Shown here: positions 1 through 64,000 of the stretch, piece after piece
Layout: the number at the start of each line of letters is the position of its first letter
Position numbering within the stretch: the first letter of the stretch is position 1
Origin: a virus
IMG/VR virus record: IMGVR_UViG_3300035182_001904
DNA: 64,000 nt
Reading direction: 5' to 3' (one strand)
Position numbers and translations under genes: made by a program
The notes under the pieces: model-generated
Told to the model about the DNA's origin: nothing
The model's database searches: none
What the model saw: only the letters and a program-made list of their open reading frames with translations

Positions 1-47
1 CGCCGAGGTGTAGGCGAAGCGCATCATGTACTCATCCCAGTCCGGCC

Positions 48-434
48 TCACGCGTGCACCCCCTGCATCGAGCGAAGCGTGCAATCGAGCGAGTGGTCGA
101 AGGGCGGGAAGCTCGACGCCAGACAGCAACGGCGACGCGCAGACTCGAGTTTCTCGGCCTTCACGAACGGGGCCGTCTGTGGCTCCGTCTCCTCGGTTAC
201 GAGGAGGAACCGTGCCTTGCCCTCTTCTGTGTTGCCCGTGAAGACCTCGAGCGTCCGCACCCACACGACACCGTCATGGCCGGAGTAGACGATGACCGGC
301 GCAAGCGTCGCTTCGTCGAGACCGGTCGCGATCACCGTGTAGCGGTTCCCGGTCTTCACATGCCGCCAGGTCTGGCCTGCACGTACCTCAGATGCGTCGA
401 GCATCCACAACGCCTGTTCCTTGGGTGTCATCAC
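48..434 (-). CDS. DUF1653-like protein
   Basis: WRHVKTGNRYTVIATGLDEAT..PVIVY..DGVVWVRTLEVF matches the DUF1653 pattern as I recall it. Confidence 0.7.
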   Translation of the reverse strand: MMTPKEQALWMLDASEVRAGQTWRHVKTGNRYTVIATGLDEATLAPVIVYSGHDGVVWVRTLEVFTGNTEEGKARFLLVTEETEPQTAPFVKAEKLESARRRCCLASSFPPFDHSLDCTLRSMQGVHA

Positions 435-453
435 CTCGTCCGTAACACGTCCA

Positions 454-639
454 TCACGCTTCGTTCAACACCTTGCGAACACACTCCTCGTAATCTTCGA
501 ACGGATGCTCCGCGAATGTTCGACCACACCCACCACAACGTTCTTTCTGCCGCTGCTCCCGCTCGAGGCGAGCGAGGGCTTTGAGGAACCGTTCGTTCCA
601 CTCACGCTGCAACCGCTTGATGGGTTGCCAGGCGCTCAC
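454..639 (-). CDS. small hypothetical protein with CxxC
   Basis: 61-aa ORF with CGGC..H..C, coupled to the upstream gene. Confidence 0.5.
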   Translation of the reverse strand: MSAWQPIKRLQREWNERFLKALARLEREQRQKERCGGCGRTFAEHPFEDYEECVRKVLNEA

Positions 640-977
640 CCCGCAACCGCCTCGTAGAGCATGAGCGGCATGCCGGTCCGCTCATCGACGTACGTCGCAG
701 CGAAGATCAGGGCGCCGGCGAAATCGAGCGCCTTGCCTGCGGGCAACCACACGAACGACCGCTTGTGGGGCTTGCCTTCGGGGTCGACCTCGAAGACCAG
801 GGCTGGCAGGGGGATCATTTCAGCCTCGGGCGGCTTTCCCATCGATGCAGGGATGATGGTGCTCGGCGGCTCGTAGCCCGTGAGGATGGTCCGAAGAACG
901 CCAGGCTCCTTCACCTCGAGCACGAACGGGGTGTAGTCCGACGAGGGCGAGTTGAGAATCTCGATCGCGCGCTTCAT
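636..977 (-). CDS. hypothetical protein
   Basis: 113-aa ORF, GC-biased codons, 4-bp overlaps with neighbours. Confidence 0.7.
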   Translation of the reverse strand: MKRAIEILNSPSSDYTPFVLEVKEPGVLRTILTGYEPPSTIIPASMGKPPEAEMIPLPALVFEVDPEGKPHKRSFVWLPAGKALDFAGALIFAATYVDERTGMPLMLYEAVAG

Positions 978-1234
978 GGATGCCTCATATCACGGACCTC
1001 GAGCTGTTCGATCCGATTCTCCAGGGATCGGACGTGTTCGTCACCCCAGAACTTGATGAGTGACGACACGATCAAGGCGATGGCGACGATGACCGCGGAC
1101 CCGCGGACGGTCTTGCGTGCCTGCGCGATGGTCTCGGGCAGAGACGCATTTTTGGCGACCGTCTCGATGGCATCTACCTGCAGGCGCAGGTTCGCGAGCC
1201 CGCGTGCAACTTGATCGACTTCGTTGGGTGCCAT
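974..1234 (-). CDS. small membrane protein (holin-like candidate)
   Basis: single hydrophobic segment SAVIVAIALIVSSLIKFWG flanked by coiled-coil-like sequence. Confidence 0.45.
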   Translation of the reverse strand: MAPNEVDQVARGLANLRLQVDAIETVAKNASLPETIAQARKTVRGSAVIVAIALIVSSLIKFWGDEHVRSLENRIEQLEVRDMRHP

Positions 1235-1238
1235 CGCA

Positions 1239-1562
1239 TCACGGCTTCACGATGGCGATCTCATCGGTCTCGTAGGCGATGAGGTAGGCGCGTTTGTACA
1301 TGCTGGGCAGATCCAAGCTCGAGGATTGCTGCACCCGCATGTTGTCGATGACGTTCTCCATCGCCATGAGCGCGATGTTGATCGAGGTGGGGATGACGAT
1401 CCGGATGGGCAGGTGTGTGATCGGGAGCGACAGGGAATCGCCCACGGGTGAAGGCGCGGGGGCTGCAGGCGCTGCGAACCGCGACACCATGCCCTTGGTG
1501 GAGACCGTGACGCCGCGCCCGGTGGCGACGCCCTTTGAGCCAAGAGGTCCGCCGGCGCTCAC
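1239..1562 (-). CDS. putative virion-associated protein
   Basis: coupled to the upstream structural gene; Gly/Ala/Pro-rich. Confidence 0.5.
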   Translation of the reverse strand: MSAGGPLGSKGVATGRGVTVSTKGMVSRFAAPAAPAPSPVGDSLSLPITHLPIRIVIPTSINIALMAMENVIDNMRVQQSSSLDLPSMYKRAYLIAYETDEIAIVKP

Positions 1563-3145
1563 TGCCGCACCACCCGATGAGTCGCGATCTTGTTCGGCCC
1601 CACGTACGTCGTCGTCACCAGGAACGTCGCGAACTCACCTTCAGCGACACCGCCGTCTGTGGCGGCTGCCGTGGCGACGCCATCACGGAAGATGCGCATC
1701 CGCGCAGCCGTCTGACCGTTCGGGCTCGTGTTGTCGGTCTGGTCCATGAAGAAGTTGCCCTGGAGCAGGCCTGCCGCGATCGCGATACCGTCGGCGATGC
1801 TGCCAACGACCGCGTGTCCCGTGAGCAACGCGTCGAGGATGGCCGCGACCGTCACCGAGGTCGAAGCAGGCAAGACGACATAGCCCAGGAGGATCCGGTC
1901 GGTGGCGAACGTGGCGGTCGTGAGCCCGGTGTTCGCGAACCGAATGCGCACGAGGCCGCCGCTCGAGTGCGAGTTGGTCAGCGCGTACTCGCCGCCATAC
2001 GCGACGGTGTCGCCGGACCCGGCAATAAAGCCGAGCTGGTCCCAGGCGAGACTTGTCCAGTTCCAGGCGTACACCTTCATGGTGTTGCCTGCCGTGTTCA
2101 AGTAGCCCATCCACTGCACAGACACGCCGGCCGCGTTGGCGATCGCTGCGATGTTGAACTCGTAGTAGAAGTCGATCGCGCCCGCGACGTCGGTGAACGT
2201 GTGGAACACGCGGTCGAGGGTGTCGGAGTTGGCGAGCACGCCGACTTCAGTACCGGACACGATCGTGCGTGAGGTCGCGATCGCGTTGAGCGCTGCACCT
2301 GTGACCGCGATGTTGGCAACCTGCTCGGCGATCGCGAGACCGTCGGACGATCCGGCCGTGGCGTTGGGGATCTGGTTGCCGACCACGGGCAGGCCCGTGT
2401 CTGCGCCTGCCGCTGCGAGGGGAATCTGGGTGCCGACCACGGGAAGGCCTGTGTTCGCACCTGCGGTTGCAAGCGGGATCTGGGTGCCGATGACAGGCAG
2501 GCCGGTGTTCGTGCCTGCGGCGGCAAGCGGGATCTGGGTGCCGACCAACGGCAGACCCCCGGCCGCGCCCGCGCTCGGCAGAGGGACTTGAACCCCGACG
2601 ACAGGGAGCCCTGCGTTCAAACCCGCGGTCGCGTTGGGCAACGAGCTGAGCCCCATGTGGACCGCGTCGTTCTTGTTGATGGCGATGATGTTGACCGTGA
2701 TCTCGTCGTTCTCTTGCGCGCCGGTCTGGCCGATTCCAGGAGCCGCCGTGATCCGAAGAGGCATGAAGCCCAACGTGTCGACCATCGCGCCTGTGAAGGC
2801 GAGATCGTACCAACCGTTGTCGCGGTCGGTGATACTGGGTGTGATCGTGAGGAAGCCTGCACCTGTCTTCTTGCTGGTGATCACCATCGCCGTAGCAAGC
2901 CCCGAGATGCCAGCGCCCGTATCTGTGCTGCGCATGTACACAGGGATCGAGACTGCGACGTTTTGTGTGACTTCGATAACCTGCATGGACTGCCTCAAGT
3001 TCGAGTTCGGAGATCGCCAAGAACCCAGGCGAGACCGTGCAGAGACGTAAAGACTGCTGGGCGTTGTACCGTCTCCCAAACGCACCACAGGCGATACGTT
3101 GATCGCGCCTGGTGACCCCATATCAACACCTGTACGAACTGTCAT
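1559..3145 (-). CDS. virion structural protein with 18-aa internal repeats
   Basis: 528 aa, Gly/Ala/Thr-rich, about six units of the form PLAxAGxNxGLPVVGTQI. Confidence 0.7.
   Translation of the reverse strand: MTVRTGVDMGSPGAINVSPVVRLGDGTTPSSLYVSARSRLGSWRSPNSNLRQSMQVIEVTQNVAVSIPVYMRSTDTGAGISGLATAMVITSKKTGAGFLTITPSITDRDNGWYDLAFTGAMVDTLGFMPLRITAAPGIGQTGAQENDEITVNIIAINKNDAVHMGLSSLPNATAGLNAGLPVVGVQVPLPSAGAAGGLPLVGTQIPLAAAGTNTGLPVIGTQIPLATAGANTGLPVVGTQIPLAAAGADTGLPVVGNQIPNATAGSSDGLAIAEQVANIAVTGAALNAIATSRTIVSGTEVGVLANSDTLDRVFHTFTDVAGAIDFYYEFNIAAIANAAGVSVQWMGYLNTAGNTMKVYAWNWTSLAWDQLGFIAGSGDTVAYGGEYALTNSHSSGGLVRIRFANTGLTTATFATDRILLGYVVLPASTSVTVAAILDALLTGHAVVGSIADGIAIAAGLLQGNFFMDQTDNTSPNGQTAARMRIFRDGVATAAATDGGVAEGEFATFLVTTTYVGPNKIATHRVVRQ
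2330..2650 (-). repeat. about 6 imperfect 54-bp (18-aa) coding repeats
   Basis: gggatctgggtgccgac recurs at 54-bp spacing; boundaries approximate. Confidence 0.8.
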
Positions 3146-4221
3146 TGGGACACCAAGCGCGTTACGCCATCACCGGGAAGAATGATGCCGGGAGCAATCG
3201 CCCAGAACTGCTTGTCGCCGTATGAATCCAAGAATTCAGGAAGGCCAGCCACGTTGGTAATCGAAGACCAGTGGTCAATCTTCGTGCCTAGCTTACCGTC
3301 TGCGGATGCGTTCCGGGCGCCCATCGTTGTGGGGAAGATGAGTTGACCCTTGTGGCCTTGCAGGGCTGGTTTTTCTGCACTCCAGAATTGCGCGCCCCCG
3401 TTGACAGCCCCAACCGCGCCACCCGGCTGTTCCCCGCCGATGGTGGCTAGCGCGTTAGTATCGGCGCCCCCTGCACGCACACGACACAGGTCTGCAACAC
3501 TGGACCCTGTATAGATCACGTTTAAAATAGTTGCGAGGGAGTAGATTCGACCACCGTTTCCGTTGCCGCCTTGATAGTACGTTTTGATAGCGCCAACGGT
3601 GCCCCCGCCCGTGCCCAGCGTAAAAGAAGCGGGCGCTATAAGGGCGCTCGTAAACTTTTCACCGGCGATATAGGCGCAAAAAGCGTGTCCCGTCACACCC
3701 AGATTGGCACCAGTGGCCGTGACAAGACGCCACATCTTCTTGTCGCTCGAGCCCCACATGTGCCAAACCGTATCCGAAGGCCGTGAAGTATTATTTGCGT
3801 TGACCCATTCACTGGAAGCAACGTCAAAACACTCGTCGGACGCAGTCGGTTGTTGATTGGGAGTGGCAGCGGCTACATAGTTTCCGCCTGTCGAGTGTGC
3901 CAACCGAACGATTGCGTCAGATGACGAGTTAAACGAGAAGCACCAGTCGATGCCCGCGCCGTCGGTCAGGACGATCCAAGACATCGCGCCGGCAGCCCCG
4001 TTGTTACGGGTCGCCCATGTGGTCGCACTGGTGATACGGTCAACACCGTCCATGGCGCCGGTCGTACCGTCGCACGAGCCCTTGACGGTGTACCCCATCG
4101 TCGTTTTCAAGAAGTTCTTGAGCGAGAAGACCAGGTCACCCATCGTTCGAATGATCGACACGAAGATCGATCGATTGTTGAACGACATCGTCCAAGTCTG
4201 CGTGACGGTAGGAAGACCCAT
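3142..4221 (-). CDS. virion protein, paralogue 3 of a tandem triplet
   Basis: MGLPTVTQTWTMSFNNR..KGSCDGTTGAMDGVDR..WHMWGSSDKKMWR shared with both neighbours. Confidence 0.75.
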   Translation of the reverse strand: MGLPTVTQTWTMSFNNRSIFVSIIRTMGDLVFSLKNFLKTTMGYTVKGSCDGTTGAMDGVDRITSATTWATRNNGAAGAMSWIVLTDGAGIDWCFSFNSSSDAIVRLAHSTGGNYVAAATPNQQPTASDECFDVASSEWVNANNTSRPSDTVWHMWGSSDKKMWRLVTATGANLGVTGHAFCAYIAGEKFTSALIAPASFTLGTGGGTVGAIKTYYQGGNGNGGRIYSLATILNVIYTGSSVADLCRVRAGGADTNALATIGGEQPGGAVGAVNGGAQFWSAEKPALQGHKGQLIFPTTMGARNASADGKLGTKIDHWSSITNVAGLPEFLDSYGDKQFWAIAPGIILPGDGVTRLVSQ

Positions 4222-5249
4222 TATGTGGACACCGGCGTAGTGGCGCCGTCTCCCGGTAGGATGATCGCGCCTCCAATTTCGACGACCACGAATTGGAGTG
4301 TACCGAACGTATCAACAAGGCCCGGAACCGTCGTGCTGTTGGTCAACACGTACCAGCTGTCAATCTTGCTTCCGAGCTTACCGTCGGCATTGGCAAGCCT
4401 GCTTCCCATTTGAGCAGGGAACATCAGTTCGCCAGTCGCACCTTGAAGTAGTGGAAGTTCTGCGTTGAAAAGCACGGCACTCGAAGCCAAGGACCCAACA
4501 CCACCACCAGGCATCTCACCGCCAATCGACGCTGCTGCGTTGATGTCTTGGTTCGTATGTACGCGGCACAGGTCTCCGAGAGCGGAGGGTGCATACGTGG
4601 CGTTGAAATTCGAGTTGAAAGTCGAACCGTTATAAAATGACTTGACCGCACCTACGGTTCCGCCACCAGTGCCCAGTGTGAAAGTTGCGGGTGAAACCAG
4701 CGCACTCGTGAACTTCTCGCCTGCTTGATACATGACGAGAGCGCTGGACCGCATGACCGTCGAGCGCCACATCTTCTTGTCGCTCGAGCCCCACATATGC
4801 CAGACCCGGTCAGCGCTAGCCGTGCTGTTTACCCAAGAACCGCTAGCCGCATCGAAACACTCGTCCGTAGCGGTGGGTTGCTGGTTCGCTGTAGCCGCGG
4901 CGACGTAGTTGCCGCCCGTCGAATGCGCCAGCCGGAAAATGTCATCGGAGGCCGAGTTGAACGAGAAGCACCAGTCGACGCCTGCGCCGTCGGTCAAGAC
5001 AAACCAGGCTTGTGAACCGGCAGCGCCGTTGTTGCGTGGTGCAACATCGGTGGCGACGGTCCAACGGTCCACACCGTCCATGGCGCCGGTACCTGCCGAG
5101 CAGGAACCCTTGACGGTCATGCCCATGGTCGTCTTCAAGAAGTCCTTGAGGGAGAGCATGTAGCTCTGCATCGCGCCAAGAACCGATACGAACGTGTATC
5201 GGTTGTTGAACGACGTCGTCCAGGTCTGTGTGACGGTAGGTAGCGCCAT
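4221..5249 (-). CDS. virion protein, paralogue 2 of a tandem triplet
   Basis: MALPTVTQTWTTSFNNR start and the same conserved blocks. Confidence 0.75.
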   Translation of the reverse strand: MALPTVTQTWTTSFNNRYTFVSVLGAMQSYMLSLKDFLKTTMGMTVKGSCSAGTGAMDGVDRWTVATDVAPRNNGAAGSQAWFVLTDGAGVDWCFSFNSASDDIFRLAHSTGGNYVAAATANQQPTATDECFDAASGSWVNSTASADRVWHMWGSSDKKMWRSTVMRSSALVMYQAGEKFTSALVSPATFTLGTGGGTVGAVKSFYNGSTFNSNFNATYAPSALGDLCRVHTNQDINAAASIGGEMPGGGVGSLASSAVLFNAELPLLQGATGELMFPAQMGSRLANADGKLGSKIDSWYVLTNSTTVPGLVDTFGTLQFVVVEIGGAIILPGDGATTPVST

Positions 5250-5252
5250 ATG

Positions 5253-6281
5253 TCAGGACGTCAGTGGGGTTGTTACGCCGTCAAGCGGCAAGATGATGCC
5301 GGGCGTGACCGTGTAGAATTGAAGGTTACCAAACACGTCACCTACGGCGGGCGTGGTTGCGCTGTTCGAGATGGAGTACCACTGGTCGAACAAGCTGCCC
5401 AACTTGCCGTCCGTGCTGGCTTGGATCGAACCTGTTTGTGTAGGGAATAACAGGATCCCGACACCACCCTGAAGAAGGGGGCGCTCGTTGTTCATGAGCG
5501 CGGAGAGGCCTGCCATGCCTCCGATAAGCTCCCCACCATTGCCTGCCTTGCAGTTGGCATCGACCGACGTATGCAACCGACACACGTCGCCTGCCGCATT
5601 GGCGACATAGCCGACCATGTTGTTAGAGGACACAGACGAGCCGCTGTAGAATGACTTGAGAGCCGCGACCGTTCCGCCGCCGACAGCAAGCGTGAACGTG
5701 GCAGGTGCGACCAGGGCGCCCGTGAACTTCTCGCCCTTGATGAAAGACGCAAGGACTCCCGTACGATAGATCGCCATGCGGAACATCTTCTTGTCGCTGC
5801 TGCCCCAGAAATGCCAGACGCGGTCCGCGCTGATGTTCCCGTTGATCCAAGACCCACTCTGGGTGTCGAAGCATTCATCCGTCGCGGTGGGTTGCTGGGC
5901 TGGAGTCCCTGCCGCAATGTAGACACCGCCTTGCGAATGCGAAAGCCGCGAGACGTCATCCGCGACGGACTGGTACGTGAACAACCAGTCGATCCCGGCG
6001 CCGTCTGTCAGGACGATCCACGACTGCGCGGCGCCCGCGATCGTCGCGCGCGTGGCCCACTTGTTCGCAGCCGTGATGCGGTTGACGCCGTCCATCGCGC
6101 CGGTCGTACCGTCACACGATCCCTTGACGGTGTACCCCATCGTCGTCGTGAGGAAGCCGCCCACGCCGACCCATGAAAACAACAAGGCGCCCATCGTCGT
6201 GATGAGCGTCGATGAACCTGTGTACACGTACCTGTTGTTGAACGAGTACGTCCATGTCTGGGTGACCGTGGGCAGCGACAT
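5253..6281 (-). CDS. virion protein, paralogue 1 of a tandem triplet
   Basis: MSLPTVTQTWTYSFNNR start and the same conserved blocks. Confidence 0.75.
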   Translation of the reverse strand: MSLPTVTQTWTYSFNNRYVYTGSSTLITTMGALLFSWVGVGGFLTTTMGYTVKGSCDGTTGAMDGVNRITAANKWATRATIAGAAQSWIVLTDGAGIDWLFTYQSVADDVSRLSHSQGGVYIAAGTPAQQPTATDECFDTQSGSWINGNISADRVWHFWGSSDKKMFRMAIYRTGVLASFIKGEKFTGALVAPATFTLAVGGGTVAALKSFYSGSSVSSNNMVGYVANAAGDVCRLHTSVDANCKAGNGGELIGGMAGLSALMNNERPLLQGGVGILLFPTQTGSIQASTDGKLGSLFDQWYSISNSATTPAVGDVFGNLQFYTVTPGIILPLDGVTTPLTS

Positions 6282-6854
6282 CTACTTGGACTCCGGCATC
6301 ACGAGCCGCGTGAGGCTATCGAAGCTGTCCTTGACGTGCGCCATCAGCTCGAGGCCCGTGAACTCGTGCCCTTGGCCGGTGCATGCGAACTGCTCGCTGG
6401 CACGACGCCGATAGATCTTCGTGCCGCACTTGGGACACGCGAGGTTGGTCTCGATGTCCGCTTCGACCGTACGTGCGTTGGTGTGCCCCAGCGGGTGCGT
6501 CACTGGAGCAGCGCCACGCTCGTGCGCCACACAGGCGGCACAGTCACGGGCGTGGGCGTCGACGTGCCACCGTCCGCCATCGAGGGGCTCGGCCTTCGAG
6601 GCCGCTTCGTCTGCCGCCTTCAGGTGGTATGGCGCATGGGCTGCGCGCACGGCGGGATCGGGCTCGGCCATCACGTGACCGTGACGCTCGAGCGAACGGG
6701 CACGCGCACGCTCTCCGCCGACGTCGACATCGATGGTCAGGCCGCATCCGGTATGGACGCGATGCGTGTGGTGCGGTCCGGTCTCGTGCTTGTCGACGCG
6801 CGCGACCGTGTGCATGGCGCCGTCGATCATGACGTGAGTCTTGGTGTGCAACAT
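6282..6854 (-). CDS. His/Cys-rich zinc-binding protein (HC3-like module plus zinc ribbon)
   Basis: ATG overlaps the upstream TGA; IDGAMH..TGCG..DCAAC followed by CPKCG..C..H. Confidence 0.65.
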   Translation of the reverse strand: MLHTKTHVMIDGAMHTVARVDKHETGPHHTHRVHTGCGLTIDVDVGGERARARSLERHGHVMAEPDPAVRAAHAPYHLKAADEAASKAEPLDGGRWHVDAHARDCAACVAHERGAAPVTHPLGHTNARTVEADIETNLACPKCGTKIYRRRASEQFACTGQGHEFTGLELMAHVKDSFDSLTRLVMPESK

Positions 6855-7357
6855 CAGCAGGGCTCCCATTTTCCGTTGGTCACATGACCATGTGCACCAC
6901 AGGTGCGGCAAAGCAAGCTTGGCATGAGCGTCAAAGGATCGACGCTCACGACCTGATGGATCGGCGTGCCGTTGAGCGGGCGGACGGCACAGAACGACTG
7001 GCAGAGCATCCCCTCGAGGCTTCGAGCATCGGGATGAGTGTGCAGCCACCCGATGAGCTGTTCGTCGCTGCCAAGCACCGCCTCGAAGATGTGCCCGTAC
7101 CCGAGGTCCAGCTTGCCTGCATGGACGAGGGGGTTCAACGGAGGCGGTGTCGGCATCGGCTTCCACGTGGGACGCCCATCGATCTCCTCGAGGTCGTCGG
7201 CGGTACGCGGCGTGGGCACTTCGAAGCCGTGGTCGACGAGGCACACGGCGCACACCGGCCGCCGAGCGAATTCGGTGCCCGGCACGTGATAGAGCTTGGT
7301 GTCGATGCGTTTGCAGTCGCACTCACCAACGCCGACGTAGACGGGACGCTCGGTCAT
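6854..7357 (-). CDS. DUF6527-like protein
   Basis: C-terminal VSVDPLTLMPSLLCRTCGAHGHVTNGKW. Confidence 0.55.
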   Translation of the reverse strand: MTERPVYVGVGECDCKRIDTKLYHVPGTEFARRPVCAVCLVDHGFEVPTPRTADDLEEIDGRPTWKPMPTPPPLNPLVHAGKLDLGYGHIFEAVLGSDEQLIGWLHTHPDARSLEGMLCQSFCAVRPLNGTPIHQVVSVDPLTLMPSLLCRTCGAHGHVTNGKWEPC

Positions 7358-8547
7358 CGCAGGCCGCCACCTGAATGCATCCCGCCGGTCTGTGCGGGCA
7401 CGCCGCCCATCCCCGGCGAGGTCTGACCCTTGCCAGGACCTTCGTGTCGTTGCGAGCGCAGCGCGTTCGTGTCCAGCGAGAAGTTGGTCTTGGGCGCGAA
7501 GTCGGTCGCGAACTTGGCAGCGTTGACGCCGAGTGCGGCTTCTTTCTTTTCGGCGTCGGCCTTGGTCTTCTCGACGATGCCGTCCGGATGCTCGTTCTGG
7601 GAGTAGACCGTGTAGAGCTTGAGCGGGTCGTCACCCGTATTGACGATGTTGTGTTGCGTGCCTGCGGGGATGATGAGCGCGGTGCCGTCGCGCATCGGAC
7701 GCTCGACGCCGTTCAAGACGGCCTTGCCCTGGCCGCCTTCGACGCGGATGAACTGGTCCGTGTTCGGATGCTTCTCGGAGCCGATGTCGCCGCCCTTGGG
7801 CAGGGACATCACGACAAGCTGCTCTTTCTTGGCGGTGTGCAGGACCTTGCGGTAGTTGTCGTTGGCGTTGGTGGCGTCGTCGATGTTGGTGATGAAGCCG
7901 GGGAAGGCGGCCTCGGCGGCCTTCTGTCCCATCGAACGTTCGACGCCCGTCAACGGGATCTCGTGGTGGTCCCGCGACGTCACGTGCGCTCGGTCGATCG
8001 TGAATCGTCCGTTGATCACAGGCAGTGGCTCTTCGGTGCGCCCAGCGTCACCGAGGTAGCCGAGCGTGATGTGCGGCGTGAACACGTGCTTGTCGCTCGG
8101 GTCGATGCCGTGGACCTTGAGGGCGCGCACCATGTCGACGTGCAGATGTTCGAGGCCAGGGGCGTCGAGCAACGCGACCAGCGCGGTGTTCCGCTTGCCT
8201 TGGGAGGCCGCGCCATCGAAGTAGCCCCAGCCCTGGATCTTCGCTTCGATGGGCTCGGCGTTCTCGCCAACCTGACGAAGTGCCGCGAGCGCGGCGTGGA
8301 CCTTCTCGGGCGGGTGGTCCTCGAGCGGCTTCTTCGTGTAGACCAGGGTGATGTGGTCGATGTCGGAGTGCTTCGCAGCGTCCGGGATGACCTTCTTCTG
8401 GATCTCGCGAAGGTTCTCAGCGACGTGCTCGGGCACACGCACGTGCACGAAGAAGGTCTTCGGGCTCGTCGAGATCTCAGCGGTCTTCTCGCGGCTGGCA
8501 GCCGAGAGGAGCTGGTCGAGGACGCCCGCAAGCGAGACGGTTCGCAC
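7354..8547 (-). CDS. 2H-phosphoesterase (2'-5' RNA ligase-like) fused to a cupin domain
   Basis: two HxT motifs (DHITLVY, PHITLGY); C-terminal cupin HPNTDQFIRVEGGQG..IIPAGTQHNIVNTG; GTG start at 8547 chosen from the promoter position. Confidence 0.8.
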   Translation of the reverse strand: MRTVSLAGVLDQLLSAASREKTAEISTSPKTFFVHVRVPEHVAENLREIQKKVIPDAAKHSDIDHITLVYTKKPLEDHPPEKVHAALAALRQVGENAEPIEAKIQGWGYFDGAASQGKRNTALVALLDAPGLEHLHVDMVRALKVHGIDPSDKHVFTPHITLGYLGDAGRTEEPLPVINGRFTIDRAHVTSRDHHEIPLTGVERSMGQKAAEAAFPGFITNIDDATNANDNYRKVLHTAKKEQLVVMSLPKGGDIGSEKHPNTDQFIRVEGGQGKAVLNGVERPMRDGTALIIPAGTQHNIVNTGDDPLKLYTVYSQNEHPDGIVEKTKADAEKKEAALGVNAAKFATDFAPKTNFSLDTNALRSQRHEGPGKGQTSPGMGGVPAQTGGMHSGGGLR

Positions 8548-8553
8548 GGGGAA

Positions 8554-8560
8554 ATTATAG
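8554..8560 (-). promoter_or_regulatory. -10 element CTATAAT, 6 nt before GTG (leaderless candidate)
   Basis: minus strand reads cTATAATttccccGTG. Confidence 0.55.
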
Positions 8561-8600
8561 GGGGTTTCAGCCCCCTTGCGTCGGGGCCAAAAAAATCCTC

Positions 8601-8607
8601 CTATCAT
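8601..8607 (+). promoter_or_regulatory. -10 element CTATCAT, 6 nt before ATG (leaderless candidate)
   Basis: cTATCATtacaagATG with no Shine-Dalgarno sequence. Confidence 0.5.
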
Positions 8608-8613
8608 TACAAG

Positions 8614-9060
8614 ATGGCGGCCAACCCCAAGACCCTGATCACCCTTCTCGTCGGGGCCATCGTCGGGATCGCGCCTGCTTGGTTCGGCTACCTCTCAAGC
8701 CACGAGGAGTTGAAGGCCAAGTATCAACAAACCCAGGACGAAGCGACCGGCGGCTATGCGGCACTCGCGACTTCCGTCAAGGAGCTGCAGACGACTGCGA
8801 CGACCCAGCACGACTACGTCGTGAAGCTCGAGGCACGGCTCGAGGCCACCGACACGTTGATCCAGTCACTGTTCGCGAAGCTCAACACGGCGCCCGTAGC
8901 AAGCGTGCACCGTCCCGCGCCCGTAGCAAGCGGGCACCGTCCCGCGCCCGTCGACACGTACAAGCAGCCGTTGCCTGTGCCGACGCCCGATCGTCCGAAG
9001 TTCAGGGACCTGCCGCGCGACTTTCCTGACGCTGCGGCGGAGTTCGCACCCAAGAGGTAA
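8614..9060 (+). CDS. membrane-anchored coiled-coil protein (lysis or spanin-like candidate)
   Basis: N-terminal hydrophobic helix LITLLVGAIVGIAPAWFGY, coiled coil, Pro-rich tail. Confidence 0.6.
   Translation: MAANPKTLITLLVGAIVGIAPAWFGYLSSHEELKAKYQQTQDEATGGYAALATSVKELQTTATTQHDYVVKLEARLEATDTLIQSLFAKLNTAPVASVHRPAPVASGHRPAPVDTYKQPLPVPTPDRPKFRDLPRDFPDAAAEFAPKR
8890..8951 (+). repeat. 27-bp tandem repeat, about 2.3 copies
   Basis: gcgcccgtagcaagcg(t/g)gcaccgtccc twice, then gcgcccgt. Confidence 0.85.
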
Positions 9061-9064
9061 CGTC

Positions 9065-9682
9065 ATGCCTTCTCGCCATCGCTGCTTCCTGCTCACGCCC
9101 ACAGATGACGTCGTTGTCACACTTCGTCGGTACGCGTTCGCGCGTGACGGCGTGCCGCCTTGTGGTCGACGGGAGTCGCGGTACCCCGGCGCTGAACTGA
9201 CGTCCTACGAGACCCATGACGTCGAGATCGAGGTCACACGCGCGGCGGGAACCCTCGAAGCGTCGCTCGACGGCGACCGCACGCAGCACACCGTTGCGCT
9301 CGACGATCCGCGCTGGCCGACCGCGTGCTCGTGTGGTTACGTGTTCCGTCCCGAAGACGCGAAGCAAGAGAGCCACACGCGGCTCTATCAACGTGGCGAC
9401 AACCAAGAGCTGGTCACGATCGGAGATGCGCCTGTCGGCGCGCTCTACGACTGGCGCGTGCTCAACGGAGACGACAGCTACCACCGCAACGGTGAGATGT
9501 CGCTCGTGTGCAAGACCCCCGCAGGTGAATGGATGATCGACGGTCCTGCGAGCAATGGGCCTGGGTGGACACGCACAGGTGCACCTCCGGATATCGATGT
9601 GACGCCATCCATCGGGATCGGTAGTCCCCAACGCATGCATGGATGGTTGCGCAATGGTTGGTTGGAAATCGACATGCCGTGA
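9065..9682 (+). CDS. hypothetical protein with DUF6527-like C-terminus
   Basis: WMIDGPASNGPGWTRTGAPPDIDVTPSI..MHGWLRNGWL. Confidence 0.6.
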   Translation: MPSRHRCFLLTPTDDVVVTLRRYAFARDGVPPCGRRESRYPGAELTSYETHDVEIEVTRAAGTLEASLDGDRTQHTVALDDPRWPTACSCGYVFRPEDAKQESHTRLYQRGDNQELVTIGDAPVGALYDWRVLNGDDSYHRNGEMSLVCKTPAGEWMIDGPASNGPGWTRTGAPPDIDVTPSIGIGSPQRMHGWLRNGWLEIDMP

Positions 9683-9694
9683 TATAGCGGCGGC

Positions 9695-10222
9695 ATGTCC
9701 ATTATCGCCGCGGTGCTCGTGTTCCTGTTCACGTCGCCCAACGACGCCGACGCCTTGCGAAGAACGGCCCCCAACGATCTGACGGCGCCGGCGGCGATGG
9801 AGCACCTGACCTCGGCACGCATCGCAGCTTCGTTCTACGGCATCGACGCGGACATGTTGCTCAGCACCGCGTACTTCGAGAGCCGCTACACCTCGAGCGT
9901 GGTGGGCCCAGTCGTAGCAGGCAAGACCGCATGCGGCGTGCTGCAGCCGACCATGGAAACGAAGTGCGTGGGCCAGACCGTGCTCGAGGACTACCTCGAC
10001 GGGGCCAAGCACCTGCAGGACTGGTATCGCGCGTGTCGTGGCAACGAGCGGTGCGCACTGCTCGGCTACGGAGGTGGCTACGCGCTGATCAAGAGCTGCG
10101 CCGAAGGCCCCGTCATGCGTGAGCGTGGTGGCCGCAAGGTCGACCTGTGCACGATCCCCGACATCCGCCAGTTCCGTGCTCGTTGGATTAAAAAAGAGCG
10201 GGCGAAGCGCTCGAACAGCTAA
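9695..10222 (+). CDS. lytic transglycosylase (SLT-like) with N-terminal signal/anchor; endolysin candidate
   Basis: AYFES (catalytic Glu), CGVLQ and ALLGYGGG motifs; hydrophobic N-terminus. Confidence 0.7.
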   Translation: MSIIAAVLVFLFTSPNDADALRRTAPNDLTAPAAMEHLTSARIAASFYGIDADMLLSTAYFESRYTSSVVGPVVAGKTACGVLQPTMETKCVGQTVLEDYLDGAKHLQDWYRACRGNERCALLGYGGGYALIKSCAEGPVMRERGGRKVDLCTIPDIRQFRARWIKKERAKRSNS

Positions 10223-10425
10223 CCGTCGCGGAACTTGAGGTCGAGCTTCTTCAGCGTGGCCGCGTTGACGATCACCTCACCCACTGTCTCGTACGCGAAC
10301 CGCGGTAGATAGTCGACCGCGCTGCCGATGCACATGAGGCACGTCGGAAACTCGTGGCAGACGTCGTACTCCGGCGTGATCCCCGAAGGGGTGACGTCGT
10401 CGTTCTCGACGACGATCGCATACAC
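10219..10425 (-). pseudogene. duplicated C-terminal half of an HC3 gene carrying the probable original tail
   Basis: contains copy 1 of the 124-bp repeat (PTCLMC) but lacks the G-x-x-H N-terminal motif. Confidence 0.6.
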
Positions 10426-10621
10426 GACAGGAACTGGTCATCGGAGACATAGAAACCTTGGCGACAAGCCCCAAGCGTTCCTGATAACAGGGTCACGCGC
10501 GAACCGCGGTAGATAGTCGACCGCGCTGCCGATGCACATGAGGCACGTCGGAAACTCGTGGCAGACGTCGTACTCCGGCGTGATCCCCGAAGGGGTGACG
10601 TCGTCGTTCTCGACGACGATC
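10294..10621 (+). repeat. perfect 124-bp direct repeat (10294-10417 and 10498-10621)
   Basis: base-by-base identical, offset 204 bp. Confidence 0.95.
10417..10497 (+). repeat. 81-bp copy of 11832-11912 (one mismatch)
   Basis: cgcatacacgacaggaactggtcatcgg..ctgataacagg(g/t)tcacg occurs at both loci. Confidence 0.95.
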
Positions 10622-10719
10622 TCGCCGCACTGGGTGTAGATATGACGGTAGCCATAGCTACCTGCGATGTGGACGATGCCGTGTTCGTCCTTCCAGCCTG
10701 GCGTGTGGATCATGATCAC
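10438..10719 (-). CDS. HC3 zinc-finger family microprotein
   Basis: DEHGIVH..TQCG..PTCLMC. Confidence 0.75.
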   Translation of the reverse strand: MIMIHTPGWKDEHGIVHIAGSYGYRHIYTQCGEIVVENDDVTPSGITPEYDVCHEFPTCLMCIGSAVDYLPRFARDPVIRNAWGLSPRFLCLR

Positions 10720-10973
10720 CTCTTACTACGCAAGTAGCGGACCAACGAACCCGATTCGACGGGATCAGAGTTCGCGCTCCACCATGTCGTTGTGTACATC
10801 TTCGCAAGGCACTGAAGACACGTAACGATCACGCCTTGGTCGATGGCGAACCAAGCTTCAGCGAGACCGCACACGGCGACATCTTCGTTGCCACGGTGAT
10901 GTACGTAGACTTCGTTCTGGTCGTAGACTGCATGGACGATACCCGTCGTAGACTTGGCAACGTAGGTACTCAC
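10716..10973 (-). CDS. HC3 family microprotein
   Basis: TTGIVH..VCG..VTCLQC; GTGA overlap. Confidence 0.75.
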   Translation of the reverse strand: MSTYVAKSTTGIVHAVYDQNEVYVHHRGNEDVAVCGLAEAWFAIDQGVIVTCLQCLAKMYTTTWWSANSDPVESGSLVRYLRSKR

Positions 10974-11245
10974 GCACCCTTGCCCAAGCACTGAAAGCAT
11001 GTGACCGCACCAGGGTCGATTGCGGGCGCGTTGTTCACCTCTTTGCGAGAGAGCCCCATGTTGTCGCACATGCGCGCCCAGCCTCGCGTCAACCGCGACC
11101 ACACCACGCGATGGGTGAGACTGTCCTCGTCCCCCATGCGGAAGGTTCCGATCCCGAACTGGCTTTCGCGCTCGTCGCAGTCTTGGAGATGGATCAACGA
11201 CCAACGGTCATCGATTTCAGACATTGTCGTGCTCCTTATCACCAC
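10970..11245 (-). CDS. HC3 family microprotein
   Basis: DEDSLTH..MCD..VTCFQC. Confidence 0.7.
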   Translation of the reverse strand: MVIRSTTMSEIDDRWSLIHLQDCDERESQFGIGTFRMGDEDSLTHRVVWSRLTRGWARMCDNMGLSRKEVNNAPAIDPGAVTCFQCLGKGA

Positions 11246-11345
11246 GCGACCTCCGCGAGGCGCTTGGCCTTGTTGAAGGTCTTCGCGAAGCTTGTCCCCT
11301 TGCCGAAGTAAGGCGCGTCAAGGGGCTTGGCGTAGTTCCATGACG

Positions 11346-11594
11346 TCACTCCTTGGCGTTTATCACGTCTGAGATCGGCTCAGCAACAATACACCGCATG
11401 CACGTGGGGAAGTCGTCGGTCTTGGTTCGGGCGTTGACGTCATCAACGGTAACGGAGTACCCGCAGAATGTTGTGTACGAAACACGCTTGACACCTCGAG
11501 ACATCTTGTACTCGGACCGATAGATGCGATGGCGGAGCTTGCGGAAGGGGTCGTGCCAATGCCAAGGCATTGTGGAACGGTAGACAAGGATCAC
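11346..11594 (-). CDS. HC3 family microprotein
   Basis: DPFRKLRH..FCG..PTCMRC. Confidence 0.7.
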   Translation of the reverse strand: MILVYRSTMPWHWHDPFRKLRHRIYRSEYKMSRGVKRVSYTTFCGYSVTVDDVNARTKTDDFPTCMRCIVAEPISDVINAKE

Positions 11595-12070
11595 GGCTTC
11601 TCGTACGTCTTCAACAACTTGTCGAGTCCAGGGTTGCGCCTCAGCCACTCATCGAAGAGCTTCGCCACTTCCTCGGAAGTGAGGCTGTACGCTTCATCGA
11701 GAACACGCCGGGGTATGTTCTGCATGTTGGGCTTGGAGCTGTTGAGCGTCGACCCGTACACCTGGGCGACCCGTGATTCTTTCTGAGTCTGTCGGAAGCT
11801 GATTCCGTCCGTACACACGCCCGATGCGCAACGCATACACGACAGGAACTGGTCATCGGAGACATAGAAACCTTGGCGACAAGCCCCAAGCGTTCCTGAT
11901 AACAGGTTCACGTAGACGCCACACTCGGTAATACCGTCCGTGGGGTAGACATGAACGTCACGCTGTTCGTAGCTCGACCCGTGTGCCGCGAGCACCATGT
12001 GCACGAGGTTGTCGTGGTAGGGCCCGCTGCTGTAGCGAAACGTCCAGCGGTCGCGCCCCAGCGGCCTCAT
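11591..12070 (-). CDS. HC3 family protein with a family-A-polymerase-like C-terminal fragment
   Basis: DNLVH..ECG..LSCMRC, then RQTQK..VYG..SSKPNMQNIPRR..EEVAKLFDEWLRRNPGL. Confidence 0.7.
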   Translation of the reverse strand: MRPLGRDRWTFRYSSGPYHDNLVHMVLAAHGSSYEQRDVHVYPTDGITECGVYVNLLSGTLGACRQGFYVSDDQFLSCMRCASGVCTDGISFRQTQKESRVAQVYGSTLNSSKPNMQNIPRRVLDEAYSLTSEEVAKLFDEWLRRNPGLDKLLKTYEKP

Positions 12071-12276
12071 CGGCTCTCCCATGCGATGCACTCCAGGCAT
12101 GTGGGTATTCGATTTCCCGCTTGAATCTCATCGCTTCCAAAGTAGCGGCCGCACCACGTCTGATACGCAGTAAGGCTGCGTCCGGGGAAATTCACGATGT
12201 GGACGATGCCAACGCCATCAACGACGGTGTACTCGCTACGTTTTGATGTCACGTTCACAGCCCGGCTCCCAGGCAT
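12067..12276 (-). CDS. HC3 family microprotein
   Basis: DGVGIVH..WCG..PTCLEC. Confidence 0.75.
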   Translation of the reverse strand: MPGSRAVNVTSKRSEYTVVDGVGIVHIVNFPGRSLTAYQTWCGRYFGSDEIQAGNRIPTCLECIAWESR

Positions 12277-12469
12277 TCTGCCCGTCGAGCTGCCCGGATG
12301 TCCATGACGCAGCGGCGTAGACGCCCGCTTCGAAGGAGCGGCAGCCCACCGCTGCGATGGTGAGGTTGCGCACGAGGTTCATGACCCAGCGGGTCTGCAG
12401 GGCCTCGAGCATCTCCTGACGGATTAGCTCGGTGCGCAAGACGCGCGTGTCCTCGTTGTCGCGACTCAC
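12236..12469 (-). CDS. hypothetical protein
   Basis: GTGA-coupled ORF. Confidence 0.5.
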   Translation of the reverse strand: MSRDNEDTRVLRTELIRQEMLEALQTRWVMNLVRNLTIAAVGCRSFEAGVYAAASWTSGQLDGQNAWEPGCERDIKT

Positions 12470-12972
12470 GGCGCCGCTTTCAACCGTTCGAGGTGGGCCT
12501 CGAGGTGCACGAGCGCATCGTCGAGCGTCGCGAACGTGGCGGGCCGCGTCTCCATCATCTCCGCACGACAACCAACGGCGTGGCCGTCGAACTGAGCGAT
12601 GCGGTTGCAGTTACAGCGATACATCTCGTAGTACTGCTTCCGTGCCTTCACGATGTCGATCGCGGCTTGCACCCCCTTCTGCTCTTCTGTGCCGTCCGCG
12701 AGCCCTCGACCGTAGATACACTCGAGCTTCTCGCTCAGGTACGCGATGTGGAGCGGTGCGAACGGCAGGTGGATGTCGCCGTGCACGTTCGCGTGCACCC
12801 ACTCGATGCCAGAGCTGTCGGCTTCGTGGCAGAGCTTGATGTACTCGTTCATCAGGCCCGTGAACTCGATGAAGGCGTGGCAGCCCGAGGCCACCGCAGC
12901 CCTGTAGAACGCGTTCGAGGCGGCGTGCATCTTCGCAAGAATCGCGGCACGCTCTTCGTGGGTTTCTTTCAT
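12466..12972 (-). CDS. hypothetical protein
   Basis: 168-aa helical ORF with strong GC3 bias. Confidence 0.7.
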   Translation of the reverse strand: MKETHEERAAILAKMHAASNAFYRAAVASGCHAFIEFTGLMNEYIKLCHEADSSGIEWVHANVHGDIHLPFAPLHIAYLSEKLECIYGRGLADGTEEQKGVQAAIDIVKARKQYYEMYRCNCNRIAQFDGHAVGCRAEMMETRPATFATLDDALVHLEAHLERLKAAP

Positions 12973-13199
12973 CAGTCCTTCGCTTTCACGATGCACTGGA
13001 GGCACGTGATGAGAGGGCAGTGCTCGCGGTCGTATTCGACGACGGGCGTTCGTACCTGGATGGTGGTGTCGCAGAGCAACACCGTTGAGAACGAACCGCT
13101 GACCATCGGCAAGCGCCCCACTCGATGCAGGAGGCCGTCGATGTTCGCGGTCCACACCTTGACGCTGAGAGTGGCGAACACCTGGGCCTCCTCGAACAT
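12972..13199 (-). CDS. HC3 family microprotein
   Basis: IDGLLH..LCD..ITCLQC. Confidence 0.7.
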   Translation of the reverse strand: MFEEAQVFATLSVKVWTANIDGLLHRVGRLPMVSGSFSTVLLCDTTIQVRTPVVEYDREHCPLITCLQCIVKAKD

Positions 13200-13284
13200 A
13201 CGTAGGTAGTTCCACGACGGATCGAGCGCAGACCGCGCCCGAGGAACCACCCGGAGACGCGAGCCCCCAGCGTTGCGATCCAGG

Positions 13285-13455
13285 TTACGGGCTCTTCAAA
13301 CACTCGGGCTTCACCATCGTCTTGACGGTGTCCTCGACCTTGCTCTCGTAGCTCCACGAGTAGTGAGCCGTGCGCTCGAGGTACCAACCTCCGACAGCAA
13401 GGGCGCCCGCGAAGATGAGCACGAGGGCGTAGATGGCGACTTGCTTGGCGTTCAT
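13285..13455 (-). CDS. small membrane protein
   Basis: MNAKQVAIYALVLIFAGALAVGGWY. Confidence 0.6.
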   Translation of the reverse strand: MNAKQVAIYALVLIFAGALAVGGWYLERTAHYSWSYESKVEDTVKTMVKPECLKSP

Positions 13456-13780
13456 GTCTTGGCTTTCTCCTGTTCCTTGTACGCGCGCATCAACGCCTCC
13501 TGCTTGAGACGCTCGGGCCAGTAGACCTCGGGCAGGCTGTAGTAGGCGCCCTTCGCCTCGACGAGTGGTCACGAATCTCCACGCACAGCAGGCACGTCTT
13601 GTATGAACTGGGGGAACCGTCCCAGACGCCGCTCGAGTAGTCGTACTTCGTGCCCTTGGGGATGGGCTCACGACACTCCGAGCACGTGTGCTCCTTGCGC
13701 GCCTTGCGGACCGCCCTGGACGCGCACGTAGGGCCTTCACCATCGTTGCCTTGCAGCGGGCAGCAAACAACGGTGCTCAT
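13452..13780 (-). pseudogene. zinc-ribbon protein interrupted by a frameshift or deletion near 13562
   Basis: RKARKEHTCSEC..YKTCLLC in one frame; VEAKGAYYSLPEVYWPERL..KT-stop in another frame, ending in an ATGA overlap with the next gene. Confidence 0.55.
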
Positions 13781-13965
13781 GAACGCCCTGTGTAGAGGTG
13801 GGCGTAGGCGACGCACGGGATGCACGTCGGCGGACCTTCGACCTCAGGATAGCCGCCTGTATGATCGCCGTGCGGTGCCATACATACGGTCATGTAGGTA
13901 CGGGCCTGTTCGATGTGAACAAGCCCGTCTCTAGGGAAAATCAAGATGAACCGTTGCCGATTCAC
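13777..13965 (-). CDS. HC3 family microprotein
   Basis: RDGLVH..VCM..PTCIPC. Confidence 0.7.
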   Translation of the reverse strand: MNRQRFILIFPRDGLVHIEQARTYMTVCMAPHGDHTGGYPEVEGPPTCIPCVAYAHLYTGRS

Positions 13966-13985
13966 CGTGCGTCGAACTGCAGGCG

Positions 13986-14234
13986 CTAGGCGGTCGCGTC
14001 CTTGATGATCTTGTTCAGGACGCTCGTGTCGACCGGACGGGCCACACGGCGCGGCATCATCTTGAGCTTGACACCCTCCTTGCGGAGGCGGGTCGACATC
14101 GCCGACACCGTGTTGCGAGACAGGCCCGTCGCTGCGACGACCTCCGCCACGTTGTTCGCCTTGGTCCAGTTCTTCACGAAAGCCTCGTACGAGTACGGGG
14201 CGCTCTTCTTGCCGTTGCCGTTGGTCTTTGACAT
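13986..14234 (-). CDS. small basic HTH-like DNA-binding protein
   Basis: NVAEVVAATGLSRNTVSAMSTRLRKEGV. Confidence 0.6.
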   Translation of the reverse strand: MSKTNGNGKKSAPYSYEAFVKNWTKANNVAEVVAATGLSRNTVSAMSTRLRKEGVKLKMMPRRVARPVDTSVLNKIIKDATA

Positions 14235-14254
14235 GAGTCGTTTTTGGCATAGAG

Positions 14255-14270
14255 CTTGACCTCCGTCAAG
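14255..14270. promoter_or_regulatory. palindrome CTTGAC-N4-GTCAAG (operator candidate)
   Basis: intergenic, upstream of the HTH gene; a related palindrome lies at 40659. Confidence 0.4.
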
Positions 14271-14297
14271 AGTTACGTTGGTACGATAAACAAGACC

Positions 14298-14525
14298 CTA
14301 GAAATCACCCCACGGTCTGTCAGCCCACATCCAGTCGTGCATCGTCACTCCTGCAGCGCAACCCATGCACGACACCGGCTGTTCCGTTGCCTCGGTGTCA
14401 CCTGTCATCAGGCCACACTTGAACCAAGGCCACTCGGACCGCATGTCGCGGTCGTTCTTCTCACCGAGATGTACGAGCCCCGTACGTCGGTCTAGGAAAC
14501 GGTCAGAGATCAACCGCGGAGGCAT
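14298..14525 (-). CDS. HC3 family microprotein
   Basis: DRRTGLVH..KCG..VSCMGC. Confidence 0.7.
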   Translation of the reverse strand: MPPRLISDRFLDRRTGLVHLGEKNDRDMRSEWPWFKCGLMTGDTEATEQPVSCMGCAAGVTMHDWMWADRPWGDF

Positions 14526-14934
14526 GGATGATGTGCTCCTTAGCGAGGCAGCCGAAGCAAGTGACGGCCTCGTCGGTGGACAGGATGTACATCGAGTCGA
14601 CGGTCTCGTCGTCACAGAAACGCTTCCAGACGGTCTCGCCGTGCCCACTGATGTACGGGTACATCCCGACGTGGTGGGTAAGCGCGGCCGTGCCGAGTTC
14701 GCGCCACTTGTGGAACGGCGGCACGTACGACAGCGGTGTCATCATCAAGACCTGGTGGGTGAAGGACTGCTGCGACAGTTTCGCCTTGATGGTGTCGCCG
14801 ATGAGGTTCTGCATCGCGACGGTCTGGGTCGGCGTCAGCTGCTCGCCGATCTTGTGCTTGAGCGCGTCCCTGAGGGTCCCGCTCATGTGGTCCATGGTCT
14901 TCTTCAGCCGCTTCTTACGTTGGCGCTTGTTCAC
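14503..14934 (-). CDS. protein with C-terminal HC3 module
   Basis: basic helical N-terminus, then ALTH..FCD..VTCFGC. Confidence 0.7.
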   Translation of the reverse strand: MNKRQRKKRLKKTMDHMSGTLRDALKHKIGEQLTPTQTVAMQNLIGDTIKAKLSQQSFTHQVLMMTPLSYVPPFHKWRELGTAALTHHVGMYPYISGHGETVWKRFCDDETVDSMYILSTDEAVTCFGCLAKEHIIHASAVDL

Positions 14935-15391
14935 GGGCGATGCACTCCAAGCACGTCACGAGGCGGGTCTCCTTCGGGAGGTAGGCACGGACGCGGTCCC
15001 GTGCCTCCTCACCCTGCCAGAAGAACGGACGCTCGCACAACGCGAGACCGTGCTGGTCCGCATATGGCCACAAGGCCACGATGTGTGCAAGCTCGGTGTC
15101 GACGTCGACCATGACGAAACGCTCGTTCACGTGCGCGTCGTTGAGCCTGCAGTCCTCGATGGTCATGTTCTCGTCTTCGACCTGTTCGCAGTAGAGGTCG
15201 TAGCAGCGAGCCCACTCACCCTCGCGGTGGCACTGCTTGATGATGGTCCGCAGGTTGTCGTCGGTGACCTCGTTGTCGAGGTTGTCCATCACGAGATCCG
15301 CACGCGCTTCGAGCGCAGCCTCGTGGGTTGCGTACGCAGAGACGTCGGTCCCGTGACGGTGCTCGTAGTAGATGACGAACACGCGTTGCAT
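14915..15391 (-). CDS. protein with C-terminal HC3 module
   Basis: unrelated N-terminus, then DTELAH..LCE..VTCLEC. Confidence 0.7.
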   Translation of the reverse strand: MQRVFVIYYEHRHGTDVSAYATHEAALEARADLVMDNLDNEVTDDNLRTIIKQCHREGEWARCYDLYCEQVEDENMTIEDCRLNDAHVNERFVMVDVDTELAHIVALWPYADQHGLALCERPFFWQGEEARDRVRAYLPKETRLVTCLECIAREQAPT

Positions 15392-15729
15392 CAGTCCAGC
15401 CCTCCCATGGCCACGCAACGCAGACACGTCGGCGCTTCGTGGACGTTCCACGCGACGACGGTGAAGCGGAGCTTCGCAGCGATCGGAGAGCCGGGCGACG
15501 TCATCGCGTCGTGCATGTCGACGTTGGGCAGATTGTGCGACCCGGCCCAGGGCAACCGTTGCGGGTTCGCGACCATCGTGACCGCGGGATGACAGGCCGT
15601 CGCGACGTGGAGCGCCGAGATCAAGCTCTCGTTGGCATCGTCGAAGAAGCGCATCACCGAGGCCATGTGCACGAGGCCGTCCTTGTCACGAACGGCCCAG
15701 ATGTTCCGTTGGGGACGGAGCCGCGTCAT
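15391..15729 (-). CDS. HC3 family protein with a long loop
   Basis: DKDGLVH..ACH..PTCLRC. Confidence 0.7.
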   Translation of the reverse strand: MTRLRPQRNIWAVRDKDGLVHMASVMRFFDDANESLISALHVATACHPAVTMVANPQRLPWAGSHNLPNVDMHDAMTSPGSPIAAKLRFTVVAWNVHEAPTCLRCVAMGGLD

Positions 15730-15965
15730 CGCCGCGCCCCAGGTCGCTGCGGGCAGAACCGGTTCTCGTGCGGCCCCAGGCACACCGTGCAGTGCGTCTT
15801 GCCCGTCTTGATCTCCAGCTCGATCGAGTCAGCGGTCTTGCGGAACATCTCGGCGCGGTTCCGATGAACCCCTCCGTAATGCCCGCGACCTTCTTCGTAC
15901 GAAGCCCAGCGCAGCTCGTCGTCGGCGAGCTTGTTCCAGTGGGCCGCGGATTCTTGCGTCGTCAT
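15726..15965 (-). CDS. hypothetical protein with CxxC-H-C tail
   Basis: HCTVCLGPHENRFCP. Confidence 0.6.
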   Translation of the reverse strand: MTTQESAAHWNKLADDELRWASYEEGRGHYGGVHRNRAEMFRKTADSIELEIKTGKTHCTVCLGPHENRFCPQRPGARR

Positions 15966-16192
15966 GATTCTTTCTCCTGACCAGCGCCGCTCGAGGGCGG
16001 TGCGATCGCGCAGTAGAGGCACGTGAACGGCGTAGTCGTCGGCTTGATGGGCAGGATGTCGCGTTCGAGGAATCGCACGGGGTCGTTGTGGTGCGCGAAG
16101 TCCCGCCGACACGCCGTGAGGCCGTACTCGTACTTCGTCTCCGGAACGCGTACCAGGTGCACGAGCCCATCGAAGAGAGCGAGCACATTCAT
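15962..16192 (-). CDS. HC3 family microprotein
   Basis: FDGLVH..ACR..FTCLYC. Confidence 0.75.
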   Translation of the reverse strand: MNVLALFDGLVHLVRVPETKYEYGLTACRRDFAHHNDPVRFLERDILPIKPTTTPFTCLYCAIAPPSSGAGQEKES

Positions 16193-16620
16193 TCGTCGGG
16201 CCAGACCGGATGGACCTCTTCCATCTTGCCGTTGTTGAAGACCCAACGCCACACCATGCCGTCTTCGCCCGCCATCTGGAGGTAGCTTCCATGCTCGACG
16301 AACGGTGCGACCGCGCGCCAGAGAACAGGATCGTCACCCAGCTTCTCGCCGTTGAAGCTGATACCCACGACGTCGCCTGTCTTCTCGTCGGCGTGCGCTT
16401 CGTAGCGCCACGCTTCGAACGCGACCTCGAGCGTCTTGGCGAGATAGAACTCGTCCGTGGTGACCCACGAGAAATGGCGTGAGCAGCCGTGCGAACCCCA
16501 CGAACCACCACCCATCTTGGACTCGTCCTCGGCGAGCGCACGGATGGCCTCGAGGGCTTTGCTCTTGTTGGCGGCCTTGATGAAGAAGTGCGATTCCATG
16601 AGCGAGATGCAGTAGCCCAC
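16189..16620 (-). CDS. phage hypothetical protein
   Basis: FNGEKLGDD..LAGEDG.VWRWVF-type pattern; coupled ORF. Confidence 0.7.
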   Translation of the reverse strand: MGYCISLMESHFFIKAANKSKALEAIRALAEDESKMGGGSWGSHGCSRHFSWVTTDEFYLAKTLEVAFEAWRYEAHADEKTGDVVGISFNGEKLGDDPVLWRAVAPFVEHGSYLQMAGEDGMVWRWVFNNGKMEEVHPVWPDE

Positions 16621-16622
16621 GA

Positions 16623-16835
16623 CTACGCGCTCCCAAACCGGAACGAGATGAAGCACGGGTCACCGTCTTCGTCGCTCACGAAGAACCCCCGCTCGTCGAG
16701 CTTCTTCTTGTCCTCCTCCGTGACATCACTGGGGTCGATACCGCAGATCGTCAGCACGTCGTGCTCGCAGTGCGTTGGGTTCCGTGGGTTGCCGTACTTG
16801 AGCAGGAGGGTCAGGGCTTCGATGAGGTCCTTCAC
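16623..16835 (-). CDS. phage hypothetical protein
   Basis: LIEALTLLLKYGNPRNPTHCEHDVL..GF..F.SFRFGSA. Confidence 0.7.
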   Translation of the reverse strand: MKDLIEALTLLLKYGNPRNPTHCEHDVLTICGIDPSDVTEEDKKKLDERGFFVSDEDGDPCFISFRFGSA

Positions 16836-17089
16836 GATGCCGGCTCCTCGGCCTTCGCCTTGCCTGGCTGCGGGCTGCGGATCCATTCCTCCTGAGCGAA
16901 CAGCACGCACGCACCGTCGACCTTCATGTCGTGCGGGCCGGCGGGCTGCAGCTCGAACAGCTTCGGCGTGCCGTCATCGTTGTACTCGACGATCTTGAAC
17001 GGCATGGACTTGAGGACGATGCCACCAGGCAGATGGAGCTGCGACGGGATGGTCTTGGGTCCGGCGGTCTTCTTGGTCGATGACTTCAC
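16832..17089 (-). CDS. hypothetical protein
   Basis: coupled ORF. Confidence 0.6.
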   Translation of the reverse strand: MKSSTKKTAGPKTIPSQLHLPGGIVLKSMPFKIVEYNDDGTPKLFELQPAGPHDMKVDGACVLFAQEEWIRSPQPGKAKAEEPAS

Positions 17090-17245
17090 GATTCTTCCTT
17101 GAGTTCTCCGCTAGGGAGGGTTTGTGGGTGGCGCTTCCACCACGCCTTGAACTGCGTGTTCAGGTACTCGATGTCGTAGCCCACGTACAATGCGGCGCCG
17201 GCCTGAAACGCCTGCCACGCGATGTCGGCCGGACGGAGGAGAGGC

Positions 17246-17425
17246 TTACGCGGTCTTGCCTTCTTGGGCGGCATCGCGTTCCTTTCGTTGCCTGCGCTCG
17301 GCACGCGTCAGGCGCCAGCGCACAGGGCCGTTGGTGCCGTACTGGTACGTGTGCCTGCCCTTGTGGTTCATAGGCAACGTGCAGCGGTACAACGTGCTGT
17401 GGTGCTTGATGTTGCACGCCGTCAT
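17246..17425 (-). CDS. small Cys/His protein (59 aa, below the ORF track cutoff)
   Basis: manual translation MTACNIKHHSTLYRCTLPMNHKGRH. Confidence 0.5.
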   Translation of the reverse strand: MTACNIKHHSTLYRCTLPMNHKGRHTYQYGTNGPVRWRLTRAERRQRKERDAAQEGKTA

Positions 17426-17428
17426 TCG

Positions 17429-17872
17429 CTATTCCTCCGGTTCGTCGGTTTCAGCGGCGTCACGTAGCGGGTTGTAGTCCCACTTGAAACGGGCGTAGCT
17501 CCACTCGTTCCCAGGTTCGTCCGGATTGTTGTTGGTGTCGTACGTCTCGAAGTTGTGTCCCTCGTCCACGTATGTATTACCAACAATACGTCGGGCATCC
17601 GCGTACGCAGCGCTCGTTGACTCACAGCCGTGCACCGGGTGACGGTCATCCTCCCCAAGGACCATCCAGCGCAACTCCTCGACAGTCATATCGAGCAGCA
17701 GTGCGATGGCTTCAAACTTCTCGACGTCGCTCTGTTTGGGGCCATGACCGGGCTCGTTGTGCCCACACGTCAGCATTTGAATGACCATGTACAAATCGTT
17801 ACGCTGCTTGTACAGCCTCGCAATCTGTTCTTCGGGCGTCATGTCTTTGATACATTTGGCAGGCTGAGACAT
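17429..17872 (-). CDS. hypothetical protein
   Basis: 147-aa ORF. Confidence 0.6.
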   Translation of the reverse strand: MSQPAKCIKDMTPEEQIARLYKQRNDLYMVIQMLTCGHNEPGHGPKQSDVEKFEAIALLLDMTVEELRWMVLGEDDRHPVHGCESTSAAYADARRIVGNTYVDEGHNFETYDTNNNPDEPGNEWSYARFKWDYNPLRDAAETDEPEE

Positions 17873-18424
17873 GTGGTTACTCCTCGGGTTCGATGGCCTC
17901 GTTGGCCTCGTAGTTCGGGTTGTTCAGGACCTCGGGGCGATAGCCCTGGAGCTTGTCCTTGATGCAGCTGAAGCAGACCCGCGCGAGCGGGATGCCTCGA
18001 GCGTCGCACTCCCACCAGGAACCGTCGCCCTTCTCGTGGCGTCCGTTGCAGGTCATTTCGATGCCTCCGGGTCAACGACGTCGATGACACGCCCGCCAGG
18101 GCTGAACTTGCAGTGCGCCCGCGCCGTCTCCAACGGAGACGACGATATAGGTTTCGGTTGCACAGGCGTGTAGCGTGACATCCGCTCAAGTGGAATACGC
18201 GCGTTCTCGTCACCTGTAATCTCGACGGCTCGGTGTTCGAGACCAAGCGGGATCTTCGGAGATCGATGTCGTCGACGCTTCACGGTCGCCACGACGGGTC
18301 CAATACCTCGAGCGCCTTGCGTGCGTGGCAACGCATGCACAGGCACACCGTGCCGCAGTTGCTACGTCGGCAAGGCTGCATGGCCGCGTCACGTAGCGCC
18401 GGGATGGCGTGTTTACGGAGAGCG

Positions 18425-19012
18425 TCATCGTGATGCATCATCAGCGCTTCGCCTTGGGTGGAAATCTTCTCCGGGCGTGGCCGGATAGTGCACCGCGCAC
18501 ACTGGGCGATACACATCGTCCCCGCCGAGCAGCACCTGTTGGTCCCCTGCGATCAACCGTTGGTTGAACGTCGCCTTGCGGTTGCAGAAAAAGCAGGTCG
18601 TCTTGACCTCTTCGATGCTGTCCGCCAGCTCGAACAAACGCTGCGACGCTGGGAAGAGGCGGCGACGGAAGTCGGTGCGCAGCCCGTAACAGATGACGGG
18701 CACGCCCTCGTGATGCGCGACGCTGTGAAGCTGATCGACTACGCGGGCCGTGAGGAACTGCGCCTCGTCAACCAACACGCACGCGATGCCTGTCCACAGC
18801 TTGTCGGGAAGGCCGTCGTCGTCGACGAGCACATCCGCCTTGGCCGAGAGCCCAGAACGCGATGCGACGACGTCCTCACCGAACCGCGTGTCCAGCTTGG
18901 GCTTGATGATGACGACGCGCTTGCCCTGCAGCTGATAGTTGTGCGCGACGGCGAGCAGGTTGAGCGTCTTGGCCGAGGAGACGACGCCGTAGCGGAAGTA
19001 GAGCTTGGCCAT
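18425..19012 (-). CDS. tdk: thymidine kinase
   Basis: LYFRYGVVSSAKT P-loop, VLVDEAQF, YGLRTDFR, C-terminal zinc lasso CFFC..YRPVCAVH. Confidence 0.93.
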   Translation of the reverse strand: MAKLYFRYGVVSSAKTLNLLAVAHNYQLQGKRVVIIKPKLDTRFGEDVVASRSGLSAKADVLVDDDGLPDKLWTGIACVLVDEAQFLTARVVDQLHSVAHHEGVPVICYGLRTDFRRRLFPASQRLFELADSIEEVKTTCFFCNRKATFNQRLIAGDQQVLLGGDDVYRPVCAVHYPATPGEDFHPRRSADDASR

Positions 19013-19013
19013 G

Positions 19014-19355
19014 CTAGTTGTCGCCTTTGTTCTGCATCACATGCAGAGCGAGCCCGCGTCCTCGCGCCATCCGCTCGCGCCGAACCTTCACGAGGTCGGG
19101 CGGACGTTTCCCACACAGCTTCGCGCCCTCTTCGAGAAGCTTCTCGAGACGCCCCACCTCTTGTGCAAGCGTCGCGTGTGCAGCTGACAACACGTCGTAG
19201 AAATCACCAGCGAGACCCCGTTCGTGACAGACCGCGTCGATCTCATCCTTGATGGCACGCAGGAGGCGCTGGTACGTGAACTCGTAGACGTCCTGCAGGT
19301 CATCCCCCACGAGACGCCTCGAGTGCGAGACACGCGAAACATGTGATGGGCTCAT
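19014..19355 (-). CDS. hypothetical protein
   Basis: helical ORF within the operon. Confidence 0.55.
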   Translation of the reverse strand: MSPSHVSRVSHSRRLVGDDLQDVYEFTYQRLLRAIKDEIDAVCHERGLAGDFYDVLSAAHATLAQEVGRLEKLLEEGAKLCGKRPPDLVKVRRERMARGRGLALHVMQNKGDN

Positions 19356-19491
19356 CGTCGTGCACAGTCATCGGCGGACCATACTGCGACGTCGCACCGC
19401 ATAAAATCTCCTCGGCGCGACTACGGATGGTGATGTGCACGAGCCCCCAGCTGTAGATGTTCCAGCCGAAGACGTTCCAATGAATCTTCAC
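19300..19491 (-). CDS. HC3 family microprotein
   Basis: SWGLVH..LCG..ITCFAC. Confidence 0.75.
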   Translation of the reverse strand: MKIHWNVFGWNIYSWGLVHITIRSRAEEILCGATSQYGPPMTVHDDEPITCFACLALEASRGG

Positions 19492-19859
19492 GACGACACC
19501 ACCGAAAGAATCTTGCAGCCAGCCTCGTGCTCGTTGATGGCGTCCTGCAACGTGCCCTCGTCGAGAAAGTGCTCGACGACCTGAGACGCCGCATCAGCGT
19601 CCCCTTCGACCTCGAGGGTGATGGTGATAGTCGACACGGGGGGTTCGTCCACGAACCCTTGCGCCAAGTTGTTGGCGAGGTCGTGTAGGAACGGAGCGAA
19701 CGGGACGTTGTGACCGTGTGCGTCGATGAGCGCCCCGACCTTCGTTGCAAACTGTGTATGCAACGACGCGAGGATGCGGTCTCGAAGTGCTTCGAGCTGT
19801 TCTTTAGACATGTCGGTCCACCATCCCACCGCGAAGCCGTCGTGCTTCGCACGAGGCAC
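19488..19859 (-). CDS. hypothetical protein
   Basis: acidic ORF within the operon. Confidence 0.55.
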   Translation of the reverse strand: MPRAKHDGFAVGWWTDMSKEQLEALRDRILASLHTQFATKVGALIDAHGHNVPFAPFLHDLANNLAQGFVDEPPVSTITITLEVEGDADAASQVVEHFLDEGTLQDAINEHEAGCKILSVVSS

Positions 19860-20076
19860 ACGTGTTTGGGTTCATCGAGCACAGCAGCTTCGCTAGCGTG
19901 TATTCGACGGCGACGACCACGCGCGATGTCGTGCCGAACTTCTGACACACGTTGGCGACGTGGAACTTCGCCGTGTGCTCGCTGATGTCGAGCTTGTCTG
20001 CGATGAGCTTGTTGGAGAGACCTTCGGTGATGAGTGCAGCGACAGCGTCCTCGCGTTGCGTGAGTAGTTTGATCAT
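19804..20076 (-). CDS. LuxR-family HTH protein
   Basis: LTQREDAVAALITEGLSNKLIADKLDISEHTAKFHVANVCQKFG. Confidence 0.88.
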   Translation of the reverse strand: MIKLLTQREDAVAALITEGLSNKLIADKLDISEHTAKFHVANVCQKFGTTSRVVVAVEYTLAKLLCSMNPNTCASCEARRLRGGMVDRHV

Positions 20077-20083
20077 GTTTCTC

Positions 20084-20314
20084 CTAGATCGTGCACTTGA
20101 GTTCGATGATGTCCATGCGCTGACGTGAGCGGTCGGCGATGCACCAGAGACACGTCACGATGCCGCCCCAGCGCCAGTCGTACGCACGGGGCACAGTGAC
20201 ATAGCCGCCACACCGCACGTTCAGCTTGGCTTCGGGTGCATGATCTCGTACGGAAATGAAGTGGACGGTCGTGACTTCATGCACGAGGTTATCGATGAAG
20301 ACACAGTCGGTCAC
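20084..20314 (-). CDS. HC3 family microprotein
   Basis: IDNLVH..RCG..VTCLWC. Confidence 0.75.
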   Translation of the reverse strand: MTDCVFIDNLVHEVTTVHFISVRDHAPEAKLNVRCGGYVTVPRAYDWRWGGIVTCLWCIADRSRQRMDIIELKCTI

Positions 20315-20559
20315 GTCGACGTCACCAGGTTCGGCCCACCAACACCCCACTCGAACCAACACAACGAACTGCCATCCGCGCCACTGAGGCACCAGAAGCA
20401 CGTGGGTACGGCGTTCACGTCATAGTGCTGGTCCATCGACGATGCAGCGAATCGACCCCGGCACATGGCGAGGTTGAGCATTCGAACATCACGAAGGTGG
20501 ACGACAGGATCGGGTCCTTTGATGCGGACGTAGTCGGTGTACTTCATGACGTAGGCCAT
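20311..20559 (-). CDS. HC3 family microprotein
   Basis: PDPVVH..MCR..PTCFWC. Confidence 0.75.
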   Translation of the reverse strand: MAYVMKYTDYVRIKGPDPVVHLRDVRMLNLAMCRGRFAASSMDQHYDVNAVPTCFWCLSGADGSSLCWFEWGVGGPNLVTST

Positions 20560-20810
20560 CAGCGTTGGGCTCCTGCGATGCACCAGAGACACGTGACGTC
20601 GGCGAGCGTATCTTCGAGGGTCTCGTTCGCGTACGGGTCGCACGCAGGCATGCGAATCCGGTCAACATCACCAGGCGCATATCGCACATGGACGACGCCT
20701 CGGGTATCACACAACGCCCACGGCAACCCGCTGCGCGGGACGTGCAGCAAAGGGCCGTGCTTGCTCATCGGCGGAGGTGTGTGAGGTGTTGGACGACGGA
20801 ACTTGGTCAT
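20559..20810 (-). CDS. HC3 family microprotein
   Basis: DTRGVVH..ACD..VTCLWC. Confidence 0.75.
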   Translation of the reverse strand: MTKFRRPTPHTPPPMSKHGPLLHVPRSGLPWALCDTRGVVHVRYAPGDVDRIRMPACDPYANETLEDTLADVTCLWCIAGAQR

Positions 20811-21025
20811 GGGGCTTCGTCGCCTTTTGCCAAACATTGGAGGCAAGTTATGAAGCCCTTGAAGACGCGCGGCTTCTTGCCACCGCTTGTCGTCCAAAGC
20901 GTGTCGTGAGACTCACACAACGTGGCCCACGCGAACGTGCCGTCGTTCCACCACTCGACGACAACATGTCGAACACCATCAACCTTCCAGACGACATCCG
21001 GCAGGGTGCGGTTGTCCCAGCTCAC
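20807..21025 (-). CDS. HC3 family microprotein
   Basis: VDGVRH..LCE..ITCLQC. Confidence 0.75.
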   Translation of the reverse strand: MSWDNRTLPDVVWKVDGVRHVVVEWWNDGTFAWATLCESHDTLWTTSGGKKPRVFKGFITCLQCLAKGDEAP

Positions 21026-21198
21026 CGGAACCTCCTGCCCGCGATGCACCAGAAGCACGTCACGGGTCGAGCGGTACGGATCGGGCCCCGATGGCTACCC
21101 GGAACGTAGACGCTCATGCGGCACTTGTGGTTATTCGAAGAGCCGATGACGTGAAAGTGCACAAGACCTCGAGCATCCACAACGTGGGGATAGTTCAC
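21022..21198 (-). CDS. HC3 family microprotein
   Basis: DARGLVH..KCR..VTCFWC. Confidence 0.75.
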   Translation of the reverse strand: MNYPHVVDARGLVHFHVIGSSNNHKCRMSVYVPGSHRGPIRTARPVTCFWCIAGRRFR

Positions 21199-21728
21199 GG
21201 CGGCTTGATCTCCTCGAGGGGACGCCCGTAGCCACGCCACTCCTTCAAGCAGTCATCACACGTGATGACTCGGTGGCGCGCGGTCAGGAACTTGCGGATG
21301 GAGACGCCACACATCGCGTAGGGGGACTCCGCACGAACGATGTGCACGGTGTTCGGGTGATACGGATACTCGAGCAACCGTGCGTCCGTGCCTGGGCCGA
21401 GCGTGTAGTGTTTGTCGGTGGGCATGTTGGCGTAGCGCCAATGCCGAGGGTTGATACATGTGGCCAAGCCGCACGTATTGTTGAGCACCAGACGCTTGAT
21501 GCCGACCCCGTCGTTCTCCCAGCACCACAGCAACCGAGCCACCACGAACTGTGTGGAGACTTCATACGGCGGTGACCATGGAAAGATGGCGGTAGGACCT
21601 TCGCCATCGTCGTGGAACTCCGCGAGCCAGTACCAGTGATTCGGGGTGACCTCGACGAACGGGTCAACAAGGTCACGTGGAGGCAGTACCGTAGAGCGTC
21701 CGTGGTGTGGTTGTAGGCGAGCACCCAT
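21195..21728 (-). CDS. degenerate HNH-like domain fused to an HC3 module
   Basis: VARLLWCWE..NNTCGLATCINPRHW, then PNTVH..MCG..ITCDDC. Confidence 0.7.
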   Translation of the reverse strand: MGARLQPHHGRSTVLPPRDLVDPFVEVTPNHWYWLAEFHDDGEGPTAIFPWSPPYEVSTQFVVARLLWCWENDGVGIKRLVLNNTCGLATCINPRHWRYANMPTDKHYTLGPGTDARLLEYPYHPNTVHIVRAESPYAMCGVSIRKFLTARHRVITCDDCLKEWRGYGRPLEEIKPP

Positions 21729-22315
21729 CAGCAACCTCCTTTGCATGTGATGACAGCGTTCGAGGCGAGCACGACCGAGACCTCGGGGATGATGAGGGCA
21801 TCGCACATCGCAACGAAGCGCGACGTGAGGTGAGGAGGCGCCGAGACCGTGTGGGAGACGCCGTGCTGGTCGCGCACGGCCAGGAGAAGGCGGGCCTGGA
21901 CAACGCGCCCCGAACGAACCTCAGCAACCCGCCACCCTTCGGCCAGGGGGTGGAAGCGGTAGCGGACGGGCAGCGAACGCCACTTCCAGTGGTTCGGGTT
22001 CACGCAGTGCGGAAGCGAACACAAAGGCTCGAAAACTGAGTACTCCGGGAAGGGGCCTTTGTAGTGTTCGATAAGCAACCGTGCAACCGAGAAAATTGCA
22101 CGCTTAACACTGGCCTTGGGTGACCATGAAATGATCGCTTGGCCGCCTGCACTAAGGCGTCGTGGATGTTTGGCTGCAGAATCAAGCCTCCAAAACCAAT
22201 GGTCTGAAGCGTCATCACCCTTTTCGACGTACCGCGTCAGATACTCGAGGGTCGGTCGCTGGTCCTTCAGTCGGGAGGCCGAATGAGGGATCAATAGGTT
22301 GGGCGATCTCGACAT
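21728..22315 (-). CDS. degenerate HNH-like domain fused to an HC3 module
   Basis: HWFW..VARLLIEHYKG..PLCSLPHCVNPNHW, then DQHGVSH..MCD..ITCKGGC. Confidence 0.7.
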   Translation of the reverse strand: MSRSPNLLIPHSASRLKDQRPTLEYLTRYVEKGDDASDHWFWRLDSAAKHPRRLSAGGQAIISWSPKASVKRAIFSVARLLIEHYKGPFPEYSVFEPLCSLPHCVNPNHWKWRSLPVRYRFHPLAEGWRVAEVRSGRVVQARLLLAVRDQHGVSHTVSAPPHLTSRFVAMCDALIIPEVSVVLASNAVITCKGGC

Positions 22316-22476
22316 TGTCGTTTTAGACCTCGTACTCCATTAATATGGATGGACCCAGGAAACGCTGCGGCCGCCGCGGCGCCTCTACTCTACTCTATAT
22401 ACTAGGATCATAATGGTTTTAGTTTAGGGGGTCGAGGGGGAGGGGCCAAATCGCAACATTTAACGCGGAACCAACA

Positions 22477-22651
22477 GCAACCTAACCGATTACCGGTATG
22501 ATTTCGGCGTAGCGCACGAGGTACATGTGGTGTAGGTTGGTGTGTGCCGACGTACGTGAGACGACGACACGTAAGATAACGTGCGCAAAAACCGAAAAAA
22601 TACGTCTTTTAGGCGCTAACCCGAAATCATACCGGCGATCGGTTAGGTTGC
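22477..22651. repeat. long imperfect inverted repeat (39-bp arms, 4 mismatches, 97-bp loop)
   Basis: arm 22477-22515 pairs with arm 22613-22651; lies in the 450-bp divergent intergenic region. Confidence 0.9.
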
Positions 22652-22765
22652 ACTTAGGTTGTTGTTTGTGGTTGCGGTTTACTAGAACCGCAAGGTAAAC
22701 CCTTTCACTCCTTAACGAGAGCCCTTTGGGCGTTTCCAAAACCGTTGATCACGTGAGCAGAGCGC

Positions 22766-23578
22766 ATGACGAAACACCAAGTTCATTTCACGTTTTCCTT
22801 CAAGCCGATGGAGTGGGTCGACTCAACACACTTCGCACAGCTCAATGCGCGCTTGCTTGAGGACAAATCCCCGTTTGAGTTCACGGGGTTGAATGCCTGG
22901 CAAGCACGGCATCAGTGGCAGCTTGAGGTCCCGCTCGGGCTCTTCGCCAACGACTTCCGACCAGGCCTTGTCACGCCTACACAGGACTTGGAGGCACGGG
23001 ATGCCCTCTTCGACCAGATGCGTCCGAAGCGCTTCCGTCAGGTCGACATCAGCACACGCGACGGCGTCACGTACTACCGCAAGCCGGTGTTTGAGCAGGT
23101 CCGCGCCTACCACGAGCACCCTGCCATGGCACACGCCTTCCTGGCCTTCTGGAACGCTGCTGAGAAGGATCGGCGTCTCATCAAGCCGGCGCCCCCCAAG
23201 AAGCCGCTCCTCGAGCCGTGGGAGCGCAAGCAGCGTGATGGCGACGCTTGGCGCGGCCCGCCCTGGACGGTGGAAGAAGATGCGACCCTGCGAAAGTGGT
23301 TCGGGCGTCGCACCATCGGCCCGCACGCCGGTCACCACACCTACCTGACCAAGCCCGAGTGGGACGTCGTGCTCGACGCGCTCAGCCGCCGTCGCTCCCA
23401 AGCCTCGGTGCGCCAACGCCTCGTCATCCTCAACAACCGCCTCCGCCAAGAGTTCGTCGATCGCAAGTACATCGCCGGTGGCTTCATTGGCGCACGCCAC
23501 CACGAAGAGTGGCTCGACCGTGTGCTCGGTGAGCGGCCGCGCCCTCTTCACGTGCGACCGCCGCGACGACAGGCCTGA
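22766..23578 (+). CDS. hypothetical protein with a Myb/SANT-like motif
   Basis: PPWTVEEDATLRKWFG..W..V...L.RRSQASVRQRL. Confidence 0.6.
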   Translation: MTKHQVHFTFSFKPMEWVDSTHFAQLNARLLEDKSPFEFTGLNAWQARHQWQLEVPLGLFANDFRPGLVTPTQDLEARDALFDQMRPKRFRQVDISTRDGVTYYRKPVFEQVRAYHEHPAMAHAFLAFWNAAEKDRRLIKPAPPKKPLLEPWERKQRDGDAWRGPPWTVEEDATLRKWFGRRTIGPHAGHHTYLTKPEWDVVLDALSRRRSQASVRQRLVILNNRLRQEFVDRKYIAGGFIGARHHEEWLDRVLGERPRPLHVRPPRRQA

Positions 23579-23580
23579 CG

Positions 23581-23587
23581 CTATAAT
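23581..23587 (+). promoter_or_regulatory. -10 element CTATAAT upstream of the structural operon
   Basis: cTATAATtctgcgaaGTG. Confidence 0.55.
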
Positions 23588-23595
23588 TCTGCGAA

Positions 23596-24123
23596 GTGAC
23601 GACGCCGAAGAAGGACCTCGTTCGCTACAAAGAAGTCCGTGGCGCTGACGCACGCGACGACCAGAAGTCTGCTGCCCAGATTCTCAACGCGGACGCGCTC
23701 TCGGTCACCCAAGAAGACCTGCAGGAGTTCGTCCTCTCGCAGATCAAGCGGATCATCTACGGCAACGACGCCGGGATCTGGAAGGGCGACTTCGTCGGCG
23801 CCGGCATCTCGAGCCTGGCCGACACGACGCGTCGCCTCATCAACTTCATCGACCAAGGTCCCGTCGAGGGCTACCCCAGCGGCTACAAAGAGATCACGGG
23901 CGTGCCGTGGCCCACGGCCATCACCTGGTACATCGACGCGACCAAGGCCAAGAAGATCGTCGAGAAGCTCATCACCCGCAACGTCGAGCAAGCGCCCACG
24001 CAGATCATCTGGCGGCTCTACGCAGAAGACGGAGTCACCGTGCGAATCACGTCGACCGACACGATCGTCAACACCGGCGCACCGCCCGTGTTCGAATCCA
24101 CCCGCACGCGTGTGATCACATGA
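23596..24123 (+). CDS. putative virion structural protein
   Basis: first gene of the collagen-fibre operon; beta-rich. Confidence 0.65.
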   Translation: MTTPKKDLVRYKEVRGADARDDQKSAAQILNADALSVTQEDLQEFVLSQIKRIIYGNDAGIWKGDFVGAGISSLADTTRRLINFIDQGPVEGYPSGYKEITGVPWPTAITWYIDATKAKKIVEKLITRNVEQAPTQIIWRLYAEDGVTVRITSTDTIVNTGAPPVFESTRTRVIT

Positions 24124-24380
24124 GCGACGACAACCCGAACGTCATCGTACGCAACGCCGACGGAACGGCGCGCCCGATCTCCCTCGAGCCCACGCAGCTC
24201 GACGTCTTGGCGAACCTGCAGGCCATCAACTCGCTGGTGCCTACGAAGTTCGACAACATCGCGCTCTCGTATACCGGCGGAGATCTCACCCAAGTGGTGT
24301 ACAAGCTGGGTCTGGCCGTCGTCTCGACGCTCACGCTCACGTACGCTGGCGGCAACCTCACCTCGGTGGTCAAGACCTAG
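24120..24380 (+). CDS. small virion/tail protein
   Basis: ATGA-coupled; FDNIALSYTGGDLTQVVYK..TLTLTYAGGNLTSVVKT. Confidence 0.65.
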   Translation: MSDDNPNVIVRNADGTARPISLEPTQLDVLANLQAINSLVPTKFDNIALSYTGGDLTQVVYKLGLAVVSTLTLTYAGGNLTSVVKT

Positions 24381-24382
24381 CC

Positions 24383-26794
24383 ATGGCGATCAAGTTCATC
24401 TTCAACCCGCTCACCGGAAAGTTCGACGCCGTCAACGTCGCGCCCGGTCTGCCAGGTCCTGCGGGCATCGAAGGCCCCGAAGGTGACGAAGGGCCTCAAG
24501 GTCCACCCGGTCTCCAAGGCACCACGGGTGATGCAGGTCCTCGCGGGCCTGCCGTCTTTCTCACCGCCGAAGACGGTGAACCCGGAGACGTCGGTCCGCC
24601 AGGCGCGCCAGGCGCGCAGGGCACCACGGGTGACGTCGGGCCTGTCGGTCCGGCGGTGTTTCTCGTCGGCGAAGACGGTCAAGACGGCGACCTTGGTCCG
24701 CAGGGTCCACCGGGCGTCCAGGGTATCCAAGGCCCGCTCGGCCCCACCGGCGCACAAGGCGTTGCCACGTTTCTCGAGGCCGAGCGTGGTGAAGATGGCG
24801 ACGTCGGTCCGCCCGGCGCTCCCGGGCCACAAGGCACCACCGGATCGCAGGGGCCCCAAGGCGCCGCGATCTTCCTGGCCGCCGAGCGTGGTGACGACGG
24901 CGAGATCGGACCGATGGGACCGCAGGGCCTTCCGGGCTCGAGTGGCCCACAGGGCGTCGCCACGTTCCTCGTCGGCGAAGATGGGCAAGACGGTGACATC
25001 GGACCGCAGGGCGCGCAGGGTGTTCAAGGCACGACGGGCGCGGTGGGTCCGCAGGGTCTTCCGATCTTCCTCGTCGGCGAAGACGGTCAAGACGGTGGCG
25101 ATGGACCGCAAGGTCCTGCAGGCCCGCAGGGCACCACAGGTTCGGTCGGTCCACAAGGCGTCGCAACGTTCCTCGAAGCCGAGCGTGGTGATGACGGTGA
25201 GATCGGACCTCCGGGTCCGCAAGGCGTCACCGGCGCACAAGGGCCGCAGGGCGCCGCGATCTTTCTCGAGGCGGAGCGTGGTGACGACGGTGACGTAGGC
25301 CCGATGGGGCCCGCGGGTCCGCAGGGCACGACGGGCTCGAGCGGTCCGCAGGGCCTGCCCATCTTCCTCGTCGGCGAAGACGGCCAAGATGGTGGCGATG
25401 GTCCGCAGGGGCCGCAGGGTCTTCCAGGCGCCACCGGCGGGACAGGACCGCAAGGCGTCGCCACGTTCCTCGTGGGCGAAGACGGCGCCGACGGTGAGAT
25501 CGGTCCACAAGGTCCGCAAGGTCCCACCGGCTCACAGGGACCCCAGGGTGTCGCCACGTTCCTCGATGCTGAGCGTGGTGAAGACGGCGAGCCGGGTGCA
25601 CCCGGTGCCGCAGGGCCGCAGGGCGTCACCGGCAACGTGGGTCCGCAGGGCCTGCCCATCTTCCTCGTCGGCGAAGACGGGCAAGACGGCGGCGATGGTC
25701 CGCAAGGTGCGCAGGGCCTGCAGGGTGCGACCGGCAGCGCAGGCGCGGTTGGGCCTGCGGTCTTCCTCGCAGCCGAGGACGGTCAAGACGGCGAGCCCGG
25801 CGCTCCGGGTGCAACCGGGCTCACCGGCGCAACTGGCGCAACAGGTCCCCAGGGCCTGCCGATCTTTCTCGTCGGCGAGGATGGGCAAGACGGCGACCTC
25901 GGTCCGCAAGGTGCGCAGGGCATCCAAGGCACCACGGGTGCGTCGGGACCCCAGGGCGTCGCCACGTTCCTCGTCGGCGACGACGGTGCGGATGGCGACT
26001 CCGGTCCGCAAGGCCCTCCGGGTCCACAAGGCGCGACCGGCGACACCGGCGGGATCGGCCCTGCGGTCTTTCTCGTCGGTGAAGACGGTCAAGAAGGCAT
26101 CCAAGGACCTCCCGGTCCGATCGGACCGCAGGGCGCCGCAGGCGCGCCCGCGCAGACCGGCGTGGCCGCCTACGGAGAGATGGTCAACGCTGCGTCGGCC
26201 GTCACGACGATGACGCTCGCGAGCACGTTCTACCAGATCTCGACGGGGTGGACGGCGGGTGACAACAACGGCTTCACGTTCAGCACGGACACGCTGGTCG
26301 CAGGCATCGCCGGGACGTACCTGACGATCTGCACGTTGTCGTTGTCGTGCGACGCGAACAACCAAGACCTCACCTTCCAGCTCTACAAGAACGGCAGCCC
26401 GATCGCCACGCACGTGGCCCAGCACACCTCCACAACCCCCGAGGTTGGGACGGTCACGGTGTCGGGCGTGGTCCAAGGCGTCGCACCAGGTGACACCTTC
26501 GATGTCCGGGTCTCGAACGCGACCGGGCCCGGTCACACCATCACCGTCTACTACGCCAACTACGTGTTGACCGCGGTCTCGGGCGCGGCGGGCGCTCCCG
26601 GGCCTGCCATCTTCCTCACCAGCGATGGTGAAGACGGCCAAGACGGACCGCCGGGACGCCAGGGCGTGGACGGCGCGCGCGGTGTCGATGGCGCCCCTGG
26701 GCCACCTGGACAAGATGGTGACTCAGGTGACACGGAGTACGTGGCGCCGACACGTCGTCCGAACTACGGCTTCCTCTTCTTCATGGCGGGATAA
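24383..26794 (+). CDS. segmented collagen-like fibre with a C1q/BclA-C-like domain
   Basis: Gly-X-Y runs broken by 17 xxFLxxExG linkers; beta domain [32 protein letters not shown]. Confidence 0.85.
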
Positions 26795-29700
26795 ATGTTG
26801 ACACTGGCCGGCGGAGAGACGATCGCAGGCGTTGCAGGCGTTGGTGCAACCATCACGTATACCTTGGCAGGTGCCGAGGTTACGCAAGGCGAACCGACGT
26901 ACAAGACACTCGCTCAAGGTCAGTTGAGCAATGTTGCTGCGACGGTCTACACCGCACCCGCATATCCAAACGCGACATTGGTCAAGTCGATTCATCTAGC
27001 CAACACGGCAGGTATCGACATTGCGGGCGTGGTGGTCTTTCTCAACGGAACCGCTGCGATCAACCAGATCACGGGTAACTTCACTATCCCGGGCAACGGT
27101 TGGGCAATCGTCGATTCCGATGGATGGAAGGTCTACGACTCCACAGGCGGTCTCAAGACCACCGGCAGCATCGGACCAACAGGGCCGTCCGGTGGGGTTG
27201 GTCCTGCCGTCTTCCTCGTTGGCGAAGACGGACAGGACGGTGGTGACGGCCCACAGGGTCCACAAGGTCTTCAGGGCACCACGGGCGCACAGGGGCCGCA
27301 GGGCGCGCCCGTCTTCCTCGTCGGTGACGATGGTCAAGACGGTGGCGAAGGTCCACAGGGACCCGCGGGCACGCCGGGCACGCCGGGCACCACAGGTGCG
27401 CAGGGGCCACAAGGCGCCGCGATCTTCCTCGACGCAGAACCAGGGGCCGATGGCGAGCCCGGACCGCAAGGCATCCAAGGTCTCACCGGCTCGAGTGGAC
27501 CGCAGGGTCCCGCCACGTTCCTCGTCGGCGAGGATGGTCAAGACGGTGACCTCGGTCCGATGGGGCCGCAAGGTATCCAGGGCACCACAGGCGCGTCAGG
27601 CCCTCAGGGCGTCGCCACGTTCCTCGTCGGCGAAGACGGCCAAGACGGTGACCTTGGTCCGCAAGGTCCGCAGGGTGTTCAAGGCGCCACCGGCGGGACA
27701 GGCCCGCAGGGTGTCGCCACGTTCCTCGTCGGCGAAGACGGTGCGGATGGTGAACCCGGCAAGCCGGGTGATCCAGGACCACAGGGTACGACCGGCGCGA
27801 TCGGCCCTCAGGGTGTGGCCGTCTTTCTCGAGGCCGAGCCGGGCAACGACGGTGACCCAGGGCCGCCTGGCGTTGCGGGCACCGCGGGCGCTGCCGGGTC
27901 CACAGGTGCACAAGGGCCTCAAGGCGCCGCCACGTTTCTCGTGGGCGAAGATGGTGCGGACGGCGAGCCCGGCAAGCCCGGCGACGTGGGACCACAGGGC
28001 GTGGCAGGGGCGACAGGTAGCATCGGACCCCAGGGCGTTGCGACGTTCCTTGTCGGTGAGGACGGACAAGACGGCGAGCCCGGCAAGCCCGGTGATGCTG
28101 GACCGCAGGGCGCGACCGGCGCGACGGGTGGCATCGGACCGCAGGGTGTCGCGACATTTCTCGTGGGCGAAGATGGCCCCGACGGTGATCCCGGACCGCC
28201 CGGAGCTGCGGGACCTCCCGGCGCCACCGGCACGACAGGCGCGCAAGGCCCGCAAGGATTCATCTTCCTCACCGATGCGGATCGTGGCGATGACGGCGGT
28301 GTGGGGCCTCCGGGTGCCGCGGGAACGTCTGGCAATGCGGGTGCGCAGGGAGCGCCGGGTGTCGCCACGTTCCTCGTAGGTGAGGATGGGGCCGATGGGG
28401 AGGTCGGTCCGCAAGGTCAGCAAGGGTCCACCGGCTCACCGGGGCCCGCGGGACCTGCGGGACCTGCGGTCATCTTCATCGGCGATGAAGCGGACAACTC
28501 GACGCTCGATCCGATCGCGCTGCCGCAGAACGCCATCGCGTCACGCCTGGTCTACGACGTGGTGGCCGAGTTCGATGCCCGCGATGACCTTGTCACCGTG
28601 TTCGATGGTGCCATCACCACCGGCACCGCGACGCTCGTGTGTGCCACGAGCACACCATTCACCGCACAAGACATCGGCAAGCGCATCACGGTGGCGCGTG
28701 CAGGCGCGTCCGCAGGGCAGCTCACCACGACTATCTCGGCGTTCACGTCCTCGAGCACGGTGACGCTCGCGGCCAACGCAGGCACGACTGCATCGGCCGC
28801 AGGCACTTCGTTCGGCACGGACAACACCACCGCCATCCAGAACGCGATCAACGCCGCGCAGACGGCCAAGGGCGGCATCGTCTACTTCCCCGTGGTCAAC
28901 AAGGGGCGCTACGGCGTCACCGCAGGCCTCACGGTTACGGCCAACGCGGTCCACCTCATGGGACCGTCGGGTTCGTACACCACGGACATCGGTGACTACA
29001 CGCGCCAGGGCGGCGCCCACATCTGTTGGTGGGGCACGTCGAACGGTTCGTTCACATCACCCTTGCTCCAAATCACCGCGGTCTCTGGTGCGAGCAACGC
29101 CGCCAACACGGGCTCGATCATCGAGGGCCTCACCCTCGATTGCCGCAACGGTGATCAGAACAACGCGCTGATCGGTCTTCAACTGCTGTCTTGTCACGGC
29201 GGGCACTGGCATGACTTCTTCGTGAACGATGCGCTCGCGGTGGGCATCGACATGAACGTCGTGGCCACGCTCGGTGAAGCCCGCGACTGCACGCGTTTCA
29301 AGATGGAGCGGTTCTGTGTCCGCATGCTCGACAACCCGCCGAGTCCGGTGACCACGGCCATCTTGATGACAAGTGCCGTGACGCTCTCGGCGACGCCACA
29401 GAGCTTGACCGTCGCTGCCAACACGCTACCGACCGCGGGCTACGTCTGGGTCGAGACGAACATGGGCTACCCCGTGCTCGTGAACTACACGGGTGGCGGC
29501 GGCACGGTGACTCTCACGGGCTGCACGATCTCGGCAGGCGAAGCCATCAACGTACCGGCCACCGTCAACGGCTCGAACGTCGTGCAAGCCGTGCCGGGCA
29601 ACGGCACGTGTATCCGCATGGACGGCGACACGACGGCGAACACGTGTTGCGCGAACATCGAGATGTTCCAGTTCTCGCACGGCACGACGTGGGGCCCCGC

Positions 29701-30562
29701 TGCGATGGAGTTCCGCAACTCCGACAGCGTCCTGACCATCAACGCGATGATCAACGGCGGCAGCATCACGGCCGATGGCGCGATCAACCGGGTGCGCAAG
29801 CCGGGCGTGCGGCTCAACGGTTCGAACTCGAGCGCAACGCTTGCTGCCCGTAACAATCAGTTCAACGGGGGTTCTGCGGGCCTTGGCGGTGTCGATGTGA
29901 TGGGCGTGCTCAACAGCGGCACGCGACTGCTCGCGATGTCGCAGCCGCATTACTGGGACTATTACCAGTTGGGCAACGGCGAAGCGATTCCGGTGACAGA
30001 GGGTGGCGTGTACTTCGAGTGGACTCCCAACGGAGGCCTCGTCATGCACGCATCGACCTCTGTTGCTGACCAGGCCATCTCAGCTGCGACGCTCACCTTG
30101 TTTACCGGGTCATTGATCACGGTGCCTCCACAAGGCTTTCAAGTCGGCACGGTTTTACGTTGGACGATCCGCGGGGCGTCGGCCGCCGTGGGCACTGCCA
30201 CCAACTCCATCACCATCCGCATCGGCACCGCGGGCACGACAGGTGATGGCGTGGTTGCGACGTTTACGACCACGGCAGGCCTGGCTACCGTCGCTGAATT
30301 CAGCATCGTCATCACGTTCACCATTCGCACATTGGGCGCAGCAGCGACCGCGATCGCCGATTGCTCGATCTTGAGCACCACAACGGCAGGTGCCGCCGGC
30401 GGCCTCATCGGACAGATCGTCAACATGCTCACCGGCACGATGGCGACCTGGAACAGCACCACCGCGCAGCAGTTCATCAGCGTCAACATCACCACTGGCG
30501 CTTCGAAGACCCTCACGATTCGGCAGACCATCGCTGAAATCATCAATCCCGCGAACCCGTAG
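26795..30562 (+). CDS. collagen-like tail fibre with a pectin-lyase-like beta-helix (depolymerase candidate)
   Basis: Gly-X-Y runs with about 13 linkers; DNTTAIQNAINAAQTAKGGIVYFP..RYGVTAGLTV. Confidence 0.8.
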   Translation: MLTLAGGETIAGVAGVGATITYTLAGAEVTQGEPTYKTLAQGQLSNVAATVYTAPAYPNATLVKSIHLANTAGIDIAGVVVFLNGTAAINQITGNFTIPGNGWAIVDSDGWKVYDSTGGLKTTGSIGPTGPSGGVGPAVFLVGEDGQDGGDGPQGPQGLQGTTGAQGPQGAPVFLVGDDGQDGGEGPQGPAGTPGTPGTTGAQGPQGAAIFLDAEPGADGEPGPQGIQGLTGSSGPQGPATFLVGEDGQDGDLGPMGPQGIQGTTGASGPQGVATFLVGEDGQDGDLGPQGPQGVQGATGGTGPQGVATFLVGEDGADGEPGKPGDPGPQGTTGAIGPQGVAVFLEAEPGNDGDPGPPGVAGTAGAAGSTGAQGPQGAATFLVGEDGADGEPGKPGDVGPQGVAGATGSIGPQGVATFLVGEDGQDGEPGKPGDAGPQGATGATGGIGPQGVATFLVGEDGPDGDPGPPGAAGPPGATGTTGAQGPQGFIFLTDADRGDDGGVGPPGAAGTSGNAGAQGAPGVATFLVGEDGADGEVGPQGQQGSTGSPGPAGPAGPAVIFIGDEADNSTLDPIALPQNAIASRLVYDVVAEFDARDDLVTVFDGAITTGTATLVCATSTPFTAQDIGKRITVARAGASAGQLTTTISAFTSSSTVTLAANAGTTASAAGTSFGTDNTTAIQNAINAAQTAKGGIVYFPVVNKGRYGVTAGLTVTANAVHLMGPSGSYTTDIGDYTRQGGAHICWWGTSNGSFTSPLLQITAVSGASNAANTGSIIEGLTLDCRNGDQNNALIGLQLLSCHGGHWHDFFVNDALAVGIDMNVVATLGEARDCTRFKMERFCVRMLDNPPSPVTTAILMTSAVTLSATPQSLTVAANTLPTAGYVWVETNMGYPVLVNYTGGGGTVTLTGCTISAGEAINVPATVNGSNVVQAVPGNGTCIRMDGDTTANTCCANIEMFQFSHGTTWGPAAMEFRNSDSVLTINAMINGGSITADGAINRVRKPGVRLNGSNSSATLAARNNQFNGGSAGLGGVDVMGVLNSGTRLLAMSQPHYWDYYQLGNGEAIPVTEGGVYFEWTPNGGLVMHASTSVADQAISAATLTLFTGSLITVPPQGFQVGTVLRWTIRGASAAVGTATNSITIRIGTAGTTGDGVVATFTTTAGLATVAEFSIVITFTIRTLGAAATAIADCSILSTTTAGAAGGLIGQIVNMLTGTMATWNSTTAQQFISVNITTGASKTLTIRQTIAEIINPANP

Positions 30563-30570
30563 AGGACCCC

Positions 30571-30843
30571 ATGACCGCACGTGCCTTGGTGACCCGTCTT
30601 AGCGATGAACGTATGACCGACAACGGCTTCCACGTGTTCGCGCACTTCATCGTCTTCGACCCAGAGATCTACCCGGGACAAGGGGGCGTGGTCAGCGCGG
30701 TCGAAGTGCTCCTCGACCCCACCGCCCTGTCGAACGCGGCATGGCAGGCGGCGATCCAGAGCGCGGTCGTGGCTGCCGCTGCCGTGATGCCCGCTCCATT
30801 CACGGTCCAGGCTGCTGACGTGGCCGTTTCCGTCTTCGTGTAG
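30571..30843 (+). CDS. small tail-associated protein (fibre chaperone candidate)
   Basis: follows the fibre gene with a GAGG ribosome-binding site. Confidence 0.55.
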   Translation: MTARALVTRLSDERMTDNGFHVFAHFIVFDPEIYPGQGGVVSAVEVLLDPTALSNAAWQAAIQSAVVAAAAVMPAPFTVQAADVAVSVFV

Positions 30844-30861
30844 TTTCTGAACTTCGATCCC

Positions 30862-30868
30862 CTATAAT
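30862..30868 (+). promoter_or_regulatory. -10 element CTATAAT followed by a GGAGG ribosome-binding site
   Basis: cTATAATtctcGGGAGGcaaagccATG. Confidence 0.55.
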
Positions 30869-30885
30869 TCTCGGGAGGCAAAGCC

Positions 30886-31257
30886 ATGGCGTCCAACAAG
30901 ATTTTCCGCTTCGGTCCGATCGCGCTCACCAACGTCACCACGACCAACCTGCTGAACCCGGCAGCGGCGTCAGGTGGCGTGAACGCAGGCGCGGCCGCGC
31001 AGTACGTCGTCCTGCGCCACATCCGCGTCGTGAACAAGACCGCGGGCGCGGTCACCGTCTCGCTGTGGGTCGGCGCGACCGGCGCGAACGCGGCCGGCAC
31101 CGAGTTCGCCTTCCAGGCCGTCTCGGTCCCGGCGAACAGCTACGTGGACTGGTACGGCGTGCTTCGCCTCGATGCGACGGACTTCCTCGTCGGCGGCGCC
31201 AGCGCGAACACCGCGCTGTCCATCGACGGCGAAGGCGAAGTCGGCGTCTCGGGCTAG
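30886..31257 (+). CDS. virion beta-sandwich protein
   Basis: VVLRHIRVVNKTAGAVTVSL resembles TLVKSIHLANTAG in the N-terminus of 26795-30562. Confidence 0.65.
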   Translation: MASNKIFRFGPIALTNVTTTNLLNPAAASGGVNAGAAAQYVVLRHIRVVNKTAGAVTVSLWVGATGANAAGTEFAFQAVSVPANSYVDWYGVLRLDATDFLVGGASANTALSIDGEGEVGVSG

Positions 31258-31263
31258 TAGCTC

Positions 31264-31470
31264 GTGACGTTCCAGGTCGCGTTCGAGGCTCCAGACGGGG
31301 CCCGGCGCGACTTTTCCTCCCCCATCCCCTGGATTCCAGGTACGGCCGTTGTTGCCATCAACGGCCGTACTCGTTCTGTAGGCTGGACCGAGACCAGCGC
31401 CTCCTCCGTGCGCATCGACGACCCGCCAGGCTTTGGCGACGTCGTTGCGTTCTGGGTCCGCCTACAATAG
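31264..31470 (+). CDS. small virion protein
   Basis: its pattern is shared with the N-terminus of the next gene (YIPG/YVAG..AING/ILNG..DDPP/DNAP..GDVV). Confidence 0.55.
   Translation: MTFQVAFEAPDGARRDFSSPIPWIPGTAVVAINGRTRSVGWTETSASSVRIDDPPGFGDVVAFWVRLQ
31462..31468 (+). promoter_or_regulatory. -10 element CTACAAT, 6 nt before ATG (leaderless candidate)
   Basis: cTACAATagagccATG. Confidence 0.5.
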
Positions 31471-31474
31471 AGCC

Positions 31475-31939
31475 ATGGCCAACGCTCGCATCGTCCTTGC
31501 GCAGGGCGTGATCGACGGCTCGAACCGGGTCTTCGGAACGGGCGTGCCCTACGTGGCGGGCTCGACGGCGTACATCCTCAACGGGCGCATCCACAGCCCG
31601 TCGATCGCACGCGGCCCCGACAACGACTACGGCTACAGCGAGCTGGATCCCGCATCGGGGACGATCGAGGTCGACAACGCGCCCGTGGATGGCGACGTCG
31701 TGCAGATCTTTTTTTGGGACCGCATGGTCCAGCCGGTCTCGCCGGTCGCGCAGCTCACGGGCATCGTTCGCAGCACCACGCCGCTCGTGGGCGTCGCACG
31801 CGAGCCCCAGACCACACGCCTCTCGGGCATCGTGCGCTCAAGCAAGCTCACCGGCGTGGTGCGAGAGCCCGGCGCAGCACGGCTCGCCGGCGTGATACGA
31901 AGCCAACGGATCGTGGGAACGATCAAGGAGCGTTGCTGA
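31475..31939 (+). CDS. virion protein with short C-terminal repeats
   Basis: QLTGIVRS, RLSGIVRS, KLTGVVRE, RLAGVIRS repeats. Confidence 0.6.
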   Translation: MANARIVLAQGVIDGSNRVFGTGVPYVAGSTAYILNGRIHSPSIARGPDNDYGYSELDPASGTIEVDNAPVDGDVVQIFFWDRMVQPVSPVAQLTGIVRSTTPLVGVAREPQTTRLSGIVRSSKLTGVVREPGAARLAGVIRSQRIVGTIKERC

Positions 31940-32586
31940 TGTCGAACCGTATCTCGTTGACCCGTGGCACCACCAAAAAACTGAGCATCGACCTCGTGGA
32001 CGAGAACGGCGAGCCCATCCCGCTGGCTGCGCTCGTGGACGCCACGGCGCAGTTCTTGATGAGGAACCAGCCCGAGGATGTCAGCAACGTCCTGAAGTTC
32101 ACGACGGCGCTCAACCCCGACAACCTCGCCTTCGAGCAGAACCTGCCGGTGCTCGACCTGACGTTCCTGCCCACGGACACGGCCGCCCTGCCCCTGCAGC
32201 TCTACTTCTACCAGGTGCAGCTCACGCGTGGCGCTGACACGGTGGACGTCATCGAGTGGGATCTGCTCGACCTGAACCTCGGCGGCGCCGCAGTGCCGAC
32301 GCCCCCACCGTTCACGAACACGGTGGCGATCTCGGCGGACTACCCGCTGCCCGGCGACATGGCGTACATGACGCCCGGCGGCAGCCCGATCGAGAACGCG
32401 CAGGTGCGGGTCTACTACAAGAGCGACTACGACGTCGGGAACCTCGCGAGCCCGGTGGGCATCACGACGACGAACGCGGCCGGCAAGTGGGTGAACCCGA
32501 TCCTGGTGCTGCCCGGATTCACCTACGTTGCGCGGGTCGAAAAGCCGGGTGAGTTCGGTCCGGACAAGCTCGAGTTCTTCGCCTAG
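31939..32586 (+). CDS. BppU-like baseplate/tail protein
   Basis: ISLTRGTTKKLSIDLVDENG..LTFLPTDTAALP..YFYQVQL, then a transthyretin-like C-terminus. Confidence 0.6.
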   Translation: MSNRISLTRGTTKKLSIDLVDENGEPIPLAALVDATAQFLMRNQPEDVSNVLKFTTALNPDNLAFEQNLPVLDLTFLPTDTAALPLQLYFYQVQLTRGADTVDVIEWDLLDLNLGGAAVPTPPPFTNTVAISADYPLPGDMAYMTPGGSPIENAQVRVYYKSDYDVGNLASPVGITTTNAAGKWVNPILVLPGFTYVARVEKPGEFGPDKLEFFA

Positions 32587-32855
32587 ATGTCCAACGCACA
32601 TTGGTGCATGCAATCACTGCAGCACTTGCACCGCTGCGTGCTGTCATTGTGGATGTCCGCCGCGTACGGACAGTTTCCGATCCGAGCGTCCGTGTGCCCG
32701 CAGTCTTTGCTGATAGCGGGATGCATGCACGCGAAGCACGTCACCACAGATCCTGCCTCTGCGGTTGCCCACGCGCTGTGGTAGCTGCCGCACATCGTCC
32801 CGCGGTTGTCGAGGACCTCGTGAACGAGGCCTTTGTCATCGATGACGTAGCTCAC
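32583..32855 (-). CDS. HC3 family protein with an extra Cys-rich tail
   Basis: DDKGLVH..MCG..VTCFAC, then C..H..CPY..CKCCSDCMHQC. Confidence 0.75.
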   Translation of the reverse strand: MSYVIDDKGLVHEVLDNRGTMCGSYHSAWATAEAGSVVTCFACMHPAISKDCGHTDARIGNCPYAADIHNDSTQRCKCCSDCMHQCALDI

Positions 32856-33184
32856 ACAAACTCCTTTGCGATGCACAGCAGGCACGTCACCATCCGCGGT
32901 GAATCATCCGGCTTGCGTTGGATCATCCAGTGCTGCCAAGTGTGTGTGATGCCGTGCTCGTCGGTCCACGACGACGGCACGACGCCCTTCACACGCCACC
33001 AGTTCGGGTGCAACCCGGTCCGACGGATGGCTTCGGTGCCCAGGGCCTCGACTTTGGCGTGGATCAGGCTTTGGTAGCGTCCTCCGACGCCATCGAACGC
33101 CTTCTCAAGTTTGACGCAACGTTCGAACTCACGCAAGAGGTTCTCGAGATCCCACTTCGTCAGGTCTTCAGGTACGAGGCTCAT
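32852..33184 (-). CDS. protein with a variant HC3 module
   Basis: DEHGITH..QHW..VTCLLC; the middle Cys is apparently replaced by His. Confidence 0.65.
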   Translation of the reverse strand: MSLVPEDLTKWDLENLLREFERCVKLEKAFDGVGGRYQSLIHAKVEALGTEAIRRTGLHPNWWRVKGVVPSSWTDEHGITHTWQHWMIQRKPDDSPRMVTCLLCIAKEFV

Positions 33185-33390
33185 CGGTATTCCTTCATGG
33201 CTGCGAGACACGGGATGCAGGTGATAAGCAGGTACTCGTCGTAGGCTAGTTCCCACGGCACGTAGATGTCGCAGAACGTTCGGACGTAGTTGCCCAGCGG
33301 ACGCACAGCGTGCATGAGGCCGTAGTACTCGAAGCGCGAGCACAACACCCGCCGATGGACCGATGTCCCGCTCCGCGGATCATCAATCAT
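33181..33390 (-). CDS. HC3 family microprotein
   Basis: YGLMH..FCD..ITCIPC. Confidence 0.75.
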   Translation of the reverse strand: MIDDPRSGTSVHRRVLCSRFEYYGLMHAVRPLGNYVRTFCDIYVPWELAYDEYLLITCIPCLAAMKEYR

Positions 33391-33574
33391 CGTCCCTCCG
33401 GTACCCAAGGCACATGATGCACGTCGCGAATCGGTCCACCCCCATCACGCGGAACAGGCTCTTGCCCTGATGTACGAACCCTCGGCTGGTGCAGAGGGTG
33501 TATGAGTCCCAGCTGCCGTCGTCAGGGCCGAGATGTACGATGCCCGCCTTGTCGCTCCAGAGCGTTGTCGGCAT
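33383..33574 (-). CDS. HC3 family microprotein
   Basis: DKAGIVH..LCT..ATCIMC. Confidence 0.75.
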   Translation of the reverse strand: MPTTLWSDKAGIVHLGPDDGSWDSYTLCTSRGFVHQGKSLFRVMGVDRFATCIMCLGYRRDDD

Positions 33575-33695
33575 GTTGACCTCGGTCCCGATGGAACCAC
33601 GTCAGCGGTTGGTAACCGGGCCACGTCAGACTGATGCACGGACGGCCTCGCTGTGCACCGCATGTTGTACATGCACTATTCAGGGATTCTGCCAC
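33522..33695 (-). CDS. small C3H zinc-finger protein of a different type
   Basis: ACTTCGAQRGRPC..WFHRDR. Confidence 0.5.
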   Translation of the reverse strand: MAESLNSACTTCGAQRGRPCISLTWPGYQPLTWFHRDRGQHADNALERQGGHRTSRP

Positions 33696-33886
33696 GAACC
33701 CTCCGGGATCATGAACACCATCTGTGCATCCGCTGCGATGCACTCGAAACACGTCGGAATCTTGTTCGTCTCCCGTGTCTGTGGCGAACGGTAGAGTCCG
33801 TTGCACGCCATCACATAAGACCCATCGAGCAGGATGTGCACGAGGCCGTGCCTGTCGGTCCAGTAGTACGCGTGGGCAGGAATCAC
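33680..33886 (-). CDS. HC3 family microprotein
   Basis: DRHGLVH..ACN..PTCFEC. Confidence 0.75.
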   Translation of the reverse strand: MIPAHAYYWTDRHGLVHILLDGSYVMACNGLYRSPQTRETNKIPTCFECIAADAQMVFMIPEGSWQNP

Positions 33887-34110
33887 GGTTGCCTCGTGGG
33901 CTCGATCGCTGCGATGCACTGCAGGCATGTGGGAATGTGGCGGGTCTCACGGCTCATCTGCGTCTCCGCCTTGACGTAAGACTGTCCACATCTCGAGGCC
34001 CACCAACCGGCATACGGATGATCGAACGTGTTCCGCGACGCGATGTGAACGAGGCCGTCAGGGCCCATGCGGCGCTCGGAGTACCCGATGATCGACGCTC
34101 CCCATGTCAT
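33883..34110 (-). CDS. HC3 family microprotein
   Basis: GPDGLVH..RCG..PTCLQC. Confidence 0.75.
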   Translation of the reverse strand: MTWGASIIGYSERRMGPDGLVHIASRNTFDHPYAGWWASRCGQSYVKAETQMSRETRHIPTCLQCIAAIEPTRQP

Positions 34111-34325
34111 AGTGTACTCCATACACTCAGGCACCAGAAGCACGTCACGGGCGTCTCGAGCGGCGGGCGGGAACCGCGGGTGCCCGCAGCCTCGGGTGCA
34201 CCTTCGTCGAGGCACAGGCGGTGCCAGTAGTTCGAGCGTTCGCGATGCCAGGTCCAGTGCACGATGCCGAGCACGTCGCAGGCGGGGCTCCAGTCGAAGT
34301 TGCCCGCGTCATCGCCGGGCCTCAC
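34107..34325 (-). CDS. HC3 family microprotein
   Basis: DVLGIVH..LCL..VTCFWC. Confidence 0.75.
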   Translation of the reverse strand: MRPGDDAGNFDWSPACDVLGIVHWTWHRERSNYWHRLCLDEGAPEAAGTRGSRPPLETPVTCFWCLSVWSTL

Positions 34326-34738
34326 GAGAAGCGCTCGATGGTGTGTTTGTACGCTGCGACCAAACGGGGCGAGACCTTGATGCGTCCCATGAGCTTCATG
34401 CCCTTGGACAACGACGTCACGATGTCCTTCTGGCCGCGCTTGCGCTCAGCTGCTGCGTCGTAGATGCCCCACATGACCTGCTTGAGGATGGGCTTCGCGG
34501 CACAGCGGAGCACGATGCTCTGCAGCTTGATGACCCGCAGCTCGTGGAGCTGAGCGAAGCCGCAGGGCATGTCGTCGAGCACCATCTGCATGTCTTGGAT
34601 CTCGTCCTTCGACATTCGCGGAGCCCGACGGAACAACACGACGAAGTGCGCCAGCTCGTGGAGGGCGTAGTCGGCGTCGCCGTAGCCGTTCCGCGGCTCG
34701 AGCTTGTGGTAGTTGCGCGCGATGTTCTCAGGGTTCAC
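34322..34738 (-). CDS. HExxH-motif protein (metallopeptidase-like)
   Basis: ALHELAHFVV with a downstream Glu (HELRV). Confidence 0.5.
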   Translation of the reverse strand: MNPENIARNYHKLEPRNGYGDADYALHELAHFVVLFRRAPRMSKDEIQDMQMVLDDMPCGFAQLHELRVIKLQSIVLRCAAKPILKQVMWGIYDAAAERKRGQKDIVTSLSKGMKLMGRIKVSPRLVAAYKHTIERFS

Positions 34739-34913
34739 GAAGCACTCCCGCGACGCACCACAGGCACGTCGGCACGGTGCCCTCCCAGCACTGTTCCCAT
34801 GCAAGCACAGTGTCCTCGCCTTCACAGACGATGTAGTAGTACGCGCTCGACCAACCCGGGTGGGCGAGGTGCACGAGCCCCGTGAGCTGGTTCTCGTAGC
34901 TCCGCACGGGCAT
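34728..34913 (-). CDS. HC3 family microprotein
   Basis: LTGLVH..VCE..PTCLWC. Confidence 0.75.
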   Translation of the reverse strand: MPVRSYENQLTGLVHLAHPGWSSAYYYIVCEGEDTVLAWEQCWEGTVPTCLWCVAGVLREP

Positions 34914-35128
34914 CACACCCGTACGTAGCGCCCCTCGGCCTTCGAGATGCACGTCAGACATGTCGGAAATCCTTTCTGGTCGCGATGCTTCACCACGACG
35001 AAGCCAAGGTCGCCACGCGGCGCTCCGCACAGGACCGTGTACTCCCACGGCATGTCGGTGTTCGCGAGCACGATGTGCACGGTGGTGTCAGGGTGCTTGG
35101 GCCGACGGGCGAGAAGGTAGATCGCCAT
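34913..35128 (-). CDS. HC3 family microprotein
   Basis: PDTTVH..LCG..PTCLTC. Confidence 0.75.
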   Translation of the reverse strand: MAIYLLARRPKHPDTTVHIVLANTDMPWEYTVLCGAPRGDLGFVVVKHRDQKGFPTCLTCISKAEGRYVRV

Positions 35129-35397
35129 CAGTCGTTTACTCCGAAGTCGTCAGAGTCGTCGTCGTCGGGGGCATAGCGCAGCTCCGTGTCACGCCACACG
35201 TGGTTGATGCATGTGAAGCACGTCAGCACCGGCTCGTTCGTCCATTCGGCGTTGTGCGTTGCGCCGTCGAGCTGGTGGTGCGGCACGAACAGTCGATTGC
35301 TGGTGACGCGCAGGACGGTGTGGATGAGCCCTCTAGAGCACTTGACGTGCTCGACTTTGAACACTGCGCCTTCGAGGCGCACGGTGTCCCCGATCAC
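35128..35397 (-). CDS. variant HC3 family protein
   Basis: CSRGLIH..LDGATH..LTCFTC. Confidence 0.6.
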   Translation of the reverse strand: MIGDTVRLEGAVFKVEHVKCSRGLIHTVLRVTSNRLFVPHHQLDGATHNAEWTNEPVLTCFTCINHVWRDTELRYAPDDDDSDDFGVND

Positions 35398-36245
35398 GGC
35401 TCGTCCATCAACCATTTGAACGCGATGGTCAGCTGCTTGGCCCACCACTTGTAGTAGGCCTCCTTCGTCCAGCCGTCGTCGGGATCGTAGTTCTCGCGCA
35501 GCGTGAAGCTCTGGTGGTCGATGGCGAAGTGCACGCCGCGCTTGTCGACGTAGACGGACCAACGCGGCGAGGCAGGATGTTCGGCGCCCACACCATCGCC
35601 CGTGTCACGTCGCCCAAGCAGCTCGTCGAGCGACTCGTGCGGGTACGGCACTCCGCGATTGCACGCACGACAGTTGATGCTCGAGATGTCTTTGACGCAC
35701 GTGTGCTGCCGACGCAGCTCTGCCTTCGTCGCCTTGAGGTGCGGCCGGCGCTCGAGGTAGCCATCGACCGTCCAGTTGACGACCCACTTCTTCTTCGCAT
35801 CCTCGGCCCACCTCGGCCCGATCAGCTCACGGAGGTGCGCTTCGTCGGAGAGGCCAGGATACCGGGGCTGGAAACCCAGCTTCGAGATCAGGTCCTGGAC
35901 GAAGTCCGCCCAGGGGAGACCTCCCACGCGAGGTGCGCTGTCATCGACGATGCACGCGTTGCAGTGGTTCGAGCCTGTTGTCTCGTGGGTGTGCTCCCAC
36001 GCCGCGCCTGTATCAGGGTTGGCGAAAGGGAGGATCGTTGAGGGTATGGGTGGCGGGATCACCGACGGACCGAGAGGCCACGGCGGCCGAGGTGTCTTAG
36101 GCTTCTTCGACTTCTTCGGCTCGCAGATGCACGGCGGCGTTCCGTCGTGCACCGCACGTCGGGCTTTGCACCTCACCTCCACGAGGTCGTAGTGGCCTTC
36201 GCCTTGAGGGATAGCCACGCGCACGGTTTTACGTTTTTTTGCCAT
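35394..36245 (-). CDS. hypothetical multi-domain protein, Pro-rich with CxxC motifs
   Basis: 283 aa; HCNAC and NCRAC motifs. Confidence 0.6.
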   Translation of the reverse strand: MAKKRKTVRVAIPQGEGHYDLVEVRCKARRAVHDGTPPCICEPKKSKKPKTPRPPWPLGPSVIPPPIPSTILPFANPDTGAAWEHTHETTGSNHCNACIVDDSAPRVGGLPWADFVQDLISKLGFQPRYPGLSDEAHLRELIGPRWAEDAKKKWVVNWTVDGYLERRPHLKATKAELRRQHTCVKDISSINCRACNRGVPYPHESLDELLGRRDTGDGVGAEHPASPRWSVYVDKRGVHFAIDHQSFTLRENYDPDDGWTKEAYYKWWAKQLTIAFKWLMDEP

Positions 36246-36480
36246 CGTGAACCTTCACCTGTGGAACGGTCCTGACATACGTCACGACCGTGAGGGTCAC
36301 CTCGAACACGGTCCCGCACTTCTTGCAGGCCTCGGGGTACTTGTCGATGTCCGACAACACGTTGGCGGGCGCGTCATCCAGTGTGTACGTTGCCAACGTG
36401 CAGTCGCCGCCCTTGGACTGGAACTCGGCGCACTCGCCGCACATGGGGCAAGGCACCATGACTGAATCGAACATCCCCAT
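36229..36480 (-). CDS. zinc-ribbon phage protein
   Basis: MGMFDSVMVPCPMCG..FQSKGGDC..CKKCG. Confidence 0.7.
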   Translation of the reverse strand: MGMFDSVMVPCPMCGECAEFQSKGGDCTLATYTLDDAPANVLSDIDKYPEACKKCGTVFEVTLTVVTYVRTVPQVKVHDGKKT

Positions 36481-36482
36481 GG

Positions 36483-36653
36483 TCACTTCCTCGGTGTGAT
36501 GGTGTCCAGCAGTCGCTGGATGAGCTTGACGGCATCGCGGTCGATGTCGTGCGACTCCCAGTCCGCGTCGAGCCAGCGCTGGATCTGCTTGAGCTTCTTT
36601 GCTGACAGCGGGCCCTTGTCCGCAGCCAGTACTCGGAGGTCGACAGCTGTCAT
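36483..36653 (-). CDS. small hypothetical protein
   Basis: coupled ORF. Confidence 0.5.
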   Translation of the reverse strand: MTAVDLRVLAADKGPLSAKKLKQIQRWLDADWESHDIDRDAVKLIQRLLDTITPRK

Positions 36654-36919
36654 CGGCGCTTGTGCTCCTTCTTCTTGTAGTAGGCCTTGCGGTCGTAGCA
36701 GATGCCCACCATGTCGAGGGCATCGAAGAACTTCTCCTGCCACGGACCGATGCTCTCCATGGTCTTCAGGTTGACCATCATCCCCGAGCCGCGTCCGAGG
36801 TGTTTGTCAAACTTCAGCGCGAAGTCGACGCACGACGCGAGCGCGATCGTGGCTTTGCGGAGTTCTTGGTACTCTTCTTCGGTCCGGGTTTTCTTTTTGA
36901 CGGACTTCTTGGGCGGCAT
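36650..36919 (-). CDS. hypothetical protein
   Basis: basic N-terminus, GC3 bias. Confidence 0.55.
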   Translation of the reverse strand: MPPKKSVKKKTRTEEEYQELRKATIALASCVDFALKFDKHLGRGSGMMVNLKTMESIGPWQEKFFDALDMVGICYDRKAYYKKKEHKRR

Positions 36920-37263
36920 AGCGTGTCCTCGAATCGTTCGTGTTGGGGGCCGTCGATCTCGGGTGCTGGCATCGAGCCCGTCATCACCGCCATGCGCACC
37001 CCGACGTTGTTCCCCCGTCCGAGCTGGTTCGACAACCACCCCGCGCACGGGAACTCGGCCCCAGGCTTGGAGTAGTGGCAGGCCATCGTGTGACGCTCGG
37101 TCTCGAACAGCGTCTCGATGCCGCTGCGGATGGTGTTGGTCAGCTTCTCGTGCAGCTCAGGGATGTAGTTCGGGATGTCGCGGTCCGGGATGCAGTCGAC
37201 GCGCCACGGGCACGATTTACACTGAACGACGGTCTTGCGCTGTAGCGGGCACGCCGTGCTCAT
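36814..37263 (-). CDS. DUF6283-like Cys/His protein
   Basis: QCKSCPWR..MACH..CAGWL..N. Confidence 0.6.
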   Translation of the reverse strand: MSTACPLQRKTVVQCKSCPWRVDCIPDRDIPNYIPELHEKLTNTIRSGIETLFETERHTMACHYSKPGAEFPCAGWLSNQLGRGNNVGVRMAVMTGSMPAPEIDGPQHERFEDTLCRPRSPSKRKPGPKKSTKNSAKPRSRSRRASTSR

Positions 37264-37517
37264 GACAGGACCTCGAACAAGTGGAACACCAAGCCGCGCT
37301 CTGGCTGGAACGTACCGATGTACTTGAGCTTGTCGAGCTTGCCGTTCAGGTTCGCACCCGTCGGCAGCACGCGGAAGTGTCGCTCGACCAGATTGTCGCC
37401 TTCGTAGGCGACCCACATCTGTGCGACGCCATCCTGCATCTGCACAGTCAACACCTGCGTGTTGGCCGGGAGCTTCAGGTAGAACTCGTCGGTCACCGGG
37501 AACTTGAAGACGTTCAT
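37260..37517 (-). CDS. phage hypothetical protein (DUF7352-like)
   Basis: FKFPV..LPANTQVLTVQMQ..MW..YIGTFQ..LVFHLFE. Confidence 0.65.
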   Translation of the reverse strand: MNVFKFPVTDEFYLKLPANTQVLTVQMQDGVAQMWVAYEGDNLVERHFRVLPTGANLNGKLDKLKYIGTFQPERGLVFHLFEVLS

Positions 37518-37608
37518 CAGGTCTTCTTCTTTCGGCGATGCTCGATTGCTGCGCGGACGACGTCCTCGACGACGCATTCGTAGCTACCGCCGTTTCGACG
37601 TCGAGCGG

Positions 37609-38016
37609 TTAGTCGTCCAGCGCCGCGATGCGCTTCTGCAGCTCCTTCTCGGACAGCTCGGAGAGCTTGCCGTCCTGCTTCTCGGCGAGGATGGCCAGGA
37701 GCTTCTCCTTCTCCTGCTTCTTCGTCGCCTTGTTCTTCGCGGCCTCCTCCTCGGCGAGCTTCACGTCGATGATGTACTTGACGGTCTCCATCGCTGCCTC
37801 GCAGCGCGTGTGCGCAGCCGTCTTGGTCGTCTCGACGAAGCTCTCCTCGGAGATCTCCTTGAGCGCCTTGTTGGCGGTCTTGGCGACGGTATTGAGGTTG
37901 AAGTCGTCACGCGAGCGGAGCGGGACGTCCCACAGCTGCTCGACGGACAGCTCCCCGCGGATGGACGCGAAGCGGAGCTTGTTGCGGGTGGCGAAGATGA
38001 ACAGGTCATTTGTCAT
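37609..38016 (-). CDS. phage coiled-coil protein
   Basis: LFIFATRNKLRFASIRGELSVEQLWDVPL..KEKLLAILAEKQD. Confidence 0.75.
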   Translation of the reverse strand: MTNDLFIFATRNKLRFASIRGELSVEQLWDVPLRSRDDFNLNTVAKTANKALKEISEESFVETTKTAAHTRCEAAMETVKYIIDVKLAEEEAAKNKATKKQEKEKLLAILAEKQDGKLSELSEKELQKRIAALDD

Positions 38017-38035
38017 AGATGTCTCCGTTGCATGG

Positions 38036-38521
38036 TTAGGCGTTTGACCAGAGTTGGTGATTGATGATTCGAGAAATTGTCGAGCGAGACACGTTGAACT
38101 GGGCGGCCAGCGTATGGTGCGTGAACTTTCCGGAGGTGTAGAGAGCGCGAATCCTCTTGACGGTTTTCCATCCCAATTTGGATGAAACCCTTCCGCCAGT
38201 ACGATCACCTCTTGGGTGATTCGACCTGTTCTTCCGATACATGTCTTGCATGTTGTCGACACGTGTTCCGAGAAACAGATGACGAGGGTTGCAGCATGGC
38301 GGGTTGTCGCACGTGTGACAGACCATCATTCCAGGTGGAATCTCACCGTTACGCAATGTTCACGCTATACGGTGTGCAAGGTAGGTTTTCCCGCCGAAGC
38401 CGAGTGACCCGTAACCTTGCTTGTGCGTGCTTGCTTGCCATTCCCAGCAGTCGCGTGGGCCGTTCTTACGAACCCGGCGCCAAAAGTTGGCAGCAATTTG
38501 TGTGGCGGTGAGTTTCCGCAT
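38036..38521 (-). pseudogene. HNH homing endonuclease with C-terminal HTH; in-frame TGA at 38360-38362
   Basis: FWRRV..CWEWQ..GYG..AHRIA(stop)TLRNGEIP..HTCDNPPCCNPRHL. Confidence 0.8.
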
Positions 38522-38523
38522 TT

Positions 38524-40602
38524 TCAAGAACCGACGTGGACGTTGAACAGGCGCTGCTTCTTGCCCTGCTGGACGCGCACGAGCACGTTCGTGTGCTTCG
38601 TCGACGAGAAGCCCAAGCCCGAGAGTTGCCCGTCAGTGGGCTGGCACTTGGTCTTGTCGCCGATCACCTCGAAGACCTTGCGGTGCGGCTCCAGGCGTGG
38701 GTGCAGGAACTCGTTGTAGATGCCGCGCGTGGGTTCGTCGTTCCTGGCGCCTGCGAGAACGAAGAACGTGTGCTTGTTGCCCACGGCGTTGTCGCCCCAG
38801 TAGTTCGGGGAGAGCGTGACGGCGTCGACCTTGATGTACTGCTCGGTCGACAGCCCCCACTTCGTCTGGGAGATGTTCGACGCCGTGATCGCCGGGGCGC
38901 CCATCTCGAGGCTCTCGATGCGGCCCTCCTTCATGTGCAGGGTCACGACGTGGATGTCCTGCTTGTCGCGGACCGCCTTGTTGTAGGAGAAGTGCGAGAG
39001 CTTGCCGCCGCACTCCACCTCGATCACGAAGCCGACATCGCTGGCCTCGCGCTTGGCGAAGTTGTTGACGACGACCTTGTAGGCACCGCTCGGCATCTTG
39101 TCCATCCAGACGACGTTCTCGACGGCTTCGCGCGTGGTGCCATCGCCCGCGTTCATGTCGACGTCGAGCGTGCCGCCGGTCGAGCCGCGCTTGTTGCTGA
39201 AGTAGATGTGGTCGCGCAGGCCGCCGACGCCACGTCCCGCCGGCTCGTGGATGTGCAGGTCGAGATCGTCGAAGTTGAACCACGACAGCGACACGCGCAG
39301 GGTCGCGCCCTCGACCTTGCCGCCGGCCTTTTTCACGCGCTCGGCGATCGAGTCGGTAACGTTGCCGCCGTAGCTCCAAGCGAAGTCGTTGTTCCAGCGG
39401 AACAGCTGCTTGGGCTCCGGGTTCACGGGCGCCGTCAGCGACATCAGGTTGCCGAGGTGCTCGCCCTTGAGCAAAACCTCCATGCTCGTCGCCTCCGGCA
39501 GCACGCGCTCGACGAAGGCCTCGAGCCCGATGTCCTCGGCGCGCTCTTCGTCCTTCTTCGTGTTCGCGGGACCTGGCGTCGCCGCCTGCATGAGCACGTC
39601 GCCGATGCCACCCTTCATCGCCGGCTTGACGCTACCGTCGACCCACTTCACGTCGTTGACCGAGATGTCGTGGATAGTGGCGAAGCGGCGCTCGAGTGCC
39701 GGCTCGAGGCCCAGCGTCTCGATCGTCTCCATCGCCTTCTTCACCATGGCCGGCGTGATGACGGCCGTCGTGCGCTTGTAGTTGGTCGGCGCCACCTTGG
39801 TCTCGAAGCTCTTGACGGCGTGCTCGACGTCGACGCCGTCGGTGAGGTCTTGCACGAGAGTGCCGATCACAGTGTTGCGAAAGCGCGACGCCGGGCCGGT
39901 CGCGTGGGTCCACGTGAAGATGTCCTGCGTGCACGGCGGCATGGCTCGAAACGCATCCTGCGCCTGCATGAACTGCACGACCGCCGCCTTGTGCTCGGCG
40001 CCGCGGTACAGGTTGTTCGCCTCGATGAGCGCGAGCACCGTATCCAGCGCCGAGGGGGCAAGCTCCACGAGGCCACGCGTGAAGACCTGCACCGTCGTGC
40101 GGTAGTCGCCACGAACCTGGTCAGGCGACAGGGCCTGCAGCGTCTTGGGGATCGCGTCCGTGTGTAGGTGGTTCCAGGTCAGCGCCTTGCCGGCGGGGTC
40201 CATCGACCGCGTCGCGGCGGCGCCGAAGCTGTTCTCCTTCTGGCCGACTCGAAAGAGGTCCGAGATGCTCGCAGCGCGCACGACGTCGCGCAGCGCCGTG
40301 GTCACGACGTTGTACGGATGCGGCGCCTTCTCGGCAGCCTCGTCCCAGACGGTGCGGACGGCACCCTGGTCGTCGACGGAGACGACGTTGCCCGCGCGAC
40401 GGATGAACTGCCGGCACGTCGAGCAGTCGTGCTCGGTCTTCTTCTTGAAGGTCAGGTTCGTGCCCTCGGGGAACGCGGCCAGGTAGCGCTCCCACAACAC
40501 GTCACCGTCCACGTCGGTGACGAAGACCTGCGAGGACTTGACGATGGACTGAAAGGACGTGGTCGCGATCTTGTAGAAGGACAGGGACTTGTCGGTGGTC
40601 AC
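38524..40602 (-). CDS. large phage protein with a C-terminal YfaP/TerD-like beta domain
   Basis: 692 aa; EHDCSTCRQF; LRVSLSWFNFDDLDLH..GGTLDVDMNAG..AVENVVW. Confidence 0.7.
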   Translation of the reverse strand: MTTDKSLSFYKIATTSFQSIVKSSQVFVTDVDGDVLWERYLAAFPEGTNLTFKKKTEHDCSTCRQFIRRAGNVVSVDDQGAVRTVWDEAAEKAPHPYNVVTTALRDVVRAASISDLFRVGQKENSFGAAATRSMDPAGKALTWNHLHTDAIPKTLQALSPDQVRGDYRTTVQVFTRGLVELAPSALDTVLALIEANNLYRGAEHKAAVVQFMQAQDAFRAMPPCTQDIFTWTHATGPASRFRNTVIGTLVQDLTDGVDVEHAVKSFETKVAPTNYKRTTAVITPAMVKKAMETIETLGLEPALERRFATIHDISVNDVKWVDGSVKPAMKGGIGDVLMQAATPGPANTKKDEERAEDIGLEAFVERVLPEATSMEVLLKGEHLGNLMSLTAPVNPEPKQLFRWNNDFAWSYGGNVTDSIAERVKKAGGKVEGATLRVSLSWFNFDDLDLHIHEPAGRGVGGLRDHIYFSNKRGSTGGTLDVDMNAGDGTTREAVENVVWMDKMPSGAYKVVVNNFAKREASDVGFVIEVECGGKLSHFSYNKAVRDKQDIHVVTLHMKEGRIESLEMGAPAITASNISQTKWGLSTEQYIKVDAVTLSPNYWGDNAVGNKHTFFVLAGARNDEPTRGIYNEFLHPRLEPHRKVFEVIGDKTKCQPTDGQLSGLGFSSTKHTNVLVRVQQGKKQRLFNVHVGS

Positions 40603-40658
40603 GATGCTTTTCTCCAGTACTTGACGACGCGCACGGCGCCGCGCATTCGAGTGTGTGC

Positions 40659-40674
40659 TTTGACACGGGTCAAA
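40659..40674. promoter_or_regulatory. palindrome TTTGAC-N4-GTCAAA (operator candidate)
   Basis: intergenic, upstream of the 692-aa gene; core matches the 14255 palindrome. Confidence 0.4.
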
Positions 40675-40702
40675 AGACCCAACAGGTTGAGGATGAGGTT
40701 TA

Positions 40703-40900
40703 TCACATAAACGCCTTCGCTACGCACCACATGCACGTCGGACCCTCGGGCTCAAAGGTGATGCTCCAGAACACTGTGTCGATGCCCGAGCCCCGTCCGC
40801 AGCAGGTGACCCAGCGGTCATCCCAGCGATCGTCGAACCGCTTGACGTAACCGTAGTGGACGATCGTCGTCGCAGGGTCACGTCGCAGGGTTGTCTTCAT
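40703..40900 (-). CDS. HC3 family microprotein
   Basis: DPATTIVH..TCCG..PTCMWC. Confidence 0.75.
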   Translation of the reverse strand: MKTTLRRDPATTIVHYGYVKRFDDRWDDRWVTCCGRGSGIDTVFWSITFEPEGPTCMWCVAKAFM

Positions 40901-40914
40901 TAGATCTCCCGCGC

Positions 40915-40942
40915 AAAAAATAAGGCGCCGCAGGCGCGCCTT
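40915..40942 (-). terminator. intrinsic terminator
   Basis: AAGGCGC-N7-GCGCCTT hairpin followed by ATTTTTT on the minus strand, just after the XRE gene. Confidence 0.7.
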
Positions 40943-40946
40943 GTGC

Positions 40947-42170
<1,224 letters not shown>

Positions 42171-42182
42171 GTTTATCCTGTT

Positions 42183-42203
42183 GACACGACTTGTGGTCGT
42201 GTC
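42183..42203. promoter_or_regulatory. palindrome GACACGAC-N5-GTCGTGTC (autoregulatory operator candidate)
   Basis: lies 12 bp upstream of the XRE start codon. Confidence 0.55.
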
Positions 42204-42279
42204 TTTGGTTACGTCTTGTGCTGGTGGAGCGCAAGGTCGAAAGGGAAAGGGGAACGGACGACGTGTCCGCTCCCCGGAC

Positions 42280-42468
42280 TCACGGGCCCTTGGGCTGTTC
42301 GAGGTATGCTGCGAGCATTCCACGCACCGCCTCGTGCACCTCGTCTTCGGTGAAGACGAAGTACGGCTTGTCACCTGCTTTGATGACCCACCCGTTGGCG
42401 ATCGATGAGATTCGCAAGGAGAGTTCAACGGTCTTGCCGTTATCGATGAGCTTGAACTTGACCCCCAT
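42280..42468 (-). CDS. small hypothetical protein
   Basis: coupled ORF. Confidence 0.55.
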   Translation of the reverse strand: MGVKFKLIDNGKTVELSLRISSIANGWVIKAGDKPYFVFTEDEVHEAVRGMLAAYLEQPKGP

Positions 42469-43187
42469 CACGTCCTCTTTCTGCGCCAGACCATGACGCT
42501 CATCGGCGAATGTTTGTGCTGGTAGTCCAGCCCGCCCATCCACTCGAGCGTCACGTTCACAGCACGTGCCCATCGATGGATGAGCCGCTGGATGCCCACA
42601 CGCCGGCGTGAGTCGAGATCTTCGACGTCACGCGCAGCCTCGAACACGTCCCACGCAGACCGATTCGGTTCATCGACCTCGCGGCCGCGGAACCAGGTTA
42701 GCGATATCACCCCACCGCGGGCAAGGTGTTCGATGGTCTTCTGCACGCACGGCATGACGCTCGTGCGGTCGAAGCCCATGAAGTCGAGGTTGGCGAAGCC
42801 GATCATCGGCAGCCGTGTCACCACGTCGTTGATGTCGCCGTGCTCGACGTTGGCCCCTGGCCATTCTCGCCGGATCGCCTTGAACCCCGCGAGCACCAAC
42901 GGCTTGGCGCCTGCGTCCTTCGCCCAGTCGATGAAGTAGGTCCGTTCGCCCGGCCACTGCAGGTAGTCCCGCATAAGCAGGACTTCCGCCAGGGGTGAGG
43001 TGCCCGAGAGGGTCACTGCGGCCCCAACCCGTGGCGCCTCGAGCGCATGCCGATAGGTGAACAGCTGTGCCACGCGCTTGTCTTCAGCGTCGCCCGGATA
43101 GACGCGCGCGTAGCGAAGTCCGGTGACCGGACTGACGTTGTTGTGACGTGGGCGAGCGCGCACCGCCGTGTTCACGCGGGCACCCAC
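42468..43187 (-). CDS. SAM-methyltransferase-like Rossmann-fold protein (degenerate motif I)
   Basis: VTLSG..YFIDW..EHGDI..FANLDFMG..GGVISLT. Confidence 0.5.
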   Translation of the reverse strand: MGARVNTAVRARPRHNNVSPVTGLRYARVYPGDAEDKRVAQLFTYRHALEAPRVGAAVTLSGTSPLAEVLLMRDYLQWPGERTYFIDWAKDAGAKPLVLAGFKAIRREWPGANVEHGDINDVVTRLPMIGFANLDFMGFDRTSVMPCVQKTIEHLARGGVISLTWFRGREVDEPNRSAWDVFEAARDVEDLDSRRRVGIQRLIHRWARAVNVTLEWMGGLDYQHKHSPMSVMVWRRKRT

Positions 43188-43882
43188 GTCACGAGCTTGC
43201 GCCCGTTCTTGGTCTCGGCCTCGGCCAACTTGAGACGTCCGTCCTTGAGCATCGCCTTGATGGCGCGCACGGTGGGGTAGAAGCTCCGCTTGAGCTTCCG
43301 CATCAGGGGGCCGATGGTGAGCTTCGGCGAGTCCTTGAGGATGACGAGGATCTTGTCCTCATCCTTCTTCCGCTGCGCGGGGTCAGCGGCGTCCGCCGCC
43401 GCCTGCCGGCGGATCGTCTTTCCCGCCACGGCCGTCGCCTTGACCTTGCGCGACGTCTTGGGCATCGAGCCCGTGCGCAGCGCCCACTGCGTCTTGTTGC
43501 CTCCGCCCACACGGACCACCGTCTTGTCCGTCCTGAACAGCACCCGGACATAGGACGTGGAACACTTCACGGCCAGAGCCAGCTCCATGGTCGTCATCGG
43601 CCCCTTCACCAGCGCCTTGTGTAGCGCCTCGAGAATGTCAGGGTTCGAGGTCTTGGCCTTCGAGGTCTTCGGCGCCTTGACGAGCAGTCCGCCCTGCGTG
43701 CCGCCGTAGCCCGTCGACTTCGACTTCGGCTTGCGGCCCTCGAGGTGCTGGAGCGCCTCGGTTCCCGCCTGGACCATCTGATGTCCCTTGACGAGCATGT
43801 CGATCGCCTCGGCGTACAGAAGCCCCTTGGCGCTGATGTTGCCGACGTACTTCTTCGCGAGCTGGACCATATCTTCGGACAT
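43172..43882 (-). CDS. basic protein with two winged-helix-like segments
   Basis: ILEALHK..GPMTTMELALAVKCSTSYV..GGGNKTQW and KILVILK..LTIGPLMRKL..MLKDGRL. Confidence 0.6.
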   Translation of the reverse strand: MSEDMVQLAKKYVGNISAKGLLYAEAIDMLVKGHQMVQAGTEALQHLEGRKPKSKSTGYGGTQGGLLVKAPKTSKAKTSNPDILEALHKALVKGPMTTMELALAVKCSTSYVRVLFRTDKTVVRVGGGNKTQWALRTGSMPKTSRKVKATAVAGKTIRRQAAADAADPAQRKKDEDKILVILKDSPKLTIGPLMRKLKRSFYPTVRAIKAMLKDGRLKLAEAETKNGRKLVTWVPA

Positions 43883-43977
43883 AGATTCTCTCTTTCGATG
43901 GCTTGTGGCCATCAATGGTTAAGACAGTCGCAGTATGCGCCCGTCCTCTACACAGTCTTTTACCTGTTTCGTGTGCG

Positions 43978-44127
43978 CTATTTATAAGCGCCGCGCGTCA
44001 CGTTTGCTTTGACGGCCACGAGCGTCCCCTTGGATACATCCGGGTGCTCAGCCATCACTTGCTCGATCGTCAACCCCGGCTTGAACAAGGCGACAAGAGC
44101 CGTCTTCACTGCTAGCGGTTGAACCAC
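43978..44127 (-). CDS. mini HTH-like protein, paralogue A
   Basis: TIEQVMAEHPDVSKGTLVAVKAN. Confidence 0.5.
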   Translation of the reverse strand: MVQPLAVKTALVALFKPGLTIEQVMAEHPDVSKGTLVAVKANVTRGAYK

Positions 44128-44372
44128 GCCTTGACGGCGGCGAGGGTTCCGACGGTCACCGTCGGGTGCAGCTGCAGGACGTCTTCCGTTGGTCGGCGCG
44201 CGCGGAGCAGGCTTAGGATCGCGCTGCGTTCGATGTGATCGATTGTTGTCCAGCTTCGGTGCTTTCCGTCGGGCCACCGGACAAGCATCCTCGGAGGTTG
44301 GGGTGGAAGGCTCGGGGGCGGCACACGCGGAGTGCGTGTCGCCCGTCTCGGTTGTGCCATCAGGTTCTCCAA
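44112..44372 (-). CDS. mini HTH-like protein, paralogue B
   Basis: TEDVLQLHPTVTVGTLAAVKAW. Confidence 0.5.
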   Translation of the reverse strand: MENLMAQPRRATRTPRVPPPSLPPQPPRMLVRWPDGKHRSWTTIDHIERSAILSLLRARRPTEDVLQLHPTVTVGTLAAVKAWFNR

Positions 44373-44458
44373 TCAATGCGTCGAGTTCGGCGCGTGCTTT
44401 GCGGGTTCGTTCGAGAATCGCCCGGATAGCCGGGCGAAGCGTCGAGACCCGCGGTTTC

Positions 44459-44638
44459 TTAGCGTTTGGCAGGGGCTCGGACATTTCGCTGCTCCTGGGC
44501 GATGCACTCGAGGCACGTCACCATCTTTGGCTTGGGGTCAACCAGCCACTCACCACCCACCCACGCCCTCGACCATCCACACCAGGTGCCATGCCCGATC
44601 GCAAAATGGACCAGGCCTGCCTCGTCCGTGCATGTCAC
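44459..44638 (-). CDS. HC3 family microprotein
   Basis: DEAGLVH..WCG..VTCLEC. Confidence 0.75.
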   Translation of the reverse strand: MTCTDEAGLVHFAIGHGTWCGWSRAWVGGEWLVDPKPKMVTCLECIAQEQRNVRAPAKR

Positions 44639-44799
44639 CAAGGTGTCCACAGACGACTGATCACACACCACAGGCACGTTGGATACTTCCCAGAGCCACG
44701 TTCGGTCGCGCCCGTCATTCGTTTGTTGCAACACGTCCACTCGGGGTACCGCTTGGTCACAACATGCACGACGCCGTCGTGGTCAGTATATGTCGTCAC
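44635..44799 (-). CDS. HC3 family microprotein (54 aa, not in the ORF track)
   Basis: manual translation VTTYTDHDGVVH..WTCCN..PTCLWC. Confidence 0.75.
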   Translation of the reverse strand: MTTYTDHDGVVHVVTKRYPEWTCCNKRMTGATERGSGKYPTCLWCVISRLWTPW

Positions 44800-45334
44800 G
44801 AGGGTCCCCGCGGGCGATGCACTGGAAGCACGTTACCATGAGCTGGTCTTCGACCATTCGAAGCTTGGCGTAGCGCTCCGTGGTCATCTGATTGACGTCG
44901 AGCAGCCGGCCGTTCATGTTGCAACGTGGGCAGCTGTCGAGAGGCCAACGCGCGTGAACAACACGGGCGTCGTCCTCCAGAGGTACCGGCGTACGTAGGT
45001 AGTCCTCCACCAGGATTGTACCCCGACGAGTCAACTCACCTTCGTGCGTCAAATAGTCCGCACGTACGAGCGCTTTAAGCGACTCGCGCACGCTCAGGAG
45101 AAAGGGATCCTTCTTGGCGACCGCCCTGAGATACCTCTTTGCATGTGGAGGGAGAAGCAAGGGGTTGTCGACCTTGAGGCAGTTCGGACATGTGGGGGTT
45201 CGCGCGCCCCACTCTCCTTCTTCGTAGTACGATCCGCACAACGTCCACACGGCGCCCGGCGGTGTACGCATCGACTTCGTCTCGTGCACCACATGCCATA
45301 TGTGGCCACGTTTGACTTTGTACGACGTCTTCAT
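44783..45334 (-). CDS. protein with two HC3 modules
   Basis: GHIWH..LCG..PTCPNC and DDARVVH..SCPRC..VTCFQC. Confidence 0.75.
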   Translation of the reverse strand: MKTSYKVKRGHIWHVVHETKSMRTPPGAVWTLCGSYYEEGEWGARTPTCPNCLKVDNPLLLPPHAKRYLRAVAKKDPFLLSVRESLKALVRADYLTHEGELTRRGTILVEDYLRTPVPLEDDARVVHARWPLDSCPRCNMNGRLLDVNQMTTERYAKLRMVEDQLMVTCFQCIARGDPRDDIY

Positions 45335-45531
45335 ACACCATCCTTCGCGATGCACTGCAAACACGTCACCGGAGGTTTAGACGTCTTAGCCGGCGACGTT
45401 TCCTCATTGAGGCGAGAATGTACTTTGTCTTGCGTGAACGAAGCACGACACACCGTCAGACCGTAGTGGTCCGCGGTCTCGTACTGTTTGACCTTATGCA
45501 CAAGACCGTCTTTGATTCGCACAAACATCAT
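45331..45531 (-). CDS. HC3 family microprotein
   Basis: KDGLVH..VCR..VTCLQC. Confidence 0.75.
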   Translation of the reverse strand: MMFVRIKDGLVHKVKQYETADHYGLTVCRASFTQDKVHSRLNEETSPAKTSKPPVTCLQCIAKDGV

Positions 45532-45735
45532 TGAGGCCCTTTGACGTAATCGCCGTCCACCATCGCGATGCACTGGATACACGTGGGAAAACCTGGCGCT
45601 TCAACCTCGTAGGAGCTTTTGTAGAAATACGCCTTGCCACAGACGGGGAGGGCCCCCGCACATGCCGTAGCACCAGGGGGCGATGCCGTGGTAGTCCGTG
45701 AAGAGCGTCAGGTAGAAGTAGTGGGACTTATCCAT
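45528..45735 (-). pseudogene. frameshifted HC3 family member
   Basis: TDYHGIA in one frame and PVCG..PTCIQC in another; breaks lie near C/G runs. Confidence 0.55.
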
Positions 45736-45919
45736 CGACGCCATTCTCCCTTGCGATGCAGGTCAGGCACGAGAGTGTCTTGTCGCCGCCCCACCACTTC
45801 GCGAAGGCGACCGACTGCCCACACGCGGCGTAGACACGGTCCTTTTGTACGATGTGTCGGAGCCCGTCCTGTCCCATATAGGTACGGTCGAACGTGCGGG
45901 CTGTGCGGGTTCGCTTCAC
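45728..45919 (-). CDS. HC3 family microprotein
   Basis: QDGLRH..ACG..LSCLTC. Confidence 0.75.
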   Translation of the reverse strand: MKRTRTARTFDRTYMGQDGLRHIVQKDRVYAACGQSVAFAKWWGGDKTLSCLTCIARENGVDG

Positions 45920-46111
45920 GGAGCTAACTCTTTGCATAGGCACTGGAAACAGGTGACGGAGTCGAGCGTTTCGACGACGTCGATGCGCGGGTCACACGCC
46001 GCCGCGTATCGGGGGGTCGCTGAGTCTCCCGCGATAGAACGTCCGCCTCGTTCGATGGACGAGGCCCAGTGCGTCGATTTGATTGACGACATCTGCTTCA
46101 TCGTGCAACAT
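45916..46111 (-). pseudogene. HC3 family member frameshifted in a G6 run (46011-46016)
   Basis: removing one base gives DALGLVH..AACD..VTCFQC as a 64-aa ORF. Confidence 0.7.
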
Positions 46112-46170
46112 GCGGATGTCCCCCTTCCATGCGACGTTTACCTGATAATCGCTCGAACAACGAAACCGCC

Positions 46171-46374
46171 ATGCGGACGTGCCTCTACTCCATGTTCTCG
46201 ACCGAGCAGTGCCCGAAGGCACTCGCTTGGATGGCAGCGCTTTGCGCGGCCACGGGACACGGCGGTGACGCCGAGCAGTGGCTGGTCGAGCTGATCGAGG
46301 CGGTCGTGTTCGTCAAGACGCCTGCTGCTCTCGCAACCGTGCCGGCGCTCCGAGACACAGCAAGCATGTCGTGA
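46171..46374 (+). CDS. counter-oriented small ORF inside an HC3 array
   Basis: strong GC3 bias on the plus strand; no convincing minus-strand gene in 46112-46312. Confidence 0.4.
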   Translation: MRTCLYSMFSTEQCPKALAWMAALCAATGHGGDAEQWLVELIEAVVFVKTPAALATVPALRDTASMS

Positions 46375-46516
46375 AGACTATGGCGGGGTCCTGCTCGTCG
46401 GAGATGCACGGCCCGTAGTTACAGTGGCTGTTCTCCTCTTCACACAAGAAGATCGGCATCCGTGGACGACGGGTCTCGTGCACAACGCCGTTCGGGTCAC
46501 GATACCGCCGGCTCAC
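46313..46516 (-). CDS. HC3 family microprotein
   Basis: DPNGVVH..LCE..TTCLLC. Confidence 0.75.
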   Translation of the reverse strand: MSRRYRDPNGVVHETRRPRMPIFLCEEENSHCNYGPCISDEQDPAIVFTTCLLCLGAPARLREQQAS

Positions 46517-46713
46517 CGTGTACCTAAGCAGAGGATGCAGGTGACCGGCGTATCGTAGACCTGTTCCAACCCCATGAACGCCATGTTAGCGGTACCTGCT
46601 TCACACACGGTCAGGGAGTTCGCGCCGTAGCTACCCAACGTCATGTGGACGATCCCCGCCTTGTCGCGAAACGTCTGCAAGGCACGAGAAGCATGCGATG
46701 GGCGTGTCGTCAT
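46513..46713 (-). CDS. HC3 family microprotein (start uncertain)
   Basis: DKAGIVH..VCE..VTCILC. Confidence 0.72.
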   Translation of the reverse strand: MTTRPSHASRALQTFRDKAGIVHMTLGSYGANSLTVCEAGTANMAFMGLEQVYDTPVTCILCLGTR

Positions 46714-46846
46714 CGAGGACCTCCAGCTCTTCCAGGCCATAGAGAACGCCGCGGTTCTCGCAGGTCGTGTAGTGGGCACCGAAGGTGCCCTGGGTGCGGC
46801 TCGTCTCATGAACCACGCCGTGCGTGTCGCGAAGACGCTTCGTCAC
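46631..46846 (-). CDS. HC3 family microprotein
   Basis: DTHGVVH..TCE..IACFSC. Confidence 0.72.
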   Translation of the reverse strand: MTKRLRDTHGVVHETSRTQGTFGAHYTTCENRGVLYGLEELEVLDDDTPIACFSCLADVSRQGGDRPHDVG

Positions 46847-47223
46847 GAAGCCTCCGCGATGCACCAGAAGCAGTACATCGAGTCGTGTTCCCAGATCGCG
46901 TGGTCGTTGCCGATCTTCTCGAGGCCTTGCGCCAGCTCCTTCAGGGCCGTCGTGACCATGTCCGGGAAGTAGCCGTCCTCGTGCATGAAGTCCTTCTCGG
47001 ATTCGTACGAGCAGCCACCGAGGTAGTCGTCAGCCGTCAGGCCGCCGTACGAGACGGAGACCTTGATAGTGCACCACGCCCATTCGTTGCCACGTTCGAG
47101 CTGGTCTCGAACCCACACGACACACGCCTCGTCGTCGAAGTGTTTCGTGAAGTCGTCATACTCCGGCTCGAGGGTGTGCTTGATCGTCGCGAGCTTGCGG
47201 AGCTTCTCGAGGTCGATCTTCAT
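46843..47223 (-). CDS. phage hypothetical protein ending in an isolated CFWCIA tail
   Basis: WCTIKVSV..DYLGGCSY..GYFPDMV, then MYCFWCIAEAS. Confidence 0.65.
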   Translation of the reverse strand: MKIDLEKLRKLATIKHTLEPEYDDFTKHFDDEACVVWVRDQLERGNEWAWCTIKVSVSYGGLTADDYLGGCSYESEKDFMHEDGYFPDMVTTALKELAQGLEKIGNDHAIWEHDSMYCFWCIAEAS

Positions 47224-47660
47224 GGACGTCCTTTGATTTCGTAGGCGATGCAGTTGAAGCAGGTGACGACGTCGACAGCGGGGTACTGCGCAACCGCAGT
47301 CTCGATTCCGCACGCGAACTGAAACGTCGGATCCGACCACGAGATGCGCTTGAACGCTTGGTGGACCGTGCCTTCGTGTTCGACGAGCATCCTCTCGCCG
47401 TTGTCGTAGTCGCGAGCACGAACCTCAGACCCGCGCACGAGCCGATCAACAACGTCCCGCCCCATGACCTCGAGGGTTTCCTCGCTCGCGTACCACCCCC
47501 GCTTCACGTCTTCGGGGTGCATGTGCTGCTCTGCGTTGAAGGGGCTGATCTGTACAGCCCCACAATGGTTGCACATGCCAGCTGACACCTGCTGCATCCC
47601 CACGCCGTTGTCGACGAACTCCGCGTCCGTGTCGATTGACCCGCACCAGCCGCAGGTCAC
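47220..47660 (-). CDS. zinc ribbon plus C-terminal HC3 module
   Basis: CGWCG..CNHCG, then HEGTVH..ACG..VTCFNC. Confidence 0.72.
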   Translation of the reverse strand: MTCGWCGSIDTDAEFVDNGVGMQQVSAGMCNHCGAVQISPFNAEQHMHPEDVKRGWYASEETLEVMGRDVVDRLVRGSEVRARDYDNGERMLVEHEGTVHQAFKRISWSDPTFQFACGIETAVAQYPAVDVVTCFNCIAYEIKGRP

Positions 47661-47899
47661 CACTGGATGCACTGCATGCACGTGATCTCGGGCGCGACTT
47701 CGAGATCGTTGACCTGGCTCCCCTTCAACGCGCCGCAGTGACACATGAACTCGAGGCTTGCTCGGTAGTCCTTGTTCTCGTTGCGGGTGACGATGAGCAG
47801 GTGTGCAAGGCCGTCAGGGCCCTGCACGATCTCGTGGTCACCGAGTTGGGGCGGTGTACGAGCGCGCGCGAGGACTTCGCCGAGGGTCACTCGATCCAC
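47657..47899 (-). CDS. HC3 family microprotein
   Basis: GPDGLAH..MCHCG..ITCMQC. Confidence 0.75.
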   Translation of the reverse strand: MDRVTLGEVLARARTPPQLGDHEIVQGPDGLAHLLIVTRNENKDYRASLEFMCHCGALKGSQVNDLEVAPEITCMQCIQW

Positions 47900-48060
47900 T
47901 CTTTCTCGGGACTGACGGCCAACTCGTACTTGTCGTGGTCGAGGTTGATCGACATGCCGCGTGCGGTTCGCTCGGGGCTCGTCGTGGGTCCGACAGCGTG
48001 GATGGACTTGCGCGTCTTCTTGTCGATGACGTGGACGTACTCGAGCGCGGCTTTAGCCAT
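47887..48060 (-). CDS. small hypothetical protein (57 aa)
   Basis: manual translation MAKAALEYVHVIDKKTRKSIHAV. Confidence 0.5.
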   Translation of the reverse strand: MAKAALEYVHVIDKKTRKSIHAVGPTTSPERTARGMSINLDHDKYELAVSPEKEWIE

Positions 48061-48307
48061 GGGACTTCCTCCGGGTGTAGTTGACCTGTGCGCGTGTCTC
48101 GATCCAGATCCGTGCCCCGCACGGCAACGGCTTGTCGGGCCGGCTCACCAGCGCCGAAACACCTTTGATGTCGACGTGGTCGGCATAGACCGGCCCGGTG
48201 CTCGTCTGGATCGTGGTCAGTGGTCTATGTCCACCGTCTTTGCGGTTGGCGCGCAGGTTCTTCTGGTTGACGTGGATCCGCTTGATGCGGTTCTTCGGAA
48301 GTTTCAT
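48053..48307 (-). CDS. phage hypothetical protein
   Basis: KRIHVNQKNLRAN..PDKPLPCGARIWIET. Confidence 0.7.
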   Translation of the reverse strand: MKLPKNRIKRIHVNQKNLRANRKDGGHRPLTTIQTSTGPVYADHVDIKGVSALVSRPDKPLPCGARIWIETRAQVNYTRRKSHG

Positions 48308-48738
48308 CGACCGCGCTTCCTTTCGGCCTTGATGCGCATCCACTTGTTGTCGATGAGCTGTCGAGGAATGAACCAGTGCGTCTTCTGCTTCGTGATCAAC
48401 GCGCCACCTCCATCGCACGAATCCCAGCGAGGCTTGGAGCACGTGTTGGCCCAGTAAACCGCCACCGGCTCAACTGCAAGGTTACGGTGAACCAGCTCCT
48501 CGATAAACTGGACCGCGTGGTCGACACTCCCGTGTCCCTCGCTGTAGATCGTGAGCTTGGTAGCGTCCTCCCAGATGAAGTCGAAGTCGAAGCCGTGAGC
48601 CTCGAGGTCGTCGTAGCGTTGCAGCACGTCCAGCTCACCGCGGACGCGCATGCCTTCGTCCATCAGCTCCCGAACAGCGGGCTGCTTGCCTTTGCGAAGC
48701 AACACTTCGATCGAGAACTGGCAGTAGTAGTCAGCCAT
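48304..48738 (-). CDS. phage hypothetical protein
   Basis: MADYYCQFS..YWANTCSKPR..GGGALIT. Confidence 0.7.
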   Translation of the reverse strand: MADYYCQFSIEVLLRKGKQPAVRELMDEGMRVRGELDVLQRYDDLEAHGFDFDFIWEDATKLTIYSEGHGSVDHAVQFIEELVHRNLAVEPVAVYWANTCSKPRWDSCDGGGALITKQKTHWFIPRQLIDNKWMRIKAERKRGR

Positions 48739-49510
48739 CGACCATGTTCGGCATCTCATCGACGTCGTCGCAGACGACGCGATGCCGCTCCTGGTACTCC
48801 GCACGCGCGACCCGCAGCCGCAGCGCGTACGGCCAGATCTCCCGCGCGAGCGCGCACTGGTCCTCGTTGAGAGGGAACTCGGCGTTCGTGCTCACGAAGC
48901 CGTGGTTGGTGCGCACGAGCGATTCGGTGCGCTGCGCACCTTCGTAGTTCGTGAAGCAGATCGCGCCTGCCATGCCGTCGACTCGCTGCTTGAGCAGCTT
49001 GTCGATCGGGTCGACGCACGACCGCACCGCGGCTGCGGGCACCCGCAGGGTCTTGCCTACCGTGTTGACCAGCACGATCACGAAGCCCGGGTCCTGGATG
49101 GGTCCTCGATCAGCGCGGTAGCCGCAGGTGTTCAGCGCGCCGTTGTTCAGGCCCCGGCAGATGTTGGTCGCTTCGCCCGACCTCGACCAGATGCCGAGAT
49201 ACCACTGCCCCGCGTGGACCTCGTTGGTTCGCACGGTCATGTACTTCACGTCGAACGACTGGGCCTTCCGCGGCGTCGGCGTCGGATGCGTCGACCAGTG
49301 CTCGAGCAGCTCGACGCGGCGATGGCCGTGCTCCTTCGTGTAGAGGCTGGGCGCGTCCGCAGGCTCCATCGCCCAGGTCGTCCACTTGTCGGGGGTCTGG
49401 ACACTTTCGCTGGGTACCCGGTTGTACGTCGGGTCGTGGTCAGGCGCATCCCTGTCCGCGTAGCGCCAACAGACACCAGGCCTGTTCGCGACGTCCTTCA
49501 TTGTGATCAT
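48731..49510 (-). CDS. hypothetical protein
   Basis: 259-aa ORF with GC3 bias. Confidence 0.65.
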   Translation of the reverse strand: MITMKDVANRPGVCWRYADRDAPDHDPTYNRVPSESVQTPDKWTTWAMEPADAPSLYTKEHGHRRVELLEHWSTHPTPTPRKAQSFDVKYMTVRTNEVHAGQWYLGIWSRSGEATNICRGLNNGALNTCGYRADRGPIQDPGFVIVLVNTVGKTLRVPAAAVRSCVDPIDKLLKQRVDGMAGAICFTNYEGAQRTESLVRTNHGFVSTNAEFPLNEDQCALAREIWPYALRLRVARAEYQERHRVVCDDVDEMPNMVDG

Positions 49511-49565
49511 AGCGATGCTCTCCTGCGCGTCGTTGCCGACGCACGAAAATGGGGCATGTCCCCTG

Positions 49566-49934
49566 TTACTTGTCGCCGTGTCGGTCGATGAACTCGTCCA
49601 AGAACCGCCACGCAAGCTCCGCTTGCGCGACCGCCTCAGGGTCATCGAACTTCGTGTTCTTGATGAACAGCTCCATCGCCCGGGACACACATGCGCTCGC
49701 CTGCTTCAACGACTGCAGGTCGATCTCACGTGCAGATCCGGGGCGACGGGACATATCTAGTTTCCGAGAGGGTTTTCGTCGCGGCGGTGTAGCGACCACC
49801 GGCGTGTTGTCGCGCGTGGGTCCAGTTGGATGTAGAGGCTGCGTTTCCACAGGAAGAAGCGGGCGCACCCCTGCACCGTTTGCAGTGGCAGGTGGACCAC
49901 CAGCTTCTTCAACAACTGTTCGATCATTGCTCAA
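49566..49934 (-). CDS. hypothetical protein
   Basis: Pro-rich N-terminus, helical C-terminus. Confidence 0.5.
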   Translation of the reverse strand: MSNDRTVVEEAGGPPATANGAGVRPLLPVETQPLHPTGPTRDNTPVVATPPRRKPSRKLDMSRRPGSAREIDLQSLKQASACVSRAMELFIKNTKFDDPEAVAQAELAWRFLDEFIDRHGDK

Positions 49935-50106
49935 GACCCCTCCGGCGGAGGGTATAGCGGACCCAGGAGCCTGCGATCAAGAACGGATACATCGGCCAGG
50001 CAAGCGCACCCGGGATCGCCCGATGCCACGGACCTGCCTTGAGCGCCAGTGCAGCGATGCCGATTCCGGTGCTGACGCCAAGCCAGACGCTCAGGAGGGC
50101 CTTCAT
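49924..50106 (-). CDS. small membrane protein
   Basis: two hydrophobic segments. Confidence 0.55.
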   Translation of the reverse strand: MKALLSVWLGVSTGIGIAALALKAGPWHRAIPGALAWPMYPFLIAGSWVRYTLRRRGLEQ

Positions 50107-50502
50107 TGCGGCTTCTTCCAACGCCCAGTGACCATCTCCCACGACTTCACCTGCGCGTTGTTATGGTGGTCGAGGAACGTCTTGTGTGTTTCGAACACGG
50201 TCTTCTTGTCCTGCTCCATCGTCGGGAAGGCTCGGTCACGTGAACGCTTGCACATGTTCGCGCTCAAAATCAACACACCTGCGCACGTGTTGCCGACGCT
50301 GCCGGCGTTCCACTTCTCGAGCCATGCCGGGTCAGCGACCGTAGCCGTCTTTTCGCCAACGATCCGAGGTCTCGATGAGCGCATGCCCTAGCTCATGAGC
50401 AGGGCCCCATGTATCTGCGCACTCTATCAGGTGCGGCCAACGGGCTTTCTTTGGACACCACGCGACCGCTAGTTCATAGATGTCGCCGAGCGTCAGCGTC
50501 AT
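50103..50502 (-). pseudogene. HExxH protein broken by an out-of-frame junction near 50340
   Basis: GPAHELGHALIE..DGYGR-stop; the downstream frame ends in an ATGA overlap with the next gene. Confidence 0.45.
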
Positions 50503-50702
50503 GGTCCTTTGTACTCTTTGAGCCCGTAGTGGAGCCGGACCTTCTCGAGCGCGGCTTCCGTCTTGGGGTCGATGCACATCATCGATGCCATGGCACGGTC
50601 ATAGACCATCTGCAGCGCCTTGAGCGGCGTGTATGCGTTCTTGGACTTCACATCCACTCCTTGTACCAGGCAGTGATGCCCAGCTTTCGAGCCGCGTCGC
50701 AA
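50499..50702 (-). CDS. small hypothetical protein
   Basis: coupled ORF. Confidence 0.45.
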   Translation of the reverse strand: MRRGSKAGHHCLVQGVDVKSKNAYTPLKALQMVYDRAMASMMCIDPKTEAALEKVRLHYGLKEYKGP

Positions 50703-50830
50703 TCACCGTGCCCGCAGCGTTTTCCCTTGCACGGAAAGAACGTTCCGCAGAAGTTGCACTTCTCGAACTTGTCGTCGCGCAACTTCGTCCAGACGTGCTT
50801 GCTGTTCGAGCACAGTTTGACGCGCGGCAT
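50648..50830 (-). CDS. small Cys-rich protein
   Basis: CSNSKH..CNFCG..FPCKGKRCGHGDC. Confidence 0.55.
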   Translation of the reverse strand: MPRVKLCSNSKHVWTKLRDDKFEKCNFCGTFFPCKGKRCGHGDCDAARKLGITAWYKEWM

Positions 50831-50831
50831 G

Positions 50832-51104
50832 TCAGGGCTTCTTGGTAGCGTAGCTGATCAGCCAGGGCTCCACGAGATGCCCCACCGTCTCCATGATGTC
50901 CTTGGCCTCGCTCTCCTTCTTGATCGTCGCTTCGATGGACATGTTGTCGATGCGTGCTTTGACCTTGTAGCTCGTCGGTGTGTACGAGAGCACGAGAGTC
51001 CCGACGTCGCACTTGTCGGGGAACTCGTAGCCCTTGATGCGCTCGACGTCGAGCGAGCGGCGCACCTGTTCAGCGAACTTCTTCACGACCTCAGTCTTGT
51101 CCAT
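50832..51104 (-). CDS. hypothetical protein
   Basis: 90-aa ORF with GC3 bias. Confidence 0.6.
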   Translation of the reverse strand: MDKTEVVKKFAEQVRRSLDVERIKGYEFPDKCDVGTLVLSYTPTSYKVKARIDNMSIEATIKKESEAKDIMETVGHLVEPWLISYATKKP

Positions 51105-51357
51105 CTCGGTAACCTCCTGCGATGCACACGATGCACGTGGGCGCGTCTTCTGTGAGCTTGTTGCGGCCATAGGGATAGATCTTGGCGCGACGACCACACA
51201 CCGCAATGACGACGTGTGCGGTTGGCATCTCGTCACCGTACATGTTGACTTGCCGTGCCTGCTGCTCGTCCTTCGCGACGATGTGGACCATGTCCCAGCG
51301 CTTGACGTTCAGAACCGACTCCTGGTGTCGCCCAGGATCGCCGATCCCCAACACCAC
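51091..51357 (-). CDS. HC3 family protein
   Basis: WDMVH..PTAH..VCG..PTCIVC. Confidence 0.65.
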   Translation of the reverse strand: MVLGIGDPGRHQESVLNVKRWDMVHIVAKDEQQARQVNMYGDEMPTAHVVIAVCGRRAKIYPYGRNKLTEDAPTCIVCIAGGYRDGQD

Positions 51358-52136
51358 ACTGTCGGGATGTGCATCGGCTTACCGCCGAAGTATTTCCCGC
51401 CGCCGCTGACGTGGAACTCGTTGCTGCCGTAGTTCTTGAAGATGTCGATGAGGGCGACGTCGGCTTCGAGGGTCCACAGCACGTCGCGAGCATCACCGAC
51501 GATGACCTCGAGCTTGTGGCGGTAGGCATCGATGCCCGGCACGCGCGGCAGAATCCAGTCGACCAGCTCCTGCGAGCGCTCGACCAGCGTGACCTTCTTG
51601 ACCGTGCGCTTCTTGAGCGCTTCCATGAGGCCCCAGCCCAGGCCAAGTCCGGCCACTACGGTGTGTCCCTTCGCGAGACGTGTTCCGGGGCGCTGCGTGA
51701 TGATCTCCATCGGCGTGATGGACATCCACGGCTCCTCGCGCCACAGGCCGTCAGGCCGCTTCTCGTGCAGGGTCGGGAAGCTCACCAGCCCATCGAAGTA
51801 GACGTTTCCGCGCTTGGAGCCCCGCAGCGTGGCCAGGCCCGTCTTGTACGGGAGGGTCCGCAGACAGTAGAGGAACTGCCCGCTCGGCGAGGGCATGAAC
51901 TTGCCCTCGGGCTCCGTCTCGTGGTTGGCGTTGTTGCGCAGCGTCGGCTGCACGTCGAAGAGGTTCCACGCGGGCCACGACGCCGCCTTGAGCGTCAGGC
52001 TCTTCTTCCACGGGGTCGTCGGCGTCCAGTCGACCGCGGTCGCCATACGCTCCGTCATCACCTTGTCGCGGAGTTTGTCTTGGTACGCGCGCGTCTTAGG
52101 GTCGACCAAGAAATCGAAGCCCAGAAATCTGTACAT
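51309..52136 (-). CDS. class I SAM-dependent methyltransferase (spermidine-synthase-like fold)
   Basis: VVAGLGLGWG, VTLVERSQELVD, VIVGDA, DVALIDIF. Confidence 0.75.
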   Translation of the reverse strand: MYRFLGFDFLVDPKTRAYQDKLRDKVMTERMATAVDWTPTTPWKKSLTLKAASWPAWNLFDVQPTLRNNANHETEPEGKFMPSPSGQFLYCLRTLPYKTGLATLRGSKRGNVYFDGLVSFPTLHEKRPDGLWREEPWMSITPMEIITQRPGTRLAKGHTVVAGLGLGWGLMEALKKRTVKKVTLVERSQELVDWILPRVPGIDAYRHKLEVIVGDARDVLWTLEADVALIDIFKNYGSNEFHVSGGGKYFGGKPMHIPTVWCWGSAILGDTRSRF

Positions 52137-52154
52137 GTTTGGTCCTTTGAGATG

Positions 52155-52337
52155 TCATTTGCATCCGACGACCATCGCACCGCCGATCGTGACGGGATGG
52201 CTTCCGGAACCGCCGCAGGCGTCTTGTACAGACTGCCCATGGGTTGGAGAAAGGCACTGCGCGAGTGCCGCGATAGCGAACAACACTGCCACGATGATGG
52301 CGGCGTCATTGGGTTTGTGATGTGACGGCTTCTTCAC
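52155..52337 (-). CDS. small secreted or lipoprotein candidate
   Basis: hydrophobic AAIIVAVLFAIAALAQC. Confidence 0.45.
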   Translation of the reverse strand: MKKPSHHKPNDAAIIVAVLFAIAALAQCLSPTHGQSVQDACGGSGSHPVTIGGAMVVGCK

Positions 52338-52591
52338 GTCAGCTCGATCGGGGCACCCGCAGCGACCTTTGCGATGACACCCATGATGGCCTCGAATGCA
52401 CAGTTGCCCAGCTCACGCCACTCGAGGCAGTCCCAGACGAGGATTTCGACCCAATCCCAGTCAGAGCTGTTCCGCTCGTAAACGTTGACCTGTGTGAACA
52501 GGTTGTCGCCCTTGTCGCCGGTCACACGGTTCTTGTCGTTCTCGATGATGACGAACGTCTCACCGTCCCAGAAGTTGCCGCGGACCGTCAC
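52334..52591 (-). CDS. hypothetical protein
   Basis: GTGA-coupled ORF. Confidence 0.55.
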   Translation of the reverse strand: MTVRGNFWDGETFVIIENDKNRVTGDKGDNLFTQVNVYERNSSDWDWVEILVWDCLEWRELGNCAFEAIMGVIAKVAAGAPIELT

Positions 52592-52872
52592 CGCGCCCTC
52601 CGCAGCTGTCCGTTGATCGCCATGTCGAGGTCCGCGTCGAACTGCGCACAGTGGTTGGCGAGGTCGCGGCACTCCTTGGCGAGGTTGTGGGCCAGCAGGC
52701 CGTACCGGTCACGTTCAGCGCTCGCGGCATCCAGCTCACGGAGCTTCACGGCAAGCGCCTGCCGCGCAAACGCGGCCCGGTCCGCGTGCTCCGCCACGAC
52801 GAGGGCGGTCGCGAAGTCGTTCCCGCTACCTCCGTGGATTGAACCAGGCCCCCGTGTCGCGGAGGCGGACAC
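52588..52872 (-). CDS. coiled-coil hypothetical protein (5' end possibly frameshifted from an ATG at 52906)
   Basis: helical ORF; the ATG overlapping the HNH stop codon is in a different frame. Confidence 0.45.
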   Translation of the reverse strand: MSASATRGPGSIHGGSGNDFATALVVAEHADRAAFARQALAVKLRELDAASAERDRYGLLAHNLAKECRDLANHCAQFDADLDMAINGQLRRAR

Positions 52873-52902
52873 GCAACATGTCTGGTCTGTCAGTGACGCT
52901 GT

Positions 52903-53412
52903 TCATACGTGTTTCCATTGTTGACGTTGAATGATGACGGTGACCTGTTTGGTACTGACACCAAAACGCTTAGCGATGACACGGTGCAAGTCGCCGCGTA
53001 CACCCGCAGCACGGATAGCCAACACCTTTTTAACCGTGAGCTTTGAACGGACGTGTGCTTCACCCTTGGGAGGGTTACCGCGCCCTTTGCGGTGCATGTC
53101 TAGACAGTTGTCTAGAGTTGTTCCCTTGAATAGATGTGCGGGGCGCACGCACCACGGACGGTCACATTTGTGGAGCGCTTTCTTCTTGCCCAATGGGCCA
53201 CAGTGCAGTTCCCACATCACCCGATGCGCCAGGCAGTACCTGTGCTCGCGCGGTGCGAACGAGATGCAGATCTGGCCATACCCGTTCTTGAAACGTTTGC
53301 CGGTCCATTCCCAGCAACCGTCAGGGCGCTTTTTCACCTTCTGCATGAGGCGGGCAAGGCGTTCCGCAGGGGCGATGTCTACCCACGCGTAGTTGGGACG
53401 CCGTCCACGCAT
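52903..53412 (-). CDS. HNH homing endonuclease with C-terminal HTH
   Basis: GCWEWTG..GYGQI..AHRVMWELH..LHKCDRPWCVRPAHL. Confidence 0.88.
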   Translation of the reverse strand: MRGRRPNYAWVDIAPAERLARLMQKVKKRPDGCWEWTGKRFKNGYGQICISFAPREHRYCLAHRVMWELHCGPLGKKKALHKCDRPWCVRPAHLFKGTTLDNCLDMHRKGRGNPPKGEAHVRSKLTVKKVLAIRAAGVRGDLHRVIAKRFGVSTKQVTVIIQRQQWKHV

Positions 53413-53816
53413 CAGCGTCGCTCGAGTTCAGTTCGCTCCTTGACCAGGTCACGATTGAGCGCGGCTTCTTCGGTGAAGCCATTCGGGTAGCGTGCACGGA
53501 GCTTGGCGATCCCGCGTTCCATTGCTTCTTCCATCGAGAAGCCCGCCGCGTCCAAGCAGAGGGACACGTACCACATGACGTCGAAGCACTCCTCCATCAC
53601 GTTCGTGAGGTCCAGTGATTTTCCGTACACCAGGTGCTTCTTCACCATGTCCTGAAGCTCACCGGCTTCGGTGCACACCCCAATCATGCCGTGAAGCAGC
53701 CGCGCCACTCGGCGGTCATGGTCACCAGGCGTCTGAGACGTCGCGGCGGGCATGTTCACGAAGGCAGGCGTGACCTCGGTCCGTAGGCAGAGCTTCTGAA
53801 ATTCGTTTGGCGTCAT
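53412..53816 (-). CDS. MazG-like nucleotide pyrophosphohydrolase
   Basis: LLHGMIGVCTEAGELQDMVKK..EECFDVMWY..NIAKL-type ending GIAKLRARYPNGF. Confidence 0.85.
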   Translation of the reverse strand: MTPNEFQKLCLRTEVTPAFVNMPAATSQTPGDHDRRVARLLHGMIGVCTEAGELQDMVKKHLVYGKSLDLTNVMEECFDVMWYVSLCLDAAGFSMEEAMERGIAKLRARYPNGFTEEAALNRDLVKERTELERR

Positions 53817-53863
53817 CGTCCGTTGATACCATGCCTGTATCCTGCTTCGTCAACGCGATAAAC

Positions 53864-54148
53864 CTAGCCTTTGACTTCGGGAAGCAGGGCGTGAATCTTC
53901 GCGGCCCACTCGGCGTTGAATCGTGCTTGCGCGGTGTGTTCGTCGGCCCGCACCTTCTCGAGCTGCGCGAGGAGTTTCTTCCCCGCCTCGATCGGCATGA
54001 TCTTGATGGGCACGAACCACATGTGCCCGTACTCCTTGGTGCGCACGACCCCGTCGGGACGCATCTCGACGACGGTGCCACCGAGCACGAACGGGAACGA
54101 GCGGTACTTCCAGAACGCGAACAGGCCCGTGATCTTCTTGGTCGTCAT
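53864..54148 (-). CDS. hypothetical protein
   Basis: GLFAFWKYRSFPFVLGG. Confidence 0.65.
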   Translation of the reverse strand: MTTKKITGLFAFWKYRSFPFVLGGTVVEMRPDGVVRTKEYGHMWFVPIKIMPIEAGKKLLAQLEKVRADEHTAQARFNAEWAAKIHALLPEVKG

Positions 54149-54603
54149 TTCATTCCTCGCAACTGCGCTTCAGCACCAAGAACCTCGAGCCACTCACGCC
54201 AGTCGTCCTTGAAGTGCTCTTCGTCGCGGATGAGCTTCTTGATCGAGTTGACCAAGTGCTGATCGTCCATTTCGAACGGGTACAGCTGCCGAGCATCCTT
54301 GGTGACCCACTTCCCCAGCTGCATCGTCTCCTCGCGGACGTAACCGTCGACGCACGCCGGGCAGCCCTTGCAGAGCATGCACTGCAGGCACGTCGGACCT
54401 TTGTAGACGACGAACTGAGGTCCGAAGCGTGTCTTGCAGCACGTCACGTAGGCGTCGGCGCCGTAGCACCAGCCACACACGTGCACCAAGCCATCGCCGT
54501 CGTGGTGCTGCATGAAGCTACGGTTGACTCGATAGGGCGGGTCGAACGATCCCTTGATGACACTGTCACGCGTTCTGACGCCGCTCGAGAGGGTGTTGGC
54601 CAC
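54145..54603 (-). CDS. HC3 module fused to a C-terminal W.TK-MDD.HL domain
   Basis: DGDGLVH..TCCK..PTCLQC, then WVTKD..EMDDQHLVNSIKKL. Confidence 0.7.
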   Translation of the reverse strand: MANTLSSGVRTRDSVIKGSFDPPYRVNRSFMQHHDGDGLVHVCGWCYGADAYVTCCKTRFGPQFVVYKGPTCLQCMLCKGCPACVDGYVREETMQLGKWVTKDARQLYPFEMDDQHLVNSIKKLIRDEEHFKDDWREWLEVLGAEAQLRGMK

Positions 54604-54605
54604 GG

Positions 54606-55589
54606 CTACTTCTTCTCCTTGCTCTTCGCCTCCGCCTTGATCTTGGCGTAGACGCCGATGAGAATCGTACGCAAGCGTTGATCGGCGGCCTCGCCGATCA
54701 CCAGCTTGAGCGTATCTTCGACCCCTTCCCACCACGCCAACGTCTTCTCGCTGGCGTTGGGGTGGGAGGTGTCTTGCACCGCTGCCAAGAACGTCTTGAG
54801 CGTCTTCTTGTCGGTCACGCCCGTGACGTTGCCCGCGCCCGCATTGTTCGCAGCGATGCGTGCCGCACGCGTCGAGCCCTTGCTGCCAGCGGGCGCATGT
54901 TCGAGCAGCGCCTCGAGCGCCTCCTTCTGCTTCTCGGGCTCCTTGATCCGCGCCAGCGTCGTTGCCGCGCTCGGCGAGATCTTGCCCTGCTCGACCGCCT
55001 TCTTCGTCACGGCCAGCGCGTTGTCGTCGAACGCGAGCCAGTTCTTGATGGTGGCCAGGGTCACGTTGAAGCGGATGGCCGCGTCCTCGGGCGAGACGCC
55101 CTTGTTCATGAAGCGCTTGAGCTTGCCGATCTTCGTCATCATGTCGTCGTCGCGCCGCGCTTCGTTCTCGGAGATCATTGTGCCCATGAGGCCGACGTCG
55201 GTATCGCGCTTCATCTTGCAGTCGACCTTGATGAGCGGCTCGCCGTTGGCCTTGCGACGCTTGTTCGCCACGCGGGCTGCGCGCACACGCGACCGCCCCA
55301 CGACGACCGTCGCGAAATCGTCGAGCTTGGCGATGATGATGGGAGTGTCGACGCCCACGGCGTAGATGTTGTTGATGAACTCGGGCGTCAGCGGCTCGTG
55401 GAGTCGGACGTCGTAGAGCGAATTCTCCTCATCCTCCTCGGTGTCGTTGGGCCCCTGCTCGTCCTTGGGCAAGCACTTGCCGCCGACGATGCACAAGTCA
55501 TCAGGGTCGACCGACCACATGGAGTTGCGTGCAAAGTCGAACGCCTGCTTCTTGGACTTGGACTTGGCCGTCTCGGTCGTCATCGTCAT
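54606..55589 (-). CDS. ParB/Srx-like protein with HTH
   Basis: GVDTPIII..VVVGRSRVRAA..ISENEARRD..AAIRFNVTLATIKNWL. Confidence 0.8.
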   Translation of the reverse strand: MTMTTETAKSKSKKQAFDFARNSMWSVDPDDLCIVGGKCLPKDEQGPNDTEEDEENSLYDVRLHEPLTPEFINNIYAVGVDTPIIIAKLDDFATVVVGRSRVRAARVANKRRKANGEPLIKVDCKMKRDTDVGLMGTMISENEARRDDDMMTKIGKLKRFMNKGVSPEDAAIRFNVTLATIKNWLAFDDNALAVTKKAVEQGKISPSAATTLARIKEPEKQKEALEALLEHAPAGSKGSTRAARIAANNAGAGNVTGVTDKKTLKTFLAAVQDTSHPNASEKTLAWWEGVEDTLKLVIGEAADQRLRTILIGVYAKIKAEAKSKEKK

Positions 55590-56401
55590 TTCCTCTTCCG
55601 TAGGACTACGAGTGGGGTGTTGGTTGCACGCTTCTTGGTGTCGAAGCAGTACATGCAGTTTTGACAGGCGGATTCCAACGGAACCGCGTCAGGGTGGCCT
55701 TCATGAATCGTCGCGGGACACGTCCGAGCATCAGGCGCGCGCTTGGCACGTCCACGTCCGATCGCGTGCTCCTCGAACACGACGTTGACCCACTTCGGAA
55801 TGACTTCGTCATCCGTGCAGCGAACCCACGCTGCGAAGAACTGCGGGCGCCGTTTGGCCAAGAGCTTTAGCCCTGCAGCGCGGTGTCGCGCGAGCGTTGT
55901 TGCATCGAAGCTGAGCATCACGTGTAGGTTGGGGGATTCCACGAGCTTGGCGGCCATGTCGAATTTGCGGGTCGAAACCCAAATCCGAAACTTAGGTTTC
56001 ACGGCCTTGGCGTACGCTGCAAGCTGGTTTATGAAATAAACACTGCCGAGCTGCAGATCTCCCACGCCAAACATCCGGAGGAAGTCCTGCTGACGCGACA
56101 CGACGTGCGCGATGTCCATCGCCTCGTCAGCGAGCTGACCCCACTCCTGGGTGTCGATCCCGAACAGCGCCGCGTTCTCGGCCTGCCGTCGCAGCGCCGC
56201 TGGCATAGCGATACGGCCGCCCAGGCCGTAGCAGTATACACTACATGCGCGCGTCATCCCGGTGCAAGTAAGCGCGATGCTGGTGTTGATCGAAACGCCT
56301 GTCTTGTCGTTCTTCGAAAGGAACAGACGATCGGGAACATCCTCGACGAGGATTTCGGGCGTTTTCTCTCTCAGTTTCTTGAGTTTATATTGCGGAGGCA
56401 T
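55586..56401 (-). CDS. GP88-like (radical-SAM-like) protein
   Basis: LSKNDKT..TCTGMTRACSVYCYG..FLRMFGVGD..WVSTRK..CPAT..CQNCMYCF. Confidence 0.7.
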   Translation of the reverse strand: MPPQYKLKKLREKTPEILVEDVPDRLFLSKNDKTGVSINTSIALTCTGMTRACSVYCYGLGGRIAMPAALRRQAENAALFGIDTQEWGQLADEAMDIAHVVSRQQDFLRMFGVGDLQLGSVYFINQLAAYAKAVKPKFRIWVSTRKFDMAAKLVESPNLHVMLSFDATTLARHRAAGLKLLAKRRPQFFAAWVRCTDDEVIPKWVNVVFEEHAIGRGRAKRAPDARTCPATIHEGHPDAVPLESACQNCMYCFDTKKRATNTPLVVLRKRK

Positions 56402-56431
56402 GCCGTAGCAGTTTCATGTCAAGGTTCCTCG

Positions 56432-57151
56432 ATGCGGGAAACGAAGAAGTGTTCTACATGTGAACAGTGCCGTCCGCTTTCAGCATTTCACACGACGACA
56501 CGAGGTCCTGAAACCCGTTGCCGTGCCTGCGTCGCAGAGTATTTGCGTACGTGGCGAAAATCCCGGAAAACCACCACAACCGGTACACGAACGTGTCGGG
56601 TTTGCACTAAACGAAAACCCTTACAGGCGTTTCCTGTTGAACTGTCTTCCGTTAAAGGAAGGTCATGGCGCTGCAGCGCGTGCGTCGCGGATTACCAACA
56701 GCGCTGGACGCTTGAAAAGCGCAAAAACAAACCCGTTTTCAAACGGGCGCGATCTCCGGGCGGGCCCTACATCGTTAAACAGTGCGATGTATGTGGAAAC
56801 GATTACATGCCCGGGTCGCCTTTACAACACCGTTGTAAACCTTGTCAAAGGTATTTGCGCACGCGAACAAGCGACCTTGATTTGTCAGACCGTGACCGTC
56901 GCATCGTGATTTTAGCGTTACGTGTAGCTAAAACATGTCAGTATTGCGGTGATGTATTGAATGGTTCGATCATTGAACACATGGACCCGTGTGCAGGTGA
57001 TTGCCCGAGTAATCTGACGATCTCGTGTCGCGCGTGTAACATGGGGAAGGGCGCATCTACCGCGTCTGACTACATTGCACGGTGTGTACGTGTCGCTAAA
57101 CACGCTAAAAGATACGCGGTCAAAACAATCGAAGAACTCGCCATTCTTTAG
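56432..57151 (+). CDS. HNH endonuclease with multiple N-terminal zinc fingers
   Basis: several CxxC pairs, then CQYCG..IEHMDP..SNLTISCRACNMGKG; lower GC; counter-oriented. Confidence 0.8.
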   Translation: MRETKKCSTCEQCRPLSAFHTTTRGPETRCRACVAEYLRTWRKSRKTTTTGTRTCRVCTKRKPLQAFPVELSSVKGRSWRCSACVADYQQRWTLEKRKNKPVFKRARSPGGPYIVKQCDVCGNDYMPGSPLQHRCKPCQRYLRTRTSDLDLSDRDRRIVILALRVAKTCQYCGDVLNGSIIEHMDPCAGDCPSNLTISCRACNMGKGASTASDYIARCVRVAKHAKRYAVKTIEELAIL

Positions 57152-57642
57152 TCGACATGGAAACCATCCCAGATTGTGGTGCTGCAAGCCCCGCACTCGA
57201 GGCGCGCTGCATCGATGACCTGTTTGGGCACGCGGTTCATCGCGCCGTCCCGCTCTCCAGAGAGGTCCTTGTCGTTGTGCGACAGGTGCGCCTTCCACAG
57301 GTGCGCGGTCAAATAGGTCTCGACGATCGCGTTCGCACGCCGAAGGTCCTTCTTGCACTTGGGACAACGCGCCGGGACGACCAGCTGTCGCGTTGAAATG
57401 CGGACGTGGGCCACGTCTATCGCGTGGCCCTTTCCACGAATGGGCACGACGTTCTCGACGGAGTCGACGTCGACCGAGTCAACTTTGCCTGGGACGATGC
57501 CGGCGATCAGGATGACCGCGTCAGCTTTGCGCAGCGCCTTGGAACGCGCCTCTTGCCAGGTCTTGGCTTCGAAATGGTCTACGTAGGATTGTTCGTTGTC
57601 ATCATAGACGGCGAAGACCGTCCACCATTGCTTGGTAGCCAT
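57148..57642 (-). CDS. hypothetical protein with a zinc ribbon
   Basis: CPKC..CGAC. Confidence 0.65.
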   Translation of the reverse strand: MATKQWWTVFAVYDDNEQSYVDHFEAKTWQEARSKALRKADAVILIAGIVPGKVDSVDVDSVENVVPIRGKGHAIDVAHVRISTRQLVVPARCPKCKKDLRRANAIVETYLTAHLWKAHLSHNDKDLSGERDGAMNRVPKQVIDAARLECGACSTTIWDGFHVD

Positions 57643-57690
57643 TCTCCCTAACTTCACGTATTGCCGTAGCGATACGCAGCGTGACAATTT

Positions 57691-58446
57691 CTAGGCGAGC
57701 AAGAATTCGCGCACCAGCTCCCAGCCGTGCCACGGCAGGGTGATGAGCGCGGAGATTCTTGCGATTGGGACGCACTTGCAGTCCGGGCACGCCGCGCGGT
57801 GTTCGACGGGGTTCACCGTCGCACCGTCGGGCGCTGCTTCACGAACTGCTTGTAGCTTCGAGAACTGGAACGCGTCCATGTACTTCGGAGGTCCGACTTC
57901 GAACGTCACACAGTGAGCACATCCACAGTCACACGCGTCGCCGCGACGAAGCTGTTCGTAGACCGTGAAGCCCGACAGGTCCAACATCTCGTCGGTCACG
58001 GCATCGAGAATCTCGTCCTCGGGCAGGAAGCCCTCGGCCATCCGAGCCCTCTGTTCGTCGTCGCCATTCTTCTCGATCCAGAGGCGCAGAGCCTTGGAGC
58101 GAGCGTTGTCCTTGGCGGTGGCATCGCGCGAGGTCACGGCGGCCATCTCGGCCTTGCGCGCGCTCTCGACCTGCTGTGCCTTTTCGAGGTGCTTGCGCTG
58201 CAGTGCACGGACTTCGAGAATCGGACGGATGGCGTCCAGCGTTGCTTCCACGACCGGCGGTTCGGCTGTGCTGGTCCCGATGGCTTCGTTGTTCTCGTAG
58301 GCCATCGCCAGCTCGAGGCGTAGCTCTGGAGAGAGGGTTGCGAGCGCCTCTTCCGTGAGGGTGAAGCTCTGGGACCCCACCGTGACCTTGCCTGCCAAGA
58401 TGGCGGCGCGCGGTGAGACGAAGACGTTGATGGTCAGCACGGGCAT
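57691..58446 (-). CDS. hypothetical protein with C-terminal Cys clusters
   Basis: CDCGCAHC and CPDCKC. Confidence 0.7.
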   Translation of the reverse strand: MPVLTINVFVSPRAAILAGKVTVGSQSFTLTEEALATLSPELRLELAMAYENNEAIGTSTAEPPVVEATLDAIRPILEVRALQRKHLEKAQQVESARKAEMAAVTSRDATAKDNARSKALRLWIEKNGDDEQRARMAEGFLPEDEILDAVTDEMLDLSGFTVYEQLRRGDACDCGCAHCVTFEVGPPKYMDAFQFSKLQAVREAAPDGATVNPVEHRAACPDCKCVPIARISALITLPWHGWELVREFLLA

Positions 58447-58596
58447 GGCGTCACATGAACAGAGCCCAAAGCGTCAACGCAAACAAGCCCAGACCGGCGC
58501 CGATGAGGGCCAACGACAGGAGGCCCCGCCACACCGTGGAGCGTGGCGGGTCCCGGGGCGCAGCCTGCAGCGAAGGGAACGGCAACAGGTTATCCT

Positions 58597-58848
58597 TCAC
58601 GATGGGCTCGTTGTCTTTTTGCAGCTTGGGCACAGAACTTCCTCGTTGAGCGTGGGCTTGTCTTCTTCGAGATTGAACGACTCTCCGCAGACCCCGCACG
58701 GAACAACACTCCGTGCTTTCAGATAGGCGTCGAGCCCTGTCTGTGTCGGGTTGTTGATCTCTTCGATCGCGCGGTCGACGACGTCTTGCTTGCCGCCTGC
58801 CTCGAGGGCGTCGTAGAGCGCGGCGAGATACAGGTTAAAGTACTTCAT
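58597..58848 (-). CDS. zinc-ribbon hypothetical protein
   Basis: CGVCG..CPSC. Confidence 0.55.
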   Translation of the reverse strand: MKYFNLYLAALYDALEAGGKQDVVDRAIEEINNPTQTGLDAYLKARSVVPCGVCGESFNLEEDKPTLNEEVLCPSCKKTTSPS

Positions 58849-59552
58849 GTTGCAGCGGCCTCCACAGAGGCATCATAGATCGCTTGCCGCGCTTCGGCGC
58901 GCAACCTCCTGGCCTCCCGTTTCTCCCAGCGCTTCTTGGCGACATCATCGATGAACCGCTTCTCCCACTGCCCCCGCTCGTTCCAGTCGGCGGTGAACCA
59001 GTGCCAGCTCACCCCATCGCTCAGGATCTCGCGGCGCAACATGTCGAAGTGGTCTTCGAGCACGGGGGCGTACTTCGCCCCGACGAACCAGGTTTCCCCG
59101 TCGATCCGGGTGGTCCAGGGAACGCGTGCGCAGAAGCGCTTGAACATGTCCTCGGCGTATCCAGCACCCCGGGGCCAGCGATTGTGGTTGCTCGTCCAAC
59201 GAAACGGGTTGGTCTCGGACGCCAAGCTAATCATGTCCTGGAACCCCGCATCGCCGAGCGCACGGCGCCAGCCCCTCAGGTTCTTGTCCGTGGTCATGCT
59301 GTACCCGGTGTATCCAAAATCCGTGATCATGTCACGGCTGAAATCAACCGCCATTACACGGGTATCGTGGTGCTTGAAGACCATGCGACCAGTCGCGGTC
59401 CAAAGAAGGCCTTCGAACGTAACGAAGCGCTCAGCCTTGCCCTCGAAGACGATCTCCGTATTCGTGCCCTTGTGTCGTACGCCTCCGTTGCGAAGGGCTT
59501 TATCTAGTTGTTCGTTGTGGCGATTCAGTGAATTTCGCCTTGCGAACCCCAT
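58845..59552 (-). CDS. hypothetical protein
   Basis: 235-aa Trp-rich ORF; YSMTTDKNL. Confidence 0.65.
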   Translation of the reverse strand: MGFARRNSLNRHNEQLDKALRNGGVRHKGTNTEIVFEGKAERFVTFEGLLWTATGRMVFKHHDTRVMAVDFSRDMITDFGYTGYSMTTDKNLRGWRRALGDAGFQDMISLASETNPFRWTSNHNRWPRGAGYAEDMFKRFCARVPWTTRIDGETWFVGAKYAPVLEDHFDMLRREILSDGVSWHWFTADWNERGQWEKRFIDDVAKKRWEKREARRLRAEARQAIYDASVEAAAT

Positions 59553-59977
59553 CAGGCTCCTTTCAGGCGCGAGGTCTCCTTGCGGATCTTCTCCTGCGCG
59601 ATGAGCAGGCGTTTACGCCATAGGTCCAGTCGCGTCTTGACTGGGACTGTGGAGTGTACCGTACGCACGTAGCGGTACTTTTCCGCGTTGCCCCGCTCAG
59701 CCCACTCGATGATGTCCCCCGTACACAGAGGGCATCGCATCGCAGGCGTCTTGTTGTTCTGCTCGAAGTGGTTGTTGCTACAGTCCATGATGTAGAGCAA
59801 CGCGCCGTCAACGCCCACTTCAACTGCCGTTGAACCGCAACAGCCGAACTTCCAACCGTTACCGCCCGCGCTGATCGCGCAAGCCATGCTGACGGGGCAG
59901 GTCCCACAGTCGACTGTGCCTTCCTTGATCTTCTTCTCGGACGTGGTGAGCACGTCGAGGATCTTCAACGCCATCAT
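59552..59977 (-). CDS. Cys-rich hypothetical protein
   Basis: DCGTCPVSMAC..GCCG..CPLC. Confidence 0.6.
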   Translation of the reverse strand: MMALKILDVLTTSEKKIKEGTVDCGTCPVSMACAISAGGNGWKFGCCGSTAVEVGVDGALLYIMDCSNNHFEQNNKTPAMRCPLCTGDIIEWAERGNAEKYRYVRTVHSTVPVKTRLDLWRKRLLIAQEKIRKETSRLKGA

Positions 59978-60543
59978 GCCGATAGATCCTTTGCTGCGAT
60001 TTTGTACGTACCGCGAGGGTGCGCACAGGTCACCGTGACGGTGTCTTTCCTGATCTTGACGGGATGCACGAGCGCGGCACCATCGCGCAGACGTATCAAA
60101 TGCGTTGAGTCGCCGGGCCTCGACATGGGGCGCACCCCTACTGGCGGCCCCTGACGAAAGCAGTGATCCGGCGTGCTGTAGTTCTTCGCGATGCAGTCGA
60201 TGGAGTAGGAACACCCCGAGCAGACCTCATAGGGGTCCTTGATGAGTTTGTGCAACGGCGCCAACATCGGCTTGTCGTTGTTGATAGCGTAGCGCACGAG
60301 TACCCGTGCCACGCCCTCTTGTACAACGGTCCGTAGGGCGTGCTGCAAGTCGGTGCTGAGCGTTGGACACGCATTGACGAGACGATGACTGATGTCGCCC
60401 TTGACCTCCTCAACGAGAAAGAGGACGCGCTCGACTACCTCGCGGGGCTGCTCGAGCATCCGGGCGATCACTTCGATCACGTCTTCTTCCGCGTCTCCCC
60501 ACTTCGCTTCGAAGAGTGCTTGCTCCAGATCATCTAATGCCAT
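59974..60543 (-). CDS. Cys-containing hypothetical protein
   Basis: VCSGCSYSIDC. Confidence 0.6.
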   Translation of the reverse strand: MALDDLEQALFEAKWGDAEEDVIEVIARMLEQPREVVERVLFLVEEVKGDISHRLVNACPTLSTDLQHALRTVVQEGVARVLVRYAINNDKPMLAPLHKLIKDPYEVCSGCSYSIDCIAKNYSTPDHCFRQGPPVGVRPMSRPGDSTHLIRLRDGAALVHPVKIRKDTVTVTCAHPRGTYKIAAKDLSA

Positions 60544-60592
60544 AGCGTCTCCTCCATCGGATACTGATACCAAATTTAACCGGAGGTTATGG

Positions 60593-61426
60593 ATGTACTC
60601 CACACGCATTCTCAAGGACTCGATTGCTCCGTGCGGCAAACGTCTCACCACCTGGGAGTTGACCTACCCACGCTTCGTGCACGCCGAGCTGATGACCCAT
60701 CGACTGTTCAGTCGCAACGCCGCGTCGAGCCGGGCCATCCCGATCGAGAAGCTCATCGAGCGCGTCGAACAGGATCCAGCGATGCCGGTCTTCTGGGGCA
60801 AGAACCAGAAGGGGATGCAGGCCGAGGTCGAGATGTCGCCTGCCGAACGGCAGAAAGCCGAAGCCCAGTGGCTTTATGCGCGAGACCTTGCGGTGCAACA
60901 GTGCCGGAACCTCGCAGGCCTGGGCGTCCACAAACAGCTCGCCAACCGCATCATCGAGCCGTGGATGTTCATCACTGTCATTCTCTCGGCAACGGAGTTC
61001 GACAACTGGTTCCACCTGCGGAACCACCGCATGGCCCAGCCCGAGATCGCGTGGGTAGCCAAGGACATGTGGGAGAAGTTCCACGCACCGTCGAACCTGC
61101 CGCAGGAACTTGCCGCAGGTGAATGGCATCTGCCCCTCACCGACGGATCCGACGACGTCTCCATGGATGTCTTAAAGAAGATCTCGGTCGGACGTTGTGC
61201 ACGTGTGTCGTATTTGACACACGAGGGCAAGCGTGACCCTGTCGAGGACATCAAGCTCCACGACCGGCTCTGTGCGGGCCCCGCAACAGGCGACCCGGGC
61301 CACTGGTCCCCGTTCGAGCACGTCGCCCAGGCGCTTGCGACGCCCGACCGCAGTGGCAACTTCATCGGCTTCCGGCAGTACCGCAAGGAATTCGAGACTG
61401 AACACTTTGGGGGGCGTTTACCGTGA
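60593..61426 (+). CDS. thyX: FAD-dependent thymidylate synthase
   Basis: ELMTHRLFSRNAASSRAIP motif, HWSPFEH; GGAGG ribosome-binding site 6 nt upstream. Confidence 0.88.
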   Translation: MYSTRILKDSIAPCGKRLTTWELTYPRFVHAELMTHRLFSRNAASSRAIPIEKLIERVEQDPAMPVFWGKNQKGMQAEVEMSPAERQKAEAQWLYARDLAVQQCRNLAGLGVHKQLANRIIEPWMFITVILSATEFDNWFHLRNHRMAQPEIAWVAKDMWEKFHAPSNLPQELAAGEWHLPLTDGSDDVSMDVLKKISVGRCARVSYLTHEGKRDPVEDIKLHDRLCAGPATGDPGHWSPFEHVAQALATPDRSGNFIGFRQYRKEFETEHFGGRLP

Positions 61427-61902
61427 GACCGCGCCAAACTACCTCCATCAAGACCCGTTTTTGGGCCAAGGTCAAAAAGACGCGGAGGTGTTGGTTATGG
61501 ACCGCGTCAACGAACGGTGAAGGCTACGGACATCTCGGCAAAGGGCGCGCGGGGGAAGGCACGGTCGCCGCCCATCGTTTCTCTTGGCTACTTCACCACG
61601 GAAGCCTTCCACCGCGCGGCATCGGCATTCTTCACAAGTGTGACAATCCTCGATGTGTTCGTCCGAGCCATCTTTTTCGCAGTGACCAAGACGTCAACAT
61701 GCGGGACGCGGCTACAAAGGGGCGCGTGCCACGCGGAACCCGCCACTGGAACGCGAAGCTCACGCCCCGCAAAGTCGCTGCGATTCGACGCGCGTTCAAA
61801 CGCGGGGATGTGTCACAAACACAGCTCGCTAAACGTTTCAACGTGGCGCAATCGACAATTAGTATCGTTGCGCGTCAACGCGGTTGGCGTTCAGTCCGGT
61901 GA
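61423..61902 (+). CDS. HNH homing endonuclease with C-terminal HTH
   Basis: FWAKV..CWLWT..GYG..AHRFSW..LHKCDNPRCVRPSHL. Confidence 0.88.
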   Translation: MRPRQTTSIKTRFWAKVKKTRRCWLWTASTNGEGYGHLGKGRAGEGTVAAHRFSWLLHHGSLPPRGIGILHKCDNPRCVRPSHLFRSDQDVNMRDAATKGRVPRGTRHWNAKLTPRKVAAIRRAFKRGDVSQTQLAKRFNVAQSTISIVARQRGWRSVR

Positions 61903-62270
61903 TGGGGTGGGGCCAACTTCGGTCCGTCCTTGCTGTCTTTTCGCTTCTCCCCATCCCACACGGACTCGAGGATCTCTTCTTCCTCGAAGGTCCAAGTCAT
62001 CAGCTCGTGCGCGCGGACGCCGTACTCCTTGAAAGCGTCGAACACGTAGACCTCAGGGTCCCGCAGTCGTGGGCCCTCGAACGTCATGATCGTGTGCAAG
62101 TCCCGTAGGCACTTGATGCACGTGCCGTTGATCTTCTGGAAGCTGTCGTCACAACCGCAGTCAAGACAGCTCGGGCAATAGACCTTGCCGTCGTGCCACT
62201 GAACGAGGTCCGTCTCGTTCCCGCAGCGTGCGCACGACGGTTCAGATGGGCGAGGTTTCCGCCGGGGCAT
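61875..62270 (-). CDS. zinc-finger hypothetical protein
   Basis: CARCG..YCPSCLDCGC..CIKC. Confidence 0.6.
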   Translation of the reverse strand: MPRRKPRPSEPSCARCGNETDLVQWHDGKVYCPSCLDCGCDDSFQKINGTCIKCLRDLHTIMTFEGPRLRDPEVYVFDAFKEYGVRAHELMTWTFEEEEILESVWDGEKRKDSKDGPKLAPPHHRTERQPR

Positions 62271-63672
62271 GACACACTTCGTACAACGAGCACGAGTGAT
62301 GGTGGTCGCAGTTCATCATCGAAGGTTCCCCGTCTGGGATAGCCTTCCCGCACTCGTCGCACATCTCGAAAGCGGGGGCCTCGGGTTGCGCCGGAGGCTC
62401 CACCTCACGTGCCACATGCTCGAGGAGGAGGTCCAGCGGCTGAACGTTCCGACGCTTGGCCTCGGCATTCAGCGCCGACGTCAGCAGTTCCTTGAATGGC
62501 GCCGCCAGAAGCCGTCGTTCGACGCCCACGATCTTGTCCGAGTCGATGAGCCGGCAGGCTGCTTTGGTCCCGCGGAACGCCACCACGGACATCGACGGTA
62601 GGAAGGGCGTGACTCGATCGAGGACTGCCCACTCTGCCGGCGTCAGATCGGCTGGCGCAAAGCGTTCTTCGATCGTCCCTTCCATCCGGGCAGCCACCGT
62701 CGCTGCCGACAGCCCGCCCTTCTCGAGCAGCTCCTGCAGGGTGTTCGAGACCACCACAGGCTTGGCGCCCACGCTCTCGGCTTCCTTCGCGGCTGACATC
62801 GTGGTCACCGGCGAGGCGTCTGGGCCTTGCTCCTCCTCGAAACGTTCGCGCACGTGCTTCAGGAGCTTGGCGTCGGCGTGGTACTTCAGCTGTCGGACCT
62901 CGGCGGCATCGGCCTTCGCCATCTCGTAGACGCGAGGCGCGGCCAGCTCGGGCTTCTGCGAGCACGCCTCCTGCCACAGGTGGCCGAGCTTGTAGTGGAG
63001 AGACCATTCGTCAAGCGCGTTGCGATCGCGATCCAGCTCGAGAAACTTCATGTCATAGCCGCACGCGAGATCCTCGAACACCTTGACGAAGATGCCACGA
63101 GAGAACACCTGGCCCTTGCGGGCAGGTGCCAACAGCAGTGTGCCCGTCGACATCTCGAGGGTGTCAGCTGCCTTGGGCGGGTCGAGGAACAGGAACAACT
63201 TCTTCAGCTCGGTCCAGACCTCCGTGGGGATGTTGTCGATCTCGATCTTGAAGTCGGACTCTCGGATCGAGACCTTCCGGCTCTTGAACGTCAGCAGCTC
63301 CTGACCCTCGAACGGATGCCCGACGTCTGGTTGCTCGAACGAGACGGTCCAGGACAGGTCCCCGTTGGTGAACTTGACGTCGTGACCCTTTCGCATGAGC
63401 GCGAGCACCCCCAAGACGAAGCCCTCGCCGTACTGTCCCCGCTTCTGCCCAGGGACCTTGTCGGACTTCCCTAGGATGAGCAGCTTGGCGGGATCGACGT
63501 AGATGTTAGCGTTGGAGATCACCAGCCGCGCCGAGCGCGGGAAGTGCTCGATCGTCATCTTGTAGCCGTCTTCGTCCGCGTCCTTGGTGTTCTGAAGCAG
63601 TTCGCGCACGCCCGCGAAAACGCCCCAGCCGCTGCAGTAGTTCTTGTCGATTCCGAGCGGGATCTTGGCCAT
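62242..63672 (-). CDS. GHKL-family ATPase-domain protein
   Basis: VRELLQNTKDA (N box), LGKSDK..RGQYGEG (G boxes). Confidence 0.8.
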   Translation of the reverse strand: MAKIPLGIDKNYCSGWGVFAGVRELLQNTKDADEDGYKMTIEHFPRSARLVISNANIYVDPAKLLILGKSDKVPGQKRGQYGEGFVLGVLALMRKGHDVKFTNGDLSWTVSFEQPDVGHPFEGQELLTFKSRKVSIRESDFKIEIDNIPTEVWTELKKLFLFLDPPKAADTLEMSTGTLLLAPARKGQVFSRGIFVKVFEDLACGYDMKFLELDRDRNALDEWSLHYKLGHLWQEACSQKPELAAPRVYEMAKADAAEVRQLKYHADAKLLKHVRERFEEEQGPDASPVTTMSAAKEAESVGAKPVVVSNTLQELLEKGGLSAATVAARMEGTIEERFAPADLTPAEWAVLDRVTPFLPSMSVVAFRGTKAACRLIDSDKIVGVERRLLAAPFKELLTSALNAEAKRRNVQPLDLLLEHVAREVEPPAQPEAPAFEMCDECGKAIPDGEPSMMNCDHHHSCSLYEVCHAPAETSPI

Positions 63673-63717
63673 GGTGGTTCTTTCGTTCGTAGGGTGATTG
63701 TGTGATAAACGTTGGGC

Positions 63718-64000
63718 GTGTGGAAACCACAGAGCAAGCTCAACTACGTGACGTTGAACCCCAAGGGTCAAGTCATCGTGGTTGCCTGCCCGATGCTCAG
63801 GTCAAACGACGTACTTCGTGAACGCTGGTCCGAACGGGCAGCAGTAGCGATCGGCGACTCGAGCAGTTACTTGCGTGACATCGTGCGAGACATCCTCGCC
63901 AACCCACAGATTCGCGCCATCGTGTTCGATGGACCCGCATGTGGGCGTGAGGGTTATGACAAGTTCTGGCGTGGGACAGAAGACCCAGGCTGGCGCATCG
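63718..64000 (+). CDS. partial gene with an MtrA-like N-terminal domain (thymidylate-synthase-type fusion candidate)
   Basis: manual translation MWKPQ..VIVVAC..AVAIG..IVRDILANPQIRAIVFDG; runs off the window. Confidence 0.45.
   Translation, partial: MWKPQSKLNYVTLNPKGQVIVVACPMLRSNDVLRERWSERAAVAIGDSSSYLRDIVRDILANPQIRAIVFDGPACGREGYDKFWRGTEDPGWRI

Follow-up and report, generated by a model that had tools for sequence, protein, structure and literature searches.

An array of divergent small His-Cys3 proteins in an uncultured phage arose by old, lineage-specific expansion of a single unnamed family

A stretch of viral DNA of 64,000 nucleotides (the window; IMG/VR record IMGVR_UViG_3300035182_001904) carries dozens of short minus-strand open reading frames (ORFs) that end in a similar cysteine motif. 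The locus raises the question whether these ORFs are genes, whether they form one family, how their number arose and what they may do. The initial annotation took the source to be a phage, and this was borne out. The window lies within a 158-kb IMG/VR phage record, identical to a contig of 180 kb, of an uncultured phage of about 180 kb that has its own multisubunit RNA polymerase, with beta and beta' fused. Its nearest cultured relatives, Salmonella phage Arash and Vibrio phages (41-44% identity), infect Salmonella and Vibrio; there is no evidence for an actinophage, and the actinobacterial link drawn earlier was not supported.

A search for T-C-x-x-C-[ILVMA] gave 48 matches in the three minus-strand frames versus two in the plus-strand frames. 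With an iterated profile HMM, 43-47 minus-strand domains were found in the window at E<1e-3 and none on the plus strand, where the best match had an E of 0.065; sequences shuffled by residue or by triplet (ten of each) gave 0 matches. A profile built from three related phages only, with no window sequence, still detected 41 minus-strand domains, with the plus strand empty. The curated list holds 47 minus-strand ORFs and 46 profile-supported domains, in agreement with the earlier manual count of about 45. They lie at the positions first noted: 14 at 10.2-16.2 kb, eight at 19.3-22.3 kb, ten at 32.6-35.4 kb and 12 at 44.4-47.9 kb, with single copies at 40.7, 51.1 and 54.1 kb. Most are 54-95 aa long and ten have 110-203 aa. 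All copies of the whole genome fall inside the window, and with 45-47 very divergent copies the family takes about one sixth of the phage genes.

Long spurious frames are typical of high-GC DNA, many of the array ORFs are short, and 13 of them lack a JGI gene call in the parts of the window covered by these calls or lie outside them. The array could on these grounds be a set of chance open frames in GC-rich DNA. This reading is refuted by the empty opposite strand and shuffles, the independent detection with the relatives-only profile, the conserved orthologues with pN < pS (see below) and 471 metagenomic protein clusters that match the family; its probability is practically nil.

The family signature is G-[LIV]-V-H ... 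C ... T-C-x-x-C-[IL]-A. Across the four genomes (169 domains), the ligand columns are conserved at 97% (H), 97% (C), 99% (C) and 96% (C), which upholds the claim of one family with a fixed His-Cys3 signature. All four ligands are present in 41 of the 46 window domains, spaced by 8-28 residues from H to C and by 14-30 from C to CxxC. Judged by this residue pattern, the four conserved residues are putative zinc ligands. Mean column identity among the window copies is 16%, and the sequence between the ligands is indeed nearly unalignable, as had been stated. The pI ranges from 4.1 to 11.4, with 23 of 46 copies above 8 and eight acidic. Two-domain fusions occur in the window and in metagenomes. 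Many gene junctions are overlaps of 1 nt, 4 nt or longer, confirming the chaining seen before.

The cluster at 10.2-16.2 kb includes, at 10219..10425, a truncated member of 68 aa with a GTG start and the CxxC half only (HMM i-E 3.4e-4). It is a recent partial duplicate, with 10294-10417 being 100% identical to 10498-10621. Beside it lie members of 91 aa with 4/4 ligands (10438..10713, i-E 1.3e-13; orthologue in related genome G001 at 51%), 94 aa (10716..11000, i-E 2.2e-9), 84 aa (10970..11224, i-E 8.1e-11; G001 orthologue 65%) and 74 aa (11346..11570, i-E 8.3e-14; orthologues in G001, G002 and G003, 47-56%). The 163-aa member at 11591..12082 (i-E 3.1e-4; orthologues 54-57%) has a 78-aa C-terminal tail and is the source of an 81-nt repeat (D2) at 11832-11912. 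Further members have 69 aa (12067..12276, i-E 1.6e-14; AlphaFold2 model 1, pLDDT 77.8, pTM 0.61), 75 aa (12972..13199, i-E 2.6e-10; G001 orthologue 70%), 62 aa with a GTG start and without a JGI call (13777..13965, i-E 4.9e-10) and 75 aa (14298..14525, i-E 2.7e-10; G001 orthologue 78%, omega 0.15). N-terminal extensions are found in the 143-aa (14503..14934, i-E 3.5e-9; basic extension) and 158-aa (14915..15391, i-E 2e-9) members. A 112-aa member (15391..15729, i-E 1.4e-4), in which a long insert separates the middle Cys from CxxC, is split in two by the HMM, with four ligands visible; the member at 15962..16192 has 76 aa (i-E 4.3e-10).

At 19.3-22.3 kb, members of 63 aa (19300..19491, i-E 7.7e-10), 76 aa (20084..20314, i-E 7.8e-9), 82 aa (20311..20559, i-E 6.7e-10; G003 orthologue 67%), 83 aa (20559..20810, i-E 4.1e-11; start overlapping the upstream stop as ATGA), 83 aa (20807..21058, i-E 1e-11) and 72 aa (21022..21240, i-E 7.2e-11) were found next to two divergent ORFs. 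The candidate at 21195..21806 (203 aa; E 0.0017 with the first HMM, 0.22 with a later one) consists of an N-terminal domain without assignment followed by a C-terminal H..C..TCxxC, and gave no match in a Pfam search. The first gene of block 1, a divergent member of 195 aa (21728..22315, i-E 1.4e-3; G003 orthologue 76%), terminates in T-C-K-G-G-C, the last Cys being displaced by one.

The cluster at 32.6-35.4 kb contains the last gene of block 2, 90 aa with a Cys-rich 47-aa tail (32583..32855, i-E 4.9e-10), and a 110-aa member without the middle Cys (H-CC; 32852..33184, i-E 1.8e-6; G003 orthologue 63%). Seven members have 69 aa (33181..33390, i-E 8.3e-9), 63 aa (33383..33574, i-E 7e-11), 82 aa, or 68 aa from the alternative GTG 33886 (33680..33928, i-E 3.7e-15; P0016), 75 aa (33883..34110, i-E 4.4e-11), 72 aa (34107..34325, i-E 1.8e-8; P0018), 77 aa (34728..34961, i-E 8.3e-10) and 71 aa (34913..35128, i-E 4.4e-10). 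A weak candidate of 95 aa at 35128..35415 shows G-L-I-H and T-C-F-T-C, is without the middle Cys and reaches an i-E of only 0.19-0.28. The singletons are a 65-aa ORF at 40703..40900 (i-E 6e-11; AlphaFold2 model 2, pLDDT 79.1, pTM 0.61) and a 66-aa ORF at 51091..51291 (start uncertain, alternative 51357; i-E 8.4e-8; G001 orthologue 54%). The member at 54145..54603 (152 aa, i-E 1.2e-8) has a Cys-rich 77-aa tail and an uncertain start (alternative 54735).

The cluster at 44.4-47.9 kb holds the two members below 60 aa, of 59 aa with a GTGA overlap with the upstream stop (44459..44638, i-E 2.9e-13; G001 orthologue 66%) and 54 aa with a GTG start matching P0022 (44635..44799, i-E 1.4e-13; G003 orthologue 72%, omega 0.11). 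These and a frameshifted member at 45528..45735 match the earlier remark that such copies had been missed. In a three-frame read of the latter (i-E 1.8e-7 on the C-terminal part), the N-terminal part, with the sole His upstream of the break, is in one frame and the Cys3 part lies in another; its orthologues in G001 and G003 are matched as single stretches of about 73-76 codons. A two-domain member of 183 aa (44783..45334) has two H..C..CxxC modules (i-E 9.4e-9 C-terminal, 1.5e-3 N-terminal). Regular members have 66 aa (45331..45531, i-E 1.2e-13; P0019), 63 aa from a GTG start (45728..45919, i-E 2.1e-11; 49 aa according to JGI), 61 aa (45916..46101, i-E 5.4e-5), 67 aa with a GTGA overlap (46313..46516, i-E 3.5e-10), 66 aa (46513..46713, i-E 1.7e-10) and 77 aa (47657..47890, i-E 3.6e-5). 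In the 77-aa member at 46631..46864 (i-E 5.2e-13), A-C-x-x-C replaces T-C-x-x-C; the ORF shares 83 nt with the next member, read in a different frame, and GTG 46864 is its sole start candidate. The 147-aa member at 47220..47663 (i-E 1.1e-10; G003 orthologue 68%) has an N-terminal extension with an extra CxxC.

Upon comparison with related phages, 46 domains here stand next to 28, 58 and 37 in relatives at 80-85% polymerase identity. Counts of zero were obtained for one complete relative whose polymerase shares 60% identity, for 14 distant IMG/VR relatives (ten at least 90% complete), for a fragment of 33% completeness (67% identity) and for phages Arash and D69. For 30 of the 46 copies a colinear reciprocal-best orthologue is present in the relatives, at 41-78% identity. 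In 71 of 71 orthologue pairs pN was lower than pS, with omega between 0.09 and 0.74 where computable. Paralogues within each genome are alike at the motif level only (median best score 26-29 bits). The array thus goes back to an old expansion, specific to this lineage, of a single unnamed small-protein family, and each paralogue has long persisted as a gene in its own right under purifying selection.

The initial annotation had considered a gene accordion or active hypervariation, i.e. a recent build-up of tandem copies under selection, or loops diversified by targeted mutagenesis. Repertoires do differ between the related phages, which do not share one fixed set, and one recent mosaic event was found, in which the duplicated 10294-10417 adjoins 10417-10497, 99% identical to 11832-11912; it yielded a truncated extra copy. 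However, no other within-genome pair reaches 60 bits in any of the four genomes, the orthologues are conserved and in the same order, with pN < pS in every pair, contigs from several samples are 100% identical, and the record, which is 85% complete, yielded no reverse transcriptase. Old orthologous copies, the lack of a reverse transcriptase and a single recent partial duplication rule out both forms of this reading, which is largely refuted and to which we assign a very low probability.

Searches of the family against Pfam, PHROGs, NCBIfam and PDB sequences gave no match. AlphaFold2 models of two divergent members (34% identity; pLDDT 78-79, pTM 0.61) have the same strand order and a C-terminal helix starting at CxxC, and three of their top six BFVD matches are common. 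The predicted fold is a small beta-sheet domain followed by this helix. Its structural neighbours are weak, small barrels of the SH3, Tudor, KOW and PWWP type at noise level (Z <= 2.6). The best small ESM Atlas shape match is a 78-aa Actinomycetota cluster (TM 0.67/0.60 over 56 residues, rmsd 2.2), which also came up in the feature search (0.88, 175 shared features). PF16827 (zf-HC3) occurs in 23% of its members, so that distant kinship with the actinobacterial zf-HC3, perhaps in one superfamily with DUF3039, may be considered, the fold then being a known one expanded in phage. One copy matches PF16827 at E 0.02, and the N-terminal domain of 44783..45334 has a sub-threshold DUF3039 match of 14.8 bits. 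Against this, the PF16827 model found 0 domains in the six-frame genome, 0 among 123 relatives and one among 41 copies, all below the 25-bit cut-off, and only that 23% of the Atlas cluster carries it. The membership suggested in the initial annotation was therefore not supported; a distant branch is possible, if rather doubtful, and would even then supply no function.

The array belongs to the non-structural arm. In each of the four genomes the polymerase gene is encoded on the other strand, and in G002, which is complete, the array flanks the terminal repeats. From this position and strand we infer early expression. Just past the last gene of block 1 is a minus-strand terminator-like hairpin with T-run (10196..10212, consensus scan), a class of site that is near chance in the region (14 found versus 9.6 expected). 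In the ORF map, the divergent intergenic region 22316..22765 separates minus-strand block 1 from the plus-strand fibre block and is the probable start of block 1 transcription; its single sigma-70-like site (22435-22407) is at chance level, and promoter-like sites scanned in the region showed no excess over chance. Directly downstream of the array, a 2H-phosphoesterase with a weak Acb1-like match is encoded.

A comparable expansion was described by Iyer et al. (2021), who reported about 35 zinc ribbons in Bacillus phage G and proposed them as specific transcription factors or structural nucleic-acid-binding proteins (PMC7824862), so the earlier statement that no phage system of this scale had been described has to be withdrawn. 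Those ribbons are unrelated to the present family, which counts 45-47 copies. Similar roles, exerted together with the phage's own RNA polymerase, could be imagined here: the fused polymerase is encoded, its subunits are the most abundant virion proteins of the relative Arash (PMC10585845), half of the copies are basic (pI > 8), and many of the barrels among the weak structural neighbours bind nucleic acid. These matches are, however, at noise level, and neither a known DNA-binding motif nor a Pfam match was found. Distant relatives with the same polymerase have 0 copies, which indicates that the family does not belong to the polymerase apparatus, and the wide pI range, with its eight acidic copies, argues against one nucleic-acid ligand common to all. 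We consider this role unlikely, while the 23 basic copies leave room for nucleic-acid binding by part of the family.

The array may reasonably be read as a library of binding modules, the reading that we prefer. The four conserved residues would hold one zinc ion and thereby stabilise a domain whose small size would keep it from folding well by itself, and the divergent loops and surfaces (pI 4-11) could provide each copy with a binding partner of its own. The set would then be a germline repertoire of small binding modules encoded in the non-structural arm. Its targets would most likely be host proteins, bound for takeover or counter-defence, a proposal that we hold with about even confidence. 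In Pfam, PHROGs, NCBIfam and PDB, no copy matched a protein with a known role in anti-defence or takeover. In size, the array ranks with the largest expansions of a single family seen in phages.

A regular-expression search for T-C-x-x-C-[ILVMA] gave 48 matches in the three minus-strand frames of the window against two in the plus-strand frames. Nearly all minus-strand matches were located 3–30 residues from the stop, most of them with [LIV]-[VA]-H upstream. A profile HMM, seeded with 25 strict matches and then iterated, detected 43 minus-strand domains at i-E < 1e-3, the best plus-strand E value being 0.065. When copies from three related phages were added, 46–47 domains were found on the minus strand and none on the plus strand, and a profile built from the relatives only, with no window sequence inside, recovered 41 minus-strand domains and again none on the plus strand. 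None of the controls, ten shuffled by residue and ten by triplet, contained a profile match. The minus-strand array of His-Cys3 microproteins proposed in the initial annotation is thus confirmed by pattern and profile, and by the plus-strand and shuffle controls.

The curated list consists of 47 ORFs, at the positions annotated initially, and all four ligands are present in 41 of the 46 profile-supported domains. In an alignment of 41 domains, the His and the first Cys of the CxxC are invariant and the middle Cys, the Thr and the last Cys are conserved at 90% or more, at a mean column identity of 16%. Across 169 domains from four genomes, the ligand columns contain H, C, C and C at 97%, 97%, 99% and 96%, with 8–28 residues from H to C and 14–30 from C to CxxC. 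Deviating copies are a truncated recent duplicate (10219–10425), a member without the middle Cys (32852–33184), one with the last Cys shifted by one residue (21728–22315), one with a long insert (15391–15729) and one broken by a frameshift (45528–45735). The ORFs at 21195–21806 and 35128–35415 are weak candidates only, and the protein at 44783–45334 carries two domains. An early minus-frame match antisense to the plus-strand gene at 9695–10222 vanished on iteration and was discarded. Two minus-strand members at 46631–46864 and 46513–46713 (within 46513–46864) lie in different frames and overlap by 83 nt; since both are strong by profile, either the long overlap is genuine or a start has been set wrongly.

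The copies are contained in two runs of minus-strand genes. Block 1 lies between a divergent intergenic region (about 22.3–22.8 kb) and a terminator-like hairpin (10196–10212), and block 2 extends from past 55 kb to 32.6 kb. Where JGI gene calls cover the window, 42 of the 92 minus-strand genes belong to the family. Packing is tight, with many overlaps of 1 nt, 4 nt or longer and few gaps, which would fit co-transcription without proving it. Promoter and terminator scans found sites at chance level, and inspection of the few intergenic gaps revealed no obvious common motif. The array is split by a plus-strand block (22.8–32.6 kb) in which two proteins of 803 and 1255 aa with collagen triple-helix repeats (24383–30562) are probable fibres. 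Much of this block, including the collagen-repeat stretch, had no DNA match in the aligned part of the related phage G003, which has other genes at the position of that stretch.

Most genes near the array have no assigned function; also among them are genes for a thymidine kinase, a GerE-type regulator, an HTH protein and a large protein with DUF8224. The minus-strand thymidine kinase (18425–19012) has its nearest relatives, at 50–60% identity, in genomes of Bdellovibrionota, Oligoflexia, Chlamydiae and proteobacterial lake MAGs, which may be a weak hint to habitat or host and is not decisive. A 417-aa fusion protein (7354–8607, minus strand) combines a 2H phosphoesterase domain (2_5_RNA_ligase2, E 6e-15) with a cupin domain and shows a sub-threshold match to the anti-CBASS protein Acb1 (E 7e-4, 19.8 bits against a cut-off of 27). 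It adjoins the array in G003 as well and is a candidate enzyme for the degradation of cyclic-nucleotide signals. Next to it, four tandem minus-strand ORFs of 342–359 aa (3142–4221, 4221–5249, 5253–6281 and 6282–7322; together 3142–7322), of which the first three cross-match at 68–80% DNA identity, form a second, smaller paralogous family; one member searched against Pfam gave no match.

The window corresponds to bases 16986–80985, on the reverse strand, of a 158,425-bp IMG/VR record with a CheckV completeness estimate of 85%. A profile search of the whole record placed every family match in the window. JGI contigs of 180,329 and 42,953 bp and Logan contigs were 100% identical to the window over the 1.3–20 kb aligned. 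The DNA was found in four sequencing runs, from sediment and microbial-mat metagenomes, with no RNA run listed. Outside the window, a minus-strand ORF of 1815 aa (G000:C1:132266–137713, where G000 is the phage's own record; L011:12269–17713) encodes a fused RNA polymerase in which beta is joined to an N-terminal portion of beta'; domains 3 and 6 of Rpb2 precede domains 1 and 2 of Rpb1. A DnaG-type primase zinc ribbon, a helicase and an M23 peptidase protein are also located outside the window. A further minus-strand ORF there, of 980 aa (G000:C1:115857–118799; L010:15860–18799), contains Hint, intein-splicing and LAGLIDADG domains and represents an intein lodged in a host protein.

The closest cultured homologue of the polymerase ORF is gp206 of Salmonella phage Arash. 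By polymerase identity the closest cultured relatives are Arash (41%) and the Vibrio phages D69, D181 and D148 (44%), which resemble this phage in genome size (about 180–187 kb) and in their related RNA polymerase beta. Among the proteins of Arash virions, beta and beta' rank with the most abundant (PMC10585845). Unlike this phage, Arash and D69 contain no family copies. Two pieces of the window had no megablast match among 50,697 cultured phage records. Nothing in the evidence speaks for an actinophage identity; some family-like ESM Atlas clusters carry an Actinomycetota label, which is not decisive as a host clue.

Relatives were collected from IMG/VR by their polymerase and the whole records were searched with the family profile; in the copy ranges that follow, the low figure comes from the first profile and the high figure from the iterated one. 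Three relatives carry the family: G001 (157 kb, 84% complete, polymerase identity 82%) with 27–28 copies, G002 (184,915 bp, complete with terminal repeats, 80%) with 39–58 and G003 (175 kb, 94% complete, 85%) with 33–37. No copies were found in the complete genome G004 (polymerase identity 60%), in G022 (62 kb, 33% complete, 67%), in 14 distant relatives of 154–225 kb (about 40%; 10 of them at least 90% complete) or in the cultured Arash and D69 (41–44%). Each of the four carrier genomes has all its copies on a single strand, the one opposite to that of the polymerase gene, and in G002 the copies are positioned at 0.1–8.5 kb and 150–181 kb, on either side of the terminal repeats. The family is confined to one subclade and sits in the non-structural arm of the genome.

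Within each genome, the best paralogue matches are at motif level only, with a median of 26–29 bits. The single within-genome pair of at least 60 bits in the four genomes is the partial duplicate in the window, which shows 93% protein identity and 100% identity over 124 nt. This is a mosaic: 10294–10417 equals 10498–10621 exactly (124 nt), and the intervening 81 nt are a 99% copy of 11832–11912, from another member. The mosaic (10294–10621) creates a truncated extra ORF and alters the C-terminal tail of 10438–10713. It is recent, and the sole recent event. The suggestion that the array is a gene accordion was accordingly abandoned, as one partial recent duplicate is all that was found and no other within-genome pair reaches 60 bits.

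Between genomes the copies are conserved. Reciprocal-best orthologues in G001 and/or G003, colinear and 41–78% identical, were identified for 30 of the 46 window domains; in G002 only three window domains have one. In each of the 71 orthologue pairs pN (0.11–0.49) was lower than pS (0.41–0.91), and where dS was computable omega ranged from 0.09 to 0.74, rough values because dS is near saturation. The median orthologue identity is 48–51% for the family against 59–63% for non-family neighbours in the same blocks. A reverse transcriptase (PF00078) was searched for in the 85%-complete record without a match, control genomes being matched, so the array was rejected as a target of a diversity-generating retroelement; a mutagenic system was likewise rejected, since in addition the orthologues are conserved with pN < pS throughout. 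The expansion is old; its members have each become separate, conserved genes, with a slow turnover of the repertoire from lineage to lineage.

The family is new and unnamed. In four libraries (Pfam, PHROGs, NCBIfam and PDB sequences), no member or relative reaches any model; PHROGs and NCBIfam gave no matches, and a PDB-sequence match to the family profile at E 0.23 was judged to be chance. One member, compared by tblastn with the same 50,697 records of cultured phages, had a best E of 3. A profile search of 1.84 billion representative proteins returned 471 clusters at E ≤ 0.001, and the clusters examined were small metagenomic proteins, often from contigs of 175–194 kb, with a few two-domain fusions; a few repeat proteins that match the D-G-V-V-H part only are spurious. 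One relative, P0017 (188 aa, two family domains), starts with H-E-M-G-H-R-L-G-L-G-H, a metzincin-like HExxHxxGxxH motif, which may come from a gene call cut short or from a genuine fusion. Ten longer members searched against Pfam had no informative fused domain, and the impression of an HNH_3-like N-terminal motif in 21195–21806 and 21728–22315 had no support from Pfam.

The family has the ligand set of zf-HC3 (PF16827), which we take from its name to be a one-His/three-Cys family, in a domain of about 60–70 aa. Like the copies, zf-HC3 and DUF3039 (PF11238) have one His and three Cys at a similar size; both are made up of Actinomycetota proteins and neither is known to form multigene arrays in phages. 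Unlike members of these families, no copy reaches their model cut-offs. A Pfam search of 41 copies gave one zf-HC3 match, at E 0.02 and under the 25-bit cut-off, and the N-terminal domain of 44783–45334 matched DUF3039 at 14.8 bits (E 0.004; cut-off 22.7). The zf-HC3 model had no matches in the six-frame genome at E ≤ 1 or among 123 metagenomic relatives at E up to 0.1, no match in a word-indexed protein search with a wider alignment was labelled PF16827, and no zf-HC3 match was found in pRHL1.

Two members sharing 34% identity (12067–12276 and 40703–40900) were folded with family alignments by AlphaFold2, with pLDDT values of 77.8 and 79.1 and a pTM of 0.61 each. In both models, four or five strands lead into a C-terminal helix starting at the CxxC, which agrees with a common fold as predicted from these two divergent members. 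The four conserved residues would bind one zinc ion and so stabilise the small domain. A predicted homodimer of 12067–12276 with zinc scored 0.13 against a mark of 0.42. Foldseek against the PDB gave no convincing neighbour (best E 0.47), VIA-align against 48,161 chains returned generic SH3, Tudor and PWWP-like barrels (best Z 2.6) and BFVD contained no match at E ≤ 0.001. No known fold could be assigned to the models, which would not by itself imply a novel one. A shape search of the ESM Atlas gave one suggestive match, to a cluster of 78 aa from Actinomycetota (TM 0.67/0.60 over 56 residues, rmsd 2.2), 23% of whose members are zf-HC3; the same cluster scored 0.88 in the feature search. The link to zf-HC3 suggested in the initial annotation was therefore a fair lead, and a distant kinship is possible; by the zf-HC3 cut-off and in the genome search, the family does not belong to zf-HC3.

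The initial annotation knew of no described phage system of this scale, which needs correction: Bacillus phage G contains a lineage-specific expansion of about 35 zinc ribbons, gp32 (YP_009015343.1) being one of them (Iyer et al. 2021, PMC7824862). Its genome measures 498 kb with 694 annotated features. In both phages, a single large genome holds dozens of small paralogues with zinc motifs, with 46 domains here and 28–58 in the three relatives. The family profile had no matches in phage G (NC_023719), and hhalign of the family against gp32 gave a probability of 0.1%. In gp32 the Cys/His motif is near the N-terminus (CxxC ... CxHxC), whereas in the family the His, the Cys and the C-terminal CxxC are spread across the beta domain. 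The precedent is thus analogous and non-homologous. With 46–58 copies per about 180 kb, the family takes a far larger gene share than the ribbons of phage G, roughly 13–21% when estimated on the 272–347 annotated features of the cultured relatives, and is a proportionally larger new instance of lineage-specific expansions of small zinc-motif proteins in large phages.

For the phage G ribbons, a role as transcription factors or DNA-binding proteins was suggested (PMC7824862). Read in the same way, the copies would serve the phage's own polymerase as specific factors in transcription or nucleic-acid binding. This is the main rival explanation, and we consider it rather unlikely; distant relatives with the same polymerase carry no family copy.

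A use of the copies as a repertoire of binding modules against host proteins, in takeover or counter-defence, appears the most likely, although as a whole reading we hold its chances to be about even. The divergent loops, surfaces and charges of the copies (pI 4.1–11.4) would give each a different partner. In its specific form, in which one zinc-stabilised microprotein fold supplies inherited, target-specific binders of host proteins or defence systems, with a copy per target and a repertoire reshaped between lineages, the proposal is tentative and may well not hold.

In large eukaryotic viruses, the MGF110/360/505 families of ASFV and the ankyrin and Bcl-2-like families of poxviruses occupy terminal variable regions and act in host range and immune evasion. 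As in the array, many diverged paralogues of one fold lie near the genome ends and the repertoires vary between relatives. These families differ from the array in their eukaryotic hosts, their unrelated folds and their documented recent gain and loss; the array shows hardly any recent duplication.

Phages rarely show large expansions of a single small fold; phage G is the one described case found and is smaller relative to its genome. The family lies outside Pfam, PHROGs, NCBIfam and the PDB, yet accounts for close to half the genes of two long blocks and occurs in several related phages of about 180 kb. It is under purifying selection. Whichever reading holds, it merits a name and a solved structure. 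Were the copies transcription factors, they would illustrate how gene expression is programmed in a phage that has its own polymerase. If they are target-specific binders, the array would catalogue the host functions important to this phage group and would be a source of very small zinc-stabilised scaffolds for binder discovery. As a binder repertoire, the family would be to this phage group what the terminal multigene families are to large eukaryotic viruses.
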